Shown here: positions 1-64,000 of the stretch, piece after piece
Numbering within the stretch: the stretch's first letter is position 1
Layout of the letters: each line of letters starts with the position of its first letter
Source of the DNA: a virus
Direction: 5' to 3' (one strand)
Length of the DNA: 64,000 nt
IMG/VR virus record: IMGVR_UViG_3300017989_000002
Program-made: the position numbers and the translations under genes
Notes under the pieces: model-generated
What the model saw: the letters and a program-made list of their open reading frames with translations, nothing else
The model's database searches: none
What the model was told of the DNA's origin: nothing

Positions 1-1
1 C

Positions 2-70
2 GACGCCGACGAGGTGGCCCGAACCCTGGACATCCTCGCCGACCAGGTCGAGCAGGGGGACGTGCCATGA
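2..70 (+). CDS. 3' end of a hypothetical protein (truncated by window edge)
   Basis: Open frame DADEVARTLDILADQVEQGDVP* with high GC3; stop overlaps next ATG (ATGA). Confidence 0.6.
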   Translation, partial: DADEVARTLDILADQVEQGDVP

Positions 71-297
71 CGGGCCGTCGTGTGATCGGCTTCGACCTCG
101 GGGACGAGACCTCCCGCCCGGCCATGACCCTCATGCGCGCCGACGGCGACACCCTCATGGTCGAGGATGCCGCCGTCGGCGAGGCCGAGGTGCAGGCGTT
201 CCGGGACAGGCACCGACTCGACGAGCGCAAGGTCCGCACGACCCATCGAGGGCTCATCGTGCTGGGCCCGGTCAGCCCTGGCGGAACAGGAAGCTGA
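67..297 (+). CDS. Hypothetical protein
   Basis: ATGA coupling with upstream gene; typical codon bias. Confidence 0.65.
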   Translation: MTGRRVIGFDLGDETSRPAMTLMRADGDTLMVEDAAVGEAEVQAFRDRHRLDERKVRTTHRGLIVLGPVSPGGTGS

Positions 298-1453
298 GCT
301 CTCGCAGGTAGGCCAGCTTCTCGAAGTCGGGGCTGCTCTTGTACGAGTCGAAGAGGCCCTGCACGCGCTGGAATTCAGCCGTGCTGCCGCCGCGGTCTGG
401 GTGGTTCTTCATCGCCCAGGCCCGGTAGGCCCGCTTGACCTCCTTCTTCGTCTTCACGCCCTTGAGGTCGACGCCGAAGGCCTTGGACAGCGGGGCGACG
501 TTCACGCTGGACCGGGGCGGGGTGCTGCCTCGGCCTCCGGAGCCCCACCCGCTTCTTCCGCCTCCCGAGCTGCCGCCGCCGTAGGTGCGGCGCCAGTCGT
601 CGCTTCCCCGGGAGCCGCCGCTCGATGCCCGGTAGTTCTTGGCCTCCGCGAAGTCGCGCTGCAGGTCTCGCCACTGCTGGTCGAAGTTGACCCCGCCGCG
701 CAGGCCCCGCAAGGACTGGGCAGAGCGGAACTGCGCTGCCCGGAGCTCGGCCATCGAGGGCGAGACGCCCTGTGCACGCAGGTGCTTGGCCAGCTCCGAG
801 GCACGGTCGTTGACCACGCCGTCCCAGGCACGCCTCGTCTCCCTCATGTCCCACGAGCTCGGGTCCCCTGGGGCGAAGTAGGTGGGCTTCGCACGGGTCC
901 AGCTACGGAAGACCGACTTCCCGTCCTTGAACTTCTGGATGTCGTCGTCCAGATCGCTCTTCCGGCTGTTCCGCCAGATGGGCGAGTCGGCATGCCGCTC
1001 TGCCCGAGACGTGAAGCTCGAGCGGTCGGCCTGCCTCGCGCTCTGGAACCGGGACCAGGTGGCCTCGTCGGCGTCGGCGGGGCGGTTGAACCTGTAGGTG
1101 CGGTCGAAGTTGGAGCCCGCCTCCTGGGTGGCGCGCGCCTTCTGCTGGTTGACGGCGTCGGTGAACCGCTTGAAGCTGGCCTGCCGAGTGCCGAGGTTCG
1201 CTCGGTTCTTGAGGTAGCGACCCGCAGATCCCACGCCGCCAGCACCAGCGCCGACTGCGGCCCCGATGCCCAGGCCCTTCAGCACCGCGTTCCGCTTGAA
1301 CGTCTTCTTGTCGCCCTTCTTCTTGCGCCAGTTGGCCTCGCCTACGTCATGGCCGATGGCGGCTCCGAGGGTACCGGCACCGAGCGCCCCGCCGGCGACG
1401 GGGGCAGCGTAGCGGAGCTTGCCGCGGAGCGAGAGCTTGGGAACGCGAGCCAT
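272..1453 (-). CDS. Basic Gly-rich protein with C-terminal DnaJ (J) domain
   Basis: KKEVKRAYRAWAMKNHPDRGGSTAEFQRV contains the HPD motif; two Gly-zipper segments at N-terminus; RBS AGGAGG before ATG 1453. Confidence 0.75.
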   Translation of the reverse strand: MARVPKLSLRGKLRYAAPVAGGALGAGTLGAAIGHDVGEANWRKKKGDKKTFKRNAVLKGLGIGAAVGAGAGGVGSAGRYLKNRANLGTRQASFKRFTDAVNQQKARATQEAGSNFDRTYRFNRPADADEATWSRFQSARQADRSSFTSRAERHADSPIWRNSRKSDLDDDIQKFKDGKSVFRSWTRAKPTYFAPGDPSSWDMRETRRAWDGVVNDRASELAKHLRAQGVSPSMAELRAAQFRSAQSLRGLRGGVNFDQQWRDLQRDFAEAKNYRASSGGSRGSDDWRRTYGGGSSGGGRSGWGSGGRGSTPPRSSVNVAPLSKAFGVDLKGVKTKKEVKRAYRAWAMKNHPDRGGSTAEFQRVQGLFDSYKSSPDFEKLAYLRELSFLFRQG

Positions 1454-1523
1454 GAGACCTCCTGGACGGGCCGAGCATAGCCCGAAGGCATCCTCCTGAC
1501 GTGCAATCCGCCCGGGCCACGCA

Positions 1524-1540
1524 CGCACAAGAGAGTGGAG
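1524..1540 (+). promoter_or_regulatory. Putative phage promoter motif CGCACAAG-N4-TGGAG
   Basis: CGCACAAGagagTGGAG, intergenic, upstream of ATG 1567; motif recurs before other + strand operons. Confidence 0.65.
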
Positions 1541-1566
1541 GGGACGTTCCCTTCACGGGAGGTCTC

Positions 1567-1785
1567 ATGAAGGAAGCCCACGCGGGGATGAGCTTGCGGG
1601 TGGCGAAGAAGCTGGCCCGCGAGCTCGGAGTGAAGGTCGAGTGCATCCGGCGCACCGGCGAGCTCCGGTTCGTCTACGGCGACAAGCGGGTCGTGCACAA
1701 CGCCCGACGCAAGGGGGCGAGCCGCACGCTCACGTGCATGCTCCGCCAGGTGCAGCAGCAACAGATGGAGGAGGCCTCGGGGTAA
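1567..1785 (+). CDS. Small basic hypothetical protein, possibly HicA/dsRBD-like fold
   Basis: GGAGG RBS; helix-3 strand-helix pattern; lacks HicA GSH motif. Confidence 0.6.
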   Translation: MKEAHAGMSLRVAKKLARELGVKVECIRRTGELRFVYGDKRVVHNARRKGASRTLTCMLRQVQQQQMEEASG

Positions 1786-1786
1786 C

Positions 1787-1803
1787 GCCCGGGGCCTCCG
1801 GGC
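1787..1803 (+). terminator. GC hairpin after stop codon (putative U-less terminator)
   Basis: GCCCGG-ggcct-CCGGGC directly after TAA 1785. Confidence 0.4.
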
Positions 1804-2079
1804 CGTCCAGTCATCTTCGGCCACGTGCCCGTGACGGGACGCAGCCCTACCACTTCTTGGTATGCGGACGACCTTTCCCACTTCATGTGCATCGCGGGGC
1901 CTACAGGTTCATGTGCGGGGAGCAGATCTGCGCTCTGTGCGGGTCAGGCACGGCATCGATTTCTGAAGTACCCCGAGCGTTGGTCGATACCCCAGGTTGC
2001 ACCTTGGACAAGTACGAGCCGGTGCTCACCAAACCTACCACCACATGTTCTTGAACACGCAAGAGTTCAGGTTGGACCT

Positions 2080-2096
2080 CGCATAAGTACCTGGAG
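2080..2096 (+). promoter_or_regulatory. Putative phage promoter motif CGCATAAG-N4-TGGAG
   Basis: CGCATAAGtaccTGGAG just upstream of RBS and ATG 2111, at the head of a coupled gene array. Confidence 0.7.
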
Positions 2097-2110
2097 AACA
2101 GGAGAACCTC

Positions 2111-2326
2111 ATGCCCAACCCCCTCGGAAACGTCTTCACCAACGGACGCGTGTCCCTCACCAAGTGCTTGATCTTCGGCCTCTCGGTCCTGTCGCAGGAC
2201 GGCTGGGTGCCCTGGTCGGAGCTGGACGAACAAGATCGAGACCTCGTGCGTCGCCTGCTGGACCACAACCCCACCTGCCCCACCGAGTGGAGCAACACCA
2301 TCTACGCCAAGGAGGCCGCAGCATGA
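2111..2326 (+). CDS. Hypothetical protein
   Basis: AGGAG RBS; coupled to next gene. Confidence 0.7.
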   Translation: MPNPLGNVFTNGRVSLTKCLIFGLSVLSQDGWVPWSELDEQDRDLVRRLLDHNPTCPTEWSNTIYAKEAAA

Positions 2327-2634
2327 GCGTCGTCACCACGGACGGGTACCTCTGGAACGGACATCGCTACCCCTGGTACCTGGTGTACTGGGAGGTGCGG
2401 GAGACCGCCGCCGAGGAGGAGGTGCTCGATGATGCGGGAGTGCTCTACGTCCCCATCGAGAGCCTCGACGAGGTCCCCGTCGAGTACGTGCTCGACCACC
2501 TCGAGGCCGACATCCACGGCGGTGATCCCGTCGGTGTGCTCGGCTACGTGCTCTCCGGGTCGTGCACCGCGTCCTGGGAAGAGTGTCACACCGCGGCCAT
2601 CGCCCTGGTCGCCCGCGCCAAGGAGCGTCCATGA
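2323..2634 (+). CDS. Acidic hypothetical protein (MSVVTTDG...)
   Basis: AAGGAGG RBS, ATGA overlap. Confidence 0.7.
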   Translation: MSVVTTDGYLWNGHRYPWYLVYWEVRETAAEEEVLDDAGVLYVPIESLDEVPVEYVLDHLEADIHGGDPVGVLGYVLSGSCTASWEECHTAAIALVARAKERP

Positions 2635-2876
2635 GCCATCCCTACATGCCCGCGCCCGGCTCGGCCCGCGGCTACCGATGCTGTCCCATCAGCGCCCGCG
2701 ACGTCGAGGGCTTGAGTCCCGACGAGATGGGCACCTACCTGTTCAACGGCGACGACTGCCATCTCACGGTGTCGGTCCCGCAGTCGGCGAGGCCTGTCCT
2801 GTACTGGCCCATCGACGAGGACGCCGCCCGGGCTCTGCGCGCCTGGACCGACACCCACCTGGAGGTGCCGACGTGA
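2631..2876 (+). CDS. Hypothetical protein (MSHPYMP...)
   Basis: AAGGAG RBS, ATGA overlap. Confidence 0.7.
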   Translation: MSHPYMPAPGSARGYRCCPISARDVEGLSPDEMGTYLFNGDDCHLTVSVPQSARPVLYWPIDEDAARALRAWTDTHLEVPT

Positions 2877-3202
2877 TGCCTGCCGAGGTGTGCACCTTCA
2901 GCCTCCCGCGCCGCGGGGGGAAGGAGCTGCGCCTGCGCCTGGTCAGGACGGCGTACCTCGACAGTGGCAGCATCTCGTTCGTGGTCTTCGTGGCCTCGGA
3001 CGGGATGCCGTACACGCAGCTCTCGCGTGAGCCCGCCGCGCCGGTGGGTGAGCTCGAGTTCGTTGCGGATGCGAACAGCCGCGTCGTGATGTCCATCCTC
3101 GACCACCTGCCCTTCTTCACGCCCGCCGACCGCCGCCAGGTGGTCGAGGGCGTCAGCTACCCCATCTGGACCTTCAACCCCGCAGAGGTGCCCCTTGACT
3201 GA
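2876..3202 (+). CDS. Hypothetical protein (MPAEVCTF...)
   Basis: GGAGGT RBS, TGATG overlap. Confidence 0.7.
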   Translation: MPAEVCTFSLPRRGGKELRLRLVRTAYLDSGSISFVVFVASDGMPYTQLSREPAAPVGELEFVADANSRVVMSILDHLPFFTPADRRQVVEGVSYPIWTFNPAEVPLD

Positions 3203-3473
3203 CAACAACCTCCCCGCCCCGGGAACGCAAGTCTGCTACCGTGCCAGCGCCGTCAACCCCCTCGACCCCCAGGCGCGCTGGCGAGGGACGGTCACCGACG
3301 ACCCGCCCTCCGGAACGTGGGTGCAGGTGAAGTGGCGAGCCACCGACCCGAACTCCCCCGTCCGGAGCTGGGTGGACGCTGCCCTGCTCGCCGTGCCCGG
3401 CAGCGTGGCCGCCAACGACCGTCACCACAAGGGCCCCGCGCACTGGCCCGCCGCCAACCCGGAGGGAGCGTGA
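3195..3473 (+). CDS. Hypothetical protein, possible SH3-like barrel
   Basis: TTG start after GAGGT; PGTQV...GTV...VQVKW pattern. Confidence 0.6.
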   Translation: MTDNNLPAPGTQVCYRASAVNPLDPQARWRGTVTDDPPSGTWVQVKWRATDPNSPVRSWVDAALLAVPGSVAANDRHHKGPAHWPAANPEGA

Positions 3474-3859
3474 TCTACAAGGCCCGCATCCGAGAGACCG
3501 TGACCCGCACCCGCACGGTGTGGGTGGAGGCAGACACCTCGGCCGACGCCAGCGGCGAGGTGATGCTCGGCAACGTCCTGGCCTCCGTGACCGAGGACGA
3601 GGAGGCTACGCACGTCGAGGGTCTGCTCGACCTGGTGCCCTCGCACATGCCCGAGGATGCCGCGCGCCTGCTCGAGCTCAAGGCGGGGCTGCTGAAGAGC
3701 ATCGGCTACCTCGATGCCATCTGGACCCGCCTGTCCTTCATCCAGAGCCACCCGCTGGTGGGCACGCTCGGCCTGGCCGCCATCGCGGTGACCAAGCTGA
3801 CCAACCTGCTCGACAACGCGGCGAGGGCCATGGACCCGCCGAAGGAGGACGGAGCGTGA
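3470..3859 (+). CDS. Hypothetical protein (VIYKARIR...)
   Basis: GTGA overlap, GGAG RBS. Confidence 0.7.
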   Translation: MIYKARIRETVTRTRTVWVEADTSADASGEVMLGNVLASVTEDEEATHVEGLLDLVPSHMPEDAARLLELKAGLLKSIGYLDAIWTRLSFIQSHPLVGTLGLAAIAVTKLTNLLDNAARAMDPPKEDGA

Positions 3860-4086
3860 TCTACGTCATCTACGAGGACCGCGAGACCGGAGAGGTGCTG
3901 GGCACCAAGCACCACACGACCACCGTCCCGGGCTCGCGCGACACGCTCATCGATCTCGGAGACGGCAGGGGCGAGCGGCGCGTGTCCTGGTCCCGCTGGC
4001 AGTACGACGAGAGAAAGTGGCCCGAGTCCCTCCAGGGCATGGACCGCGTGCACTGCGAGGCGGTCGTCACCATCGACCTCATCTGA
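3856..4086 (+). CDS. Hypothetical protein (VIYVIYED...)
   Basis: GTGA overlap, GGAG RBS. Confidence 0.65.
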   Translation: MIYVIYEDRETGEVLGTKHHTTTVPGSRDTLIDLGDGRGERRVSWSRWQYDERKWPESLQGMDRVHCEAVVTIDLI

Positions 4087-4091
4087 CCTAC

Positions 4092-4117
4092 ACGGGGGCG
4101 CCTTCGGGCGTCCCCGT
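4092..4117 (+). terminator. UUCG-tetraloop hairpin, putative terminator
   Basis: ACGGGGGCGCC-TTCG-GGCGTCCCCGT after stop 4086 and before next promoter motif. Confidence 0.6.
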
Positions 4118-4144
4118 CCGGCACGAAATCGCCTTCTTCTGCGT

Positions 4145-4161
4145 CGCACAAGAACTTGGAG
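4145..4161 (+). promoter_or_regulatory. Putative phage promoter motif CGCACAAG-N4-TGGAG
   Basis: CGCACAAGaactTGGAG followed by AAGGAGG RBS. Confidence 0.7.
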
Positions 4162-4175
4162 AGAAGGAGGCATTC

Positions 4176-4376
4176 GTGAGGATGAACGACAACGAACACC
4201 GAACGTGTCTCCTCTGCGAGAAGCGGATGGAGGTCGGTGCGCGCATGGTCTGGGCCGGAGACGGCTGGGCCCACTACGCGTGTCGGTTCCCGGACGCATC
4301 TCGCCGCGCCGAGGCGCGTGCCAAGATCGAGAACCAGCAGGGGACGCTGTTCCCCGAACCCAGGAGAACCCCATGA
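4176..4376 (+). CDS. Small Zn-finger-like protein
   Basis: CLLC...HYAC motif; AAGGAGG RBS (start GTG 4176 or ATG 4182). Confidence 0.65.
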   Translation: MRMNDNEHRTCLLCEKRMEVGARMVWAGDGWAHYACRFPDASRRAEARAKIENQQGTLFPEPRRTP

Positions 4377-4621
4377 GCGACAAGCACAAGGTCAAGGGCG
4401 GAGCCGTCCACGGCAATACGCGCCACCAGCGTCTCAACCACGAGCAGGCCCGGCAGAAGCGGTGGGCCAAGGCGTACCTCGCCCAGTTCGAGGGCCAGGG
4501 CACCCTGACCCGCCGGCGCATCCGCGAGGCCCAGCCGCCCCTCTCCAACTGGCAGCGCCGCGCCCTGCGGAAGTACCTGCCGGTGGCGCGCAAGGCGTTC
4601 ACCGCCAAGGGGCTGCGCTGA
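4373..4621 (+). CDS. Small basic hypothetical protein (MSDKHKVK...)
   Basis: AGGAG RBS, ATGA overlap. Confidence 0.7.
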   Translation: MSDKHKVKGGAVHGNTRHQRLNHEQARQKRWAKAYLAQFEGQGTLTRRRIREAQPPLSNWQRRALRKYLPVARKAFTAKGLR

Positions 4622-4872
4622 TGGTGCTCGTCACCATCAAGGACAGCATCACCGGCAAGAGGCTGGGCGAGTTCTGGTCGGTGGCTCCCGCCCCCGTCGA
4701 GGGCAGCTACGTCATGGTGCGCGGCGAGCACGACCACCCCCGGCCGTGCCGCGTGGCCTACGTGGTCTGGGACTGGGTCAAGCAGCACCCGCCCGGCGCC
4801 GCGCCCGGCGTGCAGCACGTGCCGACCGTCGAGGTCAACGTGCGCCTGAACAGCGAGCTCCCCGTGGGCTGA
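4621..4872 (+). CDS. Hypothetical protein (MVLVTIKD...)
   Basis: TGATG overlap; high GC3. Confidence 0.65.
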   Translation: MVLVTIKDSITGKRLGEFWSVAPAPVEGSYVMVRGEHDHPRPCRVAYVVWDWVKQHPPGAAPGVQHVPTVEVNVRLNSELPVG

Positions 4873-4882
4873 TGCGACGCGG

Positions 4883-4915
4883 CCCGACCGGGTACCTGAT
4901 GGGTACCCGGTCGGG
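4883..4915. terminator. 14-bp perfect hairpin
   Basis: CCCGACCGGGTACC-tgatg-GGTACCCGGTCGGG after stop 4872. Confidence 0.55.
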
Positions 4916-4986
4916 TCGTCCCCGTGCTCCCTCCTTCTTCGCCCGCCTTCACAAGATGTGGTAAGGAGACGACGGAGGTGCCCATC

Positions 4987-5370
4987 ATGGATGTCCAGGA
5001 AGCCATCAAGTTCGACAGCCGCGCCCACCGTCTCCGGTCCCATCCGAGCGAGAACGTGCGACGCGCCGCGGCCAAGGCCATCAAGGCGAAGCGCACCGAG
5101 GGCCTCGACGTCGCCCGGGCCATCCTCGACGCGGTGCCCGAGCTGCAGGAGAAGCACCTCATCGACCTCCTGGTCGACGACATGGATGTGCAGAACGCCG
5201 GCGTCGCTGCCCGCCACGTGCGCGCCGGCGAGGTGGCCGTGGAGGGCAAGATCGCGACCAACGTGCGTCAGGTCGTGCACCTGGGCGAGAAGGTCACCAT
5301 CACGGCGTCCCGGGGCCCGAAGAAGGGGCAGGTCCTCAAGTCCTTCACGCCCACCGCCGACGACGAGTGA
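4987..5370 (+). CDS. Hypothetical protein (MDVQEAIK...)
   Basis: GGAGGT RBS; promoter-motif variant TTCACAAG at 4948. Confidence 0.75.
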   Translation: MDVQEAIKFDSRAHRLRSHPSENVRRAAAKAIKAKRTEGLDVARAILDAVPELQEKHLIDLLVDDMDVQNAGVAARHVRAGEVAVEGKIATNVRQVVHLGEKVTITASRGPKKGQVLKSFTPTADDE

Positions 5371-5729
5371 TCGGGGTCGACGGGGAGCGGTTCTACGAGC
5401 TCCCCGGCCTCCCGCCGCGCATCTACTTCGACGAGGACGCCTGGGCCTGGATGACGGGCCTGCACGCCCTCATCCAGGAGGCGATGCAGCGCGGAGCTCC
5501 TCGGCAGATCTGGCGCGAGCTCGCGACCCTGCTCGACAACCTCGAGCGGGACGGCACGCACGTCGTGGTCAGAGGTCACGGGCAGCTCGCCGTCTACGGA
5601 GACAGGCCTGGCCTGTCCCCGGTGAGCAAGGGCAACCTGCGCAAGACCGGCGTGCTGGCCTTCTTGGGTCCGTCCAGCATTGGGCCCTTCGACTTCCAGG
5701 ACGCCTGGTGGGCTGTGGCCTACGACTGA
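5367..5729 (+). CDS. Hypothetical protein
   Basis: GTGA overlap. Confidence 0.65.
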   Translation: MIGVDGERFYELPGLPPRIYFDEDAWAWMTGLHALIQEAMQRGAPRQIWRELATLLDNLERDGTHVVVRGHGQLAVYGDRPGLSPVSKGNLRKTGVLAFLGPSSIGPFDFQDAWWAVAYD

Positions 5730-5748
5730 AGGTTCGCGCGCCGTCTGG

Positions 5749-5765
5749 CGCATAAGGGTGTGAGG
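5749..5765 (+). promoter_or_regulatory. Putative phage promoter motif CGCATAAG
   Basis: CGCATAAGggtgTGAGG, intergenic, upstream of ATG 5788. Confidence 0.6.
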
Positions 5766-5787
5766 CCCAGAACTTCGGAGGACCCTC

Positions 5788-6729
5788 ATGCTCACCATCC
5801 GCGACATCAACTTCGACCTGCTCTCCCGCGTCCGAGGCGCGCTCGCCGCCAAGCCCGACTCCTTCGACATGGACGTGTGGTTCCAGCCGAACGGGGATCT
5901 CAGCCGCACCATGCACAGCGCCCTCAGCAGCGCCATCGCCGACGGCGTGGACCTCACCGAGAAGGTCACGCCCTCTCACGTCTACGAAGACACGCTCCCG
6001 ACGCTCCCGGGCGAGCTCCTGCCCTACCTGCCTGCCGAGGAGCAGGAGGACTGGTGCGGGACCACGGCCTGCATCGCGGGTCACGCCATCCTGCTCGACC
6101 GCGACGTCGACGTCGCCGATCTGCGCAGCCTGGTCTCCAAGGTGTACCAGCAGAAGGTCATGCGCAGCACCACGGGCGCGCGCGACGAGGCGCACCGCGT
6201 CCTGTGCCTGCCCGGGTACTCGCACTGCGCCTCCGCCCTGTTCGACAAGGGGGAGTGGCCCTGGGGGCACATCGAGCAGAACTGGACCGACGAGATCGAC
6301 CTCGGCAACGACTGCGACGTGGCGATCCGCATCCTCGACGGCATGCTCAAGGGAGAGGTCCGCTTCCACCTCGACGCGCACGGCAACTCGGACTGGGACA
6401 CCGACGAGACCGGCTACGAGATCTTGCCCGCGGCCTACGTGGACAGCCTCGTCGTCGGGGCCGAGACCTGGGTGGCGCCGCAGATGCCCATCTCCGAGCC
6501 CTGGGCAGCGCCTCACATCGCGGCCAAGGTCGTGGAGGTCCACGACGACTGCCTGGTGCTGGGCGTGGACGAGAGCCGCAACACGCTGGAGCCCGAGGAC
6601 GAGGACGTCGAGGAGTACGAGCGTCGCAACTACTCGTGGGAGGGGCCCATGCGCTTCTGGCGCCGGAACGGCGTCCTCGTCTCCTCCATCGGGTTCAGCG
6701 TCAGCGAGACGCAGGAGCGTGGCTCGTGA
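5788..6729 (+). CDS. Acidic hypothetical phage protein with CGTTACIAGH motif
   Basis: GGAGG RBS; FDMDVW...WCGTTACIAGHA. Confidence 0.75.
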   Translation: MLTIRDINFDLLSRVRGALAAKPDSFDMDVWFQPNGDLSRTMHSALSSAIADGVDLTEKVTPSHVYEDTLPTLPGELLPYLPAEEQEDWCGTTACIAGHAILLDRDVDVADLRSLVSKVYQQKVMRSTTGARDEAHRVLCLPGYSHCASALFDKGEWPWGHIEQNWTDEIDLGNDCDVAIRILDGMLKGEVRFHLDAHGNSDWDTDETGYEILPAAYVDSLVVGAETWVAPQMPISEPWAAPHIAAKVVEVHDDCLVLGVDESRNTLEPEDEDVEEYERRNYSWEGPMRFWRRNGVLVSSIGFSVSETQERGS

Positions 6730-6959
6730 ACTGGCACATCGTACTCGTCAACGACACGGCCTTCGCCATCGTGCCCCCGGGCGGAGACCTGGCGGGCGTG
6801 CGCGACAGCGCGCGCGCCTTCGTCGCGAAGCACCACGGCCCCGACCGGCTGGATCTCAGCTCCTTCGTGCACGTGAAGGAGGCCCCGCTGCTGGGGTGCG
6901 ACGTCATCCCGGCCCGGCACATGTTCCTCATCGACCCGACCGCGCCCAAGGAGGCCTGA
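6726..6959 (+). CDS. Hypothetical protein (VNWHIVLV...)
   Basis: GTGA overlap, AGGAG RBS. Confidence 0.65.
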   Translation: MNWHIVLVNDTAFAIVPPGGDLAGVRDSARAFVAKHHGPDRLDLSSFVHVKEAPLLGCDVIPARHMFLIDPTAPKEA

Positions 6960-7249
6960 TGCCCTTCCACTTCTGCCCGCACGAGGCGGCCGCCATCGCC
7001 GCTGCCCTCCCCTTCCTGTCCTACGTCCTGCTCTGGTTCCGCGTCCGCCTGTTCGGCCGCAAGGAGGTCTCATGCCCGTCACCCTCGTCGTGCCCAACGA
7101 CCAGCTCCCCGCCCGGATCCCCATCCACTCCCCCGTCCAGCTGCGAGGAGGAGGACACGGTGTGCTCGTCCGGCGAGAGCACGGTCGTCGCCTTCCCGTC
7201 GAGGTCGTCTTCGGAGACGAGCGAGTCGCCCTCTCCGAAGACGACCTGA
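6959..7249 (+). CDS. Small membrane protein (MPFHFCPHE...)
   Basis: AAGGAGG RBS, TGATG overlap; one hydrophobic helix; 3' part overlaps next gene out of frame. Confidence 0.5.
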   Translation: MPFHFCPHEAAAIAAALPFLSYVLLWFRVRLFGRKEVSCPSPSSCPTTSSPPGSPSTPPSSCEEEDTVCSSGESTVVAFPSRSSSETSESPSPKTT

Positions 7250-7671
7250 TGCTCGACGTGCGAGCACCGCACGAGCTCGCCCAGCACACCGGCGTGCTAG
7301 GCACCGACGCCCTCCCGACGCTGGTGCGCATGCTGGGCCGGTCTCTGATGGGGCCGCCGAGCTTCAAGGGGCCTGCCGTGCCTCCGCACTTCGTGGACGG
7401 TGGCGCGCTCATGCCCACGCTTCGCTACGACCACAGCATCGAGGTCTGGTGCCTGCAGCTCCTCGGCTACGGCTGGTGCTTCAGCGGGGACGCGGCGCAG
7501 ATGGTGTACGAGCTCTCCGACCCCGACCACGTCATCCACGTCCCCGACCTCGCCGAGCTCGAGACGCAGAACGTCAAGGACATCGACATCCGCCGAGCCG
7601 CCGTGCTCATCACCCTGTCCAAGCCCTGGACACAGACCATCGACCTGGGAGTTCCCTATGGGACTGACTGA
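7072..7671 (+). CDS. Hypothetical protein
   Basis: AAGGAGG RBS; high GC3. Confidence 0.7.
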   Translation: MPVTLVVPNDQLPARIPIHSPVQLRGGGHGVLVRREHGRRLPVEVVFGDERVALSEDDLMLDVRAPHELAQHTGVLGTDALPTLVRMLGRSLMGPPSFKGPAVPPHFVDGGALMPTLRYDHSIEVWCLQLLGYGWCFSGDAAQMVYELSDPDHVIHVPDLAELETQNVKDIDIRRAAVLITLSKPWTQTIDLGVPYGTD

Positions 7672-8056
7672 CCACGTGAGCGCCGCAGCCATCATCATCG
7701 AGCTGCTCGAGCGCAGCGAGGCCGAGGAGCACATCGACACTGGCGAGGCCCTCGACGCCCTGCGCCTCGCCCTCGCGGAGCTCCGAGGAGGCATCACGGC
7801 CTCGGACGTGCTGTCCGACCTGCTGGGCCAGTTCGAGGACAAGCGCAAGCTGGTGTTCGAGCTCGAGGCCTACGAGGACGAGGACAGCCCCGTGCAGGGA
7901 CGCCTGGACAGCGCTGTCGGCCCCATCGACGTCGACGGCGAGAGCGGGTGCGTGGTGCGCCTGGACGTGCTCGAGGGCGAGGACCAGCGCGGCACCTACT
8001 ACCGAGGGGCCGACGTGCTCGAGGCCCTCCTGCGAGCCAAGGAGGGCTGCTCGTGA
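7658..8056 (+). CDS. Acidic hypothetical protein (MGLTDHVS...)
   Basis: GGGAG RBS; high GC3. Confidence 0.7.
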   Translation: MGLTDHVSAAAIIIELLERSEAEEHIDTGEALDALRLALAELRGGITASDVLSDLLGQFEDKRKLVFELEAYEDEDSPVQGRLDSAVGPIDVDGESGCVVRLDVLEGEDQRGTYYRGADVLEALLRAKEGCS

Positions 8057-8057
8057 G

Positions 8058-8585
8058 CTAGAGCCCCCGGAAGTTCGCGAACATCGGGCGACGTGCCAGG
8101 TAGCCCTCTTCGTGCCGGTGCCGTGCGGGCTCCGTCTCGAAGAGGGAGCGGAGGTAGGCGTCCTGGCCGTCTGCATCTCCGTCGCCGTCTGCGTCGATGC
8201 CACCTCCCAGGCCCGCCAGCCAGATGAGGCCGTAGAAGGGCCACACGCACAGCGCGGCGAGCGGAGGAGTGGTGGTCAAGACCCACGCCTTGGACCACGG
8301 CAGCGCACCGCCCAGGAGGGCCACGAGCGTCGACAGGAAGGCGACGCCAGCGAAGAGGATGATGAGCTCGAGGAACTGCGCGTGGTGGATCATCTCCTCG
8401 CGCAGCGTGGAGGTCGGCAACTTCCGGGCCCCTCGCTTCAGGATGAGCCCGGGGACCGGCGCTTGGGCCCCGATGGTGAAGCCCTTCATCCTGAAGATGT
8501 TGTGCAGGAACCACTCCAGGAACTTGAACCAGCCCTCCGCGTTGAGCACCGTGACCTTCCGTCCATCCACCACGACCTTCGCCAT
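8058..8585 (-). CDS. Membrane protein with degenerate zincin-like motif and EF-hand-like loop
   Basis: LREEMIHHAQ, two hydrophobic helices, DADGDGDADGQD, AYxxSLFExE; GGAGG RBS. Confidence 0.65.
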   Translation of the reverse strand: MAKVVVDGRKVTVLNAEGWFKFLEWFLHNIFRMKGFTIGAQAPVPGLILKRGARKLPTSTLREEMIHHAQFLELIILFAGVAFLSTLVALLGGALPWSKAWVLTTTPPLAALCVWPFYGLIWLAGLGGGIDADGDGDADGQDAYLRSLFETEPARHRHEEGYLARRPMFANFRGL

Positions 8586-8635
8586 TGCTGCCTCCAGGGT
8601 ATGGTGCGGCCTAACCTACTTCCCGGGACTTCCCC

Positions 8636-9166
8636 ATGAGCTTCTCCCGTCACCCCCTGGTGGCTCGCGACCTCGAGCCCGCCGTCACCCTCCGCATCGG
8701 CCCGGGCGTCGAGGACGTCATCCTCCTGAGCGTGGCGCGCATCGAGGAGAGGAAGGGCGAGATCGTGGCGGCGCTCCGATCTGTTCCGGGCCTCTCCGAG
8801 GGAGCGAGCTGGCTGGCTGTGCGACCCTACGTGGCGTTCGACAACACCGACGCCAAGGTGGCCATCTCCCTGGGCCACCACCTCGGCCTGTGGAAGATGC
8901 ACCCGCCGCCGGGCGCACCGGAGATGTGGCTGGACGACAGCTGTCCGATGGTCCTGGCAGGCACGGTCAAGGCCCCCGAGGGCTACGTCCTGAACTCGGG
9001 CACGCCCAAGCCCAGCCGGGGCGACCTCGAGGTGCACCTCAAGGCGTGCGAGAGCTGCCGACGGCCGATGGGTCCGTGGAACAGCCAGGTGCATGCTCTG
9101 CTCGCAGCCGAGCCGGACAGCAGCCAGTGCATTGAGTGCGTGTTGGGGTTCGGTCCCGGGGCATGA
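8636..9166 (+). CDS. Hypothetical protein with C-terminal CxxC...CxxC
   Basis: CESC and CIEC; high GC3. Confidence 0.65.
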   Translation: MSFSRHPLVARDLEPAVTLRIGPGVEDVILLSVARIEERKGEIVAALRSVPGLSEGASWLAVRPYVAFDNTDAKVAISLGHHLGLWKMHPPPGAPEMWLDDSCPMVLAGTVKAPEGYVLNSGTPKPSRGDLEVHLKACESCRRPMGPWNSQVHALLAAEPDSSQCIECVLGFGPGA

Positions 9167-9185
9167 AGCCTCGGGGCCGGGCGGC

Positions 9186-10226
9186 CTACGCCGCCTTCTT
9201 CGCTCCGAGGCCCTCGAGGGCCTTCTTGGCTGCCTCGGCCTTGGACATCTTCTTCTCGATCTGCCGCTGCTTGCGACGCAGCATGGCGACGCCAATGGCG
9301 GGGGCAGCGGCGCCGGCGGCCAGGTAGGTGCCGTAGGCGGGAAGCAGGCGTGCCAGGCCGCCCAGGGCCTTCCTCGTCCCGAACAGCTTCCTCATCTCCT
9401 GGGTGGCGTTCTTGGTCGCGCGCGCCTCCTCCCAGAGCATGGGCAGCGCGAGTCCGCCCGTGGCTGCAGCAGCGGCCTGACCCCGCTTCGTGTCCCGGAC
9501 GGCGTCCTTGTCCGACTGGAGGGACGTGTCGTACCCGTGGTAGATGGCGGCCGAGGCCAACGCCGGCGCCAGGAGCATCGCTGCCGTGCGGGAGGGACCG
9601 TAGCCCCGGGACATGAGCCGCGAGAGCCCCTTGGGCGGAGTCGCGTGGCCGATCTCGTGCGCCAGCACCGCCCGGTGAGACGACGGTCGCACCGAGACCG
9701 TGTTGGTGCTCGGGTTGAAGTGGTCACCCACGCTGGGGTCGAGCACGAACTGCGTGCCGTGCTCCCGCCTCATGCGGTCGACCAGCGGACCCATGCCCTC
9801 CGTCGGGCCCTCGGCCGAGGGGGCGGAGATGGTCTGGTTCGTGAGCGCGCCGGCGCCCAGGCCGACGGCAAGGGCGCCAAGGGAGGCACCGAGCGCAGCC
9901 TTGTCCCCGTCGTTCCTGACGTGACCAGGCAGGGAGGGCGCCTCGGGGCCTACCTCCAGGCCGCGGCCTCGGGCCTCGTCTGCGAAGGCCGTGGCCCGCA
10001 GCTTGGCCCCACCCTGCACCTTGCGTAGCCGGGCGAGCAGCGCGTCGTCGGAGTACCTCTGCGCGGCCTTGCGGTGCGCCAGGTAGCGCTCCGAGCGCGC
10101 GACGAGACTCCCCATGTCCCCGTCGGACACGTAGGCGGCAGCAGCGCGGCCCCGGCGGGCCTCTACGCTGCTGCCCTTGCGTCCCTTGGCGGCGTCGGGG
10201 TGCTCGACGAACCAGGTCTTGCCCAC
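9186..10226 (-). CDS. Putative zinc metallopeptidase (HExxH), basic, with Gly-zipper segments
   Basis: VLAHEIGHAT plus downstream LWEEARA third-ligand motif; AGGAGG RBS. Confidence 0.7.
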   Translation of the reverse strand: MGKTWFVEHPDAAKGRKGSSVEARRGRAAAAYVSDGDMGSLVARSERYLAHRKAAQRYSDDALLARLRKVQGGAKLRATAFADEARGRGLEVGPEAPSLPGHVRNDGDKAALGASLGALAVGLGAGALTNQTISAPSAEGPTEGMGPLVDRMRREHGTQFVLDPSVGDHFNPSTNTVSVRPSSHRAVLAHEIGHATPPKGLSRLMSRGYGPSRTAAMLLAPALASAAIYHGYDTSLQSDKDAVRDTKRGQAAAAATGGLALPMLWEEARATKNATQEMRKLFGTRKALGGLARLLPAYGTYLAAGAAAPAIGVAMLRRKQRQIEKKMSKAEAAKKALEGLGAKKAA

Positions 10227-10240
10227 GGGCGCCTCCTAGA

Positions 10241-10990
10241 TCAGGCGGCGGACCCGATGGCGTCGCCGACCACGTTGCGGACGGCGTCGCTGTCCTTGTC
10301 GCGGATGAGGCCGACGGGCTTCACGTTGACCGGGACCATGCGCTCGTAGAGGATGCCCGTGTTCTCGGTGATGATCGTGTTGTTGGCGTCCGCGCCCCAG
10401 CCGTACTGGGTGACGTTGCAGTACTCGAGGTAGAAGGCGCCGACGACCTGGTCGTTGCTGTCCTTCATGTAGAGCAGCAGGCCGATGGGCTGGTCGAACA
10501 CGTCGGAGCCGAGCTCCATCCACAGGTTCTCGTAGCCGGGCTTGATCTGGTAGCGCTGCTTGCCGCCGGGCACCGCGTTGGTGTTCAGCTTGGCGCTGGC
10601 GTTGTTGTCGTACAGCGCCTCGAAGCTGAAGTCCTCGTCGTTGCTCGACAGGTACGCGTAGAGCACCCGCAGCAGGTTCGGGCCGTGGTACTGGACGCGA
10701 GACAGGCTCACGTTGCCCACGACGCGCCCGCGGATGTAGTAGCTGCGCATCGAGCCGATCTCGAAGAGGCGCATGATGTTGGCCTGGATGCCGATCTGGA
10801 TGCTCTGCAGCACCCCGATGGGGTAGGCCACGTCCTTCTGCGCGGAGAGCTGGGTGTTCTCGGGGAGCACCGCAGCCAGACGCGGGGGCCCCGCTGCGAG
10901 CAGCAGGAACGCCGCGTTCATGAACCGGCCCTCCATGAGGCCGGACTGGACGTTCTTGTTGAACATGTTCCAGTTCTTCAGATCAGCCAT
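10241..10990 (-). CDS. Putative tail tube protein
   Basis: Beta-rich 249 aa (IGVLQSIQI...RLFEIGSMRSYY...VSLSRV...FYLEYC), downstream of sheath. Confidence 0.65.
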   Translation of the reverse strand: MADLKNWNMFNKNVQSGLMEGRFMNAAFLLLAAGPPRLAAVLPENTQLSAQKDVAYPIGVLQSIQIGIQANIMRLFEIGSMRSYYIRGRVVGNVSLSRVQYHGPNLLRVLYAYLSSNDEDFSFEALYDNNASAKLNTNAVPGGKQRYQIKPGYENLWMELGSDVFDQPIGLLLYMKDSNDQVVGAFYLEYCNVTQYGWGADANNTIITENTGILYERMVPVNVKPVGLIRDKDSDAVRNVVGDAIGSAA

Positions 10991-11029
10991 GTCGATGCTC
11001 CTGGTGGGGTCCCTGTAGCCTGTGGAGAG

Positions 11030-11695
11030 CTACCGAGGAAGTCGCCCGGCGATTCCGGGTGGTGTTGCGGGCTGGGGGACCCCTGCCGCCGACGGCGACG
11101 TGGGCTTGGGGGGTGTGGGCTTCTTGTCGTCGCCGGCGGCAGGGGTCGGTGCGCCGGGAGTGCCTGGCTGCGCTTCTGCGCCGGCAGCAGCGGCCTGCTG
11201 CTGCTGTTGGGCCACGGCCTGCTCCATCGCACCCTGCTGTGCCTTCTCCTGGCCGACGGCCTCGGAGCGCTGCAGCATGGCTTCCTCGGGCTTCACCCAG
11301 CCAGGGTCGTCCTGCTTGGGAGTCATCGCGCCCAGGATGGGGTCGTAGACGTAGCCCGGCGGAGGAGCCAGCACGGGAATGCCGCGAGCTCCTCCCTTGC
11401 TCTTCGCCTCTGCCCTGACGCCCAGGAGGTCGTGGATGGGGCTGATCCGGTCCACCTCCCCCTCTTCCTGCGCTTCCATCTTGCCGGTCTCGTCGCTGTC
11501 GCCCCCAGAGTCGGCGGCGGCAGCCACCTTCTCGAGGTGAGGGAACGCCGCGGCCATGAGAGGAGTGCAGGTGCCTTCCTGGGCCACCTTCTCGATCTCG
11601 GAGATGAAGTGCTGCCGTGCGGAACGGCCGAAGACGGCCGCCTCGTACGCAAGGCGCGCATCCTCCTCCTCGAGCTCGGCGAGCGAGCGGCTCAT
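11030..11695 (-). CDS. KxA-motif virion/head protein
   Basis: FISEIEKVA and HLEKVAA; Q/P/A-rich tail. Confidence 0.65.
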   Translation of the reverse strand: MSRSLAELEEEDARLAYEAAVFGRSARQHFISEIEKVAQEGTCTPLMAAAFPHLEKVAAAADSGGDSDETGKMEAQEEGEVDRISPIHDLLGVRAEAKSKGGARGIPVLAPPPGYVYDPILGAMTPKQDDPGWVKPEEAMLQRSEAVGQEKAQQGAMEQAVAQQQQQAAAAGAEAQPGTPGAPTPAAGDDKKPTPPKPTSPSAAGVPQPATPPGIAGRLPR

Positions 11696-12393
11696 CGACG
11701 TGCCTCCCGGGCCTGGTCTCGGCTACGTCGCCACGCATCGAACCCGCCGTAGATGGCGAGAGGGGCGGTGCCCGCAACCATGGGTCCAAGTCTACGGCCC
11801 CAGACCTTCGCACGCAACCGTGCGCCGCCCTGCGGCTTGTACCGGGTGCGGAGCTGTCGCAGCACCTCGTCCAGGCTACCGGGGGCGACCTCGGGCCGGA
11901 CGGGTGCCTTGGGGCCGTCCGCGAAGCGGTTGACCTGGTCCCGGTAGATCTTCCTGACCTCGGGCTTCGACTTCCCGGGGAACATCTTCTCGACGGCGAA
12001 CAGGTTGGTCTCGTTGCTGCCCGCACGCACGCCAGCGACCTCGTCCAGGAGGTTCTGCGCGTTCTGGGAGATGACTCCCGCGTCGCGCCTCCGCAGGAAG
12101 TCGGTGATCTTGGCCGCCTCGTGCCGGGCGACGGGGGCGCTCTTCCCCTGGTAGTCCTGGATGTACTGCGTGACGAGGCTGTCCTCGAGGGCGCGCTGGT
12201 AGGCCGCCTTGCGAGCTCCCCGCCCGAACATGGCCTCGCCGATGGCGGCCACGCCGAGGGCTCCGGAGCTCGCGGCAGCCACCCCCTCCATGAACGCCTT
12301 GAAGCCGGAGGGCCCCTGCGCCGGACGCACGTCACCCGCCGCAGGCTGGACCGAGCCTGCGATGGACGACGGCGTCCGGGGAGTGGGGCTCAT
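11692..12393 (-). CDS. Basic hypothetical virion protein (MSPTPRTP...)
   Basis: TGATG coupling with sheath; Gly/Ala hydrophobic segments. Confidence 0.6.
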   Translation of the reverse strand: MSPTPRTPSSIAGSVQPAAGDVRPAQGPSGFKAFMEGVAAASSGALGVAAIGEAMFGRGARKAAYQRALEDSLVTQYIQDYQGKSAPVARHEAAKITDFLRRRDAGVISQNAQNLLDEVAGVRAGSNETNLFAVEKMFPGKSKPEVRKIYRDQVNRFADGPKAPVRPEVAPGSLDEVLRQLRTRYKPQGGARLRAKVWGRRLGPMVAGTAPLAIYGGFDAWRRSRDQAREARR

Positions 12394-15300
12394 CACGCCC
12401 CGCCGACGAGGAGCTTCACCCGGTTGTAGTTGTTCGGGATGAGGGACCGGATGCCGACCTCGATGACGATGCGGTCGGACTGCGAGGGATCCTCCGCCAC
12501 CGACAGGAGCGCGGCGTTGCGGCACACGCCCTGCTCGATGAAGGCGGTGTTGAGGCCGTCGCTCTTCGTGCCGATGTCGGTGAGCAGCGCGTCGGTGATG
12601 TTGACGATGCCGATCTGCGGGTCCAGCGTCGTCCGGTAGATCACCGACATGTAGTCGAGGGCCGTGGTGACCGAGATCTCCCGCTTCTCGATGGAGCTGG
12701 TGTCCGTCGAGAGCTGGTGCCGGACCTTGAGCGGCTGGCCGTCGGCGTCCTGCACCAGGATGAGCGACCCACCGCCGGCGATGCGGTCCTGCTGCTTCTT
12801 GGTGAAGTAGCCGGTGGAGTGCTTGACCCCGGTGAAGGCCTGGACGTTGGCGTTGGTGAGCGGGTCGGCAGGCTTCTTGCCGGAGATGAGGCCAGCGACG
12901 CCGGCGGCGGCGTAGAAGCCCTCGAGCACCGACTCGACGCTGTCGACAGGGCCCGTGACCGTGTCCGGCCAGACGTGGATCATGCGCCGGTTGGCGTAGC
13001 CCTCGCCGATCTTGGCGATGGCCTCGGCCTGGTCGGCGGGGATGCTGATGGCCGAGCCCGGACGGTAGAGCGTCCAGGTGACGTCCACCAGGTCGTTCCA
13101 GTCGGACGGGAAGTCCGTGCCGTCGAACTCGAGCACGAACCGGTCGGTGGTCTTGATGGCGGTGATGGTCGCGCCGTACAGCGGCCCGATGGTGCCGTTG
13201 ACGGCCTCCAGGTGCTCCGCTGCCCCGGCCTTGGCCGCGACGACGATGACGTCTCCGGGCTCGGCCGCAGCGAGGGCGAAGTCCACCGAGGTCGTGAACT
13301 CGGCCGTGGCCTCACCCTCGACGGTGGCGGTGTTGCCCGTGATGCCGGAGGCGATGACCTCGGCCTGGGAGTGCGTGGGCATCTGGCTGTTCACGATGCC
13401 CAGCCGCTCGGCCGCGTTCTCGGGCTCGGACATGGCGTCGACGTGCGCGGTCAGGAGCTGCCCGACCACCGGGTCCTGCGTCAGCGGGACGATGACGTAG
13501 ACGCTCTTCGACTCGAGGAACGCGAACGCCTCGCCGTACGCCGTGCTGGTGCCGTTGGGGTTGGCAGCGTCCGCGTCCGACACGCCAAGGGCGCGCACCG
13601 GGCTCCGGGGAGCCGAGGCCAGGTTGAACCAGGCCGCGATCGCCAGGGGGTTGCCCGGCAGGTCACCGAGGAGGGGGACCACCTGGGTCGCGTCGTTGAT
13701 CTCGTAGAACAGAGGGTCCTCGGCCGCCGCGGTGACGTCGGTGCGCAGCGCCTTGTACGAGACGTGGATGCGCGCCGTCGGCGTCGTGGAGCCGATGAGG
13801 TTCTCGTCGAGCAGGAGGTCGCCGACGTCGGTGCCGCCGTCGAACACCAGCGTGACGCCGGACCGACCAGCGCCCTCGTTGAACACGATGGAGGAGGCGC
13901 CCGACTCCGAGAACTCGAAGATGGCGGCGACGGCCGCGCTGTAGCTGGGGTCGTCGGGGTCGGTCAGTGCCCCGTCGATGTAGAGGCCGTCGTTGTCGCC
14001 GGGATCGACGACGCCGCCCGTGCTCAGGCCGTCCGCACCACGCGCGAGCTGGATGGTGAGGATGCGCGTGTCCGAGTCCCACAGCAGGGCGATGGGCTGG
14101 TCGGGGGCGACGATCTCGCCGGAGGTCCCCACCCCGTAGGCGGTGTAGGCTGCGTCACCGGTCGCGAGGTAGGCCTCGAGGTAGGCCTCGCTGGCCAGGG
14201 AGTCGAAGAGAGCACCCTCCCAGGTGTTCCCATCGTCGGCCGACTCGGCGATGATCGCGCGACCCGTGACGATGTCGGACGTGAGGCCGCCGCCGGCGAA
14301 GCAGACGTGGTTCGCGGTCCCGGTGTTGCCCTTGGCCGTCTCCTCGAGGACCAGGGTGCCGACCGTGTAGGTCTCGCCCGACAGGCCGGCGCCCGCCCCA
14401 GCGCCGAGGGTGAGCTCGGTGTCGCTGTCGACGGAGACCACCGTGACGATGTTCCCGTTGATCTCGAGGTAGGTGTCGGCGTCGGGAGTGCCGGCCGTGT
14501 TCGGGATCGTGGTGTTGAAGGCCGCGCCCGCCGAGCTGAAGTCGGTCTCGTCGCCGCCGGCGGTGACGCCGTCGTCCGACGTCGTCGCCTGCGACAGGAC
14601 CTTGTAGTCGGCGTTCACGGTGCCTGCGCCATCGGCATCGATGATGAGGATCTCGGAGCTCACGACGTAGAGCACGTCACGGAAGGCGTTCGCGCCGCCG
14701 GCGGCGCCGGTGAACAGGAGGAAGCCTGCGGGCGCAGCACCCGCCGGGCCGACCGAGACGAGGAAGTCCTCGCCCTGGTCCACGGCCCAGAAGATGTGCT
14801 CCCCGGTGAAGACGGTGTCGTCGGCCAGGAAGGCGGGCTGCTGCGAGAGGACGGCCTGGACGCCGTCGCCGGCGCTTCCCTGGAACTCCTCGCCGGCATC
14901 CGCCTTGAGGCCGAGCTGGAAGTAGGCAGACGCCGGACCGAACTGCGCCGAGGCGTTCGCCGCCACCGCGCTGTACTGGAACTGCGCGGGGTTGCGGATG
15001 ATGGTGTACGTGGCGAGCGTGAGGTCGATGGAGCCGCCCATCTCGAGCTCGTCGCCGATGGCATCCGTGACGCTGTCGTCGTCGAGGCCTAGCTCGGTCG
15101 CCGCGACGGCATCCACGATGATGTCGACGGTCCGCCCCTTGTAGGAGAAGCGGATGGCGTCGCCGGCGACCACGCCCTCGGTGACGAAGTCCACACCAGG
15201 GTCGGTGAACACCGTGTCGGCCGCCGAAGTGCCGTCGAGCTCGCCGCCAGCACCCGAGAAGACCGTGGCCTCGTCGAAGGAGCTGTTGAGCTCGGTGGAC

Positions 15301-15584
15301 TCGGAGCCGAGCACCAGGAAGACGCGGATGTCGGCGAGGAAGTCCGCGACCAGCGCGCCGTCGATGAGGGACGGGAAGTCGTAGCTGATGACGCCCAGGC
15401 CATCCCGGTAGGGGCCGGCGTAGGCAGCGTCCAGCGGGAGCTGGTTGTCGTCGAAGGCCGAGACGATCTGGTAGCACGGACCGACGACGCAGGACTGCTG
15501 GGACGGGGTCGGGTAGCTCGGCGTCTCGGCGACGAACTCCTGCTCGACGGTGGTCGAGGGGCGCGGGATGCTCAGGCCAGCCAT
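12393..15584 (-). CDS. Tail sheath protein (large, with acidic insertion domains)
   Basis: Sheath-like C-terminus (AHVDAMS...ER, YAAAGVAG...PLTN, VRHQLSTD...REISV, IPNNY); AGGAG RBS. Confidence 0.8.
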   Translation of the reverse strand: MAGLSIPRPSTTVEQEFVAETPSYPTPSQQSCVVGPCYQIVSAFDDNQLPLDAAYAGPYRDGLGVISYDFPSLIDGALVADFLADIRVFLVLGSESTELNSSFDEATVFSGAGGELDGTSAADTVFTDPGVDFVTEGVVAGDAIRFSYKGRTVDIIVDAVAATELGLDDDSVTDAIGDELEMGGSIDLTLATYTIIRNPAQFQYSAVAANASAQFGPASAYFQLGLKADAGEEFQGSAGDGVQAVLSQQPAFLADDTVFTGEHIFWAVDQGEDFLVSVGPAGAAPAGFLLFTGAAGGANAFRDVLYVVSSEILIIDADGAGTVNADYKVLSQATTSDDGVTAGGDETDFSSAGAAFNTTIPNTAGTPDADTYLEINGNIVTVVSVDSDTELTLGAGAGAGLSGETYTVGTLVLEETAKGNTGTANHVCFAGGGLTSDIVTGRAIIAESADDGNTWEGALFDSLASEAYLEAYLATGDAAYTAYGVGTSGEIVAPDQPIALLWDSDTRILTIQLARGADGLSTGGVVDPGDNDGLYIDGALTDPDDPSYSAAVAAIFEFSESGASSIVFNEGAGRSGVTLVFDGGTDVGDLLLDENLIGSTTPTARIHVSYKALRTDVTAAAEDPLFYEINDATQVVPLLGDLPGNPLAIAAWFNLASAPRSPVRALGVSDADAANPNGTSTAYGEAFAFLESKSVYVIVPLTQDPVVGQLLTAHVDAMSEPENAAERLGIVNSQMPTHSQAEVIASGITGNTATVEGEATAEFTTSVDFALAAAEPGDVIVVAAKAGAAEHLEAVNGTIGPLYGATITAIKTTDRFVLEFDGTDFPSDWNDLVDVTWTLYRPGSAISIPADQAEAIAKIGEGYANRRMIHVWPDTVTGPVDSVESVLEGFYAAAGVAGLISGKKPADPLTNANVQAFTGVKHSTGYFTKKQQDRIAGGGSLILVQDADGQPLKVRHQLSTDTSSIEKREISVTTALDYMSVIYRTTLDPQIGIVNITDALLTDIGTKSDGLNTAFIEQGVCRNAALLSVAEDPSQSDRIVIEVGIRSLIPNNYNRVKLLVGGA

Positions 15585-15631
15585 GTTGGTCTCCTGGGAT
15601 CAGTCGGTGATTCCATCGACGGGTCGAAAGT

Positions 15632-16411
15632 TCAAGGGGAAGGCGTTGGAACAGTCCACTCGACGACGATGACGAGGTCAGACTCCTCGACCGGCCTGCT
15701 CTGTTCGTCTACCGAGTCAGGATCGACCAGTCCACCGCCGAACTTGGTCGCGACGGCCAGGAGCTTCATGCTGATCTCCTGCAGGAGACGCTCCTCTTCC
15801 GTGACGGTCCAGTTGTCCTGGTAGTAGACGGGGAAGACGACGGGCACCTGGCGGTACTTGCTGGACGAGTCCTGGCCGAACAGCTCGCCGGCGTTGCTCT
15901 CCTCGCCCACGCTGATGTGGGTGCCGATGAGGTGGTAGCCAGCCTTCTGCAGCTCGCGCCGGAAGACGCGCAGCGCGCGGGTGACGTACATGGCCAAGAT
16001 CTCGGCCACGCGTCCCTCGGACGCTACGCAGTGGACGACGTAGGAGCCGGCCACCAGGTCGGTGTGCTTGCGGACGCCGGCGGCGGCGTTGGTCGTCTGC
16101 ATGTGGTCGAAGGCGATGTTGCCGTACTGGAACTCACGCCTTCCAACGATGACGGCGGGGCGTGTGCCCAGTGAACTCGTATCGAGACTGTTCTTGTCCG
16201 AAATCACGAGCTCGGTCGCCGAGGGATCGGCCTCCCAGTGAAACGAGGGGCCCCTCCTCCCCGACGTCCCGCTTTCGCGCGGGGTCTCGAAGAACACTTG
16301 GCGGAGGAACCGCAGCAGGACGTGCTTGCCGTCGCTGATGAAGTCCCCGGTCCTTGGGTTGTGGCTCTCCCACAGGGCCTCGTTGGCGGCCTGATCCTCT
16401 GCGCGGGTCAT
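15632..16411 (-). CDS. Putative tail terminator/tail completion protein
   Basis: Immediately upstream of sheath; RPAVIVGR motif; size. Confidence 0.5.
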   Translation of the reverse strand: MTRAEDQAANEALWESHNPRTGDFISDGKHVLLRFLRQVFFETPRESGTSGRRGPSFHWEADPSATELVISDKNSLDTSSLGTRPAVIVGRREFQYGNIAFDHMQTTNAAAGVRKHTDLVAGSYVVHCVASEGRVAEILAMYVTRALRVFRRELQKAGYHLIGTHISVGEESNAGELFGQDSSSKYRQVPVVFPVYYQDNWTVTEEERLLQEISMKLLAVATKFGGGLVDPDSVDEQSRPVEESDLVIVVEWTVPTPSP

Positions 16412-16694
16412 GGACGTACGCTCCTGCCTGGTAGATCACCCCGGCGTCTGCGAGGGCCTGGCCGAGCGACAAGGCCCGGTTCTGCCCCTGGGTGAGCGCC
16501 TTGCGCGGAGCGACCTTGGCCAGCTCGCGGAGCTTCCGCATGACCGGAGGACCTCCACGGCTGACCGCCCCGTAGGCGGCAAGGCCCAGCATGGCCTTGA
16601 AGAACTTCTTCCGCTCGAGCTCGGAGCCCCAGTCCTTCTCGGGCTGCGGGCTGGCGAGCTTCTCGAGCTCGCCGATGTAGGCGTCGGTGAACAT
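16134..16694 (-). CDS. KxA-leader basic protein (MFTDAYIGELEKLAS...)
   Basis: N-terminal YxxELEKLA; frame runs 278 nt into next gene, so true 3' end uncertain. Confidence 0.55.
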   Translation of the reverse strand: MFTDAYIGELEKLASPQPEKDWGSELERKKFFKAMLGLAAYGAVSRGGPPVMRKLRELAKVAPRKALTQGQNRALSLGQALADAGVIYQAGAYVHDPRRGSGRQRGPVGEPQPKDRGLHQRRQARPAAVPPPSVLRDPARKRDVGEEGPLVSLGGRSLGDRARDFGQEQSRYEFTGHTPRRHRWKA

Positions 16695-16702
16695 GCAGCA
16701 TC

Positions 16703-17671
16703 CTACCCCGATTCGATCAGGGGAGTGGTGGGGAAGCCGGCGTCGCCGACCTTGCGGTCGCCCAGGCCCTTGTCCTGGACTGCGGCGCGGTACGACTCGA
16801 TGTCCGTAGCACGGATGTGCTGACGGACAGGCACGGCGTCGTAGGCGTCCGCGTCCCAGGTGATGGGGATCTGGTGCTCGATGTCCGAGGGCACGATGCG
16901 GCGGAGGTGGGCCAGGTACCAGATGGCGGCCCCGCCCCGGTGGTGCTTCTTCGTCATGAGCACGCGCCACCGCTCGCCCGTGGCGTAGACGACGATGTCG
17001 CGAGGGGCCACCCGGGTCCTGCTCGACACGCGGACCACGACGTCCTGCTGCTCGAGCTCGAACATGCGGGTGAGGACTGGCTGGTCGTCCTGCGAGGTCA
17101 TCTCGGTCGGCCAGAACTCCTGGGCCTTGTAGTAGCCGCCCGCCCGGTAGGCGCCCCAGCACGTCTGGCACCTGTCGTTGATGGACCTGCCTGTCTCGTA
17201 CTCCCAGCACTCGGGGCAGTACTGGCCCGTGGTCCGGCGACGCAGCAGCAGGGACCTGGTGCCGGTGAACTCCTGCGCCGTGAGCTCGAAGCGACGGATG
17301 GCCTCGGCCGCGTAGATGTCGGGCCGCGCCTCGAGGGCGATGCCGCCCGGGTCCGCACCCTCGTCGATGACCTTCTTCGTGTCCTCGGAGCCGAAGAAGA
17401 GGACGGCGTCGTCCGAGGTCCTACGCACTCGCAGTCGGTAGACGTGCTGCCGGCGGGACACCAGGCGGTTGACGCTGCTGTCCCGGAAGGTGTTGTAGGC
17501 GGAGGCGTCGATCTCACCGCTGACCTGCGTGAACTCCCCGCCCACCGTCTCCGAGCGCCACACGCTCACCGTGTAGTCCTCGAGGGGACGGACCGTGTCC
17601 GCGACCGCCCACTCGACGGTGACTGCGTCGAGCTCGACGGTGTAGACCTGGATGTTCTTGAGCCAGATCAT
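16703..17671 (-). CDS. Putative neck/head-closure protein with Zn ribbon
   Basis: FN3-like N-terminus; CPEC...CQTC-x-G...GGY; between head and tail genes. Confidence 0.6.
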   Translation of the reverse strand: MIWLKNIQVYTVELDAVTVEWAVADTVRPLEDYTVSVWRSETVGGEFTQVSGEIDASAYNTFRDSSVNRLVSRRQHVYRLRVRRTSDDAVLFFGSEDTKKVIDEGADPGGIALEARPDIYAAEAIRRFELTAQEFTGTRSLLLRRRTTGQYCPECWEYETGRSINDRCQTCWGAYRAGGYYKAQEFWPTEMTSQDDQPVLTRMFELEQQDVVVRVSSRTRVAPRDIVVYATGERWRVLMTKKHHRGGAAIWYLAHLRRIVPSDIEHQIPITWDADAYDAVPVRQHIRATDIESYRAAVQDKGLGDRKVGDAGFPTTPLIESG

Positions 17672-17674
17672 GGA

Positions 17675-18859
17675 TCACCCCGTGGAGTCGACGAAGCGCG
17701 CGCGCGACGTCGAGATCTGCGCGAACGAGGGCTTGAAGTCCGAGCGCGAGCGGTGGGTGTAGATGGCCACGCCAGCCTCGGTCCGCACCGCGCTGAAGCC
17801 GCTCTTGCCCGCTCGCCGCTTCAGGTCCGCCAGGTCGCGCTTGTCCTGCGGGGTGAGGGGCAGGCGCTTCTTGCCCGCGAACTTGGACGGGTCTCGGGAG
17901 GCCGCCACCTTCTCGACGTCGGAGGCCAGGCGCGTGGGCGCGGGAATGCCGTACGCTGCCTCGTACCAGACCTCGTCGTCCGAGGCGACGGTGTCGTTGA
18001 CCGGAAGGCCTGACGCGTTGACCCGGTCGCGGGCCAAGGACCGGACCGCTTCCGGAGGCTCCGCGACGGCCGCTGCTTGGGCGCGCGCGTGGCTCGTCAG
18101 ACGCTCGAACACCTCGGCATCGCTCAACCTACGCACCGGAAGCGCGATCTTCTCCATGTCCAGCAAGAGCGACGCCGCCTTCTGCATCGGGGGCTGGATG
18201 TTCATGCGGCGACGCAGCGCGTCCTTGCTCTTCTTCAAGGCTCCCGCCGCGATCACGCTGCCGGGGGCGGGGACCACGACCATCCCGGCGACGAGCGGGT
18301 CCTCTGCGAAGGCCCTGCTCATCTTCGCTGCCCGGCCGGACAAGTCCTCGCGCCGAGCCTTCGACAGACCCGGCAGGTGCTTCCCCTTCGTGTAGGGCAC
18401 CTCCCAGTCCAGGGCTCGCTTCACGCGGCTCTCCACGGCGTCCCCTGCGGCGTGGTGAGCCCTCACCAGGGCGTCACCCGTCTTCCGTGCCCCGAAGCGC
18501 CGTAGACCCGCCCCCAGGATGTCCAGGGCTGCGGTCTTCTCGCCCTCGGGCCACAGGACCTTGCGCGCCCAGTAGTTGGGGCTGAACGGATCGTCCTTGG
18601 TGGACCGGCCGTCCTTGCCCTTGATGCCGGCGCTGCGGCGCAGGTAGTTGGCCTTGGCCTTGTCCGAGTAGTTGTGCCGGTAGCCCTTCTGCCCGAAGTG
18701 GACGAGCTTCACCCTGTCGCCGCGCTTGACCAGCACCATCCTCTTCTTCTGGGCTCGGTCGCTGGCGATGGGCTGGTTGTAGCCAGGGAAGGTCTTGCCC
18801 CGGTAGGTCACCGAGGCGACCTTCTCCATGTCCGCGTCGAGGTCGGGGCTGAACGTCAT
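17675..18859 (-). CDS. Multi-module basic virion protein with KxA linkers; N-module resembles DUF5754-type viral domain
   Basis: KLVHFGQKGY...YLRR...DPFSPNYWARKVLW; C-module YTHRSRS...FVDSTG; five KxA sites. Confidence 0.65.
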   Translation of the reverse strand: MTFSPDLDADMEKVASVTYRGKTFPGYNQPIASDRAQKKRMVLVKRGDRVKLVHFGQKGYRHNYSDKAKANYLRRSAGIKGKDGRSTKDDPFSPNYWARKVLWPEGEKTAALDILGAGLRRFGARKTGDALVRAHHAAGDAVESRVKRALDWEVPYTKGKHLPGLSKARREDLSGRAAKMSRAFAEDPLVAGMVVVPAPGSVIAAGALKKSKDALRRRMNIQPPMQKAASLLLDMEKIALPVRRLSDAEVFERLTSHARAQAAAVAEPPEAVRSLARDRVNASGLPVNDTVASDDEVWYEAAYGIPAPTRLASDVEKVAASRDPSKFAGKKRLPLTPQDKRDLADLKRRAGKSGFSAVRTEAGVAIYTHRSRSDFKPSFAQISTSRARFVDSTG

Positions 18860-18925
18860 CGCATCTCCAAGCACGAAGGGCCGCAGCTTGCGCCACGGCC
18901 CCTTCAACCTACCGGACGAAGCGCG

Positions 18926-19651
18926 TCAGCGGTAGACGACGGTGGTCTTCTTGCCCTTGCTGCGTCCGGCCAGGTAGCCGCCGCCGGCGAGGGCAGCGCC
19001 GCCCGTACCCGCAGCCACGCCCGTGCCGATGAGCTCCTTCTTGAACTCACCGCCCAGGGCCTTGAGGCGCTCTCGGGCCTGCTCGCCCTTGGTCTTGCGC
19101 ACACCACGCAGAGGTCCGCGGCCCTGCTGGACCGGCCCCTGCATCGGGACGGGCGTCTTGGCGGCCTTGATGCCCGCCGCGTTGGCCTTGGTCACCCGGC
19201 GGGTGATGTTCCCCGCCACGTCGTCGATCTTGCCGGCCAGGAAGCTGCCGACGCCCGCCTGCTTGGCGAGGCCGGCTTCGGCGGCACGCCGCTCGAGCTC
19301 GGCCCGGATGCTGGACGCCACCTTGTCGAGGTCGTCGTCACCGCTGCCGTCGAACATGGCGCGCATCGCGGCACCCGCCTCGGCGTCGCCGGACAGGTAC
19401 CGTGCCTCCAGCTCGGAGAACTGCATCTGCGCCTGCGCACGGCCCGTGCGGTCGGCGTCGAGCAGGAACTCGTGAGCCTGGGCCACCTTCTCGAGGTCCA
19501 CCTGCTCCGGCACGTCGTCGCCGTACACGATGTGCACCGCGTAGTCGTCGAGACCGGGACGGCTCACCTGACCCTGGGCAGAGGAGGCGACCTTCTCGAA
19601 GGCGCCGCCCGTGTTGTAGATCAGGGCGAGGTCGAAGTTCGGCGACTCCAT
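18926..19651 (-). CDS. KxA-motif head protein (acidic N-half, basic Gly-zipper C-half)
   Basis: FEKVAS, LEKVAQ, LDKVAS, AKQAG. Confidence 0.7.
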   Translation of the reverse strand: MESPNFDLALIYNTGGAFEKVASSAQGQVSRPGLDDYAVHIVYGDDVPEQVDLEKVAQAHEFLLDADRTGRAQAQMQFSELEARYLSGDAEAGAAMRAMFDGSGDDDLDKVASSIRAELERRAAEAGLAKQAGVGSFLAGKIDDVAGNITRRVTKANAAGIKAAKTPVPMQGPVQQGRGPLRGVRKTKGEQARERLKALGGEFKKELIGTGVAAGTGGAALAGGGYLAGRSKGKKTTVVYR

Positions 19652-19701
19652 GGCAGGCTCCTCGGGACGTCAGGCATCAGGTGAGCGAAGGCGCAGAGCG
19701 A

Positions 19702-20556
19702 TCAGCCCTTGCGGTTCTTCTTCTTGCGACGGAGGCCGTAGGCGGTGGCCCCGGCGGCCGCGACGGGGGTGCCGTAGGCGGCACCGGTCTCGGCGACACC
19801 GCGGGCGAACTGCCGGGCGCCCTTGCGCTTGAGGCGGCGACCCTGGTGGGAGAACCGCTCGCCGATGCGGCGACCCGTGTTCTCCTTGCCGCGCGCCGCG
19901 AAGCGACGGCCCTTCTTGAAGGTGTCGACGCCGCCGCGCGCGCGCTTGGCGGTGAGCACGTCACGGGCGCCCTCGGCGAAGCGCTTCATGCCGCCCATCG
20001 CCGACGCGTCCTTCTCGAGCTCGTACTCGCCGGAGTCGAGCAGCTCCTGGAGCTCCGCGCCGTTGAGGTCGTCGAGGTCGATGAAGTCGGGCAGGTCGTC
20101 CTCGGCGGAGGCGAGCTTCTGCAGCTCGTCCACCTGGGCGCGAGCCATGATGCGGCCGGCCATGTCGGCGCGGTCGAAGTCGCCGTCGTCGATCATCGCC
20201 TCGACGAGAGCGGTCTCGGCGTGAGCCACCTTCTGCAGCTCGACCTCCTCGAGGTACTCGGCGAGCTCGGAGGCGGGGACGGTCGACAGGTCGACGCCCT
20301 CGAGGCCGGTGGCGACCTTCTCGGGACCCTCCTCGAGCTCGATCATGCCCTGGATGAGGTCCAGCGCCGAGATCTGGGAGAGGTCGACGTCCTCGATGCC
20401 CGGGACCGACGCGACCTTCTCGAAGTCGTCGTCACCGAGCGCCTGGACGTAGTCGGCGGCGGAGATGTTGGAGAGGTCGTCTGCGGTGAGCTCGGCGCCA
20501 GCGACCTTCTCATGGTCGGCGACGGACGAGCCGTAGATCTGGTCGAGGACGGACAT
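19702..20556 (-). CDS. KxA-repeat head/scaffold-like protein with basic C-terminus
   Basis: Repeats EKVA...DLSxISAxD/E; abrupt acidic-to-basic switch after LEKDASA. Confidence 0.7.
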   Translation of the reverse strand: MSVLDQIYGSSVADHEKVAGAELTADDLSNISAADYVQALGDDDFEKVASVPGIEDVDLSQISALDLIQGMIELEEGPEKVATGLEGVDLSTVPASELAEYLEEVELQKVAHAETALVEAMIDDGDFDRADMAGRIMARAQVDELQKLASAEDDLPDFIDLDDLNGAELQELLDSGEYELEKDASAMGGMKRFAEGARDVLTAKRARGGVDTFKKGRRFAARGKENTGRRIGERFSHQGRRLKRKGARQFARGVAETGAAYGTPVAAAGATAYGLRRKKKNRKG

Positions 20557-20592
20557 TGAGGACTCCGGGGTGGGATCGCAGGGATCGGTGAC

Positions 20593-20621
20593 AGCCTATG
20601 AAGTGGAGACTGAGGGGTCAA
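20593..20621 (-). promoter_or_regulatory. Sigma70-like promoter TTGACC-N17-TAGGCT
   Basis: Exact 17-nt spacer; upstream of ATG 20556. Confidence 0.6.
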
Positions 20622-21085
20622 GCCCATCCATACCAGTTGTGGAGCATGGAGTACTCAGAAGGGACTCCGCCCCCACCGGATGCTGAGCTGATGTTGAGCC
20701 TGATGCTGAGGTTCTTCATCAGCCCGGCGAGCTGCGCGCGGATGAGCTGAATCCACTTGGGGTACTCATCGGCCTGGCGCTCGGTGTCGGCGACGAAGCC
20801 GCCCGAGTTGAAGTCGAACCGGTTGCGCGAGTGCAGAATTCCGGCCGACATCAGGATGTAGATGACGGTCAGCTGGATGAGGATGGTCTTGTTCGGGAAG
20901 GCACCCACGGAGCCGAACTGGACGGGCGAGTAGGCGTTCCACTCGTCCAGGGCCATGTGGGCACAGAACTGGACCATGCGAGGAGAGCTCTCCTCGCCGG
21001 CCAGCAGTCGGTTGAGCTCGGGGAAGTCGCGCAACCAGGCGCGGACCTCCTCCGAGAACTTCACCGTGTCGTTCGGGACAGGCAC
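20618..21085 (-). CDS. Putative head-tail adaptor/connector protein
   Basis: Helical 155 aa (VRAWLRDFPELNRLL...ALDEWN) downstream of capsid gene. Confidence 0.55.
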   Translation of the reverse strand: MPVPNDTVKFSEEVRAWLRDFPELNRLLAGEESSPRMVQFCAHMALDEWNAYSPVQFGSVGAFPNKTILIQLTVIYILMSAGILHSRNRFDFNSGGFVADTERQADEYPKWIQLIRAQLAGLMKNLSIRLNISSASGGGGVPSEYSMLHNWYGWA

Positions 21086-21092
21086 CGATCCC

Positions 21093-21269
21093 TCACTTCA
21101 GGGCGCGGATCTGGACGTGTCCCGGCTTCGAGGAGGGCAGGATGCTCAGCACACCCCGCTCTGCCTTGAGACGCACCGCAGTGGTCACCTTGCTCTCGAG
21201 GACGTCCACGGCCTTGCCGCCGATGGTCAGCAGGTGGCCGAGGACCGCACGAGTGGACGGCTTGTTCAC
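21093..21269 (-). CDS. Small hypothetical protein (58 aa, [10 protein letters not shown]...)
   Basis: Not in ORF track; AGGAGG RBS, GTGA overlap, fills the gap. Confidence 0.55.
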
Positions 21270-21871
21270 GCTGCCTCCTGCAGGGCCAGGATGCCGGCGA
21301 TGAGGTCGGCCTTGGCCCGGCCCTCGACGCCGAGGTCGTTGGCCAGGTCGCGGATGCTGCCCTCACCGGACCACGGCAACGCGGCGAGCGTCTCCTCGGT
21401 CCAGACGGTGGGCTCGGCCTCGGGCTCGGGAGCCTCGGGCTCGGGAGCCTCGGGCTCGGTCACAGGGTCAGCCTCGGAGGCAGGCTCCGGAGTCGGCTCG
21501 GGAGTCGGCTCGGGCTCGGGAGCAGGCTCGGGCTCGGGAGTCGGCTCGGGAGCAGGCTCGGGCTCGGGAGGCACGACCTCGGACGCAGCCTGGTCGACCT
21601 GGAGAACCTCGGGCTCCGAGGCCGTGCCCGAGATGTACGCCTGCAGGCCCTCGAGGCCGTCGGCCTCCCAGGCAGCTGCGGCGCCAGAGTCCGAGAAGGA
21701 GTCGACCACCAGCTGGCCGGACGCGAGGCGAACCTGCACACCGCGACCGCAGAACTCGGCGAGGGACACGCGGCACGTGTCCTTCCCGCCGGAGTAGCGC
21801 CCAGCGAGCGTGCGGTTCCCGTAGGTGACCGCACGCCGGTGTGCCGGGTTCCTGATGATGGCGAAGCCCAT
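21266..21871 (-). CDS. Protein with Pro-Glu linker and C-terminal Rho-N/HeH-like helical domain
   Basis: [12 protein letters not shown] repeats; [23 protein letters not shown]. Confidence 0.7.
21411..21570 (-). repeat. Low-complexity coding repeat ([13 protein letters not shown])
   Basis: Tandem GGCTCG/GGGAG units. Confidence 0.8.
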
Positions 21872-21886
21872 GAGGGCCCTCCTCGA

Positions 21887-22927
21887 TCAGAAGTGGTGGA
21901 ACGTGGGGAAGAAGTTGCCCGCGGCGACCTGGTTGAAGACGCCGCCGCCCACCTCGCGCTCGCTGATGAGCGAGTCGGAGCTGTCGTCGCCGCCGCCCTG
22001 GCCGTTGTAGAGCTCGCACTTCGCCACGGAGGCGATGTTGCTGATGGACATGCCGACGATCTCGTACGCCTGGAACGAGATCATGTTCACGTCCTTGTCC
22101 AGGAAGAACCGCGTCCCGTTCAGGATGAGGAACTTGCCCAGCATCCCCTTCTCGGTGAAGGCGTAGATGTTGCCGGGCTGCAGGATCTCCTGCTTGATGG
22201 TCCGGACCAGCTTGTAGCCGAGGAGCTTGTCGTAGGTGAAGCCGTCCTTGGTGATCTGGCCAGCCTCGTCGCCCCAGGTCTCGATGGTCCAGTGCATGAC
22301 GTCGTTGGCGTCGGTCTCGGCCATCAGGAAGCAGTCGCACATCCGGCGGCTGCCGTTCAGCACCTTGGCGAGCTCGATGAGGTCGCTCCGCTGGACCTGG
22401 CCACGGAGGCCGTTGCCGGCGCCGTTGATGGCCTCGTCCTCGAGGGCCTGCTGGCCGCGGATGATGTTGCCCGTGGTCTGGACGGCCTGCTCGCTGTACG
22501 TGAGCCCGCGGTGGTCCTCGATCTCCTGGATGTCGCGAACGATGTTGTTCTCGATGACCTTGGTGATCGGGTACGGGTAGGCGAGGAGCTCCTCCTCCGC
22601 CTTCTCGACACGCTCGGACGAGATGCGGTGGAACGGGATCTCGTACTTGTCGCCCTCGATGTACTGCGCCTCGGGCTGGTCCCGGAACGTCAGCGTCATC
22701 GCACGCGAGTTCGGCTCGATGTGGTCGAGGTAGACCAGGGTGTCGTGGTTCGGCGAGGGCTGCAGATCGGACGCGTCGACGGAGTCGGGCGTGATGATCT
22801 TGCGGAACACCGAGTTCTCGCGCAGCTTGTCGCGGGTGAAGGCCTGCGACACCGCTGCGGTCTTCTCGATGCCCTCTCGTCCCGCATTGATGTGCGCGAC
22901 GAACTGCTTGGTGAGCGGGTGCGGCAT
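21887..22927 (-). CDS. Major capsid protein (HK97 fold)
   Basis: 346 aa; LRENSVFRKII...DIQEIED...FQAYEIVGMSISNIASVA; follows scaffold, protease and decoration genes; N-terminal IEKTA. Confidence 0.8.
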   Translation of the reverse strand: MPHPLTKQFVAHINAGREGIEKTAAVSQAFTRDKLRENSVFRKIITPDSVDASDLQPSPNHDTLVYLDHIEPNSRAMTLTFRDQPEAQYIEGDKYEIPFHRISSERVEKAEEELLAYPYPITKVIENNIVRDIQEIEDHRGLTYSEQAVQTTGNIIRGQQALEDEAINGAGNGLRGQVQRSDLIELAKVLNGSRRMCDCFLMAETDANDVMHWTIETWGDEAGQITKDGFTYDKLLGYKLVRTIKQEILQPGNIYAFTEKGMLGKFLILNGTRFFLDKDVNMISFQAYEIVGMSISNIASVAKCELYNGQGGGDDSSDSLISEREVGGGVFNQVAAGNFFPTFHHF

Positions 22928-22983
22928 GGTTGTCTCCTCGAGGGACGATCAGACGTCAGGAAGATGGGGGAACTGGTGGTGGA

Positions 22984-23469
22984 TCAGGGCGCGGCGAACG
23001 GAGAGGTCACCTTGACACGCAGCCAGCCGGAGTTGTCGGCGGGGAGCGGGCCCTGGACCAGGGCGCGGGTCGGCTCGCCGGTGGCGGCGAGCGTGAGCGC
23101 GGAGCGGTCGGCGACGCCGCCCACCGTGCAGGCGTGCACCGTGAGGTGCTGGCCGAGCGCGGGGGTGAGGGAGTCGTCGAACATGTCGGTCTCGACGATG
23201 AACTCGTGGACCGTGAAGCAGGCGACCTTGTTGAGGGCCGCGGTCGGGGCCTCGCCCCGCTTGCTCCAGACCATCTCGGCGGCGGCAGCGCCGCCGGCGG
23301 CGGGATCGGTCCCGGAGATGCGGTCCCAGCCGGTGGCGGTCTCGGTCAGCCACTCACCCTGCTCGAGGGCGTTGGCCGCGTACGGGTTGAGCGCCGGCTG
23401 GAGAGCCGTCGCGACGTCCCGCGAGAGACGCTGGATCTTGCTGACGGGAGTGACGGGGCGGACGGCCAT
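22984..23469 (-). CDS. Putative capsid decoration/cement protein
   Basis: 161 aa beta-rich, directly upstream of capsid gene; GGAGG RBS. Confidence 0.55.
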   Translation of the reverse strand: MAVRPVTPVSKIQRLSRDVATALQPALNPYAANALEQGEWLTETATGWDRISGTDPAAGGAAAAEMVWSKRGEAPTAALNKVACFTVHEFIVETDMFDDSLTPALGQHLTVHACTVGGVADRSALTLAATGEPTRALVQGPLPADNSGWLRVKVTSPFAAP

Positions 23470-23559
23470 GAGTTCCTCCGGGGGAGTTCCGGTTGCCGAT
23501 GGGCTATACCGATGAGATCGAAGCGTGAAGTGGGAAGTGGGAAGTTCTGCGGAACGGGC

Positions 23560-23937
23560 TCAGTAGGAGCCCGGATCCTGCGACGTGAGGAAGGAGGTGA
23601 GGACGTCGTCGCCATCGGCGGACGCCAGCTTCTCGTGCCCCTCGCCGAGCTCCCCGAGGGGTACGCCGGAGGTGGTGCGCTCCACGAAGTCGCCGAGGAC
23701 CTGGAGCGGGGTGTCGTCGTCGGACCAGCGCTCGACGAAGGAGTCGACGTCGGCGTCGTCCATGACGCCGCGGGTCACGCCTTCGGAGGCGATCTTCTCG
23801 AGCTCTTCACGCCGCTCGAAGCGCGCGTTCTTGGCTCGGAGCTCGCGGTTCTCGGCCGCGAGGCCCCGACACACGCCGGCGGTCTTGGTGAGGACCTGCT
23901 TGAGGTCGTCGACGGATGCGATCTTCTCGAGCGACAT
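23560..23937 (-). CDS. Putative scaffold-like coiled-coil protein with KxA motifs
   Basis: LEKIAS twice, TKTAG, HEKLAS; coiled-coil segment. Confidence 0.65.
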   Translation of the reverse strand: MSLEKIASVDDLKQVLTKTAGVCRGLAAENRELRAKNARFERREELEKIASEGVTRGVMDDADVDSFVERWSDDDTPLQVLGDFVERTTSGVPLGELGEGHEKLASADGDDVLTSFLTSQDPGSY

Positions 23938-23939
23938 GA

Positions 23940-24464
23940 TCAGGCTCCCTGCCGGCGGGCCTTCGCGGCCTTGGCGGCCTTGAGGCGTGCGTTGATGTCC
24001 TTGTGGTCCACCTTGCCACCGAGCACCTGCGGCGTGAAGCCGTCATCGTACGGGGTGTGGTCCAGGGCGGCGCCGAGGGCCGGCGCGTTCTGACGCGACA
24101 CGTCGCTGGGTCCAGCGGCGGCGGCGGCCTCCGCACTCGCGAGGGCGGGGTGGCTGGTGCCACGCTGCATGCGCAGCGTGTTGATGCCGGTGCCGTGACG
24201 AGGGACCTTCCGGCCCGCGTCGTTGTCGCCGGCCATCGAGCCGACCTCGCCGGCGGGGAGCTGGTAGGCCGAGGCGACCTTCTCGAGGCCCCCGTCGACC
24301 AGGTACTCGAGCACGCTGGCGACCTTCTCGGCCTCGTCGGCGAGCGTCTCGCCCTGGAACGCCTGCTCACGGACAGGGACGGTTCCGGTGTCGGCGGCCA
24401 CGGAGGGCGTGCCGTCTTCGATGCCGAGCTCGCTGTCGATCAGCTGAGAGAGCGTCTTGTTCAT
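23940..24464 (-). CDS. KxA-motif head protein (MNKTLSQL...)
   Basis: AEKVAS, LEKVAS. Confidence 0.65.
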   Translation of the reverse strand: MNKTLSQLIDSELGIEDGTPSVAADTGTVPVREQAFQGETLADEAEKVASVLEYLVDGGLEKVASAYQLPAGEVGSMAGDNDAGRKVPRHGTGINTLRMQRGTSHPALASAEAAAAAGPSDVSRQNAPALGAALDHTPYDDGFTPQVLGGKVDHKDINARLKAAKAAKARRQGA

Positions 24465-24494
24465 GAGGGCCTCGGAGAGAAGGGAGCCTGGTGC

Positions 24495-24523
24495 AGCATG
24501 GCAACTTGAGATCGACGCGTCAA
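24495..24523 (-). promoter_or_regulatory. Sigma70-like promoter TTGACG-N17-CATGCT
   Basis: 17-nt spacer, intergenic, upstream of ATG 24464. Confidence 0.45.
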
Positions 24524-24538
24524 GCCGATCGGCGTGCA

Positions 24539-24940
24539 TCACGCGGAGGGGTTGCAGCTCGGGCAGAGGGAGGGATGGCCGCCGGCAGAGCGGTCGATGG
24601 GGGTCTCCTTGCAGGAGCGGCAGTTGCCGTTCACCATCGCGATCTTGATGGCTTCCTCCTCGTGGAGGAAGGAGTGGCACGCGACCTCGCCGAAGAGGCG
24701 ACTGGACGCGACCTTGTCGAGCTCTGCCTGCGGGTTGGCCTGGGCCTCGGCAGCAGCGGCCTGGGCCTCGAGGTCGGCGATGGTCTGGTCGAGCGTCTCG
24801 TCGTCGAGCGCGTCGAAGTCCTCGATGCTGGGAGCACCGAGGCCCTCCACGAAGTTCGCCTCGGCGGTCTTCTCGATGCCGGCACCCGGCTGGGCGGCGG
24901 CAGAGGGGGTTCCGAACATCTGGTCGACGAGGGACTGCAT
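24539..24940 (-). CDS. Acidic KxA-motif protein with C-terminal Zn ribbon (MQSLVDQM...)
   Basis: IEKTAE, LDKVAS; CRSC...CPSC. Confidence 0.65.
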   Translation of the reverse strand: MQSLVDQMFGTPSAAAQPGAGIEKTAEANFVEGLGAPSIEDFDALDDETLDQTIADLEAQAAAAEAQANPQAELDKVASSRLFGEVACHSFLHEEEAIKIAMVNGNCRSCKETPIDRSAGGHPSLCPSCNPSA

Positions 24941-24948
24941 GTGAGGCC

Positions 24949-26535
24949 TCACGGGAAGAGGAAGGGTCGAACGGTGTCTGCGAAGGCGTGGCCCCTGGGG
25001 GCGTCTTCGGGCTCCGACCGGTACGCGTTGTGGACGTACACCGGTAGAGAGCATCCTGACAACCCGAAGTCGCTCCGGGAGGCCGTCTTGGTCATGTGCC
25101 AGTCGAGGAGGGCACCGCCGGTGAGGCGGCGGAAGAGGGCGGGATGCGCCCGGTTCGCCTGCTCCACGATGGCCGCGGTCTTGACGAGACCTGCCCTGTA
25201 CGACGCGTAGTCGTCCGCCATGCCACGGAGCACCGGCTCGGCATGCGTGTAGGTGGGCGAAGGCTGCTCTGCCCCCGCGGTCTTCGACATCACTGCGATG
25301 ACGCGGGATGGGAAGAAGGGGCTCATGCCGGAGCGCTGGTCGAGGTGAGGCGCGGCGCGCATGGCCAGATCTGGGTGGAAGTCCCGCACGCTCATCGGCA
25401 TGGGGGAGCAGGGCGACGCCGTCGGAGCGAAGCACAAGTTCCGGGAAGCCAGCAGACGGGCCATGCCCCCGCAGCCCTGTCGGCGGTGCAGGACGCTGTA
25501 CTGGAACTCGGACGGCTTCAGCACGATGCCCAAGCCGGCGAGGGTCGTGAGGAGCTGGGACAGGGACCCCTGCTCGAGGAGCTGCTTGGGCAGGTCCGGC
25601 TCTCGCCGGGAGACCTCGACCGCAGCGTTCGACTCGGGCTTGGCCGGCATGCGCTTCGTCATGTCGCCGGACTCTGCATCCGCGGCTTGCCCGCCCTGGG
25701 CGGGCTCCGACCCAGCGACCTGGGCGACCTTCTCGAGCACCCCGCTCTCGCTCGCGGCCGGCACGATGACGTCCGACAGGTCGAAGAAGCGGGGGAACAG
25801 GTTGAGGGCCGCGACGACGCGGCCGTCAGGCAGGATGTGCCCGAGCTGGTACTTCAGGTGCTCGCAGTAGTTGTCGCGGGTGCGGCTGGCGTGGCCGCAG
25901 ATGGTGCACACGTCGAACGGGACCCGGCAGCCCATCGAAATCTGCCGAGGACGTCGCGCGTCGATGTCCGCGATGATGTCGTGGGCACCCAGCTCCCGGG
26001 CCTTGTCGCGCCAGTGCCGGACGACGACCTCGACCTTCTTGGTGAAGGGGTTCCACACCGCCAGGGGGATGTCCCCGTACGCGATCTCCGGGTTCTTGTT
26101 GATGTGGTGCCGGTAGCGGAGGGCATCCTCGAAGGTCCGGAACCCGAACTCCCGCAGGGGGAAGGGTGGCAGGTCCTTGCCGAAGGGCTTCAAGAACTTG
26201 TCCACGATCTGCCGGATGCGCTCGTCTCGTCCGGAGGCATCCTTCTTGTGGTCGTAGCTGAGGCTGATCTCGGGGAAGTAGTCCCCGTTGATGTTCCGCC
26301 CCCAGTACTCGGACGCCCCCATCGGCTGCATCAGCACGTACTGGTAGCGGGGGTCCGGGCGCAGGTCCCGGAGGAACGCCTCGACAGCGGGATGCCTCTT
26401 GCCTGCCCCGGCGGTCTTCTCGAGCTCGCCGCCCCGGCGCGAGACGAGGACGGCCTGCGCGAAGATGTGGCCCGGGGAGTCCACCGTCGCGCAGGAGATG
26501 ACCTTACCCTCGATGTCGAAGCGGTCCGAGTTCAT
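24949..26535 (-). CDS. Putative prohead (capsid maturation) protease
   Basis: YRHH...ISMGCRVPFDVCTICGH...YCEHL...FFDLSDVIVPA resembles HK97/herpes-fold prohead protease with Zn insert; upstream of capsid genes. Confidence 0.65.
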   Translation of the reverse strand: MNSDRFDIEGKVISCATVDSPGHIFAQAVLVSRRGGELEKTAGAGKRHPAVEAFLRDLRPDPRYQYVLMQPMGASEYWGRNINGDYFPEISLSYDHKKDASGRDERIRQIVDKFLKPFGKDLPPFPLREFGFRTFEDALRYRHHINKNPEIAYGDIPLAVWNPFTKKVEVVVRHWRDKARELGAHDIIADIDARRPRQISMGCRVPFDVCTICGHASRTRDNYCEHLKYQLGHILPDGRVVAALNLFPRFFDLSDVIVPAASESGVLEKVAQVAGSEPAQGGQAADAESGDMTKRMPAKPESNAAVEVSRREPDLPKQLLEQGSLSQLLTTLAGLGIVLKPSEFQYSVLHRRQGCGGMARLLASRNLCFAPTASPCSPMPMSVRDFHPDLAMRAAPHLDQRSGMSPFFPSRVIAVMSKTAGAEQPSPTYTHAEPVLRGMADDYASYRAGLVKTAAIVEQANRAHPALFRRLTGGALLDWHMTKTASRSDFGLSGCSLPVYVHNAYRSEPEDAPRGHAFADTVRPFLFP

Positions 26536-27320
26536 CAGATGACCCCGAGGATCTCGGCGCCATCCTTGGCGTCGACCTTCGTCGCACCGAAGGCCCCGGT
26601 ACGGCGCATGCCGGCCCGGGTCTCACCGCGGCCGCGCTGGATGTCCAGCACCGACTTGACGGCGCTCATGGGCACGTTGGGCGGCCCGCCCTCGTAGCTG
26701 GAGCCGTAGGACGCAAGCTGCCGCACCGCGGAAGCCGCGAGCATGGGCTCACCCGAGAGGTAGGGACTGGCGCGGTCGAGCGCGTCGAAGGCGGCGCGCG
26801 CATGAGGCAGGTCCTGCAGGTCGTTGTCGAACTTGACCACCCGACGCCACCGGCTCTGGCGGGTCTTGGCACGCATCCCGTCCTTGATGCCCTGGAAGCC
26901 GGCCTCGGCTCCGGAGCTCAAGCCCTCGATGGCCTGGTTGCCCAGCGCGAGGCCCGCGCCGAGCAGGAACAGCTCGTGAGGCTTGGGCAGGCGGGCGGCC
27001 TGCTTCTCCAGCTCCTCCTGCTCGTAGAGGCGGGAGGCTCCAGGCAGTACGGCGGCTGACTTCGCCATCGACGTGTTCGGCATGAGGGTCCTCTTGAGCT
27101 GCTGCGCCTGGCGGCGGGAGAGTTCGCGGTTGATCTTGCGCTTGGCCTTGGCTTCGGGGGGCGTCTTGAGGGCCGGCACCGTGAGAGCCAGCCCGCCTAC
27201 GCCCATCGCGGTCTGGCCAGGGGAGTGTACTACCCCGTGCGCCAGCGCGTCACCGGTCTTGGCGGTGAGGTTGATGCCCTTCTTCAGGCCCCACCCAAGG
27301 ACTCCGGCGTGCTTGTCCAT
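26535..27320 (-). CDS. Basic KxA-motif virion protein (MDKHAGV...)
   Basis: DKHAG, AKSAA, LEKQAA; TGATG coupling. Confidence 0.65.
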   Translation of the reverse strand: MDKHAGVLGWGLKKGINLTAKTGDALAHGVVHSPGQTAMGVGGLALTVPALKTPPEAKAKRKINRELSRRQAQQLKRTLMPNTSMAKSAAVLPGASRLYEQEELEKQAARLPKPHELFLLGAGLALGNQAIEGLSSGAEAGFQGIKDGMRAKTRQSRWRRVVKFDNDLQDLPHARAAFDALDRASPYLSGEPMLAASAVRQLASYGSSYEGGPPNVPMSAVKSVLDIQRGRGETRAGMRRTGAFGATKVDAKDGAEILGVI

Positions 27321-28189
27321 CACATCCGCCGGTAGGTGCGGGACGCCTCCAGGTGCTCCTGCCGGGCCTGCTCCATGTTCTGCTGTCGCGAGTAGTGGGT
27401 GGTGGCCATGGTCTCGAGAGACAGGGCCGCGGCCAGGATGGGGTGCTCGTGGTCGATGACCAGGACCTCCGCAGAGGCGACCTTCTCCTGCTCGTCGGTG
27501 AGGCGGTACCACCCCTCCCGGTCGGCACGCGTCGCGATCTGCTGGACGAGGCGCGCACCGAACTGCGAGCTCTCGCAGGTGTCCATGACGGCGCGGCCCA
27601 TCTGGCCGAGGCTGTGGCCGTGCTCGAGGTGGGCCTGCTTCACCATCTGGTAGAGCTCCTCGCCCGTCGAAGACATCGCCAGCGTGAGCCGGTCGACGTC
27701 GTGACGTGCCCGCTCCATCCGTCCTTCGATGCGGGCGACGTCGCGCCAGCCGACCTTGGCCGATGCCACCTTCTCCTGCTCTGGCTCGGACAGGCCGAAC
27801 ATCGAGTAGAGGTCGCCCTCGGGTGCGTCGACGCGCCCGGGAGGTTCCTGGGCGTAGTCGAGGACGGGCATGCCCATGTCCTCGGGCGTCCGGTCGAGGG
27901 AGCCGATGACCTCGTCGGGGTTGGCGGGCTCGAACTGGGAGCGCTCGCCGCTCGACTTCGTGTGTGCCCACACCGCCTGGTTGCCGGACTCCGCGACCCG
28001 GCGAGCGTGCTCGGGGTTGAGGTCGGCCTCCTTCACGATCTCGGTGACGGCCTCCGTCATGGTCCCGCTCTCCCCGTCCAGGAAGCGGCGAGCCGCCTGC
28101 TTGCCGAGGAGCTGAACGGGCACGGTCTCCCGGCGCTCCGCCACCTTGATGTGGGCCAGCTTCTCCATGAAGGTCTCTTCGGCGCTCAT
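27320..28189 (-). CDS. KxA-motif helical head protein (MSAEETFMEKLA...)
   Basis: MEKLA, IKVA, GKQAA, QEKVAS twice; AGGAGG RBS. Confidence 0.7.
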   Translation of the reverse strand: MSAEETFMEKLAHIKVAERRETVPVQLLGKQAARRFLDGESGTMTEAVTEIVKEADLNPEHARRVAESGNQAVWAHTKSSGERSQFEPANPDEVIGSLDRTPEDMGMPVLDYAQEPPGRVDAPEGDLYSMFGLSEPEQEKVASAKVGWRDVARIEGRMERARHDVDRLTLAMSSTGEELYQMVKQAHLEHGHSLGQMGRAVMDTCESSQFGARLVQQIATRADREGWYRLTDEQEKVASAEVLVIDHEHPILAAALSLETMATTHYSRQQNMEQARQEHLEASRTYRRM

Positions 28190-28254
28190 CGAGCCTCCTG
28201 CATCATCGAGAGGGTAGGGCGTTACGATCCCCCCGACAATGCCGGAGGTGGTGG

Positions 28255-28839
28255 TTGGCACTCTACTACACCGAGGACGAGGCGGCCTCTCTGACGGGGG
28301 TAGACGCGCAGGAACTCGCGGTCTTCCGCAGGCAGGGAGCGCTGTCTTCCACGCATCAGGGAGGGCAGGTCCTCTACGCCCAGGAGGACATCGATGCTCT
28401 GGTCGAGGACCTCGCGAACCCTGCGCGGCTCCGCCAGGACCTCTGCAGGCTGCTGCGACGCGTCGAGATCTTGGAGCACGAGGCCGCCCTCCGCTCGAGG
28501 TACGCGACCCACCCCCCAAGAGCAGTCCCCACAGCCCAGGCCAGGGCCGCTCGGCGCGCGGAGAGGGAGGAAGACGTCCCTCCCTGGTCCGTCGAGCAGG
28601 TGCTCGCCGCCGTGTCGGAGGCGATGCGCACCTCTGTCGACGAGACGGTCCTCGACTTGGAGCAGCACGGTGACGATGCGCTGGGAGACCTCGACCGACG
28701 CCTTCAGAGGATGCGGCGGCACCTCGAGGACGAGCGCCGACTGGACATGCCCGACGTCTACGCGCTCATCGAGGACGCTCAGGTCCGTATCGAGGCCCTC
28801 CGCACGCACGCTCGGAGGCGGATCTCGGCCGGTTCGTGA
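28255..28839 (+). CDS. MerR/excisionase-type HTH DNA-binding protein
   Basis: YYTEDEAASLTGV...RRQG...VLYAQEDIDAL followed by coiled coil. Confidence 0.65.
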   Translation: MALYYTEDEAASLTGVDAQELAVFRRQGALSSTHQGGQVLYAQEDIDALVEDLANPARLRQDLCRLLRRVEILEHEAALRSRYATHPPRAVPTAQARAARRAEREEDVPPWSVEQVLAAVSEAMRTSVDETVLDLEQHGDDALGDLDRRLQRMRRHLEDERRLDMPDVYALIEDAQVRIEALRTHARRRISAGS

Positions 28840-28865
28840 ACAGTGAAAAACCGTGCTCCAATGCA

Positions 28866-28882
28866 CAATAAGGAGAATGGAG
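28866..28882 (+). promoter_or_regulatory. Variant of the AYAAG...TGGAG promoter motif
   Basis: CAATAAGgagaaTGGAG in AT-rich gap upstream of ATG 28927. Confidence 0.5.
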
Positions 28883-28926
28883 GACGGAGAACCCGCCCCC
28901 CTGAACCACTGCCGAGGAACACCATC

Positions 28927-29241
28927 ATGCCCGACGAGAAGAAGACCGAGACCACCGAGACCACCACCACCGAGGAGAACGTCCTCGTCAAGGCCGAGAC
29001 CGTCAAGGACCTGGGCGGCCTGAAGGCGGGCCAGACCCTCGAGGTCACCGACGCCACGCTCAAGGCCATGCGCAACCGCCGCATCCTGGACATCGCCACC
29101 ACCGCCGCCATCGGCACCGTCACCACCGTCGCCGCCGGCGTCGGCGGCTACAAGTACGGTGTCAGCCAGGGCCTCGCCCAGGCCGAGGCCGACCTGGCCG
29201 GTGCCGACAACGTCGAGCCCCTGATGGCCGCGCACGGCTGA
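28927..29241 (+). CDS. Small membrane-anchored protein (MPDEKKTETT...)
   Basis: GAGG RBS; strong codon bias; one hydrophobic segment. Confidence 0.7.
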   Translation: MPDEKKTETTETTTTEENVLVKAETVKDLGGLKAGQTLEVTDATLKAMRNRRILDIATTAAIGTVTTVAAGVGGYKYGVSQGLAQAEADLAGADNVEPLMAAHG

Positions 29242-29255
29242 TGCTGTGCGGCGGC

Positions 29256-29309
29256 GCCGCCCGTCCCCACCGTGGGGGCGGGCGGTGGCTCGCGCCCCCG
29301 TTCTTCTTC
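29256..29309. terminator. GC hairpin between convergent genes
   Basis: GCCGCCCGTCCCCAC-c-GTGGGGGCGGGCGGT followed by TTCTTCTT. Confidence 0.5.
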
Positions 29310-29310
29310 G

Positions 29311-30984
29311 CTACGACACAGCGTTGATCAGGTCCTTCCGGCGGACGTCGTTCATCGAGACGAGCAGGGCGTAGACCATCGTGTGCAGGAAGTCGTCGGG
29401 CTGGGTCCGGGGGTGGTCGTACACGATCTGGCGGCGCAGCCGGCTGTACTCGCTGTAGACGGCGAGGATGTCGTTGGCGTACGGCTCGAAGTCCTCCCAG
29501 TTCGGGAAGCACGTCCCCTGGCTCACCGGCCCCCTCTTGATGAGCTCGAAGGCCAGGGCCAGGACGCGCGACCGGTGGGTGGTGTAGACGTTGCGGTCGC
29601 CGTCGTACTTCACCAGCTTGGCCTGCCCGTCGGAGTGCTGGAACTGGTGGAAGCGCTCCGCGCCGAAGGCCTTGAGGAGGTGGCGGTTCGTCTCGAAGCC
29701 GAAGCCCCAGTCTGCCCCGATGCGGTTGACGCCGTACCGCTTGCAGATCTTCTCCATGTCGCGCCAGGAGTAGTCGGGGTCCGCCTCGTGCCCGACGTAC
29801 TTCTTCGCGAAGATGCACCGGAAGCGGCCGTAGCTGTCGTAGCCCCAGATGGACAGGACCGAGAAGGAGGCGTCGCCGGTGCCCCAGTCGATGCCCGCCC
29901 ACTTCGCGCTCTGCCGGAACATGGAGGTGGGCTTGTCCACGAACTCCAGGTCGGGGAGGGCGCAGCGCCGGACCTGCTGGAAGGTGACGGGCTTCGTGCC
30001 GCTGTCGTGGCTGCGGGCGAAGACCTCGTTCTGTAGCTTGCCGCGAGGGTAGTTCTGGACCTTGTGGAGCAGGGTCTCCCACTTCCGCCAGAAGATCTTG
30101 GGCTGGTCTCTGTACACGTACTCGACGATGGGCTGAGGAACCCGGAAGCCCTCCCACTCCGCGCTGCTGGCCCCGTGCCGTACCCACGTCCCCTGCGTCA
30201 TCGGGTCGAGCTCGCGGTCGCACTTCTTGCAGCACAGGCCCTCGGGGCGCACGTTCTCGATCTCGATGACGTTCCACGTCCGGCACCTGGTGCATCGGAC
30301 CATCCACTCGTTCTGGGTGCTGCGCCGCGCCCAGTAGTGCTCGATGCTGTTGTCGTAGGTCTTCGGCGTGCCGGCGTAGACCTTGAGGTCGCCCTCCTCG
30401 AAGGAGCAGGCGCGCGTGGTCTCCTCGATGACGGGCAGGCCGTCGAGGTACACATCCTGCAGCTCGTCGATGTACAGGTGGTCGCACATGACGCCGCGCG
30501 CTCGGTCCGGGCCCTTGTAGACGGAGCGCAGGTTGATCTTGGCCTGCCCCAGCCACCGCTTCGTCAGGACGTTCTGGACCTGGCTGCTCGACAGGTCCTT
30601 GAGGATCGGGCTGTCCTCGATGACCGCCCGCAGTCGCTCGTCGCTGAACTCGAGCATCTGCGTGTTCGAGGCCGTGACGTACAGGCTGCGCAGGTAGGGG
30701 ATGAGGTTCGACGTCGAGAGCAGGAGGTTGCCCAGCGTCGTGCTCTTCTCGGACTGACGCCCGAAGACCAGGAGGATGCGTCGCCGCCAGATCTCGCGCT
30801 CGATGTCCGAGTCGGTGTTCGGGAGAGGCGAGAACGGGAGGTTGTAGATGTGGTACAGCCAAGGGCGGTTCCCCAGCTCGATGGACTCGCCCTTGTGGTT
30901 CACCGCCATCTGGGTGAACTCGTAGGGAGTGAAGTCGATGGGCTCGTCGTACGCACCATCAACGGCTAGAGCAGAAGCACCCAT
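29311..30984 (-). CDS. terL: Terminase large subunit
   Basis: Walker A FGRQSEKST, Walker B LYIDELQD, motif III GTPK, CTRC/CKKC Zn insert, RNase H-like GIDWG...ADWG...PDDFLH. Confidence 0.9.
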   Translation of the reverse strand: MGASALAVDGAYDEPIDFTPYEFTQMAVNHKGESIELGNRPWLYHIYNLPFSPLPNTDSDIEREIWRRRILLVFGRQSEKSTTLGNLLLSTSNLIPYLRSLYVTASNTQMLEFSDERLRAVIEDSPILKDLSSSQVQNVLTKRWLGQAKINLRSVYKGPDRARGVMCDHLYIDELQDVYLDGLPVIEETTRACSFEEGDLKVYAGTPKTYDNSIEHYWARRSTQNEWMVRCTRCRTWNVIEIENVRPEGLCCKKCDRELDPMTQGTWVRHGASSAEWEGFRVPQPIVEYVYRDQPKIFWRKWETLLHKVQNYPRGKLQNEVFARSHDSGTKPVTFQQVRRCALPDLEFVDKPTSMFRQSAKWAGIDWGTGDASFSVLSIWGYDSYGRFRCIFAKKYVGHEADPDYSWRDMEKICKRYGVNRIGADWGFGFETNRHLLKAFGAERFHQFQHSDGQAKLVKYDGDRNVYTTHRSRVLALAFELIKRGPVSQGTCFPNWEDFEPYANDILAVYSEYSRLRRQIVYDHPRTQPDDFLHTMVYALLVSMNDVRRKDLINAVS

Positions 30985-31420
30985 GAACTTGGAATCCCTC
31001 CTACGAACGATGAACCGCCTGTCTGGCGATCGTATCCTGGCTGACGCCTCCCGCGACCAAGAGGGGGAGGTTCACCGGGCCACGATACCAGTAGTTGCAC
31101 GGGTCACGGGCCCCGAAAGGACCGAGGCAACCCTCCGTACCTACGCCAAGGACTGGGTCGTCAAGAAGTCGGTGGCGCCGCTTCGAGCACGGTGCACCTA
31201 CGAGGACCTCGATGCACCCAAGAAGTGGGAATACGACGACGGGACGCTAGAGGAGCGTCCCGTCGTGGGCATCATCGTCCTGACCTGGTGGCCTAGACCC
31301 CAGGAGGTCGAGTCCTGGTCCAGGAAGAAAGCAGGCGCGCAGCATCACCGTCCGGAGCGCACCCCTCCTGCAGCTGGACCCACGCCTTCCCCCGAGGCCA
31401 CTCCCGCCGACGAAGCATGA
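30983..31420 (+). CDS. Hypothetical protein (MNLESLLR...)
   Basis: Divergent from terL, fills the gap; 3' end overlaps convergent gene. Confidence 0.5.
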   Translation: MNLESLLRTMNRLSGDRILADASRDQEGEVHRATIPVVARVTGPERTEATLRTYAKDWVVKKSVAPLRARCTYEDLDAPKKWEYDDGTLEERPVVGIIVLTWWPRPQEVESWSRKKAGAQHHRPERTPPAAGPTPSPEATPADEA

Positions 31421-31802
31421 GCGTGCCCACGGGGGCGGCGTCGAAGTCGGGCTCGTCGTCCGACCAGTCGGTGAGGCGGGCGGGCCTGTCGTAGACCAGG
31501 GCGTGGCGATCCGGCACCTTGTCGGGGTCGTACGGGTCCTTGGGAGGGAAGAGGGCCACCCACCCGTCCGACTCCCTCACGGCCACGTACTGGTACCCGA
31601 CCAGGCGGTCCTTGTAGACCACCAAGGTCTTGATGGCGCCGACGGGACCCTCCTGGGTGCACACGAGGACGAAGGGTCCGGCGTCGTCTTCAGCACGGAG
31701 GACGCCGAGAGGCAGGTCGAGAGCCGGAGGGACCAGCCCGGGAAGGGCGGGCAGCGCGAGAGCTGCCGTCATGCCGAGGAGGAGGTCGCGTCTCGTCGGC
31801 AT
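31293..31802 (-). CDS. Hypothetical protein with twin-arginine-like signal peptide
   Basis: MPTRRDLLLGMTAALALPALP; TGATG coupling. Confidence 0.55.
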   Translation of the reverse strand: MPTRRDLLLGMTAALALPALPGLVPPALDLPLGVLRAEDDAGPFVLVCTQEGPVGAIKTLVVYKDRLVGYQYVAVRESDGWVALFPPKDPYDPDKVPDRHALVYDRPARLTDWSDDEPDFDAAPVGTLMLRRREWPRGKAWVQLQEGCAPDGDAARLLSSWTRTRPPGV

Positions 31803-32212
31803 CAGAAGTCCACCACGGTGTAGGTCACTCGGTAGATGGGTCCGTTCGAGCCTTCGATGTCGGTCTCGTGGATGCTCGACGGCTCGATGCGCGCGCCGCG
31901 GCGAGCCTGCCACTTCCCGATGTCGCCAGCGAGCGTGACGCCGGCGACATCGTCCAGCGTCAGGTTCTCGTCGTCGGCCTTCACGCTGACGACGAACTCG
32001 GTGGCCACCCCGCTGATGTAGAAGCGGTCACCCACCTCCACGTCTGCGAAGGCGTCGTTGGCGCCGCTGACGTCGGCCGAGGCCGCCGCCGCCGTGAGGC
32101 CCGTGCCGGTGCCCGCGTCGGGCTGGGGGGCGCCTGACGCGACCTTCGTGCCGTTCAGGAAGTCGAGGTAGGCGCGGACGCCTGTGAGGGTCTTGGTCGC
32201 GTAGAGGGCCAT
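31802..32212 (-). CDS. Putative structural protein
   Basis: Beta-rich, acidic; coupled within the late operon. Confidence 0.65.
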   Translation of the reverse strand: MALYATKTLTGVRAYLDFLNGTKVASGAPQPDAGTGTGLTAAAASADVSGANDAFADVEVGDRFYISGVATEFVVSVKADDENLTLDDVAGVTLAGDIGKWQARRGARIEPSSIHETDIEGSNGPIYRVTYTVVDF

Positions 32213-32817
32213 CAGCGTGCTCCGTGAGCCTTGTCGAGCTCGGTGAAGATCCGGTTGAGCAGCACGTCGCGGCCGACGGGGTTGGCGAGCTGCCCCTCGA
32301 CCTTGACGTACAGGGTGGGGCGGTAGGGGAGGGCGCCGAGCTCTTCCTCCTCGATGTCGGCCTGGTGAGGACGCACGATCCGCTGCTCGCGGCCCTCCAC
32401 CTGCGAGACGGCCTTCTGCTCGTCGACGTCGATGAGCTCGGCGAACACGACGGCCGTGCCGGGGAGGAAGTTCCCGAACACCTCATCGGCCGTCATGGCG
32501 AAGGAGGGCACGAGACCCATCTTGGTCTGCTCACGACCGCCTGGGAAGTCGTCCTGGTCGTCCGGCGGCCAGAACTGGTAGATCACGTCGTCCCCGCTCT
32601 CCGCGTAGTCGACGTCGAAGGACTCGCCTCGATGGCGCTTCCAGTCGAAGGCGACGGGCTTGACGCCGGCCTTGTCGACCGCTCCCTTCTCCTGCATGTC
32701 CTTCACGGCCTCGCGGCCACGGGCGATCTTGTCGAGATGCTCGGGGGTCAGGTCACCCCGCGTCTCCGGCGATGTCTGCTGCATCGAGTTCCTCCAGGTC
32801 TCCGCCCTGTATATCAT
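32212..32817 (-). CDS. Hypothetical protein (start may be ATG 32784)
   Basis: High GC3; GGAGG before MQQTS. Confidence 0.65.
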   Translation of the reverse strand: MIYRAETWRNSMQQTSPETRGDLTPEHLDKIARGREAVKDMQEKGAVDKAGVKPVAFDWKRHRGESFDVDYAESGDDVIYQFWPPDDQDDFPGGREQTKMGLVPSFAMTADEVFGNFLPGTAVVFAELIDVDEQKAVSQVEGREQRIVRPHQADIEEEELGALPYRPTLYVKVEGQLANPVGRDVLLNRIFTELDKAHGAR

Positions 32818-33601
32818 CGATGGACGGAATGGCAGGGATGTGGGCCCGGCCGAGCTTGAAGGTGCGTGCCTTCTCCCTCATGTCTGCGCCGGCACCGCCA
32901 CGCTGCTTGTCCCTCGCCTCGAGCAGCTTGCCCAGTCCGCCCATGAGCCGGATGGTGCCGGCATCGGGCATGCGGTCGACCTGCCTACGAGCTCGCTCGG
33001 CCAACTGGAGGCTGAGGTCCAGCGCTTCATCGAGGGCATCCTCTGGGGCAGGGAGGTCCGCCATGATGCCCACGGCACCCAGCGCGCTGCGCTCCTGGCC
33101 GTGCAGGGCGAAGTGCAGCTCGGGCCGGTTGTCCCCGTGCTGGGTGATGTAGGAGAACGCCTGCCGCGGCGACATCACCTCGAAGTTCCAGTAGATGTCG
33201 CGGTAGGCGGTGAGGACGGCGGCCGAGGGGACTCGGACGTTCTTCACCTGCTTCAGCAAGGCCCGCGTCTCTGCAGGGTCCGGGTTCAGGAGGAGGACGA
33301 CCTCGACCGCACGGCGGAGGCGGAACGAGGTCAGGATGTCCTTCGCCGAGCGGACCAGCGCAGTGTCGTGCCAGAGGCGCAGGACCTCGAGCTCCCGAAG
33401 CCACCGAGCGAACTCGAGGTCGTACCTGTTCAGGACCGGAGTCCAGCTGAGGGGGTACTCCGGGAAGGCATCACGACGCGCGACGAGCTCATCCTCAGTG
33501 GGGAGGTCCAGCCCGAGGCTCTCGCACTCCGCCCGGATCTGGGCGTCCGTCCACTGCTTCGACAGGAGGTACTTCAGGTACTTCTCGTGGGGGTACAGCA
33601 A
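32753..33601 (-). CDS. Hypothetical helical protein (terminase small subunit candidate)
   Basis: TTG start; helical; in the operon upstream of terL (positional inference only). Confidence 0.55.
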   Translation of the reverse strand: MLYPHEKYLKYLLSKQWTDAQIRAECESLGLDLPTEDELVARRDAFPEYPLSWTPVLNRYDLEFARWLRELEVLRLWHDTALVRSAKDILTSFRLRRAVEVVLLLNPDPAETRALLKQVKNVRVPSAAVLTAYRDIYWNFEVMSPRQAFSYITQHGDNRPELHFALHGQERSALGAVGIMADLPAPEDALDEALDLSLQLAERARRQVDRMPDAGTIRLMGGLGKLLEARDKQRGGAGADMREKARTFKLGRAHIPAIPSIDDIQGGDLEELDAADIAGDAG

Positions 33602-33604
33602 CGT

Positions 33605-34114
33605 CTACCCCCTGCCGGCAAAGCGCCCCAGCACGCTGCGGATCTTGCCGTCCGGGAAGATGGAGCTGAAGTCCAGGCCGGACCTGACGCCCTTGCCGAA
33701 CGACTCTCCGACCTCCCCGCTCTTGGCCGTGGCGGCGGCCACGATGTCGTCCGCGTGACGCTTGGACGCCGCGGCAGCCACCTCGTCGATGCGCGCGAGG
33801 GTCGGCTCGGCCACGTCGGTGACGAAGCGCTGCGCGCGAGACACGAGGGCCTTGCGCGCAGGAGCCATGCCGAGGCCCACGGCAGCGCCCGTGGCGATTG
33901 CCCCGGCTCCGGCCGTCAGCTTGCGGTTGAGCTCACGTCGCTTGAACTCGTCGGCCGTCATGCCCCGCTGCGCGCGCACGATCTGGTCCGTGCGGTACTG
34001 CGGCTTCTGGTTCGACCGGATGGCCGAGCCGGCCGCCAGGCCGGACAGCAAGGCAGCGCCCAGCGTGGTCTTCACGTTGGCCAGCTTCTCGAGTTCTGCG
34101 CGGAACGGATCCAT
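33605..34114 (-). CDS. KxA-leader basic Gly-zipper protein (MDPFRAELEKLA...)
   Basis: N-terminal FxxELEKLA; GAGAIATGAAVGLG. Confidence 0.7.
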   Translation of the reverse strand: MDPFRAELEKLANVKTTLGAALLSGLAAGSAIRSNQKPQYRTDQIVRAQRGMTADEFKRRELNRKLTAGAGAIATGAAVGLGMAPARKALVSRAQRFVTDVAEPTLARIDEVAAAASKRHADDIVAAATAKSGEVGESFGKGVRSGLDFSSIFPDGKIRSVLGRFAGRG

Positions 34115-36039
34115 CAGTGCACCTTGTGGTCGAGCTCCCGTAGGTCGGTGACCACGGACTGGAGCTGGGTCATCGCGTTCTTGGCCGACCGCTCCCTGAT
34201 GTCGTCGTACCCGAGTCGGGAGGCAACGAGCAACTCCGCGAGGTGAGACGCCGCCTTCTCGAGGTCCGGGAGGTAGCTGACGTACATGGACGCGTTCTCC
34301 GGCGTCACGAAGTCGAGGGAGAGCAGGCTGCTGGGCGACTGCCCCTTCATTCGCACGCCCGCCGACTTCATCAGCTCCTGGCCGTCCTCGTTGAACAGGT
34401 AGGCCACCGCGTCACGCCAGGTGGTCGAGCGGGGTGCCAGGTCACGCGGCGGCGCAGGAGTCGCCTCCTCGATGTCGCGCACGTTCGAGAACTCGACGGC
34501 TTCCCGGTAGAGGGACGCGTGCTTGAGCATGCCCCGGGCACGGTCTGGGGCGACACCAGCAGCGCCGAGGGCGAACATCACGCCGGCCTCGTCGTACTCG
34601 CCCTGGATGCGGGCGGGTCCCCACAGACGCCACGCCTCGCCGTCGGAGGCGACCTTCACCATCGACGGCATGCGGCGGAGGTCGAAGGCGGCGTCCTGCA
34701 CCATCGCGTCGTCGATGGTCTTCCGGCTGTCGACGTCGGGGTACGGGAGGAAGCCCATGTAGGCACCCGGCACCGGGAAGGCGTACTCGTTGCCGCCTAC
34801 GTGGGCGATCTTCTGCAGTTCGGGGAAGAAGTGGATGACGATGTCCTGTCCGCTACCGAGACGGGTGGCGACGCAGGCGTGCTTCTCGAAGGAGCCGACG
34901 AAGGACTTGATGAGCAGCGGCTCGTAGGCGACGCCTTGACCGTCGACGGGGACGACCCGGCCCGACGGACGGAAGGGCTCGATGCCGGGGTGCATGATCG
35001 TGTTGGCCGCCGCGACCTTCTCCGCCTCCGCGAACCAGCCGTCGCCGAGGACGAGCGTGCCGGGGAGCTGGGTGTGGTGCAGCGTCCGAACCTCCGGGAA
35101 GATGGAGGCGCGGACTCGACGCCCCCCGATGGAGACCTCGCCGACGCTGGCCTCCTGGACTGAAGCCAGCTTCTCGAGCTGGTCGATGTCGTCGACCGGG
35201 TTCGAGACGAGGGTCACGTAGCCGCGCTCCGCGAGCTCGCCCCAGCGATCTCCGACGAGCTTCTGGGCTGCGTCGTCGTCGATGCGCTTCGCGACAGGGG
35301 AGTAGGCCCCGCAGCTCGCGGTCTTGACCATGAGGTTGCCGGGCTTGCCGCTCACCTGCACGACGTCGGCGTCGGAAGGACCCACCGTCCCGGCATCGAC
35401 CGCAGCCGCGACCTCTCGGACGGTGGGCTCGATGCTGTGCGCGACCGGCTTGAGGTAGGCGGCGAGCTTCTCGAGGTCGAGGCGAGGGCCGATGCCCGCC
35501 CACACCGACGCCGTCTTCATCAGGGACCCGCTGCTCTGGTCAGCGCCGCCCATCCCGTAGCCCTGACCGGAGCCCATCGTACCGAAGCGAGAGGGGACGC
35601 TCAGGTCCAGCGCTCCGCGCCCTCCACGACCGGAACGCCTCGGCTCCGGACCCTCGAACAGCTCCGGGCTCTGCAGCGTGCTCTCGATGTCCTCCTGGCT
35701 GGCAGGGTGGGGCGTGCCCTCCTCGCCGCCCATGTACACGTCGAGCGGAGCCATCTCGCGCTCCTTGATGATGATCGGCATGGAGATGACGCGCTGCTTC
35801 GCGGCGGCAGCCTCCTTCGTCATCATCGTCGGGTAGACGATCACCGTGCCTACCGCTGTGCCCGACCCCTCGTCCTTGTCCTTGATGTCGACGTCCACGG
35901 AGTAGGACTTGAGGTAGGGGTGCTCCTTGTAGACCGCGTCGAGGACCTCCATGCCCCAGTCGTTGGGGTTCGAGCCCAGCTTGGTGCGGTAGGCCAGCTT
36001 CTCGAGGGACGTGTCGGGCTTGTGGAAGAGGGGCTTCAT
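34114..36039 (-). CDS. Large KxA-rich head/core protein
   Basis: At least 13 K-x-A-type sites in 641 aa. Confidence 0.75.
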   Translation of the reverse strand: MKPLFHKPDTSLEKLAYRTKLGSNPNDWGMEVLDAVYKEHPYLKSYSVDVDIKDKDEGSGTAVGTVIVYPTMMTKEAAAAKQRVISMPIIIKEREMAPLDVYMGGEEGTPHPASQEDIESTLQSPELFEGPEPRRSGRGGRGALDLSVPSRFGTMGSGQGYGMGGADQSSGSLMKTASVWAGIGPRLDLEKLAAYLKPVAHSIEPTVREVAAAVDAGTVGPSDADVVQVSGKPGNLMVKTASCGAYSPVAKRIDDDAAQKLVGDRWGELAERGYVTLVSNPVDDIDQLEKLASVQEASVGEVSIGGRRVRASIFPEVRTLHHTQLPGTLVLGDGWFAEAEKVAAANTIMHPGIEPFRPSGRVVPVDGQGVAYEPLLIKSFVGSFEKHACVATRLGSGQDIVIHFFPELQKIAHVGGNEYAFPVPGAYMGFLPYPDVDSRKTIDDAMVQDAAFDLRRMPSMVKVASDGEAWRLWGPARIQGEYDEAGVMFALGAAGVAPDRARGMLKHASLYREAVEFSNVRDIEEATPAPPRDLAPRSTTWRDAVAYLFNEDGQELMKSAGVRMKGQSPSSLLSLDFVTPENASMYVSYLPDLEKAASHLAELLVASRLGYDDIRERSAKNAMTQLQSVVTDLRELDHKVH

Positions 36040-36048
36040 GGAGGCATC

Positions 36049-37257
36049 CTAAGCTGGGAAGAGCTCGTCGTAGCTGTCCTGGATGTTCGTGGCTCGGGTT
36101 GTCGCCGTGTCAGCATACGCCGAAGCCTGCATCCCGAGAAGGGACCAGAAGGCCTCGAGCGGCGCCTTCATGTTCCCTGCCGTCGCGAACATCCCTATCC
36201 CGAGGACGATCCCATCGTCTCCGTAGTCCGGCGCTTCGGGGTCCGAAACGGCCTTCGCGATGGCCCCATCGAGGCCCAGCCCGTCTCCGTACTCGGTGTC
36301 GATGACGTAGACGTGGCACTGCGTGAGGAAGTTGATGAGGTCGATGAGCGCCAAGATCGCGGCCTCGATCCGCTCGACGATGTAGCGGATGTACTCGATG
36401 CGAGCGCGGATCGCGGCGAGCAGATCTCCGAGCAGGTCCATCTGCCCCAGAGCGGGACGCAGCCCGTTCAGGATGTTGCGCAGCCCGCCGAAGATGGCCT
36501 CGAGAGGAGGCACCAGCGTCTGCATCGGCACGCTGTACCAGTGGGGGTAGTTGCCCGGCAGGGGCGTGTACCCCTCGGTGTCGGTGACGTTGCCGCCCAC
36601 CTCCTCCCACTTCTCCTGCATCCGCTCGAGCACGTCACTGCGCCCCGTGGCGTCGCGCACGAAGGGGTCCACGAAGGCAGAGCCGAGGCGGGCCAGGCCC
36701 TTGTAGTCCTCGCCGTACTTCTCGATGGCCTCGGCGTCGAAGATGCTGGTGAAGTCCGAGAAGTCGCCGAAGGCACCGGCGGCTTTCGCCATCTCGCCCA
36801 CGGACTCGAAGCCCGGCAGGCCCAGCACGAAGAGCAGGCCCCACACGTTGGTGTCGTCGTCGGTGAGTGGGCGCATCGGGTCGGAGGTGTCGTGGAGGGA
36901 CGACATCACGTCCAGGCCCCATCCAGAGAGGCCAGTCCCTCTCCAGGGCCAGGTGCCCGCATCCTTGTACGTCTCGAGGTCCCACTCCTTGTCCCAGTTC
37001 ACGTTCATGTGCAGGAACGTCGAGACGTTGCACTCCATCGCCTCCTTGATGGAGGCCTCGATGGCGTTGATGGCCTCGTTGAGGGCCACAGCCGCCAGGT
37101 TCTCCGCTCCGAGCAGGAGGACCTGCGCGAGCTCGAGCGCACTGATGGCGAGGTCGGCCACCCCGAGAGCCACGTTGAGCGGCTCCGTGATGGCATCGAT
37201 GACGGCCTCGATCTGGTCCGTCTCGATGGGGTCCAACTCCAGGGAGTGCCAGGACAT
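36049..37257 (-). CDS. Acidic helical virion (baseplate-region) protein (MSWHSLEL...)
   Basis: TGATG coupling; amphipathic helices; downstream of spike gene. Confidence 0.65.
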   Translation of the reverse strand: MSWHSLELDPIETDQIEAVIDAITEPLNVALGVADLAISALELAQVLLLGAENLAAVALNEAINAIEASIKEAMECNVSTFLHMNVNWDKEWDLETYKDAGTWPWRGTGLSGWGLDVMSSLHDTSDPMRPLTDDDTNVWGLLFVLGLPGFESVGEMAKAAGAFGDFSDFTSIFDAEAIEKYGEDYKGLARLGSAFVDPFVRDATGRSDVLERMQEKWEEVGGNVTDTEGYTPLPGNYPHWYSVPMQTLVPPLEAIFGGLRNILNGLRPALGQMDLLGDLLAAIRARIEYIRYIVERIEAAILALIDLINFLTQCHVYVIDTEYGDGLGLDGAIAKAVSDPEAPDYGDDGIVLGIGMFATAGNMKAPLEAFWSLLGMQASAYADTATTRATNIQDSYDELFPA

Positions 37258-38153
37258 CAGACTCCGAACCCGAAGAAGGTCTGGCCCGCGCGTCGGGCAG
37301 CACGTGCACGGTCCGCGGCTTCGGCCAGCGCACCTACACGACGGATGGCGTCGACCTCGTCCTTGGGCAGGCCGCCCTTCTTCAGTGCCGCCGCGGGGTC
37401 CTCGGCGAAGCGGGACGCGTTCCGGACCATCCTCTCGCTCAAGGTCACGGCCTGGTTCGCGTCGCGGAAGCGGGTGCGGGCGGCGTCGTGAGCTCGGCTC
37501 ATCAGGTCCCGCCGACGAGGAACGTCGCGCTGCAGGGTTCCGGCCGCGTGGTCCAAGTCTGTGACCCGCCGGAACAGGACTCGATGCGCGAGGTCTTCCA
37601 TGTGGTCGACGTCGTCCGCCACGTGGCTCGCGGTGTTGCGCGCCGCGTGCCACGCTGCCTGGGCGCGAGCACCAGCATCGCCCATCGCGCTGGCCCCGGA
37701 GCCGTAGCCGGCCATGAGGCGGCGTAGGGCGGCGGCCTCGTCGCGCTGGCCCTGGATGCGGGAGTCGAGCTTGCCGGGCGCGGCCTTGGCGCGGTTCACG
37801 AGCGCGCTCAGCCGGTCTCGCCGCGCCTTCTGCTCCTGCAGCGGAACCGAGTCGACGAACGCCTGCGCTCGCCGCTTCACCTCGTTGTGGGTCGAGGTCT
37901 TGTAGGCCGTGGGATCTGCGAAGCGCCGAGCAGCACCGCCCCGGAGCAGTCCCGCCAGGACCGTGCTCATGGTCGCGCCGCCCAAGGCACCCACCACGGC
38001 GTTGACGCCGCGCTCGTCCGGCTCGACCTCTTCACCGTGGGCGTACCCGACGATGCCGCCGATGCCCGCCCCAGTGGCGGCCTCCGCCGCGCGGAGGAGG
38101 GCGGCCCGGGTGCGCGCGTTGCCGACCTTCTCCATCTCGACGGATACGTTCAC
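37257..38153 (-). CDS. Basic Gly-zipper protein with EMEKVG leader variant
   Basis: VSVEMEKVG; GAGIGGIVG and GALGGA segments. Confidence 0.65.
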   Translation of the reverse strand: MNVSVEMEKVGNARTRAALLRAAEAATGAGIGGIVGYAHGEEVEPDERGVNAVVGALGGATMSTVLAGLLRGGAARRFADPTAYKTSTHNEVKRRAQAFVDSVPLQEQKARRDRLSALVNRAKAAPGKLDSRIQGQRDEAAALRRLMAGYGSGASAMGDAGARAQAAWHAARNTASHVADDVDHMEDLAHRVLFRRVTDLDHAAGTLQRDVPRRRDLMSRAHDAARTRFRDANQAVTLSERMVRNASRFAEDPAAALKKGGLPKDEVDAIRRVGALAEAADRARAARRAGQTFFGFGV

Positions 38154-38818
38154 GAGAACCTCCCGGTGCCTACCGAACTCGATGGTGGCACAGGAGATGC
38201 CCCCGTGCCTGTGTAACTGACCGTGGCTGTCAGCGTCTCCAGACCAACAGCCCACGCCTCCACGAAGGCGGGGATGGTCTGGAGGACCTCGGGGTTCGCG
38301 CCCTTGGACACGTCGAAGTCCTTGCAGAAGATGGCCTTGCCCTCGAACGCCTGCTTCAGGAGAGCAGGCGTCGCCCCCTTGAAGGCGGAGACCATGCCCG
38401 AGTTGAGCGCGCCGACGACGCCGACGCCGGTCCCGACACCGGGGTTGGGGTTCATCGTCACCAGCGCCTGCTCGGCGAACCGGGTGAGCAGCTTGTCCAC
38501 GTAGATCATGAGCATGGGCGTCGTCTGCGGCCCTGCCCACTGCGTGATGCCCATGAACACCGGGATGCCGAGAGCCGAGCCCGGGATCTGCGCGGGGACC
38601 GGAGGGGCGTTCCCAGGCGAGTCCGCGGTGCCTGTCGTGTTGTCCATGATGGTGACGGTCTTGATGCCTCCGGTGAAGCCCTCGCAGAGGGCGTCCAGGT
38701 ACTCCTTCGCAGGGACCTTGGGCTGGCCGGCGACGTCGACCGTCACTGACGCCCCCTGCGGGAAGGTCAGCAGGTAGTCGGCGAACAGGACGCCGGCGAG
38801 GGATGTCGCGTCAACCAC
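38150..38818 (-). CDS. Putative baseplate-associated protein
   Basis: Directly downstream of spike; G/P/T-rich. Confidence 0.6.
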   Translation of the reverse strand: MVDATSLAGVLFADYLLTFPQGASVTVDVAGQPKVPAKEYLDALCEGFTGGIKTVTIMDNTTGTADSPGNAPPVPAQIPGSALGIPVFMGITQWAGPQTTPMLMIYVDKLLTRFAEQALVTMNPNPGVGTGVGVVGALNSGMVSAFKGATPALLKQAFEGKAIFCKDFDVSKGANPEVLQTIPAFVEAWAVGLETLTATVSYTGTGASPVPPSSSVGTGRFS

Positions 38819-38821
38819 AGG

Positions 38822-40360
38822 TCACCCCATCGAAGCGAACGACGAGGGGAGAGCGATGACGTTGGGTGCGCCGCCGGCGCCGACCGAGCCTGTGCCCTTG
38901 ATCGGGATGCCAGTCATGAAGTCGACCGGGTGGGACAGCGTGGTGACCACGGCTCCCGCTGGGCCCGCAGGTCCCTGCACCACGGTCCCGGAGTTGTCCA
39001 CGGAGATCGTACCTCCCGGCGTCGTGATGGACGCCCCCGTGCTGTTGAGCTCCACGACCACGGTCCCGGCCACGCCCTCCATCTTGATCGTGCCGTCGAG
39101 CTTCATCGTCACCTTGGAGAGGAGGGACTCCACGGTGGGTCCGACGCCGAACATGATGTCGTCCAGGGAGGCCTGCAGCAGGAGCTTGCCCTGGGCGACC
39201 TTGTGAACCGACCCGAACTCGTCGCCGTTCATGTTGGAGACGACGACGGACATGGCCCCCGCCACGATGTCCTCACTGTTCTCCCCCACCGTGCGGCTCG
39301 CACTCCCCCCGATCGTGTCCTTGAGGGAGGCGCCCGTAGAACGCACCTGGTTGCCCGCGACCTTGCGCACGGAGTCGCCGCCGACGTCGACGAGCTGCTT
39401 CTCGCCCACGGTCAGGACGTGGTTCCCTCGGGCCTGCCTCACGAGGGTTCCGGCGGACACGGTGTCGGCCTGGCCTGTCGTGACGGTGCGGGTGCGCGTC
39501 ACCTCTCGACGGACGTCGCCGAACTTGTCGATGAGCTTGCCGCGCACGGTCCTCGAGAGCTGGGACGCGAAGGACTGGACGACAGGCCCCTCGAAGGCGT
39601 GCACCGCGCCGCCGTAGACGACGGACGAGACGTTCCCGGCCCGGTCCACCCAGACCTTCGCCCCGTTGTTGATGTTCAGGACGGCGATGATCGAGTCGGT
39701 CTTGCCGAAGGGGAGCTGCTTGGCGTCCTCCTCCTGGACCCGCCCGGCTCGGACCTTGATGATGGGCTCGTCCTCGCTGAACTCCTTGAAGTCCAGCTTG
39801 AACTCGACCGGCGTGCGGTCCTCACCGTGCCGGTCGTCTTCCCGCCTCGAGGTCCAGGACATAGAGCCGGACGCCGCGGACACGAACCAGTTCTCGAAGT
39901 AGTCCCGGATGGTGTTGCGGATGGGGACGTAGAGGCGCTTGGCGAACTGGGTGGCCCCGAACTCGAGGACCCCGCTGGCCCGGAGCACGGCAAACCCTCC
40001 CTGCGCGCTCGACGCCAGCATGTGATCGCCCTCGTTGAGGACAGGACGGTTCTGACGGAAGTCGTTGGGGTCTTCCTGCGCGTCCCCCTCGTCGAGCTGC
40101 CTTGGCGGCGTCTCGCAGGCGAAGATGAAGGGTGTCCGGGCAGTAGAGGGGAACAGCAGCCAGACGACCGTCCCCTGCTCCAGCGTCAAGAACGACCCGG
40201 CACCGTCCGAATTCACGAAGGCGGGCACGTACTTGATGCCACGGTGCATGCCTCCGAACTTGTCCAGGACGTCGTAGTTGTGCGCCAGGGTGTTGACCGC
40301 CTGGACTACGCCCTTCACGACCCGGACGGGACGCAACCTGCCGTCGGTGGGGCCTCTCAT
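38822..40360 (-). CDS. Baseplate central spike (gp5/VgrG/GpV-like)
   Basis: N-terminal OB-fold pattern, ~8-residue VG/GN beta-helix repeats (VRKVAGNQVRSTGASLKDTIGG), tip motif HPVDFMTGIP. Confidence 0.7.
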   Translation of the reverse strand: MRGPTDGRLRPVRVVKGVVQAVNTLAHNYDVLDKFGGMHRGIKYVPAFVNSDGAGSFLTLEQGTVVWLLFPSTARTPFIFACETPPRQLDEGDAQEDPNDFRQNRPVLNEGDHMLASSAQGGFAVLRASGVLEFGATQFAKRLYVPIRNTIRDYFENWFVSAASGSMSWTSRREDDRHGEDRTPVEFKLDFKEFSEDEPIIKVRAGRVQEEDAKQLPFGKTDSIIAVLNINNGAKVWVDRAGNVSSVVYGGAVHAFEGPVVQSFASQLSRTVRGKLIDKFGDVRREVTRTRTVTTGQADTVSAGTLVRQARGNHVLTVGEKQLVDVGGDSVRKVAGNQVRSTGASLKDTIGGSASRTVGENSEDIVAGAMSVVVSNMNGDEFGSVHKVAQGKLLLQASLDDIMFGVGPTVESLLSKVTMKLDGTIKMEGVAGTVVVELNSTGASITTPGGTISVDNSGTVVQGPAGPAGAVVTTLSHPVDFMTGIPIKGTGSVGAGGAPNVIALPSSFASMG

Positions 40361-40965
40361 CAGCGACCCTTCTTGCGGCCGGGCCTGGTGGCGAGGGTCT
40401 TCGATGCCTCGTACGTGGCTGCATTGGTGGCTGCCTTGCCCACCGCCCCGGCGGCAGCCGCCAAGCCCGCGGCTCCGAGCGCCGCGCGACCCCTACGGGC
40501 GAGGACGCGCTTGACGCCGGGCGACGTCAGCGAGTCAGTCGCCGTCTCCGTGACCTTCTTCACCGTCGCGTCCGTGTTGGAGCTCCAGCCCTTCTCCTGC
40601 AATTCCTTCGCTGCCGCAATTCCTCCCTCGAGGGCGGAGTTGACCCCGGCCTTCCGCGCGGCGCCCTTCAGCGTGAGGTAGTCCTTGACCCCCTCCTGGA
40701 CCGCCTTCGCGGTCCCTCCCTTGCGCAGGAGAGAGATCTGCGGCGCCTTCCCTGTCACTGCACCTGTCGCAGCACCCAGGCCGGCACCGGCCGCGCCCGC
40801 CGCGCCGATGCCCTTGGAGTAGGCGAGTCCGCGATCGTCCTTCCCCGTCTTCTTGGCCCGAATCCCGTAGGAGCGGGCGTTGTCGCCCAGCTCCATGCCG
40901 ATGGCGACGGCGCACTTCTCCATCTCGTCGAGGAAGAACGGGACTGCGTCTTGCGGGATGAACAT
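40360..40965 (-). CDS. KxA-leader basic Gly-zipper protein
   Basis: FFLDEMEKCA leader; GAAGAAGAGLGAATGAVTG. Confidence 0.7.
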   Translation of the reverse strand: MFIPQDAVPFFLDEMEKCAVAIGMELGDNARSYGIRAKKTGKDDRGLAYSKGIGAAGAAGAGLGAATGAVTGKAPQISLLRKGGTAKAVQEGVKDYLTLKGAARKAGVNSALEGGIAAAKELQEKGWSSNTDATVKKVTETATDSLTSPGVKRVLARRGRAALGAAGLAAAAGAVGKAATNAATYEASKTLATRPGRKKGR

Positions 40966-40998
40966 GGGGCCCTCTCGTGCCTGTTGTAGCAGGAAGGC

Positions 40999-43900
40999 TC
41001 AGTACTGGCCGCGCCAGTCCTTGACCTTGCCCTTGGTCTTGCCGAATTCGGAGCCCACCGCCAGCCCTGGGAGGGGATGGAAGCCGTGGATGTTGGACCG
41101 CCAGCCCTCGCGGAACGCCTGGGTCAGCGAAGACCCCAGGTCCTCGAAGTTGAGGCGGGCCAGCCAATCCTCCTTGAGCTCCTTCGGCAGCAGCTTGACA
41201 CCCTTCACCTGGGGCTCGTGAGCCACCGACTTCTTCCCTGCCCGGGCGGCCTTGCGGTTCCACGCGTTGACCTTGGTCACGGGGCGGATGTCGCCGGGCA
41301 CCCAGTCCGGGTGGTCTCCAGGGTCCTCGACGCGGGTGATGTCGGTCATGGCCTTGACCACGACCTCGATGTTGCGCCGCTTCACCGGGGCTGCCTTCTT
41401 GAGCACGCCCTGGATCTGGTCGGTCACGTAGTCCTGCATCTGGTGCAGGCCCCGTAGGTTCAGCACGTCTCGCGGGTTCTGGGGCCCCGTGGAGAGCGCG
41501 GTGCCGCGGGCCACACGCTGGCCCTTCTTCACCTTCAGGTCCTGCCCAGGAGGCACCCACAGCGTGGCGTCGCCCATGTAGACGTTGTGCCCGCCTCGGT
41601 CGGCCTTCTTCACGTCCTTCACCGTCCCCGACTGTGGGGCGAGCGGCGCCGTGAACGGCAGGTTCGTGTTGAGGGTGAGCAGCTCCTCGAGGCGCTTGAA
41701 GGTGCCCATCGAGTCGGAGCCGCGGCCCTTGGCCAGCCCGCCCTGGTGGAAGACGTTGAGGGACAGCTGGGTGCTGGGCTCTCCGACAGCCTGAGAGGCG
41801 ACGACGCCGAGGTTGTCTCCGATGTCGTAGGGACGCCCGTTCTCGGACAGGCCCATGCACTTCTTGCAGATCCCGTCCTCGGACTGGCACCTCGTCGGGG
41901 AGCGGACCTCGATCGCGCCCTTCCGGCCCTTCTTCGCGGCGGCCAGGAGGTGCGGCGTCACGACGGAGCCGCGGCGGTAGGTCTTGCCTCCGACGCGGAG
42001 GGGCTTGGCCAGGTAGCGGTCCAGGGCGTCGTGGTCGTCGACCGAGAGCTTCGTCCCGTCGCCCGTGCCGCAGTCGTCCTCCGTGACGAGCTGGTCCACG
42101 GTGCTGTTGATCATGAGGCGGGTCATGTAGCCTGGCATGGCCACGCCCTGCGTCTTCTGTAGGGTGCCCTTGCGCGCGCCGGCGAGCGTGACCCAGTACG
42201 CACTAGTGTCCAGGCCCTCCGAGTACGAGCTCGGCACCAGGAAGGGCACGACCTCGTCCTTGGCGTTCTTCACGAGCCCAGGCGTCGAGATGATCTGCTT
42301 GAGCTGCTCCGGCTTGCCTCGCGAGCCCGACGTCACCATCTGGTAGATGTTGGTCGGGTCCGCCTTCAGCTTCTGGGTCGTCAAGGCGTCGATGCGGTCG
42401 GTCGCCTTGTCCAAGATCGACAGGACCTCAGCGGACTTGCGCTTCCTGCCCTGCCGCAAGAGTGCGTCGACTTCCCGGTTCGACTCCCCGATGATCCGGT
42501 CCCGCTTGGCCTTGTTCACGACCCGGAAGTCGTCCAGGCCGATGGAGAAGGCCTCCTTGTACGAGTGCTCGTTCCCGAGCATCGTCAGGGCGTTGGTGAC
42601 CTTGCCGTAGTCCTGCTCGTGCTCCCGTCCGAGGCGGGACAGGAGTCCCTTCATCCTCTTGGCGTCGAGCACCGTCATGTCCTTGACCTTCCGCTTCCCC
42701 GTCTCGCGGTACTGCGCGGGGAGGACGGACTCGACGCGAAGGCGGCCCAGCGTCGTCTCCGCGCCACCGACGCGCACGATGTCGTCGAGGTTCAGGTTGC
42801 CCGTCCGGAACGCCTTCTCGGCCTCGGCCTGCGTCTTGAAGGTCTTCGAGGTCTTCTTCCCCGGCTTCGTCATCAGGTACAGGCCGAGCAGCGCCTCGTG
42901 CCCCGGGGTGTGCATGATCGCGCCGGTCGTCGGGCTGAAGAGGTTCTTCGAGGGGAACATCTTGGTGGCTTCGCGAGCCGCCTGGTCCGAGATGGGGACG
43001 TAGACCGACATGGCATCGCCGTCGAAGTCGGCGTTGAAGCCTCCCACGGCCAGGGGGTGCATCTCCAGCGCCGAGCCCTTCACGAGCCTGGGCCGGAACG
43101 CCTGGACGTTGAACTTGTGGAGGGCGGGGTCGCGCTTGAACAGGACCGGGCGCTGGCTCATCGCTCGCTCGAGGGCGTGGCGCGACCTGTCCGACTTCTT
43201 GGCGTACTCCTCCTCGGCGTCGAGGTAGCCCATGCCCTCCCGGACGAGCTCGCGCTCGGCGAAGGGCTGGTAGAGCGTCCACGCGATCTTCTCGGGGATT
43301 CCCAGCTCGTCGAGGTCCTGGCCGGGCTCCACCGTGATGGTCGACCGAGCACTGAAGTCCTGCCGCTTGCGCAGCATGTTCTTGCGGAAGAACCCCTCCT
43401 TCGAGCGGCCCCCGTCGCTGCCGTCGCTGCGCCGCACCTTGCCGGTGATGAGGTCGATGATGCCCTTGTAGCTGTCGTCCTGGCTCGACCGCGCGCGCCG
43501 ACTGATGTTGCCGCCGACGCCAGACAAGGCCTTCACCCCGTCGTAGACGCCCTTGCGGATGGGAGCCATGGACACGTAGTCCATGTGCACGTCCTTGAGC
43601 TTCTGGAGGCCCTCGGCCGTGAACGCGACGTCCTTGTACAGGAAGTTGAGGTCGTTGGTCATGAGCCGGCCGTCGGCCTGGGGCGTGACCGGGCGGAAGC
43701 GTGGCGGGAGGACCGGCACCGACCGCATCATGTAGACCGACGGGTCGAGGCCTCCCTCGTTGAGCGCGCGCACGATCCGGTAGCGCTTGTACGCCTTGTC
43801 CCGAGTCGCACCGGGCTTGAGGGACGACAGCCGCTCCTTGAGGCGCTTCTCCTCGGCCTTCACGTCGATGCCGGAGAGCATCTCCTCGATGGCTTCACCG

Positions 43901-46900
43901 CCGCGCTTGCCGTTGACCTGCGTCTCGCCGCTCACCAACTTGTTGAACTTGGCCTGGTTGATGCCCAGGAGCTTCTTGATGGCGTCCTCGAAGACCGGGT
44001 TCGGGATGGCCTCGGGAAGCTCGAACCGCGACCAGCGGTCGCCGTCGACGCCGCCGGTGATCTCGGGGTCGAACAGGCCGCCCCGGATCGGCTCCGCCGT
44101 GGTGGAGTGGAGCACGAGGCCTGGCTGTGGAAGCGCCTTGGGAGCCAGGGCCTTCACCTGGTCCTCGGTGAAGGGCATGAGCTGGAGGCTGTTGCCGTTG
44201 CGCCGCACGTTGACTCGCACGCCGTTGAGCATGCTGAGGAACTTCTCGTACACGAAGGGCGCCTTCGGGGGAGGCAGGGGCGTTCCTTCCCGAAGGGCGT
44301 CCCACAGAGCCGTGTTCCGCTCGCCCTTGTACGCCTGCATCTCGTGCAGGTTCTCCCGCGCGCCGTGCGCCAGGAGGGCGTAGGTGCCCAGCTCGCCCAG
44401 GGACTGCCCGCCGTGGGGAGCTCCGGAGCTGGGGGCGTGGTTGATGTCGTAGGGGGAGGTGCTGCCGCCCGATGCCGTGCGGCCCGACCCAGAGCCAGAG
44501 CGCGCGCTCACCTTCTTGTCGACCTGGTGGCGCAGCTTGTAGAAGTACTGCTGGCCGACGGCGGCGCGCTGGCGGAACGGCTTCTCCGTCTCAGGGTCGA
44601 ACAGGACCTCCTTGCCGTCCTCGGAGAACCCAGCGGCGCCAAGGTCCTTGGCCACCTGCGCCGTGTAGTCCGAGATCTCGGGATCGAAGTTCTTGACCTT
44701 GTAGACCTGACCCTTCCTGGCCGCGACCTTGCCCGCCGCCGTCTCCTGGACCTGACCGAGGTTGATGCGGCCTGGGATCCCCATCGGGTTCAAGGCGATG
44801 TCGAGGACCTTCTTCTCCCCGTCCTCTTCGACGTAGGGCATCTGAGAGTCGGTCATGATGCGGGTGATGACGCCCTTGTTGCCGTGACGCCCCACGAGCT
44901 TGTCGCCGACCTTGGCGGGCTCGGCCGTGCGGACGTGCACGACGACGCGCTCGACTCCTCGCTCCTTGAGCCGCTGAATGCGGACGACCTCGCCTTCGAC
45001 GTCCTTATCCCAGGTGATGGCACCGGAGACGAAGCGACGGGAGTTCCTCCGGCCTCGCTTCGGACGACCCGGGCGCGCGTCCGTGGGGTCGTGAAGCGCC
45101 AGCAGGAGAGGGTCCCCCTTCGACACACGTGCCCCGACCTTGACCACGCCGTCGTCCTGCACGTTCTCCAGCTGCCCCTTGTTGAACAGGGCTGGGTAGG
45201 AGTTGACGAACTTGCGCCGGTCGACCTGGGAGCTCTTGCCAAGGGTCGTCTCGGGCTTGTGGACGTGCTCGGAGGTGAGCTTGCCCGCCGCCGTCTCCGA
45301 GATGACGATGCCGTCCTCGAAGTTGTAGCCCTTGAGAGGCAGGTACCCGGTGCGGAGGTTGGTGCCGAGGGCCAGGACGCCATCGCGGGTGAAGGTGGTG
45401 TCGGCTACCACGTCCCCGGCCTTCACGGCGTCTCCTGCCTTGACCTTGACCTCCGAGTCGTAGAGCGAATTCGCCTTCGACCCGAAGTTGCGGAATAGGG
45501 CGACCTTGTGGCTCTTGCCTCCCGCGTCCTTGATGACCACGGCGTCCTTCTGGACCTGGGTCACGGTGCCGGCGACCGGGCTGGTTCGAGCCACTCGCTT
45601 GCCGAGCTCCTCCTCGAAGGTCTTGCCCGAGTCCGACAGTACCTGGACCAGAGGGGCTTCCCTGTGCTTGAGCGGCACCGCCTGCTCGGCCTGGCGGGAG
45701 GCCGTCATGGTGCGGTTGCCCTGGTCCGAGGACAGGAAGGGGATGAGGTTCGACGTGATGCCGAACATCTCCCGGGGAGAGGGCATGATGTAGTCGACGC
45801 TGCGAGGAGCGACGTCGGTGATCTCGCCGTCCTTCTGGACCAGGACGCGCTTCTTGCGCGCCACCCGCTTCCGGCCCGACTCCCGGTACTCGTCCGGGAA
45901 GGCCACGGACTTGCCTTGGAGCTGGGTCGGGTCGAGCCAGACCGTCTTGCCGGTCTTCGCGTCGATGAACCGGGACTCGAGCTTCCGCCCCTTCTTGCGC
46001 GTGCCCAGGGGGATGGAGAGCGTGATGCCCAAGCGGGGGCCCTCCGGCGTGTGCACGGGGTCGAGGAACCCGAGCTGGCTCGGGTCGATCATCTTCGCCT
46101 CGTCGGAGACGACGTGCTCCGACCGGATGCCTCCGTGAGGGCCCATGAGCGTCGTGCGGCGCGAGGCCGACAGCGCCTGCAGCGGGTTGATGAGCTCGGT
46201 CTGGTTCGCCAGGGAGGTCGAGAAGAAGCTGTTGAAGGGACGCTGCAGCGCCTCGCTGGGCATCATGGCCCGCACGCCGCCCTTCTCCTTCCGGGCCATC
46301 GCCGACTTCACCCGGCGCTGGATGGCCTTCTTGCTCTTCCGGAGCTGGTCACCGAACAGCTCCGGGGCTCCCGCGATGCGCTGGAACTCCATCGCCTCCT
46401 GGTTGTCCTCCGGGTCTCCCTTCACGATGCCGACCAGCTTCTTGGCACTCTGCAGCAGGACGTCGGGCGTGACCTCCTTGGCGTCCATGCCCAACGTCCG
46501 GCGCGTCGTCTCGGGGTAGAGCTCCGTCTCGGCCAGCTTCTCCTTGAGCACGGACTCCGTCTCGTCGACCTTCACCCCGAGCCACCGCGCCAGTCGAGCA
46601 CGGGACTTCTTGGGCTGGGACGCCTTGAGGCTCGAGGACCACACGCTCTCGGGCAGCACGGCCTTGATCTTCGAGTCGTCGGTTCCTGCCATGCGGAGGA
46701 AGTCCACGAGCGGGATCTTCGACGTCCCCCGCATGACCGCCACTTCCGACGTCGCGGGGTCGTACTGGACCTTCATCCGCCGGCCCGCGAACTGGCTGCG
46801 GTTCGCGAGGTTGAAGTCGGCTACCGCATCGCCGCTCTCGCGCATGCGGTGGTAGACACCGGACTTTCGCGTGAACAGGTTGGAGATGTGGTACTCGTTG

Positions 46901-47202
46901 CCGTTGTAGATGTACGAGCCCCTCTCGGTCATCCGAGGGAGGTCCATCACCTTGAGCCGGCGGCGCGACACGTCCTTGCCATTGCGCGACAGGACCACGT
47001 CGGCCTCGACAGGCACTGCCCACGTCTTCCCGTTGTCGATGGCGTCCGACTGGGCCGTCACGTCGTCGGGGTTCTTGGTGTCGCGGACCGCGACGTTCTC
47101 GAGGCGGATGCTGTCCCGGCCGTTCTCGACGGGGAACACCTCGGTCAGCGCCTCGGCGACCTCACGCTTCACGCTCTCGAAGCTGTCGACTGGGTTGGAC
47201 AC
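40999..47202 (-). CDS. rpoBC: Single-chain fused beta-beta' DNA-directed RNA polymerase
   Basis: Beta motifs TPEG, GYNFEDG, GDKLVGRHGNKG, RINLGQ, KLRHQV, GGQSLGE followed in the same frame by beta' motifs GGLFD, VLPPRFRP, KRQDFSAR, RDPALH, NADFDGD, SGSRG, GARKG, GEPSTQL. Confidence 0.95.
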   Translation of the reverse strand: MSNPVDSFESVKREVAEALTEVFPVENGRDSIRLENVAVRDTKNPDDVTAQSDAIDNGKTWAVPVEADVVLSRNGKDVSRRRLKVMDLPRMTERGSYIYNGNEYHISNLFTRKSGVYHRMRESGDAVADFNLANRSQFAGRRMKVQYDPATSEVAVMRGTSKIPLVDFLRMAGTDDSKIKAVLPESVWSSSLKASQPKKSRARLARWLGVKVDETESVLKEKLAETELYPETTRRTLGMDAKEVTPDVLLQSAKKLVGIVKGDPEDNQEAMEFQRIAGAPELFGDQLRKSKKAIQRRVKSAMARKEKGGVRAMMPSEALQRPFNSFFSTSLANQTELINPLQALSASRRTTLMGPHGGIRSEHVVSDEAKMIDPSQLGFLDPVHTPEGPRLGITLSIPLGTRKKGRKLESRFIDAKTGKTVWLDPTQLQGKSVAFPDEYRESGRKRVARKKRVLVQKDGEITDVAPRSVDYIMPSPREMFGITSNLIPFLSSDQGNRTMTASRQAEQAVPLKHREAPLVQVLSDSGKTFEEELGKRVARTSPVAGTVTQVQKDAVVIKDAGGKSHKVALFRNFGSKANSLYDSEVKVKAGDAVKAGDVVADTTFTRDGVLALGTNLRTGYLPLKGYNFEDGIVISETAAGKLTSEHVHKPETTLGKSSQVDRRKFVNSYPALFNKGQLENVQDDGVVKVGARVSKGDPLLLALHDPTDARPGRPKRGRRNSRRFVSGAITWDKDVEGEVVRIQRLKERGVERVVVHVRTAEPAKVGDKLVGRHGNKGVITRIMTDSQMPYVEEDGEKKVLDIALNPMGIPGRINLGQVQETAAGKVAARKGQVYKVKNFDPEISDYTAQVAKDLGAAGFSEDGKEVLFDPETEKPFRQRAAVGQQYFYKLRHQVDKKVSARSGSGSGRTASGGSTSPYDINHAPSSGAPHGGQSLGELGTYALLAHGARENLHEMQAYKGERNTALWDALREGTPLPPPKAPFVYEKFLSMLNGVRVNVRRNGNSLQLMPFTEDQVKALAPKALPQPGLVLHSTTAEPIRGGLFDPEITGGVDGDRWSRFELPEAIPNPVFEDAIKKLLGINQAKFNKLVSGETQVNGKRGGEAIEEMLSGIDVKAEEKRLKERLSSLKPGATRDKAYKRYRIVRALNEGGLDPSVYMMRSVPVLPPRFRPVTPQADGRLMTNDLNFLYKDVAFTAEGLQKLKDVHMDYVSMAPIRKGVYDGVKALSGVGGNISRRARSSQDDSYKGIIDLITGKVRRSDGSDGGRSKEGFFRKNMLRKRQDFSARSTITVEPGQDLDELGIPEKIAWTLYQPFAERELVREGMGYLDAEEEYAKKSDRSRHALERAMSQRPVLFKRDPALHKFNVQAFRPRLVKGSALEMHPLAVGGFNADFDGDAMSVYVPISDQAAREATKMFPSKNLFSPTTGAIMHTPGHEALLGLYLMTKPGKKTSKTFKTQAEAEKAFRTGNLNLDDIVRVGGAETTLGRLRVESVLPAQYRETGKRKVKDMTVLDAKRMKGLLSRLGREHEQDYGKVTNALTMLGNEHSYKEAFSIGLDDFRVVNKAKRDRIIGESNREVDALLRQGRKRKSAEVLSILDKATDRIDALTTQKLKADPTNIYQMVTSGSRGKPEQLKQIISTPGLVKNAKDEVVPFLVPSSYSEGLDTSAYWVTLAGARKGTLQKTQGVAMPGYMTRLMINSTVDQLVTEDDCGTGDGTKLSVDDHDALDRYLAKPLRVGGKTYRRGSVVTPHLLAAAKKGRKGAIEVRSPTRCQSEDGICKKCMGLSENGRPYDIGDNLGVVASQAVGEPSTQLSLNVFHQGGLAKGRGSDSMGTFKRLEELLTLNTNLPFTAPLAPQSGTVKDVKKADRGGHNVYMGDATLWVPPGQDLKVKKGQRVARGTALSTGPQNPRDVLNLRGLHQMQDYVTDQIQGVLKKAAPVKRRNIEVVVKAMTDITRVEDPGDHPDWVPGDIRPVTKVNAWNRKAARAGKKSVAHEPQVKGVKLLPKELKEDWLARLNFEDLGSSLTQAFREGWRSNIHGFHPLPGLAVGSEFGKTKGKVKDWRGQY

Positions 47203-47243
47203 TCATCCCCTCCTGGGCTTCTACCCTAGCGCGAGGAGGGCAC

Positions 47244-49151
47244 TCAGACCGCCCCAGCGCGACGTGGGGGCCTCTGGGAAGGCATCGGCCGCATGTCGAC
47301 GACAGCCCCGCCGCCGGACCCCTCTTGCCCTGAAGAGATCATGCCGTCGCCCACTCCCGGGAGATCCTCGTCGGTCGTGCCTTGGTGGGGCGCCTCTGGC
47401 GTGGGGTACGACGCCAAGACGTGGCGCACGCGGCGAGCCATCTCGGGCATCTTCTCGTTCATGCTGGCGAGCACCTGCTCTCGCTTCGCCGGATCGAGCT
47501 GGGCCAGGCGGTAGGCCCAGCCTTCGGCGAGGTCCAGCACGTTGACCTGCCGGTTCGACACGTCATCCTGCACGGGAGGCTCTGCGGCGGCCTGCGCTCG
47601 CGCCTGCTGCCGCATCTGGACCTCGGCCTGGACGTCGGCCTGGGCCTCGACCTGCATCTTCTGCATGGCCAGCTTCTGGCGGAGCTCGTGGCGGATCATC
47701 CGCTGCTCGTCGTCGTAGTCCTTGTCGAACTCGGTGAGCAGCGACTTCGCGCTCAGGTCGCCCATCGTCTTGAGCTGCATCAGCAGCTGCTTGGCCTGCA
47801 CGTCGTCCGCCATCCGGAACTGCTTCATGTGGACCTTGACGGGGCTCCACTTCATGAACATCGAGATGACGGGGATGACGAAGTGCTGCAGGAAGCGGTG
47901 CTGCATGTCCCGGTCGGCCAGGAACATGTTCTCCAGCATGCGGATCGACACGCTCGACCCCGACCAGGTGAGCCCTCCGAAGACGAACTCCTGGGGCACG
48001 TTCATCCCGACCAGGACGTGCTCCGACATCGCCCGGATCTCTTGCGTCAGCATGAGGGACTTGCCCGTGCCTCCGATGCGCTGGTGACCGAGAGGGAGGC
48101 TCATGACGGGCTTGTGGTTCGGGTCCTTGCGCCAGAAGGCGAGCTGCTGCTCGGTGTCCTTCTGCCACTGCCCCAGGTTGGTGTGGACGTAGGGGTCCGC
48201 GTTGGGGCTGGAGGAGGCCGGGAAGAACACGTCGAGGGGCAGCATGTGCTCGAGCAGCACGGCCTCGTTCGCCTTCTTCATGATCTGCAGGTGGTAGCTG
48301 TCCTTCATCGCAGCCAGGATGGGAGGCAGGCCCCAGCCCCGGGCCGACTTCGTGGACGGCGACGGCGCCGCGAAGTGGAACAGGTTGGCGTCCACCAGGC
48401 GGACGGACCTGTTGAGCCTCACCGCCTCGAGGAAGGCCTGCGGCATGTCCGCGATGAACCAGGGGTCCTTCTGACGGATCTTGGCCGCGACGTCGGCGGG
48501 GACCTTGTAGGTGTACCGCTTGTTGGTCGTCACGGGGTTGAAGTCGATGTCGACCTGCTCGGGCTCCCACCGGACGATGCGGATGTCCTTGTGGGAGCGA
48601 ATGGGCTTGTCGAAGGCGCGCGCGCGGCCCGTGTGCCCACAGGAGGGACAAGTCAGGTGGAAGCGGAAGCCCTTGAAGTCCCAGTCCTTCTTGAACTTCA
48701 GCCGCTTGACCCGGTGACTCTCCTTGCAGTGCGAACACTGCAGCATCTTGAGGAAGGGCAGGTAGATCGAGGCGAAGGCGTTGCCGTAGGTGTAGTAGTC
48801 GATGGCCAGCTCGACCTGGACCTTCTGGATGTTCAGCACCCGGTGGAGGAGGTCTTCCCACCGCTGGACGTGGCGGTCGAAGCCCTCCTCTTCGTTGGCG
48901 TCGACCTGGACCTTGGTGACGGGGTAGGCCGCCATCTTCCGGACGCCGGATGAGATGAGCGGGTTCGTCGTGGCGTGGTAGGCCAGGCGCTTGAACAGCT
49001 GCTTGATGTTCTTCGGCAGGTCCATCGAAGCGATGTCCCACCACGGGCTCGGGTACCGGCTGGACTGGTTGCGGTGGTCCAGCGAGCCGTGCTTGAACGA
49101 GCCTGTGAGAGGGGCACCGGAGGTCCCTGCGCTGGACGAGAAGCTACCCAT
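47244..49151 (-). CDS. Portal protein
   Basis: YPSPWWD, IDYYTYGNAF, GWGLPPIL, GMNVPQEFVFG; Zn-ribbon insert CSHC...CPSC; Q-rich tail. Confidence 0.8.
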   Translation of the reverse strand: MGSFSSSAGTSGAPLTGSFKHGSLDHRNQSSRYPSPWWDIASMDLPKNIKQLFKRLAYHATTNPLISSGVRKMAAYPVTKVQVDANEEEGFDRHVQRWEDLLHRVLNIQKVQVELAIDYYTYGNAFASIYLPFLKMLQCSHCKESHRVKRLKFKKDWDFKGFRFHLTCPSCGHTGRARAFDKPIRSHKDIRIVRWEPEQVDIDFNPVTTNKRYTYKVPADVAAKIRQKDPWFIADMPQAFLEAVRLNRSVRLVDANLFHFAAPSPSTKSARGWGLPPILAAMKDSYHLQIMKKANEAVLLEHMLPLDVFFPASSSPNADPYVHTNLGQWQKDTEQQLAFWRKDPNHKPVMSLPLGHQRIGGTGKSLMLTQEIRAMSEHVLVGMNVPQEFVFGGLTWSGSSVSIRMLENMFLADRDMQHRFLQHFVIPVISMFMKWSPVKVHMKQFRMADDVQAKQLLMQLKTMGDLSAKSLLTEFDKDYDDEQRMIRHELRQKLAMQKMQVEAQADVQAEVQMRQQARAQAAAEPPVQDDVSNRQVNVLDLAEGWAYRLAQLDPAKREQVLASMNEKMPEMARRVRHVLASYPTPEAPHQGTTDEDLPGVGDGMISSGQEGSGGGAVVDMRPMPSQRPPRRAGAV

Positions 49152-49812
49152 TTCGTGGTCTCCGCAGGTGCACCGCCTGGTCCATGAGCTCCTGGCGGAA
49201 CTCGGCGAGGTCCTCCCGCACGGCCAACACCTCGTTCAACTGTACCTCGGCGGGACTGTCCGGGTTGGCGAAGGGCCGGCTCCGCGAAGCCAGGAGGTGA
49301 CGCACCTGGTCGAAGGGGAGGTCCAGCTTCTTGTCCTCCACGTACTCGGTGATGACCGGCCGCGAGATGTCCAGTGGGGCCTCGAGGTACCACAGACCGT
49401 CGTGCAGGCAGGCCGCGCCGATGTAGGCCACCACGTCGTAGTGGAAGTCGGGCTGGGCGAGTTCGGCCATGGTCAGGAGCGTCCGGGCCACGTCCTCGGC
49501 CTCGGGCGGCTGCATGTAGGCGAAGTCTGGCATCTCGCCGGCGACGGCAGAGACCACCTTCTCGAACACGCCCCACTCCTCCCACGCCATGTCGTTGGTG
49601 GCCAGGAGGCGCCCTGCCTGCACGCGGTTCCACGCGACGTCGCCGAGGCCTCCGAAGCGCTCGGTGATCTCCTCCCGCAGAGCCGCAGAGTCGAGGTCCC
49701 TGTAGGACGGTCCCAGGTGCGCCAGGAGCAGGCGATGAAGAACGAGGAGGTGGGTGCCTGCCTCGTCATCGAACGGCCCCGGCGCGCGCAGAAGTGGCGC
49801 GGATGCCGTCAT
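49144..49812 (-). CDS. Hypothetical protein
   Basis: High GC3; coupled between KxA protein and portal. Confidence 0.65.
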   Translation of the reverse strand: MTASAPLLRAPGPFDDEAGTHLLVLHRLLLAHLGPSYRDLDSAALREEITERFGGLGDVAWNRVQAGRLLATNDMAWEEWGVFEKVVSAVAGEMPDFAYMQPPEAEDVARTLLTMAELAQPDFHYDVVAYIGAACLHDGLWYLEAPLDISRPVITEYVEDKKLDLPFDQVRHLLASRSRPFANPDSPAEVQLNEVLAVREDLAEFRQELMDQAVHLRRPRNG

Positions 49813-50894
49813 CCCCCGACACCCCATCCCATGACGATGCGACCGAGGATGGTGGAGAGGCGGGGAGGCGCGGACTTGTAGGTCGCCACCGGGTCGCGAG
49901 AGAACTTGTCCGCGAAGTCGCTGCCGAACATGTCCCGGATCCGGACCATGACGCTGCTGTTGGCCGCCGCGTCGATGAACTCCTGCTCGGGAACTCCTGC
50001 TCGGTACTCCTTCTGCGTGGCCAGATCGATGCGCTCGACCTTGGCGACCTTCGTCATGCAGGAGTCGTAGGCATCGAACAGCTCGCGTCCCCAGGACTCG
50101 GAGAGCCCGGTGCGCCGGTCGAAGTGGGCCAGGCCCTGTGCGAGCTCGAGCGGGGCGACGTCGCCGGCGACGGAGGCGATCTTCTCGAGGGCCTGCACGT
50201 GCTCGACCGGCGCCTCACGCTCCTCGAGGATGTGCCTGCGGGTCAGGAAGTGGGACTGCCAGGACGGGTTGAGGTCCCGTCCCGCGCTCTTCTCCAGCGA
50301 CTCGGGCACTCGCATGCCGGCGTCTTCCGCCGCCTGGGCGACGTTGAACGCGAACTCGTGCCGGTCCTCGGGGTCCATGCGGACGGCGTTGTCGTCGAAG
50401 TAGTGGACGGCCGCCTTGATCTCCTGGGCCGACGAGAGGGGGAAGCGCTCGCCGAGGGCGTAGCTCTCCTCCCCCGGGGCCTCCGCGACCTTGGTCACCT
50501 CCTGGCCACCCTCCAGCATCACGTAGGGGGTTCCGTGATTCTCCGTGTCGCGGAGATCGTCCAGGAGTGCAGGGACGCCGAGGCCGTACCGCCGGCAGGA
50601 GTACGCCAGCCGAGCGGCAGCCACCTTCTCCGCCTCGGGGGGAAGGTCTCCGTGCGTCTCCCCGAAGTACATCACCGACAGCGCGGTGTGGCCGGGACTG
50701 GACATGAGGAAGCGCGGCTCCCTCTCGCGTCCGTCCGTGAGGACGACAGCGAAGTCGGCGTCCTGGTGACCCTCCCGCTCCGTGGCCTCGGCCGTCTTCA
50801 CGACGTCCGGAAGGGTGGAGGGGTCGGGGAAGTGCTCCTTGAGGAGGGCACCGCCGTCGTCGAACACATCGAGGGTCGCAGGCTGCAGGGTCAT
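49809..50894 (-). CDS. KxA-motif head protein (MTLQPATL...)
   Basis: VKTAE, AEKVAA, TKVAE, LEKSAG, LEKIAS, TKVAK. Confidence 0.7.
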   Translation of the reverse strand: MTLQPATLDVFDDGGALLKEHFPDPSTLPDVVKTAEATEREGHQDADFAVVLTDGREREPRFLMSSPGHTALSVMYFGETHGDLPPEAEKVAAARLAYSCRRYGLGVPALLDDLRDTENHGTPYVMLEGGQEVTKVAEAPGEESYALGERFPLSSAQEIKAAVHYFDDNAVRMDPEDRHEFAFNVAQAAEDAGMRVPESLEKSAGRDLNPSWQSHFLTRRHILEEREAPVEHVQALEKIASVAGDVAPLELAQGLAHFDRRTGLSESWGRELFDAYDSCMTKVAKVERIDLATQKEYRAGVPEQEFIDAAANSSVMVRIRDMFGSDFADKFSRDPVATYKSAPPRLSTILGRIVMGWGVGG

Positions 50895-50927
50895 CGGAGC
50901 TCCGACGAAGGAGGTGGGCACAATCGT

Positions 50928-50944
50928 CGCATAAGTAACACGTA
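50928..50944 (+). promoter_or_regulatory. Putative phage promoter CGCATAAG at head of replication operon
   Basis: CGCATAAGtaac in the divergent gap between late and replication blocks. Confidence 0.6.
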
Positions 50945-50977
50945 GGCAGGCATTTCCGCGCTTGCCAGGAGGTGTGC

Positions 50978-51352
50978 ATGGGGAAGAACTTGTGGGAGGA
51001 GCTCGAAGCCAAGTCCGGCGGCGGGTCTCCTTCCTGGGGAACGAAGAAGGGGTCAAGCCCTTCGTACCGGGCGCCGACCGCCCCGTCGAGCAGCCGAGAA
51101 GCCGTCGTGGGCCGGAAGACCGACCCCGCGAAGACGGCGACCGGCGACCCGACGGACCGGCCGTACGCCTACGTCCAGAACCGACCAGACGGAACCATCG
51201 AGGAGTGGAGACCTCCGACGTTCTGGCAGATCGCGGCCGACATGGGCCTGCGAGCACTCGAGGCCGCGCTCGTCGGAGCGTTCTCCGAGCTGGCGCTGTA
51301 CTTCACTCGTCGCCGGTTCGTGCCCAAGCACCACTGGGACCGGCCGCAGTGA
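50978..51352 (+). CDS. Hypothetical protein (MGKNLWEE...)
   Basis: AGGAGG RBS. Confidence 0.7.
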   Translation: MGKNLWEELEAKSGGGSPSWGTKKGSSPSYRAPTAPSSSREAVVGRKTDPAKTATGDPTDRPYAYVQNRPDGTIEEWRPPTFWQIAADMGLRALEAALVGAFSELALYFTRRRFVPKHHWDRPQ

Positions 51353-51756
51353 AGGTCTACCTCCGCAAGCTCCGCAAGGGCCGACCGCAGTGGGCCTCCA
51401 TCTTGCGCCGACGACGCGGGAAGCTCGGACTGTCCTTCGACGAGGTTGGAGCCCTCGTGGGACGTACCGGGAGAGCCATCCGAGGCTACGAATCCGCCTA
51501 CCGGACACCGGATGTCCCCACCTACCTGCACCTCCTGGACGTCCTGGGTATCCGCGGTCAGTGGAGGGCCGAGGCCTTGGTGGCGTTCGCTCGCGCACGT
51601 CTTGGTGGACTCGACGTGCACGTCAACTCCCGCTCACCCGAGACCTACATCCGGGCGAGCATCCACGCTGCCGGTCTGACCGGCCAAGCCGCAGAGGACG
51701 CAGTCTCTTCGGTGCTGGAACAGCTACCTCTCTGCGATAGGCGAGATCGACGATGA
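51349..51756 (+). CDS. XRE-family HTH transcriptional regulator
   Basis: LRRRRGKLGLSFDEVGALVGRTGRAIRGYESAYRTP. Confidence 0.75.
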   Translation: MKVYLRKLRKGRPQWASILRRRRGKLGLSFDEVGALVGRTGRAIRGYESAYRTPDVPTYLHLLDVLGIRGQWRAEALVAFARARLGGLDVHVNSRSPETYIRASIHAAGLTGQAAEDAVSSVLEQLPLCDRRDRR

Positions 51757-53138
51757 ACCGAAGCAAGAAGGCGGGCGTGGCCTACCGCGGGGCGAGCCTC
51801 TGGCTCCCCAAGAGCCACGTGGGAGAGGAGGCCGTGAAGGGCTCCCTCTCGTTCCAGACGAAGAAGAGCTCCTCGCTGTTCGAGGCGTTCACCGAGACGC
51901 AGCATCACCTGGTGGTGCCGCGGCACTACATCCCGGTCGAGGACCTGGACGAGCTCGGCTGCGAGATCGTCTTCGACGACCCGCCCGAGTTCTTCCGCAT
52001 CCCCGGGTGGGTGAAGCCCACTCACGAGCTGCGGCGAGGCCTCGAGTTCGGGGAGGGGAAGACCAACCAGGTCGCCATGTGGAAGGCCCTCGTCGAGGGC
52101 GGCGACGGCGTCGGAGTCCTGAAGTGCGGCGGAGGCAAGACCGTCATCGGCATCCACGCGGCCCTCAGCGTGGGGTACGCGGCGATGTTCGTGGCCCACA
52201 ACGGCTCCCTGCTGGGGCAGTGGAAGGAGCGGCTCCTCGAGCACACGAACATCGATGAGGAGCACATCGGGATGATCGGCGACGGCACCCTGGACTGGGA
52301 GGGGAAGCCGTTCTGCATCGCGTCCATCCAGACGCTGTGGCAGGCCATCGAGGCCGGGCGCTTGCCCGAAGAGCTGCGGTGGCACTTCGGGACCGTGGTC
52401 TACGACGAGGTCCACCACATGGCGGCCGAGAAGTTCAACCTCGCGGCGGACCTGTGCCACGGCGTGCGGTGGGGCCTGACCGCGACTCCCGACCGCACCG
52501 ATGGTCTGGAGGGCCTCTACTCGGCCCACATCGGCCCCCAGCTCTACCGGGACCTCGAGCAGGACCTGACGCCTGGCGTGTTCTTCGTCCGTACGGGGCA
52601 GGAGCTCACGGGCGATCAGGAGGACGCCTCCAAGGACAAGCGCGGCGAGTTCAACATCGGGAAGTTCCACACGGCACTTCTCCGCGACCCGGCCCGAGAT
52701 CGCGTCATCGAGAAGTACGTGAACCTCGCGCTCAGCGACGACCACGAGGTCATGGTCCTCACCCCGAGCCGTGACCACCTGACAGATCTGTCGCACAAGT
52801 GGAAGGGAGACAACGTCTCGGTCATCCACGCCGGCGTGAAGCAGAAGGACCGGCCCGAGCTCGTCGACAACTGCAAGCTCCTGCTCGCCATCGAGGAGCT
52901 CGGCATCGAGGGTCTCGACAAGCCGATGCTCTCCGTCGTGGTCATCTCGGTGGCCATGAAGAACCGCAACGCCCTGCAGCAGATCATGGGCCGCATCCAG
53001 CGCGCCGTGGAAGGGAAGCCCGACCCGGTGGTCATCATCATCTTCGACGACAAGATCAAGCGCTGCCGCCGCTGGGCTGCCCGGATGCAGGCTTCCTTCA
53101 CCAGCTGGAACATCCCCTTCCGCATCATCGACGCATGA
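51753..53138 (+). CDS. Superfamily 2 DNA helicase (UvsW/XPB-like)
   Basis: KCGGGKT, VVYDEVHH, GLTATPDR, EGLD, QIMGRIQR. Confidence 0.88.
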   Translation: MNRSKKAGVAYRGASLWLPKSHVGEEAVKGSLSFQTKKSSSLFEAFTETQHHLVVPRHYIPVEDLDELGCEIVFDDPPEFFRIPGWVKPTHELRRGLEFGEGKTNQVAMWKALVEGGDGVGVLKCGGGKTVIGIHAALSVGYAAMFVAHNGSLLGQWKERLLEHTNIDEEHIGMIGDGTLDWEGKPFCIASIQTLWQAIEAGRLPEELRWHFGTVVYDEVHHMAAEKFNLAADLCHGVRWGLTATPDRTDGLEGLYSAHIGPQLYRDLEQDLTPGVFFVRTGQELTGDQEDASKDKRGEFNIGKFHTALLRDPARDRVIEKYVNLALSDDHEVMVLTPSRDHLTDLSHKWKGDNVSVIHAGVKQKDRPELVDNCKLLLAIEELGIEGLDKPMLSVVVISVAMKNRNALQQIMGRIQRAVEGKPDPVVIIIFDDKIKRCRRWAARMQASFTSWNIPFRIIDA

Positions 53139-53148
53139 GGAGGACCCC

Positions 53149-53874
53149 ATGAGGTCACCAGAAGACAAGAACCTGCTCCTCGGGAGGCTGCACGACGCCT
53201 ACCGAGACTGCGAGCGCTGCCCGCTGGCCCGGCCTACCGGGCGGCGGCGCATGAACGTCGTGCTGGGGGAAGGCAACCCCGGCGCGCGCGTCATGATCGT
53301 GGGCGAGAGCCCCGGCTACTACTCGGACACCACCGGGCGTCCGATGATCGACGAGGACGGTACGGCCATCATCAACCCGCTCCTGGAGGGCATCAACAGC
53401 AGCCGCGACGAGGTCTTCATCACCACGCTCGTCTCGTGCCGCCCCACTGCCGAGGACAGGCCCAACCTCGACCGCGCACCCACGAAGGAGGAGATCCGAC
53501 TCTGCCAGGCGCGGCTCCACTCCCTCATCGACATCGTGGACCCCTACGTCATCATCACGATGGGCCAGGCCGCGATGAAGACGCTCACCGGCTGCAAGCG
53601 GACGCTGCTGCAGGTCGCTCGCGACAAGACGCTGCCGATGCTCTGGGCTGAGACGCCCGGCCACTTCGTACCGGTGAAGCGGACCGCCTACGCCACCTTC
53701 CACCCCGGGTACCTGCTGAAGCAGTTCCGGGACATGGGCGAGGACCGCTTCTACGCGCCCGGCTCCGACATGCACCACACCTTCCTCACCTTCCACCGCG
53801 CGTTCTCGGTCGCCGACCAGCACGCGTTCATGAACTACGGCACCCCACACCCCGACCGCGGAGGCACTTCGTGA
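53149..53874 (+). CDS. Uracil-DNA glycosylase family 4-like
   Basis: CERCPL, VLGEGNP, IVGESPG, SCRP...PT-x-EEI-x-x-C, TFHPGYLL. Confidence 0.85.
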   Translation: MRSPEDKNLLLGRLHDAYRDCERCPLARPTGRRRMNVVLGEGNPGARVMIVGESPGYYSDTTGRPMIDEDGTAIINPLLEGINSSRDEVFITTLVSCRPTAEDRPNLDRAPTKEEIRLCQARLHSLIDIVDPYVIITMGQAAMKTLTGCKRTLLQVARDKTLPMLWAETPGHFVPVKRTAYATFHPGYLLKQFRDMGEDRFYAPGSDMHHTFLTFHRAFSVADQHAFMNYGTPHPDRGGTS

Positions 53875-54533
53875 CCTACAAGATCAAGCTCGACCTCACC
53901 CGTGACAACTACACCGCCGACGAGATCGAGGCGGCCCTCCTCGAGCGCCTCAAGGCGAAGAAGCTCAAGAGCGAGGAGCGCGACCTCCTCGTCGAGTACG
54001 CCTTCGACGTGCAGGACTCCGACGACGACGAGCTCGCCGCCGTGAAGCGCAAGCTGCAGGACGCAGTCAAGGCCGTGACCGACAACACCGCGAAGGCCGA
54101 GGCGGCCGAGAAGCGGCTGCGCGAGATCAACCAGCAGGCGTTCGAGTACATCGACGGCGTCGACACCGACCTCGCGGACATCGACGACGAGATCAAGCAG
54201 TTCCTGCTCCGGCAGACGTTCTCGGAGCGCAAGGGCGCCTACGAGTTCAAGTCGCACGGCTTCCGCGTCGCGCGGTCCCGCACCAACAAGGTCGCGGTCA
54301 CCTACGCCGGCGAGGAGGTGCTGGAAGCCCGGCCCGACCTCAAGGACGTCGAGGTGGACGGCGATCGGCTGTTCCGCCTGGTCATCAACGAGGGCCTCGC
54401 CGACCGCCTGCTCGAGGACGACGAGACGCCCGAGGACGTGCGCGAGCTGTTGAAGGCCCACCGCAAGGAGACCTTCAAGCGCAACCCCAGCATCAAGTTC
54501 GCCGTCGCGGACGGGGACGGTTCCGATGTCTGA
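53871..54533 (+). CDS. Coiled-coil acidic protein (possibly Gam/Gp157-like)
   Basis: Long heptad region then beta segment; in recombination/replication operon. Confidence 0.6.
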   Translation: MTYKIKLDLTRDNYTADEIEAALLERLKAKKLKSEERDLLVEYAFDVQDSDDDELAAVKRKLQDAVKAVTDNTAKAEAAEKRLREINQQAFEYIDGVDTDLADIDDEIKQFLLRQTFSERKGAYEFKSHGFRVARSRTNKVAVTYAGEEVLEARPDLKDVEVDGDRLFRLVINEGLADRLLEDDETPEDVRELLKAHRKETFKRNPSIKFAVADGDGSDV

Positions 54534-54867
54534 GGAGACCGTCATCGCCGAGGCCGACCGGCGCGGGGGCCAGCAGCGCGACATGAAGACCCGTGCCCTG
54601 ATGCCCGACCCCGAGGGCGCGAAGCCCGGAGCCGCGCGCGTCACCATCTCCCGCAAGATCGGCTGGTCGTCCGGCTTCGGGCGCGAGAAGGCGGATGTGG
54701 TGGTGGCGGTGGAGGTTCCGTGTGGTACCTCCACCGAGGCCATCCACCGGGCCATGGACCGTGCCAGCGCGTTGGTCGATGAGCGGCTCCCCCAGGAGCT
54801 CGACGACATGATCAACAAGTACTTCGAGGGCGGCCCCATCACCTTCGGGAACGGAGGTGGTGGATGA
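54526..54867 (+). CDS. Hypothetical protein
   Basis: Coupled ORF, high GC3. Confidence 0.65.
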   Translation: MSEETVIAEADRRGGQQRDMKTRALMPDPEGAKPGAARVTISRKIGWSSGFGREKADVVVAVEVPCGTSTEAIHRAMDRASALVDERLPQELDDMINKYFEGGPITFGNGGGG

Positions 54868-55160
54868 AGGACGTACCCGCGGGCGGCATCGTCCGGTGCG
54901 TCTGCGTCAAGGTGGAGGGGTCGACGACCGGGTTGGCCGCGACCCTCCACCTGTACGCGAGCAACGGCGCCCACGTGGGGGAGACCAGGCTGGCTGGCTT
55001 CTCCGAAGAGACCGTGTCCCTGCTGACCCAGCTTCGGGAGAGCATCGAGGGCGACTTTGTCGAGTTCCTGGGGGGCTCGGCACAGCCGTCCGAAGCCTCT
55101 CCCTTCGACATCCAACTGCCCCCAGAGAACGGACCCCGCTCGTTCGGGCCGAACTCCTAG
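54864..55160 (+). CDS. Hypothetical protein
   Basis: GGAGGT RBS, ATGA overlap. Confidence 0.65.
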   Translation: MKDVPAGGIVRCVCVKVEGSTTGLAATLHLYASNGAHVGETRLAGFSEETVSLLTQLRESIEGDFVEFLGGSAQPSEASPFDIQLPPENGPRSFGPNS

Positions 55161-55176
55161 ACGCTCCGAGGCCCTC

Positions 55177-56529
55177 ATGAACTACGACATGGCGTTGATC
55201 TCCCACGTCATCGAGAACCGCAACCTGCAAGACGTCATCCAGCTTGGCCTCACCTCCGACATGCTGAACGAAGAGGCCAAGGCGTACTGGGACTTCCTCC
55301 ACGCGCACTACGCCAAGTTCCATGAGGTGCCGAGCGTCCGGTACTTCCAGGACCACTTCCCGGGGTACGAGCACGACGTGACGTCGGACGGGCTGCCCGC
55401 CATCGTCCACAACATCAAGAGCCTGCTGCTGGCTCACGAGCTGGACGACACGGCACGGAAGGTGGCCGAGCTCGCGATGCAAGACCCCTGGGCGGCCAAA
55501 CAGCTGCTCATGTCGAACGTGTCCGACATCGCGGCACGGCACCAGCAGGAGGACACCGACCTGCTCGCGGGCGACAACATCGACGAGGTGATGACCCTCA
55601 TCCAGAAGGTCAAGGAGACGGGCGGCCTGCTGGGGTACCCCTGGCCGTGGGACCTGTTCAACAGGCACACGCCAGGCCTCTGCGGCGGACACTTCGTCTA
55701 CATCTACGGCCCCGAGAAGAGCAAGAAGTCCTGGCTGCTCACCTTCCTCATCGACTTCTTCGAGGACCTGGGGCTCCGGCTCTCGGTGCACAACCGAGAG
55801 ATGAGCAACCAGGAGTTCAGCCTCCGCCTCTACTGCATGCGCGCCCAGCTCGACTACGGGCGCTGCATCACCGAAGGCAAGATCACGCCGCAGGAGGAGC
55901 ACCGCCTCCGCCTCGTGATCCAGGGCTTCAAGTCGCGCGGCCGCATCCTCTTCACGAACGTCGAGGAGGGCATCACCGGCGTCCAAGCGAAGATGGAGCA
56001 GCACCGTCCGCACATCATCATCCACGACTACATGAAGGCGCTCGCCGACGACGCGATGGCGGGCGCGAAGTCCAACGCTGGGAAGGACCACGCCTTCGTG
56101 GCCAAGGCCGCCGACCACCTGGCGTCCTACTCCAAGCAGAAGGACATCCCCATCATCGCGGTCGGCCACACCAACGCCGATGAGGCGAAGCTGCAAGGCC
56201 GGAGCACGCAGGACGCTGCGCACTCCAAGCACATCGCCCGCCGCCTCGACTACATGTTCCGCGTGGTCAACGACGAGTACCACAACCGCATCGCCCTCAT
56301 CTTGGTTGCAGGCCGTCATGCCAGGAAGTTCCTGGGCCTGACGATGAGCGGCTCCATCTGCAACGGCTTCGGCCACATGATCGAGGAGAACGCGACCTGG
56401 GTGAAGGACTTCGACGTCCTCACGCAAGGCGAAGACGAAGCGAAGAAGGGCAAGCCCAAGGTCGAAGGGTCCGGGGTGAAGGCCAAGATCTCGGCGGCAT
56501 CGTTCGCCACAAGTGCGAGGCGCTCATGA
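55177..56529 (+). CDS. DnaB-like (SF4) replicative helicase
   Basis: GYPWPW...TPGL-x-GG, Walker A YGPEKSKKS, NREMS, Walker B IIHDYM, IPIIAVGHTN. Confidence 0.75.
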   Translation: MNYDMALISHVIENRNLQDVIQLGLTSDMLNEEAKAYWDFLHAHYAKFHEVPSVRYFQDHFPGYEHDVTSDGLPAIVHNIKSLLLAHELDDTARKVAELAMQDPWAAKQLLMSNVSDIAARHQQEDTDLLAGDNIDEVMTLIQKVKETGGLLGYPWPWDLFNRHTPGLCGGHFVYIYGPEKSKKSWLLTFLIDFFEDLGLRLSVHNREMSNQEFSLRLYCMRAQLDYGRCITEGKITPQEEHRLRLVIQGFKSRGRILFTNVEEGITGVQAKMEQHRPHIIIHDYMKALADDAMAGAKSNAGKDHAFVAKAADHLASYSKQKDIPIIAVGHTNADEAKLQGRSTQDAAHSKHIARRLDYMFRVVNDEYHNRIALILVAGRHARKFLGLTMSGSICNGFGHMIEENATWVKDFDVLTQGEDEAKKGKPKVEGSGVKAKISAASFATSARRS

Positions 56530-57644
56530 GTGAACCGCTCGAACTGTACCGTCCGTACGTCGAGAACATCCAGGAGAGCGGCGACACCCACTACCGAGGC
56601 ACCTGCCCTTGCCCACGCAAGAGCAAGCGCTCCTTCCACTTCCACAAGGACACGGGGTACTACGGCTGCTGGTCGTGCGATGACCACGGCTCGCTGTACA
56701 AGTTCCTCACGTCCAAGGGCATGGACGTCGGCCGAGCGAAGAGCATCTCGCAGGAGGTCCGCGACAGCGCGCCCTCCGAGGTGATCCAGCTCAAGCGCAA
56801 GCAGGCCGCGGCAGTGGCCCGGAACGACATCCTCCCCGACTACGTGCTGGCCGAGTTCCACAACTGCCCGGTGGCGCTGCTCGAAGCAGGGTTCCCTGAG
56901 CAGCTGCTCGAGCGGTACGACGTCGGGTTCGACGTGGCGCGGCAGCGCATCACGTTCGGGATCCGGGACAAGGAGGGGAACCTGGTGGGGGTCAGTGGAC
57001 GTGCCGCCCTCGCCGACCAGGTGCCCAAGTACAAGGTGTACGACGCCAGGCCAGCGGAGCCTCACAGGAACAGGCCGGAGGGGGCGCTGAGGCAGTACAA
57101 GGAGGACTACGTCCCCCGCAACAAGGCGCACCTGTACGGGGCTCATACGTTCTGGGGACTTCGGTCGCATAAGAGGCTGGACGGAGAGGTTCCGATTCCT
57201 GTCGTCATCACGGAGGGGTACAAGTCGACCCTCTGGATGCGGCACCTGGACTTCCAGTACTCGGTCGGCCTTCAAGGCTCGCTCATGACGCGCGAGCAGA
57301 TGGCCGTCCTCCTGGAGCTCGGGGGTCCCTTCGTTGTCCTGCTCGACTACGAGCCGGGGAAGCAGTTCCCCGACCCCGACCAGATGAAGAAGAGGGCGAA
57401 GCTGCTCCTGAACAAGCAGTTCCGGGAAGCGGACAGAACCCGTCCATGTGACGCAGTACAGATTGCTCTGTGGCTGCAGCGCAAGGGAGCGTCCGCCCTC
57501 ATCGGCAAGTACCCGCCCGACAGTCCCGTCGGCACCGCACCAGACGACCTGGCCAAGGACCAGCTCACCTACGCAATCGAGAACGCAGCAACACCCACCA
57601 GCGTCGTCCTTGACGGCGCACGACACGCGAGAACAGGAGGCTGA
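56526..57644 (+). CDS. DnaG-like DNA primase
   Basis: N-terminal CPC...CWSC Zn finger, GNLVGVSGR, PKY, TOPRIM ITEGYK...LLDYE. Confidence 0.8.
   Translation: MSEPLELYRPYVENIQESGDTHYRGTCPCPRKSKRSFHFHKDTGYYGCWSCDDHGSLYKFLTSKGMDVGRAKSISQEVRDSAPSEVIQLKRKQAAAVARNDILPDYVLAEFHNCPVALLEAGFPEQLLERYDVGFDVARQRITFGIRDKEGNLVGVSGRAALADQVPKYKVYDARPAEPHRNRPEGALRQYKEDYVPRNKAHLYGAHTFWGLRSHKRLDGEVPIPVVITEGYKSTLWMRHLDFQYSVGLQGSLMTREQMAVLLELGGPFVVLLDYEPGKQFPDPDQMKKRAKLLLNKQFREADRTRPCDAVQIALWLQRKGASALIGKYPPDSPVGTAPDDLAKDQLTYAIENAATPTSVVLDGARHARTGG
57166..57182 (+). promoter_or_regulatory. Internal copy of promoter motif within primase gene
   Basis: CGCATAAGaggcTGGAC in a patch of atypical low-GC3 codons; could drive the downstream SSB. 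Confidence 0.4.
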
Positions 57645-57645
57645 G

Positions 57646-58869
57646 ATGGCCGGATGGAGTGACTACCGGCAGCGCACCGCTGCCAACATGCGAAGCAAGA
57701 GCAAGCGGAGGTACCCGCCCTGGCAGGCCGGCGTCCTCATGGTGAACGCCGGCGAGGAGTTCCAGGTCGCCCTGGTCGACATGCCGCCGCACCCGCGGCC
57801 GCACCACTGGACCCGCTTCCCGCACGAGTGCACGGCGTCCAACCCCCTCTTCGAGGGCAAGTGCGTCTTCTGCTTCGACGCGGCCGAGAAGGACGCGGAC
57901 AACGAGAAGCTGGAGGCGAAGGGACTCGACCCCGAGCAGTACAAGCACTGGCTGCGCGACGGCCTCGTGCTGCCGGTCGTCGACTACCGGATGCACCACT
58001 TCGTGCCGGACCCGAAGAAGGACGGCAAGTTCATGGTCGCGGCGTGCGCGTACCCGGACAAGGACATCCCCAAGGGCGCCCCGACCGGCATGTGCTCGCA
58101 CTGCAACCACAAGGACCCCTACGTCGCCGAGCGTCGGTTCCTGGGGATGCGGCGCTGGGAGGTCGGGACGACCAGCGAGCTGTGGAACATCATCATCGCC
58201 GCCGACCGCCGGGCGAACCAGGTCTGCATGCACGAGTACAAGGACGGGTCCATCTGCCGCGGGAAGAACTTCCTCACGCAGATCATCTGCCCCGAGTGCG
58301 GCACGGAGTTCATGAACTCCGAGCAGATCCACGCGGACGCGCAGGGCGCTGCGGAGCTCGCCGAGAAGGTCGTGTCCTGCACGAGCTGTGACTGGAAGGG
58401 CAAGCCGTACAGCGCGTACACCTGCATGAACGCGGTGAAGCGCGGCACCGACGACTGTGCCGAGCACATGGCCAGGCCGGGCACGCTGGCCGACGGCGTG
58501 GTGAACATCACCTGCCGCGGCGAGACGCGTCAGGGCGGACAGGTGGTGCGGAAGTACACGGTGGACGCGGTGCTGACCGAGGACAAGGTCGGGCGCCTGG
58601 TGGAGGGCTTCGGGTACGACCCCGATGCCGCCAAGGCCTTGCTGTCCGGCAAGGACATCGACCTCGACCGTCAGTACCTGCCCGAGCGCAAGAACCCCGA
58701 CGACGACGCGTTCAACAAGAACGGCGCGTTCAACAAGGAGGAGTACGTCAAGGCGGTCCTGCAGGCGCAGGCCGAGGACCTCGGCATCAACAACCCCTAC
58801 GTGGCGGGCGGCGGCTCCCACGTTCCCTTCGGCGGCAAGTCGCGCTCCTACGAGGGGGCGCGGGACTGA
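57646..58869 (+). CDS. Putative ssDNA-binding protein (gp32-like) with multiple Zn ribbons
   Basis: AGGAGG RBS; HEC...CVFC, CSHC, CPEC, CTSC; after primase; flexible C-tail with VPF. Confidence 0.55.
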   Translation: MAGWSDYRQRTAANMRSKSKRRYPPWQAGVLMVNAGEEFQVALVDMPPHPRPHHWTRFPHECTASNPLFEGKCVFCFDAAEKDADNEKLEAKGLDPEQYKHWLRDGLVLPVVDYRMHHFVPDPKKDGKFMVAACAYPDKDIPKGAPTGMCSHCNHKDPYVAERRFLGMRRWEVGTTSELWNIIIAADRRANQVCMHEYKDGSICRGKNFLTQIICPECGTEFMNSEQIHADAQGAAELAEKVVSCTSCDWKGKPYSAYTCMNAVKRGTDDCAEHMARPGTLADGVVNITCRGETRQGGQVVRKYTVDAVLTEDKVGRLVEGFGYDPDAAKALLSGKDIDLDRQYLPERKNPDDDAFNKNGAFNKEEYVKAVLQAQAEDLGINNPYVAGGGSHVPFGGKSRSYEGARD

Positions 58870-58888
58870 CCCGCCTCCCTTCATCTCG

Positions 58889-58917
58889 GCGGCCGGGGAC
58901 ACTCTCCCCGGCCGCCC
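58889..58917 (+). terminator. GC hairpin after SSB gene
   Basis: GGCGGCCGGGGA-cactc-TCCCCGGCCGCC. Confidence 0.5.
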
Positions 58918-58930
58918 CAGGAGCGACCTC

Positions 58931-60130
58931 ATGTTCACGATCGACATCCAGCGCAGCCTCATCCAGAACGGCGACGCCATCATCAAGTGCGAAGACGACA
59001 TGCTGTACTTCGGCGGCTCCAACTGGCTCCTCGCCTCCCCCATCCCGGCCACCGACATCATCCCGGCGCAGACGGCCGAGTTCCTCAAGGCGTTCTTCAC
59101 CGACCACCCCACCCGCGGCGCGGACATGGCCGTTCTGACCGCGGACCCGAAGTCGTTCGTCCGCCACGAGACCGGCCACAGCCACGAGTACCTGTTCCAG
59201 CCCGTCGGCGGCTTCCGCCCCACGGAGCTCTCGAACCACGCCTGGCACACCAAGGCCAGCAGCCCTCGCATGAACATCGAGACGGCCTCGCCGTCCCTGT
59301 TCGCGCCCGACCTCGTCGACCTCACCGCTCTGTGGAAGTCCGGCGACGTTCAGCCCTTCTACGGCGAGGCGGACGAGACCCGAAGTCTGAGCAAGCACCA
59401 GGCCGAGACCTTCCTCTTCCGGTTCAAGGCGCCCAGCGGACTGCAGCGCCTCGTGCACGTCGAGGCCGGTCCCTGGAAGGCGCTGCACGCTCTGGGTCTC
59501 CGGGCCTACGTGCCTGCCGACCAGCCGCACGCCGGGATCCCGCCCATCGGGTTCCGTCATGCCGACGACCCCAGCAAGCTGTTCGGCTTCCTCGAGCAGG
59601 TGACGCTGCCGACGACGCACTCCGATGACGGGCGGGACATGCTGTACAGCCCGCTGTCCTGCAGCTGGGCGACCGAGGAGTGGCTGCTCCGCGAGCTGGC
59701 AAAGCACCACGACGTGCGCCTCGACCAGCCGGCGCTCGTCAGCCTGGACCAGATCCTCGAGGCATCCAAGGCAGGCCCCTCCTGCGGCATCATCCCGCGC
59801 CGCTTCCGCGCCGCCGTCGACGTCCTGCGGTGGCGTGGCGTGAGCGAGGAGGAGATCTCCTCGTGGTTCGAGGAGAAGCTGCCTGGCGTCTACTACGAGA
59901 TGGCGCGGGGCGCGGCCAAGACGGCGCTCGACGTCGCCGACAGCCGCTTCCGCTACGTGACGGCGGGGATGCGGGACAACGAGGCGCGCACGAGCATCAT
60001 GCGCACACGCGACGAGCTCGAGCGGTGGTGGGGTTGGATGCCCTACGCAGCAGGTCAGCAGGTCATCAACGACGCCGTGAGCCTCCTCGACCAGAAGCTG
60101 GACGAGGCCCCCGGCGAGCCCACCGAGTAG
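58931..60130 (+). CDS. Hypothetical protein (MFTIDIQR...)
   Basis: AGGAG RBS; high GC3. Confidence 0.7.
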   Translation: MFTIDIQRSLIQNGDAIIKCEDDMLYFGGSNWLLASPIPATDIIPAQTAEFLKAFFTDHPTRGADMAVLTADPKSFVRHETGHSHEYLFQPVGGFRPTELSNHAWHTKASSPRMNIETASPSLFAPDLVDLTALWKSGDVQPFYGEADETRSLSKHQAETFLFRFKAPSGLQRLVHVEAGPWKALHALGLRAYVPADQPHAGIPPIGFRHADDPSKLFGFLEQVTLPTTHSDDGRDMLYSPLSCSWATEEWLLRELAKHHDVRLDQPALVSLDQILEASKAGPSCGIIPRRFRAAVDVLRWRGVSEEEISSWFEEKLPGVYYEMARGAAKTALDVADSRFRYVTAGMRDNEARTSIMRTRDELERWWGWMPYAAGQQVINDAVSLLDQKLDEAPGEPTE

Positions 60131-60140
60131 GAGGCACCAC

Positions 60141-62135
60141 ATGAGGTTCATCGAAGACGTGCCGCCCGTGATCGAAGTGGGCGAGCACAACCTGGACGAG
60201 GTGTTCGAGCGGTGCTGGTACTACGACCAGATGGTCGGCCTGGATACCGAGACCCTCGGCAAGGGGCACCTCAAGACCGACGACCAGATCATCTGCATGA
60301 GCCTCTGCCCGGATGCGGAGGCCCGGTACTACGTGCCGCGGCCTCTCATCCGCCGCTTCCAGCCCCTGCTGGAGCGCGAGGACATCACGTGGGCCATCTT
60401 CAACGCCAAGTTCGACGTCCACCGCTTCGCCAACATGGGCATCCATGTCGGGGGGCGGTGGGCGGACGGCAATGTCCTCGACTGGTTGTTCGATGAGGAC
60501 CTCCGCGAGAACCGGCACGGCCTCAAGGAGTGCAGCGACGACTACCTCGGCATCCCGACCCACAGCTTCAAGCACCTGTTCGGCCGGGACAACATGGTGG
60601 ACGTCGCTACGCCAGGACACCCCAAGTACGAGCTCTTCGTCGACTACGCCGCGCTCGATGCCTGGCTGCACCGCGAGTGCTGCCTCCTGCTGTTGGACAA
60701 GCTCTCCGACCTCGTGAAGTGGCACGACAAGCCCGACGAGACCCTCATGTACCAGTACTGGTACGAGGAGGAGCCGCAGCTGCAGACGCTGTACAAGATG
60801 GAGCGCCGCGGCCTGGACACCGACGCAGGCCTCTTCGCCGCGATGCGCAAGAGGGTCGAGGCCGACATGGCCGTGGTCGCTGCTCGCATCAACTCGAAGC
60901 TGGGACGGCCCTTCAACCCGAACAGCACGCCGCAGAAGCAGGAGCTCCTGTACGCAGACCCGCCGCGCGGCCTCGGGCTGCCCGTGAAGCGCAAGACCAA
61001 GTCCGGCAACGGAGGGTCCACCGACGCGAAGACGATGGAGATGTACGCCGGCATGGGCGTCGAGGTCTGCCAGGACCTCGTGGAGTGGTCCGAGCTCGCG
61101 AAGCTCGAGGGCTACGTCAAGGGCCTACCGAAGCACATCTCCAAGAACACGGGACGCATCCACACCAAGTTCAGCCCCATCAAGGTGACCGGACGACTGT
61201 CCAGCGCCGAGCCGAACCTGCAGAACATCCCGCGGAAGGACAACGACAAGTACGGCATCCGAGGACTCCTCGTCGCACCGACCGACATGGGCGAGGAGTA
61301 CGTGCTCATCGTCGCCGACTACGCCCAGCTGGAGATGCGGGTGTTGGCCGACATCAGCGGCGACGAGACGATGATCAAGGGCATCATCGACGGCCTCGAC
61401 ATGCACTCGTACACGGCCGCCAACATGAACGAGATGGACTACGACGAGTTCGTGGCCCACGTGAAGGAGGGCAAGGCCAAGGAGAAGCTGCAGGCCGAGC
61501 TCCGAGACAGCGGCGTCCACGAGAACGACTACCCGGGAGAGGCGCGTCTCCTCGAGCGCGAGGTCTGGGCCATGGGCATGCGGACAGCAGCCAAGGCCAT
61601 CGGCTTCGGCATCGTCTACGGCATCACCGAGCACGGCCTGGCCGTTCAGCTCACCGAAGCCCTCGGACGTCCGGTCTCCAAGGAAGAGGCCCTGTCGATG
61701 ATCGAGATGTACCTGGACACCTTCCCCGGCGTCCGTGGCTACATGGAGACCACGAAGAAGACGGCGCGTCGCAGAGGGCGCGTGCAGACCTACCGTGGCC
61801 GCTTCCGTCGTCTGTCCAAGGCCAAGTCCCACCGCATGAGCGAGGTCCGTCGCGCTCTGCGCCAGGCCATCAACGCGCGCATCCAGGGCAGTGCCCACGA
61901 CATCGTGAAGCGCGCGATGCTGTACTGCGAGTTCGACTCGTACCTCCGGGTCGACCTCAAGGCCGAGATGGTGCTGCAGGTGCACGACGAGCTCATCTGG
62001 CGGTGTCCGCGGCGTACGGCCGACGAGGCCGTCGAGATCATCCAGCACCACATGGAGCACCCGTTCAAGAACCCCCTCCGCGTGCCTCTCATCGCGGAGC
62101 CGTCCATCGTGACCCGATGGTCGGATGCCAAGTGA
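60141..62135 (+). CDS. polA: Family A DNA polymerase (3'-5' exo plus polymerase, no 5' exo)
   Basis: Exo I LDTET, Exo II NAKFD, Exo III YAALDA; TGRLSS-x-EPNLQNIP, ADYAQLEMR, RTAAKAIGFGIVYG, QGSAHD, QVHDEL. Confidence 0.95.
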   Translation: MRFIEDVPPVIEVGEHNLDEVFERCWYYDQMVGLDTETLGKGHLKTDDQIICMSLCPDAEARYYVPRPLIRRFQPLLEREDITWAIFNAKFDVHRFANMGIHVGGRWADGNVLDWLFDEDLRENRHGLKECSDDYLGIPTHSFKHLFGRDNMVDVATPGHPKYELFVDYAALDAWLHRECCLLLLDKLSDLVKWHDKPDETLMYQYWYEEEPQLQTLYKMERRGLDTDAGLFAAMRKRVEADMAVVAARINSKLGRPFNPNSTPQKQELLYADPPRGLGLPVKRKTKSGNGGSTDAKTMEMYAGMGVEVCQDLVEWSELAKLEGYVKGLPKHISKNTGRIHTKFSPIKVTGRLSSAEPNLQNIPRKDNDKYGIRGLLVAPTDMGEEYVLIVADYAQLEMRVLADISGDETMIKGIIDGLDMHSYTAANMNEMDYDEFVAHVKEGKAKEKLQAELRDSGVHENDYPGEARLLEREVWAMGMRTAAKAIGFGIVYGITEHGLAVQLTEALGRPVSKEEALSMIEMYLDTFPGVRGYMETTKKTARRRGRVQTYRGRFRRLSKAKSHRMSEVRRALRQAINARIQGSAHDIVKRAMLYCEFDSYLRVDLKAEMVLQVHDELIWRCPRRTADEAVEIIQHHMEHPFKNPLRVPLIAEPSIVTRWSDAK

Positions 62136-62149
62136 CCCAGGAGACCAGC

Positions 62150-62332
62150 ATGGCTGACATGGAGAAGTACGGCGTCGTCGACACCGAGCAGGAGAAGACG
62201 GCGGCCTCGAAGGCGAAGAAGCAGATCGAGAAGGCTGGCGCCAAGCGCGCCGGGCCGGGTGCTGTTCCGGACGCGGACGCGTTCAAGAACAAGCTCGGCA
62301 AGCCGCCCACCAAGAAGCCCAAGGAGGACTGA
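62150..62332 (+). CDS. Small Lys-rich protein with EKTAAS motif (MADMEKYG...)
   Basis: AGGAG RBS; fills gap between polA and recA. Confidence 0.65.
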
Positions 62333-62333
62333 C

Positions 62334-63407
62334 ATGGCCGCCCGCAAGACCCCAGAGCATGCCTTCGAGTTCGGAGCCTCCAAGAAGGAGCGCGACGCCC
62401 ACATCAAGAAGCTCATCAAGGACTCGAAGCAGGACCTCGCGGTCCTGGGGAAGATGCCCATCCGAGACGTCACGGTGATCCCGACCGGGAGCATCCGGCT
62501 GGACGTCGGGCTGGGCATCGGCGGGTGGCCCATCCACCGGGTCGTCGAGATCTTCGGAGCGGAGGGCTCGGGCAAGACCACCCTCGCCCTCCAGGCCGCG
62601 GCGAACTGCCAGAAGATGGGCGGCATCGTGGCCTTCGTCGACGCCGAGCACGCGCTCAACGTGGAGTACGCCAAGGACCTCGGCTGCGACCTGGACGAGA
62701 TGCTCATCAAGCAGCCCGACAACGGCGAGCAGGCGATGGAGGTCGTCCTCGAGCTCGTGCCCAAGGTCAACCTCATCGTTGTCGACAGCGTGGCGGCGCT
62801 CACACCCAAGGCCGAGCTCGAGGGAGACATCGGAGACCACCACCCTGGCGCGCAGGCGCGGCTCATGTCGCAGAGCCTCCGCAAGATCACGGCAGCCATC
62901 GGCAGGAGCCAGTGCTGCGTCATCTTCCTCAACCAGACGCGGCAGAAGATCGGCGTGAAGTTCGGCTCTCCGAAGACCACGTCGGGAGGCAACGCCCTGA
63001 AGTTCTACGCCTCCATCCGGTGCGAGGTCGTCCGCATCGGGAACGTGAAGGAGGGGGACATCACCGTCGGACAGCGCGACAAGGTGACCGTCCTGAAGAA
63101 CAAGCTGTCCCCTCCCTACCGAGTCGTGGAGTTCGACCTCATCTTCGGGGAAGGCACCTCCATCCTCGGAGAGTGCATCGACATCGGGCTGGAGATCGGG
63201 GCGCTCGACCGGAGCGGCTCCTGGTACAGCTTCGGCGACGTCTCGGTGCTCGGAACCGAGCTCTCGGCCATCGCAGGGAGTCGCATCGGACAGGGTCGCG
63301 TGCACGCGAAGCACACCCTCAAGAAGCACCCCGAGTTCATCGACCGCATGCGCGAAATCGCGCTGCGTGAGCTGCGCACCAGCCGCGCAGACCCCGAAGA
63401 CGACTGA
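62334..63407 (+). CDS. recA: Recombinase RecA
   Basis: [67 protein letters not shown]. Confidence 0.97.
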
Positions 63408-63415
63408 GGTGACTG

Positions 63416-64000
63416 ATGGACTTGCCGCCCGGCGTCTACCGCAAGGTTCGGTGCCGCCACTGCTGCGTGAAGGGGACCGTGACCGTCCACGACGACGGGC
63501 GCGTGACCGAGAACCACAAGCACCGGGGCTGGTGCAAGCACGCTCCGGTGCAGCCCGAGCACTTCAAGAAGCGGAGGAAGCGCGTCCAGCGCCAGGAGGT
63601 CGACCTCGCCGAGGCTGCCGCCGGCCTGGTGCGTCTGACCCCCGCCTCGGGAGCCCTGAACGCCGACAACGACGCCCGCATGGTCGGCGGATGGCGCTTC
63701 GAGGCCAAGAGCACGGAGAAGGAACGCTGGGTGGTGACGCCCAAGTTCTGGTCCACGCTCTGCGAGCGCGGCCTCCGCAACGACGAGGAGCCGATGCTCG
63801 TCGTCGACTTCCTCACCCAGAACAGCTCGACGGAGCGCCTGTCCCTCATCCGCCGCGCGGCGTGGGACGGCGACGTCGGGGCTCCTCTCGAGACGACGGA
63901 CCCGTTGGCTCGAACCACCTACCACATGAAGCCTCTGCCGCGTGAGCCTCGCGCGGTGCCGGGCCTCGAGCCTCCCGCCGTCGTGCTCCCGTTCGACACG
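63416..64000 (+). CDS. PD-(D/E)xK nuclease, putative Holliday junction resolvase (runs off window end)
   Basis: N-terminal CRHC/HxxxC; QE...PASGA...ND...FEAKST...PMLVVDF; not in ORF track because there is no stop. Confidence 0.7.
   Translation, partial: MDLPPGVYRKVRCRHCCVKGTVTVHDDGRVTENHKHRGWCKHAPVQPEHFKKRRKRVQRQEVDLAEAAAGLVRLTPASGALNADNDARMVGGWRFEAKSTEKERWVVTPKFWSTLCERGLRNDEEPMLVVDFLTQNSSTERLSLIRRAAWDGDVGAPLETTDPLARTTYHMKPLPREPRAVPGLEPPAVVLPFDT

Follow-up and report, generated by a model that had tools for sequence, protein, structure and literature searches.

Phage-encoded multisubunit RNA polymerases are known from phiKZ and AR9, in which early genes with phage-specific promoters are served by an enzyme brought in with the virion, and the host polymerase is not needed (PMC7598289, PMC7824862). 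The phage sigma factors characterised so far all redirect the host core enzyme, and in a 2021 survey of jumbo phages, none combined a multisubunit RNA polymerase with a sigma factor (PMC7824862). Virion proteomics of Salmonella phage Arash detected RNAP β (the most abundant protein), β′ and sigma in particles; the ‘virion’ list comprises 116 proteins, so that carry-over of abundant proteins into it is possible, and the paper contains no promoter analysis (PMC10585845).

We have analysed a stretch of 64,000 nt (the window) from the complete, 174.7-kb genome of an uncultured high-GC phage (GC 68%, ~5% intergenic), which encodes a bacterial-type RNA polymerase together with a sigma factor. From the sequence evidence, we lean towards the reading in which a motif recurring in front of its plus-strand genes is the core of a phage-specific promoter, read by the phage’s own group-3-like sigma, most likely with its fused β–β′ RNAP.

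Distribution of the motif

The full form of the motif comprises a −35-like box GTGAAAT, a 15-nt spacer and the −10 region TCGCAYAA(G) (hexamer CAYAAG), followed by gaCTTGGAG. The six main sites reported in the preliminary description (1524, 2080, 4145, 5749, 50928 and 57166) are all present where it had placed them (Table 1), and the strand bias it noticed holds both for the window (exact CGCAYAAG, n = 7, all on the plus strand) and for the genome (22 plus-strand copies against one, in the strand sense of the window). Shuffled window sequence contained a mean of 2.7 copies, with at least seven in 2 of 100 shuffles. A weight-matrix scan of the genome identified 19 strong sites, without exception on the plus strand; leave-one-out scores reached at least 16.6 bits at 17 of them, 14.0 at 5749 and 10.7 at 50928, and shuffled genomes gave about three matches at 12 bits or more. 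The motif was also recovered by an unbiased de novo EM search of the regions upstream of plus-strand genes (CGCATAAG / CACAAGAACTTG).

Seventeen of the 19 strong sites are located outside coding sequence, 25–57 nt 5′ of a co-oriented start codon; R38372 and R42863 are counted among them, though they fall a few nucleotides inside the called start of a divergent minus-strand gene. The short distance to ribosome-binding sites (RBS) claimed earlier was borne out, as was, for the window, the statement that all sites but one (57166) are intergenic. This intragenic copy was not in the seed set of the matrix and is a candidate internal promoter. The exact copy at 52792, which had been overlooked along with the −35-like box, is probably a chance occurrence.

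Table 1 Features of the window, with positions counted from its first nucleotide
Feature	Coordinates	Strand	Elements and score	Context
Promoter-like site 1524	1501–1540	+	−35-like GTGCAAT (1501–1507), core CGCACAAGAGAGTGGAG (1524–1540); 16.6 bits leave-one-out	Predicted start ~1537–1538; ATG at 1567, 43 nt downstream; −+ junction
Promoter-like site 2080	2056–2096	+	−35-like CACGCAAG, core CGCATAAGTACCTGGAG; 25.3 bits	31 nt 5′ of ATG 2111; head of unit 2111–4086
Terminator-like unit end	4093–4142	+	GC hairpin 4093–4116, 16-nt spacer, CTTCTTCTGC 4133–4142	
Promoter-like site 4145	4122–4161	+	−35-like CACGAAA, core CGCACAAGAACTTGGAG; 28.3 bits	37 nt 5′ of GTG 4182; immediately past terminator-like hairpin
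Terminator-like unit end	4883–4943	+	Hairpin 4883–4915, spacer, CTTCTTCGCC 4934–4943	
Site 4948	4948–4964	+	TTCACAAGATGTGGTAAGG; <8 bits	Assigned to second small motif family CAAGAAGTGGTA(A/G)G
Weaker promoter-like site 5749	5725–5765	+	−35-like ACTGAAGG, core CGCATAAGGGTGTGAGG; 14.0 bits leave-one-out	ATG 5788, 39 nt downstream
Diverged member 28866	28844–28882	+	TGAAAA, correct spacing, ACAATAAG, then gagaaTGGAG	~60 nt 5′ of ATG 28927
Terminator-like unit end	29257–29312	+	Hairpin 29257–29285, spacer, CTTCTTCGCT 29303–29312	+− junction
Fused β–β′ multisubunit RNA polymerase	40999–47202	−	2067 aa	Candidate core enzyme
Portal protein homologue	47244–49151	−		Directly upstream of polymerase gene, as in phage Arash
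Promoter-like site 50928	50904–50944	+	Core GTCGCATAAGTAACACGTA; downstream half differs	Heads replication operon: HTH protein, helicase, UDG, DnaB-like, primase, PolA
Exact copy 52792	52792–52799	+	CGCACAAG, flanks do not match; 13.1 bits, inside shuffle range	Within helicase gene
Intragenic copy 57166	57163–57182	+	GGTCGCATAAGAGGCTGGAC; 21.0 bits	Within DnaG-like primase gene 56526–57644

Plus-strand units carry the motif at their start and a hairpin-N12–16-CTTCTTCGC arrangement at their end, the latter in eight intergenic copies, all on the plus strand. A hairpin in front of the motif, previously described as frequent, is clear at 4145, at 4948 (not a member of the family) and at R66814; the other ++ junctions are tight gaps of 9–19 nt. 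Among the −+ junctions, at which plus-strand transcription must restart, 10 of 16 have the motif. Its sole minus-strand copy, R38341, precedes a minus-strand operon of small genes, at a distance of 47 nt from the RBS and ATG; the orientation of the motif therefore tracks the gene and not the strand.

Strand specificity and a fixed range of distances to start codons would also suit an operator for a phage regulator (e.g., the HTH protein encoded at 51349–51756) or a 5′-leader RNA element serving as a processing or translation signal, the more so as TGGAG is Shine-Dalgarno-like and the downstream GGGAGG is the only RBS at R26591. We nevertheless judge this very improbable. The motif is asymmetric and non-palindromic, it is preceded by a spaced box of the kind usual in promoters, most sites possess a separate RBS closer to the start codon, and one copy heads an ORF-less unit of ~125 nt; at −+ junctions, moreover, no upstream transcript is possible and no other promoter-like motif is shared.

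Judged by conservation, the motif core stands out as a phylogenetic footprint among related phages. In the metagenomic relatives L015 and L016 (helicase identity 60% and 72%), GTCGCATAAGTAACACG at site 50928 forms a 17-nt invariant island amid variable intergenic DNA, and GTCGCACAAGAAC is present in the helicase–UDG gap of two relatives. The intragenic TCG CAT AAG at 57166 is kept in L016, though CAT accounts for only 6% of His codons.

Two-part geometry and promoter class

The trinucleotide GAA occurs at −20 ± 1 nt in 11 of the 19 sites (background 3.9%, p = 1.6e-11); a clear −35 box is absent from eight. A relaxed two-part pattern, TG[AC]AA-N18–20-A[CT]AAG, has eight matches genome-wide, all on the plus strand and all at promoter positions. 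Of the two variants proposed earlier, 28866 failed the core matrix and passed this pattern, of which it is the sole extra match, and 4948 was rejected as a member of the main family owing to its low score and its fit to the CAAGAAGTGGTA family. The most conserved block is continuous, spans ~19 nt and extends to the predicted start at G13/R14, with G at +13 in 18 of 19 sites and a purine at +14 in all 19.

The motif resembles a sigma-70-family promoter in geometry, with two boxes at a fixed distance as in the group-3/sigma-28-like class, yet not the sigma-70/sigma-A consensus in sequence. The earlier statement that it is unlike sigma70 −10/−35 elements is hence right about consensus sequence and wrong about geometry. 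The host-type primary-sigma consensus (TTGACA-N17-TATAAT; actinobacterial TANNNT) had no match within positions 1–9300 of the window, a match being defined by a −10 hexamer with A in second and T in sixth place and at least 9 of 12 consensus matches. Given this result and the final G of CAYAAG, present at every site, a host primary-sigma promoter was rejected.

The spacing of the phage boxes, GAAA-N15-TCGCATAA, is identical to that of sigma-28 (FliA/WhiG/SigD) promoters, with the consensus TAAAGTTT-n11-GCCGATAA (PMC2859248); an A-rich 4-nt −35 core, 15 nt and an 8-nt −10 region ending in ATAA are common to both. The sequences themselves differ, with GAAA against TAAA (3/4) and TCGCATAA against GCCGATAA (5/8), so that TAAA ... 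GCCGATAA is not matched by the phage motif. GCA stands in place of the sigma-28 CGA core, a conserved CTTGGAG is added around the predicted start, and the regulon is a phage gene set here, compared with flagellar/sporulation genes for sigma-28.

Such geometry would be compatible with the host RNAP reading the motif through a host alternative sigma (e.g., WhiG/FliA- or SigF-like), the phage enzymes being uninvolved. We consider this highly improbable, since a host sigma that is active only under certain conditions would be needed for more than 100 phage genes, the related motif of Arash, a phage of Salmonella, differs from the FliA consensus, the core is conserved among related phages, and the phage possesses a sigma of its own. 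Because the geometry is that of the sigma family, the likely reader is a sigma with a core polymerase and not the bare fused enzyme. The initial proposal of a phage-specific early/middle promoter read by the fused RNAP or a phage factor is supported by its position at −+ junctions, the unit structure, conservation and the lack of a sigma-70/sigma-A consensus.

The phage polymerase and sigma factor as candidate readers

The single polymerase chain gives strong matches to bacterial rpoB and rpoC models and has kept the β′ clamp helices, the docking site of sigma. A search for single-subunit RNAP (PF00940) gave no matches in the phage genome, and likewise none in the control genomes, so that its outcome carries little weight. 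Only one sigma-70-family gene was identified in the genome, coding for 261 aa and located outside the window in a virion-gene operon. Its product aligns over the full length with both SigBFG (E 8e-10, 38.8 bits, the best score; curated cut-off 234) and FliA_WhiG (E 2e-8, 34 bits; cut-off 190); its class is uncertain, as the scores fall far short of every curated family cut-off. We treat it as a divergent, group-3-like sigma and as the candidate phage factor for the motif. The polymerase and sigma genes have the virion-gene orientation and do not carry this motif; TTGACN-N17-TAGGNT-like boxes occur in some minus-strand upstream regions.

Homologues of the sigma were found in 5 of 50,697 phage records, four of them being Arash and the Vibrio phages D69, D148 and D181, which also top the match lists for RNAP and portal. 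Sigma and RNAP homologues co-occur in these four alone among the records. Structure prediction of the sigma with β′ residues 1090–1450 scored 0.59 (best control 0.00), with at least 68% of contacts agreeing between runs and partner pLDDT of at least 66. Of 80 solved complexes, 58 attain the mark applied, as do 2 of 110 mismatched pairs; among those reaching it, scores of 0.60 or lower belong to only seven solved complexes and to both mismatches. Sigma–β′ is a kind of complex that has been solved, so that passing may reflect likeness only, and the predicted complex gives weak support for binding.

It is on this point that the phage sigma acting on the host core RNAP has to be weighed, the fused polymerase then serving other genes or working without sigma. 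Two-part geometry needs only a sigma, the characterised phage sigmas (e.g., SPO1 gp28 and T4 gp55) appropriate the host core, and the complex prediction does little for the phage β′. We hold this to be unlikely, as a handful of phages, with hosts in unrelated bacterial groups, carry the sigma and the bacterial-type RNAP together, both are found in Arash particles, and the clamp helices are kept; a sigma fitted to the host should not follow the phage polymerase this precisely.

Alternatively, the fused polymerase might recognise the motif directly, as do the non-virion RNAPs of phiKZ and AR9, with the GAAA box accessory or incidental. The continuity of the best-conserved block, the sites devoid of a clear −35 box and the fact that the phage multisubunit polymerases known to date work without sigma (PMC7824862) all speak for direct recognition. 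The −35-like box is, however, highly non-random and stands at a fixed, sigma-type distance, and the phage has a sigma gene, which is inherited together with the polymerase. A bacterial-type RNA polymerase, besides, requires sigma to open promoters, and we regard sigma-free reading as improbable. A sigma-independent system of the phiKZ/AR9 type was itself rejected, given the single 2067-aa chain, its strong rpoB/rpoC matches and the sigma gene.

Returning to the phage sigma with the phage core, we infer a promoter role, reader, start site, timing and virion delivery as follows. Regions 4 and 2 of the sigma would contact the −35 and −10 boxes, respectively, the fused β–β′ enzyme being the most likely core, and transcription would start at the G/R 6–7 nt past CAYAAG. 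The replication operon and the units of small, early-type genes, all opposite in orientation to the virion genes, would be transcribed from this promoter class and would terminate at a signal of their own, hairpin-spacer-CTTCTTCGC. If the distant Arash is a guide, the virion may bring in both polymerase and sigma, and early transcription may then begin without the host sigma.

Relation to Arash and other phage transcription systems

Arash represents the closest cultured lineage and is distant, with protein identity of only 22–32%. The two phages share homologous portal, RNAP and sigma, the portal–RNAP adjacency and a sigma gene among virion genes, so that the phage described here has the portal–RNAP–sigma module of an Arash-like lineage. 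Small early-type genes on the opposite strand and a strand-specific motif are likewise common to both. Arash differs in having separate β and β′ genes, here fused, and in GC content (53% vs 68%). In the Arash genome (OQ632216.1), the motif GGTATAAG occurs in 30 copies on the early-gene strand against one (control, 2 and 3). Both sGyATAAG and the G at +14 are common to its consensus, tGGTATAAGtAAagTGTA, and that of our phage. In Arash, the −10 reads TATAAG and follows TGG, and TGGTATAAG could also pass for a host extended −10 promoter. GNATAAG was not enriched in Vibrio phage D181, which has both genes.

Tentatively, the lineage may carry a virion-delivered holoenzyme composed of a bacterial-type β–β′ core (single-chain here) and its own sigma, without alpha, which reads sigma-28-like promoters and stops at hairpin-spacer-CTTCTTCGC. 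If true, early transcription would be host-independent across Salmonella and a high-GC bacterium, and the enzyme would be the first virion RNA polymerase that depends on sigma. With polymerase and sigma in Arash particles, a barely studied lineage thereby gains a concrete, testable promoter consensus, which could serve to annotate transcription units in these phages and as a candidate orthogonal sigma/promoter pair. The lineage also provides a route to two questions, whether a bacterial-type polymerase is able to function in the absence of alpha and whether a virion can deliver sigma-dependent transcription.

One phage thus combines a core polymerase with a sigma and a two-part class of promoter to match, and the same trio is present in cultured Arash. 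Like phiKZ and AR9, the phage encodes a multisubunit polymerase; theirs consist of four to five highly diverged split subunits, lack a sigma and recognise short motifs devoid of a −35 box, in contrast to the single bacterial-type β–β′ chain, the sigma-70-family protein and the two-part promoter found here. In SPO1 (gp28 and gp33/34) and T4 (gp55), a phage sigma-family protein sets a phage promoter consensus unlike that of the host, as we propose for this phage; those phages encode no polymerase core, whereas the sigma of the present phage is inherited along with a phage core, and that of Arash has been detected in particles.

Distribution and anatomy of the motif

All eight sites listed in the preliminary description (1524, 2080, 4145, 5749, 50928, 57166 and, as variants, 4948 and 28866) are present in the sequence, and the motif, with the core CGCAYAAG, is very probably a promoter. 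Within the window the enrichment is modest (seven exact copies vs 2.7 expected), whereas the whole-genome statistics are decisive: 22 copies lie on the window's + strand and only one on the other, which bears out the proposed strand bias. A genome scan with a 20-column weight matrix returned 19 strong sites, all on the + strand; in leave-one-out scoring 17 of them had at least 16.6 bits, with 14.0 bits for 5749 and 10.7 bits for 50928, and shuffled genomes gave ~3 hits of at least 12 bits, with maxima mostly of 12-18 and up to 21 bits. The intergenic bias likewise holds genome-wide: 17 of the 19 strong sites lie outside coding sequence, counting R38372 and R42863, which only just overlap the called 5' end of a divergent minus-strand gene (R coordinates run along the whole genome in window orientation; window = R - 82446). 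Gene calls were made from codon statistics, and the intergenic share of the genome is only 5.1%. As described earlier, the motif stands shortly ahead of an RBS; a co-oriented start codon follows 25-57 nt on and is served by an RBS of its own. An EM motif search run without a prior upstream of all + genes gave CGCATAAG and CACAAGAACTTG as top motifs; upstream of minus genes it recovered the RBS only.

The first six sites are members of the motif. Site 4948 is not: it is part of a second small family, CAAGAAGTGGTA(A/G)G, intergenic and found on both strands. This family is similar to the main motif (CACAAGAA..TGG) but lacks CGC and has its spacer shortened by 1 nt; it may constitute a distinct promoter class or a weaker one. 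Related to it are two sites on the minus strand with the sequence CACA(A/T)GAACCTGTAGGCC. The status of 28866 is mixed, as it failed the core matrix but is the sole extra match of the relaxed two-part pattern. A further 8-mer at 52792, absent from the preliminary description, is intragenic with flanks that do not match, and is probably due to chance.

The sole minus-strand copy, R38341, lies 47 nt ahead of an RBS and ATG and precedes a minus-strand operon of small genes; the motif therefore tracks gene orientation. Together with the + site R38372 it forms a divergent pair (R38334-38390; about 4075-4140 of piece L007), in which the copies are 31 nt apart with overlapping -35 regions (GGTGAAATCG / CGATTTCACC), one serving the + unit and the other the minus-strand operon of ~16 small genes. 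At R71810 (region R71795-71860, outside the window) the -10 element and predicted start are looped out by a perfect inverted repeat of 13 bp (GGGCCTCCGCCCT ... AGGGCGGAGGCCC), which could be a regulatory hairpin or a factor binding site.

Site alignment gave ..GTGAAAT..(N)..cgTCGCAYAAGgaCTTGGAG. A palindromic operator was rejected because the motif is asymmetric. The upstream -35-like box is real: GAA occurs within 1 nt of -20 at 11 of the 19 sites vs a background of 3.9% (p = 1.6e-11), and several of the remaining sites have GCAA or GACA at this position. The relaxed pattern TG[AC]AA-N18-20-A[CT]AAG, in which CGC is not required, had eight matches in a search of both strands, all + and all in promoter positions. 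With CAYAAG assigned to positions -12 to -7, the predicted start falls at G13/R14 of CTTGGAG; every one of the 19 sites has a purine at +14, and 18 have G at +13. In the window the predicted starts are at 1537/1538, 2093/2094, 4158/4159, 5762/5763, 50941/50942 and 57179/57180. The earlier statement that the motif does not resemble sigma70 -10/-35 elements stands for the letters, as the hexamer ends in G at every site, a position where primary sigma factors require T, and a consensus scan had no matches in 1-9300. It does not stand for the geometry: written as GAAA-N15-TCGCATAA, the motif has the same spacing as the sigma-28 consensus TAAAGTTT-n11-GCCGATAA (PMC2859248), with identical letters at only 3 of 4 (-35) and 5 of 8 (-10) positions.

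Transcription units and conservation

The window belongs to a complete 174,678-bp virus record (GC 67.8%, estimated completeness 100%, direct terminal repeats), of which it covers positions 28233-92232, reverse-complemented. The two differ at four single bases (window 15700, 39606, 40428, 40743), and the record ends overlap by ~50 nt, as a terminal repeat or an assembly overlap. No tRNA was found in the window, and an Rfam search over 107 kb of the genome had no matches.

Coordinates of features in the window, the whole genome (R) and the related phage Arash
Feature	Position	Strand	Remark
Small genes, many	1567-9166	+	more over a further ~65 kb upstream of window
Tail sheath gene	12393-15584	-	
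Major head protein gene	21887-22927	-	
Large terminase gene	29311-30984	-	
Fused beta-beta' RNA polymerase	40999-47202	-	2067 aa
Portal homologue	47244-49151	-	directly adjoins RNAP gene
Replication operon	from 50978	+	HTH protein, helicase, UDG, DnaB-like, primase, PolA, RecA
Gene 2 of replication operon	51349-51756	+	HTH_31 (XRE-type) per relatives' annotation
Hairpin-spacer-CTTCTTCGC	4093-4142, 4883-4943, 29257-29312; R30091, R66783, R76558, R171207, R173410	+	
ORF-less unit	R171062-171214 (L004:3465-3617)	- of record	flanked by two minus-strand virion genes
Second-family sites	4952 (+), ~1859 (-); R78001 (-), R77905 (-), R39188 (-)		
Related minus-strand sites	1917; R39255	-	
TTGACN-N17-TAGGNT or TAGGTT-like boxes	e.g. 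20557-20617, 24465-24538, 8586-8635, 47203-47243		upstream regions in virion orientation
Arash DNA examined	OQ632216.1		pieces L055, L057-L076

The motif is present at 10 of the 16 -+ junctions of the genome, the points where + strand transcription must begin anew, which is evidence that it marks transcription-unit starts. At the other end, + strand units close with a strong GC hairpin, a spacer of 12-16 nt and then CTTCTTCGC; all eight intergenic copies of this arrangement are on the + strand. Four lie at +- junctions, one closes an ORF-less unit and three stand immediately ahead of the next unit head (two before motif copies, one before the non-member 4948). The stem has no abutting U-tract, and a scan for canonical terminators gave a count not above that of shuffles; the arrangement appears to be a non-canonical, terminator-like signal. 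The ORF-less unit, ~125 nt long, is headed by the motif copy at R171062 and ends in hairpin-CTTCTTCGCT; with strong internal structure and no Rfam match, it is a candidate for a small RNA of the phage. A search for sequencing runs listed four DNA runs (sediment and seawater metagenomes) and no RNA runs.

Relatives were compared as metagenome fragments only. In two of them, L015 and L016 (helicase 60% and 72% identical), the divergent region between virion and replication operons is variable save for an invariant 17-nt island, GTCGCATAAGTAACACG, which is exactly site 50928. Its downstream half (TAACACGTA) is unlike that of other sites and is conserved as part of the island. The HTH_31 protein is a possible regulator of this variant promoter. 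The helicase-UDG spacer of L015 and of a further fragment, L020, contains GTCGCACAAGAAC. The intragenic site 57166 is retained in L016 as GGTCGCATAAGAG, encoding R-S-H-K with His as CAT, which makes up 6% of His codons in this phage; that CAT is kept while synonymous positions nearby differ points to selection at the DNA level.

Searches for loci related to sigma and helicase in IMG/VR, and to helicase and P0014 in JGI metagenomes, found nothing, and the 716-aa protein downstream of R66814 matched itself only. The 133-kb IMG/VR contig L010, whose fused RNAP is 32% identical, was dismissed as a sharer of the promoter because it has just one motif-like match. The exact 17-mer CGCATAAGGACTTGGAG occurs once each in the IMG/VR sequences L001 and L002, where no kinship was seen and one has 53% GC, and these look like chance matches. 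The 16-mer TCGCATAAGTAACACG had four hits in IMG/VR (low GC, without phage homologues) and 29 in GTDB genomes, in unrelated taxa, all by chance.

Candidate sigma factor and polymerase

The genome encodes exactly one sigma-70-family protein (261 aa), from a gene beyond the window that lies amid virion-type genes (R270-1055, minus strand). The protein aligns over its full length with the SigB/F/G (E 8e-10) and FliA/WhiG (E 2e-8) models, both far below cut-offs, and its class is uncertain. No alpha-subunit domain (PF01193) was found in the genome, and the controls worked. The alignment of the fused RNAP with bacterial beta' begins at residue 175 in E. coli numbering and takes in the clamp helices, which are the docking site of sigma region 2. 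Complex prediction for the sigma with beta' residues 1090-1450 scored 0.59 (best control 0.00), with contact agreement of at least 68% and partner pLDDT of at least 66. Of 80 solved complexes 58 passed the mark applied, as did 2 of 110 mismatched pairs; at scores up to 0.60 just seven solved complexes and both mismatches did so. The prediction lends weak support to binding, and the pass may reflect likeness only, because sigma-beta' is an already solved kind of complex.

The phyletic pattern is more telling. Sigma homologues occur in only five of 50,697 phage records, and four of these, Salmonella phage Arash and Vibrio phages D69, D148 and D181, also give the best full-length RNAP matches and the sole portal matches, with the same portal-RNAP adjacency. 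In Arash, as in the present phage, the sigma gene is embedded among virion genes. RNAP beta was the most-detected protein in Arash virions by mass spectrometry (3516 spectra), together with beta' (1210 spectra) and sigma (467 spectra, 100% coverage); its authors suggested an early-transcription role, with carry-over possible, and promoters are absent from the paper (PMC10585845).

In the Arash genome we found 30 copies of GGTATAAG on the early-gene strand vs a single one on the opposite strand, with control counts of 2 and 3. Alignment of 27 sites gave tGGTATAAGtAAagTGTA with an A-rich box ~20 nt upstream, a motif unreported in the Arash paper; most sites lie 20-45 nt ahead of an RBS and ATG, and the single forward copy precedes gp9 by 5 nt, close ahead of gp10, which encodes the sigma. 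Both motifs share sGyATAAG and G at +14, and one Arash site, GGTATAAGTAACACGTA, is identical over its 14 nt to window 50931-50944. In Vibrio phage D181 GNATAAG is neither enriched nor strand-biased (52 vs 48), and the consensus is therefore not universal in the lineage.

Minus-strand virion, polymerase and sigma operons are without the motif; some have TTGACN-N17-TAGGNT-like boxes upstream, e.g. at R103003 and R106911, and TAGGTT occurs four times in minus-strand upstream regions vs 0.11 expected, which is weak evidence for a putative second, host-primary-sigma-like promoter class. For the motif itself, the homologous-looking promoter cores of the two phages, despite sigmas only 22% identical and hosts from unrelated bacterial groups, argue for the phage sigma over a host factor. 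Recognition by the phage sigma is probable, and we lean slightly towards the fused polymerase as the core enzyme at the motif; delivery of this enzyme in the virion is possible but somewhat doubtful.

A literature search returned no promoter description for this phage lineage, and a two-part sigma-type promoter in a phage with a bacterial-type core and sigma is not described in the papers searched; phage-specific promoters as such are an already known kind of element.

Follow-up and report, generated by a model that had tools for sequence, protein, structure and literature searches.

The window analysed here is a 64,000-nt stretch from the ~175-kb genome of an uncultured phage, which is Ala-rich and has a GC content of 68%. 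Gene calling by codon log-odds gave a set of 241 ORFs (55,275 aa) for the whole genome and reproduced the ORFs named in a preliminary description of the window. The genes and features are listed in Table 1. The capsid gene product additionally matched NF042927 (HK97-fold MCP) at 3e-06, below the cut-off of that model. In relatives, the terminase gene is likewise followed by two ORFs, the protease gene, four ORFs and the capsid gene; gp222 to gp226 of Salmonella phage Arash and gp19 to gp27 of Bacillus phage G are similarly ordered.

Table 1 Features of the window discussed in the text, ordered by position
Feature	Coordinates	Strand	Motif sites or basis
221-aa protein	11030..11695	-	K36, K56
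Tail sheath, 1063 aa	12393..15584	-	phrog_2839 and phrog_279
394-aa protein	17675..18859	-	K13, 108, 237, 317
241-aa protein	18926..19651	-	K20, 55, 110, 130
284-aa protein	19702..20556	-	5 strong sites: K17, 47, 109, 147, 182
HK97-fold major capsid protein, 346 aa	21887..22927	-	phrog_2522 at 3.4e-05
125-aa protein between protease and capsid	23560..23937	-	K5, K18, K48, K103
174-aa protein	23940..24464	-	K47, K62 (AEKVAS, LEKVAS)
133-aa protein	24539..24940	-	K24, K76; both kept in 3/3 orthologues
Predicted capsid-maturation serine protease, 528 aa	24949..26535	-	Predicted fold and invariant residues
262-aa protein	26535..27323	-	K88, K107
289-aa protein	27320..28189	-	K10, K140, K184, K236; QEKVAS twice
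Large terminase	29311..30984	-	phrog_675 at 7e-40
Leader-type predicted substrate	33605..34114	-	MDPFRAELEKLA, then 157-aa product of pI 10.9
641-aa conserved protein, not portal	34114..36039	-	14 K-x-A, 10 strong
Leader-type predicted substrate	37257..38153	-	MNVSVEMEKVG, then 287-aa product of pI 10.8
Leader-type predicted substrate	40360..40965	-	MFIPQDAVPFFLDEMEKCA, then 182-aa product of pI 10.4
Fused beta-beta' RNA polymerase, 2067 aa	40999..47202	-	Pfam Rpb2 and Rpb1 domains
Portal, 635 aa	47244..49151	-	BLASTP vs phage G portal gp14, E 1e-10
361-aa protein upstream of portal	49809..50894	-	K90, 135, 202, 238
60-aa Lys-rich ORF	62150..62332	+	18-aa leader ending EQEKTA, then 42-aa product of pI 10.1

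A K-x-A motif shared by head-region proteins

The preliminary description had reported a recurrent K-x-A peptide motif in about 19 ORFs. In agreement with this, 20 ORFs between 11030 and 50894 carried a site of at least 9 bits, and every peptide quoted there was found in the ORF named. In an unbiased k-mer enumeration over the 241 ORFs, EK.AS (16 vs 0.84 expected), EKVA (17 vs 1.1) and LEK.A (18 vs 1.3) took ranks 1 to 3 among all gapped 3- to 5-mers of the whole proteome. The consensus was [E/D]-[L/M]-E-K-[V/L/T/I]-A-[S/A/G]-[A/V]. Lys (99% of sites) and Ala (97%) were nearly fixed, whereas Glu preceded Lys at just 61% of sites, which supports the earlier proposal of a specificity unlike that in T4 and phiKZ, where the cleavage motifs end in Glu. 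The residue after the motif Ala was Ser (36%), Ala (21%) or Gly (16%).

Enrichment over a shuffled or composition-matched background, a check set beforehand, was confirmed. K[VLTI]A[SAG] occurred 31 times vs 1.6 expected in the 13 ORFs named in the preliminary description, and 12 times vs 12.1 expected in the remaining 223 ORFs. A PSSM scan found 71 sites of at least 11 bits vs 3.3 in shuffled proteomes, a ratio that is somewhat inflated and partly circular because the PSSM was trained on the same genome. The motif had been described as rare in the sheath, terminase and spike; these three, together with the portal and RNA polymerase, were indeed at expectation (2 vs 1.4 for the five), although this contrast between head and tail is argued from few genes with identifiable function. 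Among these motif-free controls, the PSSM found no site of at least 9 bits in the portal and no motif site in the large terminase; the tail sheath had one K-x-A vs 2.4 expected, and the RNA polymerase had 16 vs 13.1 expected, none of them strong. The carriers are not paralogues, and their mutual similarity is limited to leaders. Because most of them have no recognisable function, it is mainly their gene neighbourhood that identifies them as "head proteins". The shared K-x-A motif is confirmed as a genuine signal.

The motif recurred in the head modules of nine relatives (49-64% GC) and of the cultured phage Arash. Motif Lys residues were conserved in 60% of cases vs 42% for other Lys, and motif Ala in 58% vs 33% (p 1e-6); K-x-A was retained nearby in 70% of orthologue comparisons. 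As here, head-module proteins and the capsid protein of Arash carry the motif (10 sites in gp220, 8 in gp223, 7 in gp225 and LVKEA at 27 in the capsid). Unlike here, Arash showed no preference for Glu before Lys (LVKEA, LTKQA).

The predicted protease encoded at 24949-26535

The ORF at 24949-26535 consists of an N-terminal propeptide (residues 1-42), a catalytic domain (~58-272) and a helical C-terminal part. An AF2 model built with 80 sequences had a pLDDT of 86.8. In VIA-align, T4 gp21 (5jbl_A) was the best match (Z 9.7, rmsd 2.8, 130/165 residues), rows 2-34 were all herpesvirus proteases, and unrelated folds appeared from Z 4.4; Foldseek also ranked gp21 first (prob 0.92, E 0.012). The predicted fold is accordingly the one typical of MEROPS clan SH (S21, S77, S78, S80). 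H144, S200, D85 and D208 were invariant in 80/80 relatives, with H144 and S200 lying 56 residues apart. Position 222 was acidic in 70/80 relatives, and this phage has Asp at 221, so that an acidic residue stands 21-22 residues past Ser200; in SPN3US gp245 (H77/S153/D178), the acidic residue stands 25 after Ser (PMC5694885). The fold match and the invariant His144 and Ser200 support the earlier assignment of this ORF as a prohead protease. No match was found in Pfam (E up to 0.1) or NCBIfam, a profile search against PDB sequences gave none either, and the only PHROGs matched, 16951 and 2774, are of unknown function; the lack of a protease model among the matches counts against the assignment. 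Because the fold match is accompanied by no sequence match to a curated family, the modelled protein is best placed in a separate sequence family, and its assignment as a sequence-divergent member of the T4 gp21/herpesvirus assemblin fold is supported.

The protease itself carries the motif, with Lys at residues 40, 269, 418, 452 and 483; its sequence includes LEKTAG, LEKVAQ, MSKTAG, VKTAA and TKTAS. The site before the catalytic domain (K40/A42) had K in 77/80 and A in 79/80 relatives, and the one just past the last strand of this domain (K269/A271) had K in 67/80 and A in 59/80. Both fall in lower-confidence AF2 stretches, where the confidently modelled core ends or immediately next to it. 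Among 248 family members, the N-terminal site was present in 92%, and a site ~47 residues before the C-terminus, K483 in this phage, in 54%. Sites flank the catalytic domain in almost all of the 80 diverse relatives, and this ties the motif to the protease, as had been proposed. In metagenomes, the family forms >3,000 clusters at 50% identity; cultured phages with a member include Salmonella phage Arash, phage G and three Vibrio phages.

Predicted substrates and leader-type proteins

The capsid protein has a single site, I20-E-K-T-A24 followed by A25 (nt 22853-22870), and removal of a 24-residue N-terminal peptide is predicted from it. The predicted mature start at A25 agrees with a cut after Ala. 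K-x-A occupied the same place (residues 20-29) in the capsid proteins of Arash (gp226) and of 9/9 metagenomic relatives. In phage G, the corresponding residues are R-V-A.

Several proteins encoded around the capsid gene carry multiple sites. The 125-aa protein, possibly a scaffold, contains SLEKIAS, ELEKIAS and HEKLAS, and its K48 site was kept in 4/4 orthologues. In the 289-aa protein, the K10 site belongs to the leader MSAEETFMEKLA, and K184 and K236 were conserved across 6 orthologues. Division at the sites would leave the 174-aa protein as acidic fragments ahead of a C-terminal piece of 110 aa that is basic, and the 284-aa protein as five acidic pieces (pI ~4.1-4.5) ahead of a 100-aa piece of pI 12.0. 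The corresponding pieces of the 241-aa protein are three acidic ones (pI ~4.1-4.2), one basic one of 20 aa (pI 8.5) and a 109-aa one of pI 11.1. A "minor head protein and DNA pilot" module was recognised at residues 12-107 of the 394-aa protein (phrog_220, 2.8e-25; phrog_7595 over 16-103), exactly between the first two sites of this protein.

The sites of the 641-aa protein are mostly spaced 45-52 residues apart. K239/A241 and K558/A560 were invariant in its homologues, the other sites being lineage-specific, and fold and family searches with this protein gave no match. Its conservation over the full length despite 10-14 sites counts against the cleavage reading, and some of these sites may be buried and uncut or serve another purpose.

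In ~20 proteins genome-wide, the motif closes an N-terminal leader that is short and acidic, and what comes after the leader is usually very basic. This arrangement is a new observation. A site within residues 3-25 was present in 22 proteins. The site of single-site proteins lay in the first 32 residues in 14/26 cases vs 4.1 expected. Among proteins whose first site lay equally far forward, the piece beyond the last site had a pI >9 in 15/22, compared with 34/202 motif-free ORFs (p 1e-6). Beyond the core motif, the leaders have in common D-A-F-x-x-E-L/M-E-K-x-A. In the leader of 37257..38153, Gly replaces the motif Ala. An unrelated ORF beyond the window has the same 19-aa leader as 40360..40965. 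The Lys-rich ORF at 62150..62332 lies beyond the range 11030-50894 of the preliminary description. We infer that the leaders may double as capsid-targeting tags.

Proposed cleavage system and comparison with known proteases

We consider it probable that the motif is recognised and cut by the capsid-maturation serine protease that the phage itself encodes at 24949-26535. The prohead would assemble from the capsid protein, the portal, the protease zymogen, acidic scaffold-like proteins and cargo proteins. We infer that cleavage would then take place at the motif, most likely after Ala; Lys would thereby occupy P3, Ala P1, and Ser, Ala or Gly P1'. The capsid protein would lose 24 residues, and the protease would release its own ~229-residue catalytic domain from the 42-residue propeptide and the helical C-terminal extension. 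Acidic proteins whose genes surround the capsid gene would be reduced to 15-60-residue peptides. Short acidic N-terminal leaders would be removed from ~20 proteins, most of them very basic, and these proteins would remain in the head with the DNA.

The same protease and motif could also be combined with a bond cut after Lys, so that x-A-S would begin the products. Lys is the most invariant position (99%), and in HK97 the protease cleaves the capsid protein after a Lys, both of which count for such a cut. However, Ala two residues on is equally fixed (97%) and the next residue is restricted to Ser/Ala/Gly, a pattern usual for P1 and P1' and not for P2' and P3'. Moreover, the same-fold enzymes with a rule in the papers cited here use P3-x-P1, and the herpesvirus enzymes have Ala at P1 followed by Ser or Thr (PMC4498786, PMC5694885); a cut after Ala, by analogy with herpesviruses, is therefore favoured as most likely, and a cut after Lys seems unlikely. 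We give still less credence to an uncut motif that would act only in docking or capsid targeting, through binding by scaffold, portal or protease. The likeness of the leaders beyond the core motif and the occurrence of identical leaders on unrelated proteins are as expected for a transferable address tag, but a tag leaves unexplained the 4-14 copies within one protein, the sites exactly at module borders, the family-wide sites bracketing the protease's own catalytic domain, and the acidic pieces strung ahead of a basic end piece. Targeting and cutting are not necessarily alternatives either, as T4 combines a capsid targeting sequence with a coexisting cleavage site (PMC9026906).

That a different enzyme, from the host or the phage, cuts the sites while ORF 24949-26535 has another role is very improbable. 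This ORF matches no curated protease family, which counts for such an enzyme. On the other hand, its fold is that of capsid proteases, the motif is built into the domain borders of its family, and the motif travels with this family across Salmonella (Arash), Bacillus/Lysinibacillus (phage G) and high-GC metagenome phages. Finally, chance or composition, or a DNA-level repeat read as protein, might be suspected in an Ala-rich genome of 68% GC whose motif ORFs had been picked by eye. Yet composition-matched expectation was exceeded 19- to 60-fold, the motif ranked first in the unbiased k-mer scan, and it persists in relatives of 49-64% GC. Codon use at the motif Ala is genome-typical and the 71 sites are encoded by 51 distinct 12-mers, indicating that the signal resides in the protein sequence and not in repeated DNA. 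The k-mer ranking, the codon and 12-mer diversity and the enrichment counts refute this artefact, which retains hardly any probability.

Returning to cleavage by the phage's own protease after Ala, we lean slightly towards a broader formulation. A very large, unnamed family of phage capsid proteases would cut after Ala in Lys-x-Ala-(Ser/Ala/Gly), and this herpesvirus-like P1/P1' rule would define a packaging system of "acidic leader or spacer plus basic product". If this is true, sequence could show directly which proteins are packaged in the head and delivered together with the DNA. A literature search found no paper on a K-x-A cutting rule for phages.

Two homologues of the protease from cultured phages were compared with it. 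Arash gp222, annotated as "structural protein", is 36.7% identical (8e-35). Phage G gp19, annotated as head maturation protease (PMC12484599), is a weak homologue (29.9% identity, 4e-10). Both have the motif at the same domain borders as the protease studied here, with LVKTAA, LEKVAS and LLKIAS at matching places in gp19. The Arash virion proteome paper gives coverage values only and does not mention a protease (PMC10585845), and a cleavage motif is described neither there nor in PMC12484599.

The closest structure is that of T4 gp21 (PDB 5jbl; MEROPS S77). As in T4, one head protease is predicted from sequence to process its own chain as well as the capsid protein, scaffold-like proteins and cargo; basic internal proteins have short N-terminal leaders ending in the motif, and the motif has a three-residue P3-x-P1 core. 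Unlike gp21, the protease has no detectable similarity to Pfam models and, at 528 aa, has a long C-terminal extension with extra sites and a Cys-rich insert. Its motif has Lys at P3 and Ala as the last residue, unlike L/I-x-E in T4, and the capsid propeptide is only 24 residues long.

The phiKZ gp175 and SPN3US gp245 proteases (MEROPS S80) likewise use one motif across many head and ejection proteins, some with several propeptide copies (PMC5694885, PMC10052503). Self-cleavage after the catalytic domain, predicted here from the site position, and a multisubunit-type RNA polymerase are also shared with these giant phages; in Arash, RNAP subunits are among the most abundant proteins detected in the virion preparation (PMC10585845). 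Unlike phiKZ and SPN3US, the present phage is of ~175 kb, and its single-chain beta-beta' polymerase is without the motif. Its protease belongs to a different sequence family, with K-x-A instead of S/A/G-x-E in phiKZ or A-x-E followed by S in SPN3US; the T4, phiKZ and SPN3US rules are documented (PMC5694885, PMC10052503).

Herpesvirus assemblin (MEROPS S21) has the same fold as the modelled protease (Z 4.7-8.0 for ~30 entries). In both systems, Ala would precede and Ser (or Thr) follow the presumed cut, as in the PrV release and maturational sites, e.g., YLQA-T and VQA-S (PMC4498786). The layout of assemblin with its R and M sites is also matched as a sequence pattern: the domain, a site directly after it, a helical region, and a further site ~30-55 residues from the C-terminus. 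Unlike in herpesviruses, P3 is Lys, compared with Val/Leu in the PrV sites quoted; there is an extra N-terminal propeptide site, and the third catalytic residue is probably acidic, as in T4, instead of a second His. Dozens of substrates are predicted here, in contrast to one scaffold protein in herpesviruses.

Lys-x-Ala motif in the head-region proteins

The window covers bases 28233-92232, on the minus strand, of an IMG/VR virus record that is 174,678 bp long and carries direct terminal repeats. Its GC content was 68%, and a megablast search with 15 kb of it revealed no nucleotide match to cultured phages. Gene calling with a codon log-odds model yielded 74 genes in the window and 241 in the whole genome, and these calls reproduced the ORFs named in the preliminary description. 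Several genes could be assigned a function, whereas most of approximately 40 window ORFs searched against Pfam, PHROGs and NCBIfam had no match; therefore, a clean split of the window ORFs into head and tail genes was impossible.

Coordinates of the genes identified in the window
Gene product	Position	Strand	Remark
Tail sheath	12393-15584
HK97-fold capsid protein	21887-22927
Large terminase	29311-30984
gp5-like spike	38822-40318
Single-chain beta-beta' RNA polymerase	40999-47202	-
Portal	47244-49151		matches phage G portal gp14, E 1e-10

All of the examples of a Lys-x-Ala peptide quoted in the preliminary description, which had proposed a candidate maturation code across head-region ORFs, were found in the sequence, and the motif observation is real. 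In an unbiased count of every gapped pattern of 3-5 residues across the whole proteome, with expectations taken from each protein's own composition, EK.AS (16 vs 0.84 expected), EKVA (17 vs 1.1), LEK.A (18 vs 1.3) and EK.A (53 vs 15.6) headed the list. The consensus of an iterated PSSM was [E/D]-[L/M]-E-K-[V/L/T/I]-A-[S/A/G]-[A/V]; 99% of the sites have the Lys and 97% the Ala. The 71 sites scoring at least 11 bits compare with 3.3 in shuffled proteomes, a ratio somewhat inflated because the PSSM was trained on the same genome. In the 13 ORFs named earlier, the composition-controlled count of K[VLTI]A[SAG] was 31 vs 1.6 expected, and 23 vs 0.4 when a hydrophobic residue two positions before the Lys was added. 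Elsewhere, the count was at expectation: 2 (1.4 expected) in the sheath, terminase, portal, RNA polymerase and spike combined, and 12 (12.1 expected) in the remaining 223 ORFs.

Paralogy of the motif carriers was rejected as an explanation, as the only similarities among them were the leaders themselves, that is, the N-terminal pieces ending in the motif. A DNA-level repeat was likewise rejected: the 71 sites are encoded by 51 different 12-mers and, because codon use at the motif Ala is also that of the genome, the signal is one of protein sequence rather than DNA.

The RNA polymerase ORF, which adjoins the portal gene and is without the motif, encodes 2067 aa in which Rpb2 domains 3, 6 and 7 are joined to Rpb1 domains 1-5; in the cultured Salmonella phage Arash, a relative, the beta and beta' genes are separate and both products occur in abundance in preparations of virions (PMC10585845). 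Just downstream of the capsid gene, the ORF at 21266-21871 (minus strand) encodes a very acidic protein of 201 aa with Pro/Glu repeats, a weak match to procyclin-like repeats and no motif, which may be a decoration or spacer protein. Additionally, between the terminase and the protease block, the head operon on the minus strand is broken by two plus-strand ORFs (28255-29241), one of which has a weak match to an excisionase/regulator family and contains no Lys.

Predicted capsid-maturation protease and its relatives

The minus-strand ORF at 24949-26535, encoding the predicted protease of 528 aa, had no match in Pfam or NCBIfam, and a search of its profile against PDB sequences found nothing. 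A profile search returned 3,252 cluster representatives at E <= 0.001, including 1,327 at E <= 1e-30, and in a separate word-based search all relatives with a source name, among the matches listed, were called hypothetical. The cultured homologs were Arash gp222, proteins of three Vibrio phages, and gp19 of Bacillus phage G, which is annotated as a head maturation protease (PMC12484599).

The AF2 model of residues 1-300 had a pLDDT of 86.8 with an 80-sequence alignment; a model from a 6-sequence alignment had a pLDDT of 48 and was unusable. The top VIA-align match of the model was T4 gp21 (5jbl_A; Z 9.7, rmsd 2.8, 130/165 residues), followed by 33 rows consisting entirely of herpesvirus proteases (Z 4.7-8.0), and unrelated folds appeared from Z 4.4. 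Foldseek gave the same order with weak E-values. Residues N81, N83, D85, H144, N146, S200-M-G and D208 were invariant in 80/80 relatives, and position 222 was acidic in 70/80. The Ser-to-acid spacing is 21-22 residues, close to the 25 (S153 to D178) of SPN3US gp245; the triad of the latter, H77/S153/D178, can be aligned with the T4 gp21 triad (PMC5694885). Following the predicted catalytic Ser, a Cys cluster at residues 210-226 (C210 in 73/80, C224 in 71/80 and His or Cys at 226 in 67/80, with C213 also present in the sequence of the window protease) looks like a small metal-binding insert. We know of no such insert in T4 gp21.

The protease domain is bracketed by two motif sites, both of which have reduced model confidence and coincide with, or are adjacent to, the ends of the core that was folded with confidence. 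The consensus over 80 diverse family members is [L/F/I/M]-x-K(77)-x-A(79)-[G/S/A] for the N-terminal site and [M/L]-x-K(67)-[L/V/I]-A(59) for the site at which the domain's last strand ends. The N-terminal site was present in 92% of 248 full-length relatives, and a further site approximately 47 residues before the C-terminus was present in 54%.

The motif was also found in homologous phages, being repeated through the same syntenic head module in nine relatives (capsid identity 41-61%, GC 49-64%). The capsid K-x-A at residues 20-25 was kept in 9/9 of them (KEKLA, KDKIA, KTKIA). In the same alignments, the motif Lys was conserved at 60% vs 42% for other Lys and the motif Ala at 58 vs 33% (p 1e-6), and individual sites were also gained and lost, a behavior typical of short linear motifs. 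In Arash (53% GC), gp220, gp223 and gp225 contain 10, 8 and 7 sites, respectively, and the capsid carries LVKEA at residue 27; its 86.6% coverage in virion LC-MS/MS would allow for loss of the N-terminus but is uninformative (PMC10585845). At the corresponding borders of phage G gp19, the sequences are LVKTAA, LEKVAS and LLKIAS.

Protease architecture varied among relatives, with many family members in the profile search being 900-1700 aa long with 2-4 matched stretches. Two homologs of 951 aa (L007:3811-6666 and L010:3788-6643) contain an intein-like insert of roughly 400 aa that starts with Cys, ends in His-Asn and lies between a conserved W-G and the invariant N-V-N-G-D. In three others (P0239, P0240 and P0249), an inorganic-pyrophosphatase-like domain (PF18823) directly follows the protease domain, where the post-domain K-x-A site sits in the window protease; the domain would then be a cargo enzyme joined to the protease. 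A 1469-aa ORF of one relative (L006:1666-6075) begins with the protease domain, which is 39% identical to residues 29-271, and has nine K-x-A-(S/A/G/Q) matches, and would be a much longer protease-cargo polyprotein.

Leader-bearing and multi-site proteins

Approximately 20 proteins, many of them encoded outside the window, have one site at residues 3-25 that sets off a short acidic leader, for example, MLQDAFVEEMEKLA, MDPFRAELEKLA and MFIPQDAVPFFLDEMEKCA. Among single-site proteins, the site fell within the first 32 residues in 14/26 (4.1 expected). Of the 22 proteins with a first site that early, 15 had a pI above 9 in the fragment following their last site, compared with 34/202 motif-free ORFs (p 1e-6); the median pI of the proteome was 5.4. 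The proteins encoded at 40360-40965 (minus strand) and, outside the window, at G000:C1:173068-173619 (plus strand) of the whole-genome record are basic and otherwise unrelated, and share a nearly identical 19-residue leader (MFIPQDAVPFFLDEMEKCA and MIVPPDAAPFFLAEMEKCA). In addition, a 27-residue stretch around one site of ORF 19702 recurs as the leader of G000:C1:19433-19885 (plus strand), also outside the window. Leaders seem to pass from gene to gene in the manner of modules.

Multi-site ORFs surround the protease and capsid genes (17675, 18926, 19702, 23560, 23940, 24539, 26535 and 27320), and others start at 34114, 49809 and 11030. Cutting 18926, 19702 and 23940 at their sites would give mostly acidic pieces (pI about 4.1-4.5) followed by a basic end piece (pI 9.8-12). 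In ORF 17675, the first two sites bound a module matching 'minor head protein and DNA pilot' families. ORF 34114 (641 aa) is conserved over its whole length and has 10-14 sites, only two of which are invariant in distant homologs; some of its sites may be unused. No match to this ORF was obtained from ESM Atlas, from a profile search of the PDB or from scanning viral contigs for the pattern. Its identification as the portal was rejected, because hhalign against phage G portal gp14 gave a probability of 0.1 and ORF 47244 matches that portal instead.

Proposed cutting rule and comparison with known systems

The most economical reading of these results is a maturation system of the T4/phiKZ type with a different specificity. 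Cutting after the Lys is less likely; we favor a cut after the Ala because the Ala and the small residue that follows behave like P1 and P1', because the T4, phiKZ and SPN3US enzymes of the same fold read P3-x-P1 (PMC5694885, PMC10052503), and because the sites of herpesviruses have Ala as their last residue and Ser or Thr next to it (PMC4498786). By analogy with the T4 capsid targeting sequence (PMC9026906), the leaders may also be targeting tags.

The process would be a familiar one with a new cutting rule, performed by a protease family unnamed in Pfam, NCBIfam and PHROGs. To our knowledge, head-protease cutting rules have been established experimentally for only a few phage groups. Literature searches for a phage protease rule based on Lys-x-Ala or Ala-Ser returned no rules other than those of T4, phiKZ and SPN3US, all Glu-ending. 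If the proposed rule is true, thousands of 'hypothetical' metagenomic phage genes could be annotated as capsid proteases, and mature capsid and cargo proteins could be predicted from sequence, the cargo here being the approximately 20 leader-bearing, mostly very basic proteins spread over the genome. The rule is directly testable because virion LC-MS/MS data exist for Arash.

It would also be a further data point on the divergence of substrate specificity among proteases of phages and herpesviruses that share a fold. The protease is followed by a site, a helical region, another site and a short tail, an arrangement reminiscent of the release and maturational sites of herpesvirus pUL26 (PMC4498786), and the proposed Lys-x-Ala rule, unlike the Glu-ending rules of T4, phiKZ and SPN3US, would resemble that of the herpesviruses.

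What the first reader, a model, noticed from the sequence alone, without database searches (positions are those of the whole stretch)
40999..47202. Single-polypeptide fused beta-beta' RNA polymerase embedded among virion genes
Seen: all beta motifs then all beta' motifs lie in one 2067-aa frame with no stop at the junction (about 44200-44230, ...LNGVRVNV-RRNGNSLQL...), and the catalytic NADFDGD is intact. The gene sits directly downstream of portal, in the - strand morphogenesis block. No alpha, omega or sigma gene is recognisable in the window. Established: phiKZ-like RNAPs are split into several subunits, natural rpoBC fusions occur in Helicobacter and Wolbachia, and bacterial beta plus beta' total about 2700 aa. 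Inference: a streamlined, bacteria-like, possibly alpha-independent RNAP that is virion-packaged and transcribes early genes.
Basis: partly seen in the sequence, partly recalled or inferred. Interest (0 to 1): 0.85.

Follow-up and report, generated by a model that had tools for sequence, protein, structure and literature searches.

The report
Single-chain phage RNA polymerase beside portal
A complete 175-kb uncultured phage encodes both large subunits of a bacterial-type RNA polymerase as one 2067-residue protein next to its portal gene, plus its own sigma factor. It probably carries this enzyme in the virus particle to start its own transcription, and I found no paper describing the design.

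Summary
Window 40999-47202 (-) is one uninterrupted 2067-aa ORF. It holds a complete beta module (residues 1-1004) joined without a linker to a beta' module (1005-2067), and every catalytic motif is intact.

It is not an assembly artefact. The ORF is identical in two assemblies, and more than 100 metagenomic homologues (36-81% identity, contigs up to 215 kb) keep the same in-frame junction.

The genome is complete (174.7 kb, terminal repeats).

The order portal, RNAP, spike-like gene, terminase is conserved. The distant cultured relative Salmonella phage Arash carries its RNAP and sigma homologues abundantly in particle preparations.

New here:
- The fused state is ancestral in the clade, and the Arash-type cut in beta' is secondary.
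- The beta' zinc finger is deleted.
- The protein keeps only four cysteines, all zinc ligands, a profile like this phage's virion proteins.
- Two promoter-like boxes unlike sigma70 consensus exist, and one is conserved in relatives.

Virion packaging, independence from host alpha and promoter use are inferred, not shown. This scan has noted the same stretch and a relative before.

The parts
40999..47202 (-). Fused beta-beta' RNA polymerase gene (2067 aa, about 228 kDa, pI about 9.7)
   Evidence: ORF and translation. Pfam Rpb2 and Rpb1 domains in one frame. Bacterial beta' and beta PDB hits at E 1e-108 and 1e-86. Mass and pI.
44191..47202 (-). Beta module, residues 1-1004. It aligns to E. coli beta 28-1342 without SI1 and SI2, and the flap-tip helix is not conserved.
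   Evidence: BLAST and MAFFT mapping to E. coli RpoB; PDB alignments
40999..44190 (-). Beta' module, residues 1005-2067. It aligns to E. coli beta' about 32-1381 without the N-terminal zinc finger (64-88) and SI3.
44167..44217 (-). Beta/beta' junction (residues about 996-1012). The beta C-terminal tail runs straight into the beta' N-terminal strand with no linker.
   Evidence: Alignment to E. coli and family consensus GVNVKKEGNxLxLxPFT
43015..43035 (-). Catalytic NADFDGD (residues 1390-1396)
   Evidence: Invariant in the family alignment
44872..44892 (-). Beta active-site GRHGNKG (residues 771-777, equivalent to E. coli K1065 and K1073)
41857..42072 (-). Second zinc site. C1711, C1772, C1779 and C1782 are the only four cysteines of the protein.
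47209..47214 (-). Shine-Dalgarno AGGAGG, 6 nt before the GTG start
47222..47228 (-). TAGGGTA box 26 nt before the RNAP start. It belongs to a TAGnnT class enriched upstream of morphogenesis-strand genes and is a candidate promoter element.
47244..49151 (-). Portal protein gene (635 aa), directly upstream
   Evidence: E 5e-91 to Arash portal gp204 and 1e-91 to the Vibrio D69 homologue; Atlas portal clusters, TM 0.55-0.70
38822..40360 (-). 512-aa gene with a weak gp5 C-terminal match, a probable central spike or hub protein. Its position downstream of the RNAP is kept in relatives.
   Evidence: Pfam PF22178, E 4e-4. The syntenic homologue in L009 carries a faint Phage_base_V hit.
29311..30984 (-). 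Large terminase subunit (557 aa), same strand and same block
   Evidence: PF05876, E 3e-11; same position in L009 and L011
50928..50935 (+). CGCATAAG box at the head of the divergent replication-gene unit. It is one of 15 genomic copies and is conserved at the same site in relatives.

Best explanation
This is the catalytic core of a phage-specific, bacterial-type RNA polymerase made as one chain. A full beta module is fused head-to-tail to a beta' module, which removes the need to bring the two large subunits together.

I infer the following, none of it shown directly. The enzyme is made late with the structural genes. It is packed into the capsid together with the phage's own sigma70-family factor and delivered with the DNA. 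There it works without alpha or omega and transcribes phage genes from phage-specific promoter boxes. Newly made copies then carry the rest of the programme, because the genome has no second polymerase.

What is shown: the fusion, the intact active site, the single locus, the absence of alpha and omega homologues, the sigma gene, and the synteny with the portal.
For: - Fusion and motifs.
- The ORF is identical in two assemblies.
- At least 120 fused homologues exist, and more on MAG-binned phage contigs.
- The genome has one Rpb1/Rpb2 locus.
- There is no omega. The only alpha hit, to PF01000, is weak and antisense to real genes. PF01193 is absent from this genome and from four relatives' phage contigs.
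- The sigma70-family protein gives a full-length SigB/F/G-type match at E 8e-10. It is homologous to Arash gp10 (E 2e-18) and lies on the same contig as the RNAP in 4 of 4 main-family relatives.
- In Arash particle preparations gp206 (beta plus the beta' N-half) has the most spectra, 3516. gp216 and the sigma gp10 are also abundant (PMC10585845).
- The order portal, RNAP, spike-like gene, terminase is kept at 81%, 70%, 50% and 37% RNAP identity.
- Cysteine content: 4 in 2067 residues, all zinc ligands, against 16-42 in the 12 bacterial beta plus beta' rows, two of which are cut short. The sigma has none. The morphogenesis block has 0.51% Cys and other genes 1.49%.
- Promoter-like boxes are strand- and module-specific, and CGCATAAG is conserved at a syntenic site in relatives with 49-68% GC.
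Against: - There are no proteomic, RNA or biochemical data for this phage.
- The Arash particle sample held 116 proteins, including ribonucleotide reductases and kinases. Its authors allow carry-over of abundant infection proteins.
- Sequence cannot exclude recruitment of host alpha.
- The phage sigma could instead serve host RNAP.
- Its usual docking sites are altered: the beta flap-tip helix is not conserved and the beta' zinc finger is missing.
- I did not find an obvious capsid-targeting or cleavage signal at the N-terminus.
Confidence: 0.72

Rival explanations
1. It is a non-virion polymerase. Host RNAP transcribes the early genes, and the fused enzyme is made during infection and takes over middle or late transcription, as T7 RNAP or the PhiKZ non-virion RNAP do. 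It is not packaged.
For: There is no direct virion evidence here. The Arash particle proteome is very inclusive. A TAGGGTA box directly before the gene could allow expression apart from the structural operon.
Against: - The gene sits between portal and spike/terminase genes on the same strand throughout the family.
- The Arash homologue gives more spectra than the capsid protein.
- The cysteine purge matches this phage's virion proteins, not its replication enzymes.
- There is only one RNAP locus.
- The CGCATAAG box is kept in relatives of very different GC content, which argues against dependence on host sigma70 promoters.
Confidence: 0.17
2. It is a replacement core that assembles with host alpha2 (and omega, or host sigma), so the phage reprogrammes a hybrid enzyme rather than running an autonomous one.
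For: It is closer to bacterial beta and beta' (E 1e-108) than to PhiKZ-type subunits (PHROG E about 1e-19). Most of the beta and beta' length that could hold alpha-contact regions is retained.
Against: - Identity to any bacterial enzyme is only 27-29%.
- The bacteria form a separate side of the tree with a long stem.
- The family spans hosts with 36-68% GC.
- The phage brings its own sigma.
- PhiKZ and AR9 multisubunit RNAPs work without alpha and omega (reviews PMC7598289, PMC13282480).
Confidence: 0.08
3. It is an assembly or annotation artefact, or a decaying captured rpoBC gene without function.
For: None found.
Against: - The ORF is identical in independent assemblies.
- Hundreds of homologues have a conserved junction and invariant catalytic residues.
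- GC3 is 0.93 over the whole ORF.
- There is a strong ribosome-binding site.
- Inteins in homologues mark a conserved, needed gene.
Confidence: 0.01

Closest known systems
Salmonella phage Arash gp206 + gp216 + sigma gp10 (OQ632216; PMC10585845), with Vibrio phages D69, D148 and D181
   Same: They are homologues at 28-32% identity over the full length. The portal-adjacent position, the sigma homologue and a genome of about 180 kb are shared. The RNAP and sigma proteins were detected abundantly in Arash particle preparations.
   Different: There beta is fused only to the N-terminal half of beta' (1525 aa), and the C-terminal half (606 aa) is a separate gene 5 kb away. Here everything is one chain. 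The paper annotates gp206 simply as a beta subunit and does not discuss the fusion. In D181 a homing endonuclease cuts the gene once more.
Natural RpoBC fusions of Helicobacter and Wolbachia (NCBIfam NF007172, NF011417)
   Same: Beta then beta' in one polypeptide, with the beta C-terminus joined to the beta' N-terminus.
   Different: Those are cellular enzymes of about 2840-2890 aa that work with alpha2, omega and host sigmas. The phage protein scores 517 bits against a cut-off of 5372. It branches outside the sampled bacteria, lacks the zinc finger and the lineage insertions, and represents an independent fusion.
PhiKZ and AR9 jumbo-phage multisubunit RNAPs (virion and non-virion sets)
   Same: They are phage-encoded beta/beta'-type enzymes without alpha or omega, and one set is virion-packaged for early transcription.
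   Different: Those enzymes are split into 4-5 polypeptides, come in two paralogous sets, have no sigma homologue, and are far more divergent (PHROG E about 1e-19 against 1e-108 to bacteria). Here there is one gene, one set and a sigma70-family partner.
Yeast cytoplasmic linear-plasmid RNAP K2ORF6 with K2ORF7 (PMC6211774)
   Same: The large subunit is described as a beta-beta' fusion with the beta' C-terminal part separate, the same layout as Arash.
   Different: It comes from a eukaryotic plasmid, is strongly reduced, and shows no specific sequence relationship here. I read only the title, abstract and search hit.
Single-chain two-barrel virion RNAPs (crAss-like phi14:2 gp66, Thermus P23-45 gp96, YonO)
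   Same: One polypeptide carries both catalytic barrels. The first two are virion-delivered for early transcription.
   Different: Those keep little beyond the two barrels and are barely recognisable by sequence. This protein keeps nearly the whole bacterial beta and beta' domain set (all Pfam Rpb1/Rpb2 domains) and pairs with a sigma factor.

Membership tests
Bacterial-type multisubunit RNAP catalytic core (beta/beta' homologues) | Beta double-psi barrel with the two active-site lysines (GRHGNKG) | tested here: met
   Residues 771-777, conserved in the family; PF00562, E 1e-57
Bacterial-type multisubunit RNAP catalytic core (beta/beta' homologues) | Beta' barrel with NADFDGD, bridge helix and trigger loop | tested here: met
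   Residues 1390-1396, 1662-1707 and 1793-1828 are aligned and conserved
Bacterial-type multisubunit RNAP catalytic core (beta/beta' homologues) | Beta' N-terminal zinc finger (E. coli C70, C72, C85, C88) | tested here: not met
   E. coli beta' 64-88 is absent from the whole family. The flanking motifs GGLFDP and W..F.LPE are kept.
Bacterial-type multisubunit RNAP catalytic core (beta/beta' homologues) | Alpha2 and omega partners encoded or used | tested here: not met
   The complete genome has no PF01193 or PF01192 hit. The PF01000 hit is weak and antisense. Use of host alpha is not testable here.
Cellular RpoBC fusion proteins (NF007172 / NF011417) | Beta and beta' in one ORF in that order | tested here: met
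Cellular RpoBC fusion proteins (NF007172 / NF011417) | Score above the curated equivalog cut-off | tested here: not met
   516.7 bits against a cut-off of 5372, and 478 against 4632. Bacteria form a separate side of the tree.
PhiKZ/AR9-type jumbo-phage RNAPs | Beta and beta' each split into two or more polypeptides, with two paralogous sets | tested here: not met
   One continuous ORF, and one Rpb1/Rpb2 locus in the complete genome
PhiKZ/AR9-type jumbo-phage RNAPs | No sigma homologue; a phage-specific fifth subunit instead | tested here: not met
   A sigma70-family gene is present and conserved. I did not search for a gp68-like subunit.
Arash-like portal-adjacent phage RNAP with sigma | Sequence homology of RNAP, portal and sigma, and portal-RNAP adjacency | tested here: met
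   the tree places Arash inside the clade
Arash-like portal-adjacent phage RNAP with sigma | Beta' cut near residue 1480 into two genes | tested here: not met
   The frame is continuous here and in the main family
Arash-like portal-adjacent phage RNAP with sigma | Protein present in virions | not testable with these tools
   Known only from Arash particle proteomics. Here there is only indirect support from cysteine content and synteny.
Minimal single-chain two-barrel virion RNAPs (crAss gp66, P23-45 gp96, YonO) | Only the two barrels are recognisable and the bacterial accessory domains are lost | tested here: not met
   All Pfam Rpb1_1-5 and Rpb2_3/6 domains match, and near full-length alignments to bacterial beta and beta' exist

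The most novel reading that the evidence does not exclude
The family is a self-sufficient, minimal bacterial-type holoenzyme: one 228-kDa beta-beta' chain plus one phage sigma, with no alpha or omega. It is stored in the capsid, passed into the cell with the DNA, and runs the whole phage programme from its own promoter boxes. The loss of all non-ligand cysteines and of the zinc finger would be an adaptation to life outside the cell and to passage through the tail. The fusion would be the ancestral state, from which homing endonucleases and gene insertions produce split forms, a live model of how split phage RNAPs arise.
Probability: 0.4. Interest if true: 0.82.

Novelty: new variant of a known kind. 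Interest (0 to 1): 0.68.

Why it matters
Phage multisubunit RNAPs are described in the reviews I read (PMC7598289, PMC7824862, PMC13282480) as split, sigma-less enzymes of PhiKZ-like jumbo phages.

This family shows a different and widespread solution: the whole bacterial-type core in one chain, paired with a sigma factor, in phages of about 165-215 kb from many habitats. If the enzyme is active without alpha and omega, it bears on how far covalent fusion can replace the alpha scaffold in RNAP assembly. It would also give a compact sigma-dependent polymerase for structural and synthetic work.

The substitutions in the rifampicin pocket (D516E, H526A, S531T equivalents) predict a drug-insensitive enzyme.

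The nested split forms and the homing-endonuclease cut in Vibrio phage D181 give a concrete path from fused to split phage polymerases.

Tried and rejected
- PHROGs and Pfam on ten neighbours gave almost nothing. I identified the neighbours through Arash homology, the Atlas and synteny instead.
- The weak alpha-like hit (PF01000, E 0.009) lies antisense to well-supported genes and was rejected.
- The first scan of genome contigs with the single protein found nothing. The alignment scan worked.
- The SF2 helicase beside the operon (51753-53138 +) is not a detectable homologue of Arash virion helicase gp217 (E 0.03), so I make no helicase-partner claim.
- The motif E-K-x-A, proposed by another note as a maturation site, occurs only twice in the RNAP, at 221 and 1304. 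That gives no evidence for processing.
- Seven literature searches and six papers searched for key terms found no description of a fully fused phage beta-beta' enzyme. Papers outside the held library could exist.
- I did not fold the protein. It exceeds the 1200-residue limit, and folds of the halves cannot show alpha or sigma interfaces.
- The host was not identified. The taxa of MAG bins that hold relatives are inconsistent.
Full report
**1.
The window carries one ORF at 40999..47202 on the minus strand, 2067 codons, GTG start, no internal stop. AGGAGG lies 6 nt upstream of the start.

Pfam places the Rpb2-type domains (beta) at residues 337-902. The Rpb1-type domains 1 to 5 (beta') follow at 1143-1964 in the same frame. 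PDB sequence searches give bacterial beta' at E 1e-108 for residues about 1095-2041, and bacterial beta at E 1e-86 for the first 1000 residues.

Codon-position GC is 0.64/0.43/0.93 over the whole ORF, typical of real genes in this 68% GC genome.

The window lies in a single 174,678-bp record with direct terminal repeats and a CheckV completeness of 100%. The RNAP protein is identical in the JGI/IMG and the Logan/ENA assemblies of this phage. The four base differences between the two copies of the window all fall outside the gene.

**2. Anatomy.**
I aligned 37 family members with E. coli RpoB plus RpoC.

- Residues 1-1004 cover beta 28-1342.
- The beta C-terminal tail (GVRVNVRRNGN, matching E. 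coli GINIELEDE) runs directly into the beta' N-terminal strand (SLQLMPFTEDQV, matching E. coli DAIKIALASPDM). There is no linker.
- All catalytic elements are kept: GRHGNKG, the H1237 region, NADFDGD, the bridge helix, the trigger loop and the second zinc site.

Missing relative to E. coli:
- the lineage insertions beta SI1 and SI2 and beta' SI3;
- about 40 residues near beta 1168-1207;
- the beta' N-terminal zinc finger (64-88), cleanly excised family-wide between the conserved GGLFDP and W..F.LPE motifs.

The beta flap-tip helix, where sigma region 4 docks in bacteria, is short, basic and not conserved.

The rifampicin pocket carries the equivalents of Q513N, F514Q, D516E, H526A and S531T. 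I infer drug insensitivity from this; it was not tested.

**3. Surroundings.**
The 635-aa gene directly upstream is a portal. It matches the Arash portal at E 5e-91, and the Atlas feature and structure neighbours are all portal clusters.

Downstream on the same strand come a 201-aa gene, a 512-aa gene with a weak gp5 C-terminal match, further unassigned genes, and the large terminase. The opposite strand from 51.7 kb onward holds an SF2 helicase, UDG, a DnaB-like ATPase, primase, DNA polymerase A and RecA.

**4. The rest of the transcription kit.**
Six-frame family searches of the complete genome gave these results:

- There is only this one Rpb1/Rpb2 locus.
- There is no omega and no alpha N-terminal domain.
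- One weak PF01000 hit lies antisense to real genes.

A 261-aa sigma70-family protein is encoded at G000 173624-174409, about 28 kb beyond the window end, in another same-strand structural block. It aligns over its full length to SigB/F/G, FliA and ECF-type models (E 8e-10 to 2e-8, below the curated cut-offs). It is homologous to Arash gp10 (E 2e-18). It also sits on the same contig as the fused RNAP in four of four main-family relatives examined. Those phage contigs carry no alpha either.

**5. Relatives.**
The large protein collection returned 857 hits. The best 120 are all fused proteins. Most are 2035-2125 residues long and cover the whole query. A dozen longer ones (2400-2840 residues) mostly carry intein or LAGLIDADG domains, and one is a 1762-residue fragment. 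They share 36-81% identity with the query and lie on contigs up to 215 kb from marine, freshwater and other samples.

Several complete-looking contigs of about 174-204 kb are mis-binned into MAGs of unrelated phyla.

The order portal, RNAP, spike-like gene, terminase is kept at 81%, 70%, 50% and 37% RNAP identity.

Among cultured phages only distant relatives exist. Salmonella phage Arash and Vibrio phages D69, D148 and D181 have beta fused to the N-terminal half of beta' (about 1525 aa). The C-terminal half (about 606 aa) is a separate gene. In D181 a homing endonuclease cuts the fused gene again, into 514 and 1006 aa.

**6. Phylogeny.**
I built a maximum-likelihood tree of 47 rows and 1997 columns under LG+G4.

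- The 12 bacteria, from at least six phyla, fall on one side of a fully supported long branch.
- All portal-adjacent phage enzymes fall in one clade, ordered (L022 fused, ((Arash, D69), main fused family)).
- An AU test rejects a tree in which all fused forms exclude the split forms (p 0.0004).

With the root outside the clade, the fusion is ancestral and the Arash-type cut is secondary. Caveats: the model is simple, L022 is a long branch, the group was named after seeing the tree, there is no archaeal outgroup, and bacterial sampling is modest.

Divergence inside the phage clade exceeds that among the sampled bacterial phyla. I therefore see no sign of a recent capture from a sampled phylum.

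**7. Evidence on packaging.**
In Arash, gp206 gave the most spectra of any protein in the particle preparation (3516, against 1333 for the capsid protein). gp216 (1210) and the sigma gp10 were also detected (PMC10585845). The authors note that abundant infection proteins might carry over, and their list of 116 proteins includes metabolic enzymes. This is suggestive, not decisive.

| Protein set | Cysteine content |
|---|---|
| This RNAP | 4 in 2067 residues, all ligands of the second zinc site |
| Nearly every fused family member in the tree | also exactly 4 |
| The 12 bacterial beta plus beta' rows (two cut short) | 16-42 |
| Phage sigma | 0 |
| Morphogenesis-block proteins of this phage | 0.51% |
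| All other proteins of this phage | 1.49% |
| Terminase, which is not a virion protein | about 2% |

The RNAP thus looks like a virion component rather than an intracellular enzyme. The deleted zinc finger fits the same trend. I infer adaptation to an extracellular phase.

**8. Promoter-like signals (side evidence).**
- CGCATAAG, usually followed by GACTTGGAG, occurs 15 times in the genome. Fourteen copies are on the window plus strand, mostly 10-60 nt before non-structural genes.
- The copy at 50928-50935 heads the replication unit. The same 8-mer sits at the syntenic spot in relatives with 81%, 70% and 50% RNAP identity, in loci with 66%, 68% and 49% GC.
- TAGnnT occurs 13 times within 60 nt upstream of the 100 genes on the morphogenesis strand, where 1.5 are expected. 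It occurs twice before the 73 genes of the other strand.
- TAGGGTA lies 26 nt before the RNAP start and again 26 nt before a 1299-aa structural gene.
- Neither box resembles a sigma70 -35/-10 pair. Their conservation across hosts fits a phage-borne recognition system, but no RNA data exist.

**9. Comparison and novelty.**
- The architecture matches the cellular RpoBC fusions of Helicobacter and Wolbachia, but membership fails: the score is 517 bits against a cut-off of 5372, and the phage clade is separate from bacteria in the tree.
- The proposed biology matches PhiKZ/AR9 virion RNAPs. Those are split, duplicated and sigma-less.
- The closest real relatives are the Arash-type enzymes, whose paper did not recognise the fusion.
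- The yeast linear-plasmid enzyme is an architectural analogue (PMC6211774).
- I searched three reviews for mentions of fusion, including one from 2026, and none mentions a fused phage beta-beta' enzyme.
- I class this as a new variant of a known kind.

Noticed in passing
window 50928-50935 (+), 57166-57173 (+), 5749-5756 (+), 2080-2087 (+); 11 more copies elsewhere in G000: The box CGCATAAG, often followed by GACTTGGAG, has 15 copies. Fourteen are on one strand, just upstream of non-structural genes. It is conserved at the syntenic intergenic site in relatives L051, L053 and L009. It is a candidate phage-specific promoter.
   Followed up: partly
window 47222-47228 (-); G000 3649 and other sites: TAGnnT boxes are about 9-fold enriched within 60 nt upstream of morphogenesis-strand genes. 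TAGGGTA lies exactly 26 nt before the starts of the RNAP gene and of a 1299-aa structural gene. This is a possible second promoter class.
   Followed up: partly
P0001 residues 1711, 1772, 1779, 1782; whole genome G000: Cysteine has been purged. The RNAP keeps only its four zinc ligands and the sigma has none. Morphogenesis-block proteins have one third the cysteine content of the other proteins.
   Followed up: yes
homologues P0035, P0080, P0082, P0084-P0086, P0098, P0104, P0107, P0112, P0114; L021 8001-16535: Some family members are 2400-2870 aa long. The protein hits among them carry intein or LAGLIDADG homing-endonuclease domains inside the RNAP; the 2873-aa ORF in L021 was not checked for them.
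   Followed up: no
L012 (Vibrio phage D181) 2465-7979 versus L002 (D69) 5965-10548: A homing-endonuclease gene splits the beta-beta'N gene of D181 into 514-aa and 1006-aa ORFs, while the close relative D69 has it intact. This shows gene splitting by a mobile element.
   Followed up: partly
L039 and G006:C5 (136-kb contig); L034: This is another phage-like lineage, with beta' (about 1000 aa) encoded before beta (about 1400 aa). A second beta-like gene lies on the same contig, so it may have two RNAP sets. Both rows sit on long branches in the tree.
   Followed up: no
L032 6816-13031 (243-kb contig binned as Wallbacteria): A very divergent 2072-aa single-ORF beta-beta'-like protein, about 25% identical and cysteine-rich (34 Cys). 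It is a separate fused lineage on a jumbo-sized contig.
   Followed up: no
window 49809-51257 (-): The mechanical 482-aa ORF is probably over-extended. Its homologues in L009, L051 and L053 are 363 aa. That would leave a divergent intergenic region of about 70 bp at 50901-50971, which holds the CGCATAAG box.
   Followed up: partly
window 62259-63407 (+) and 60141-62135 (+): The phage encodes a bacterial-type RecA (PF00154, E 1e-101) and a family A DNA polymerase in the replication module divergent from the portal-RNAP operon.
   Followed up: no
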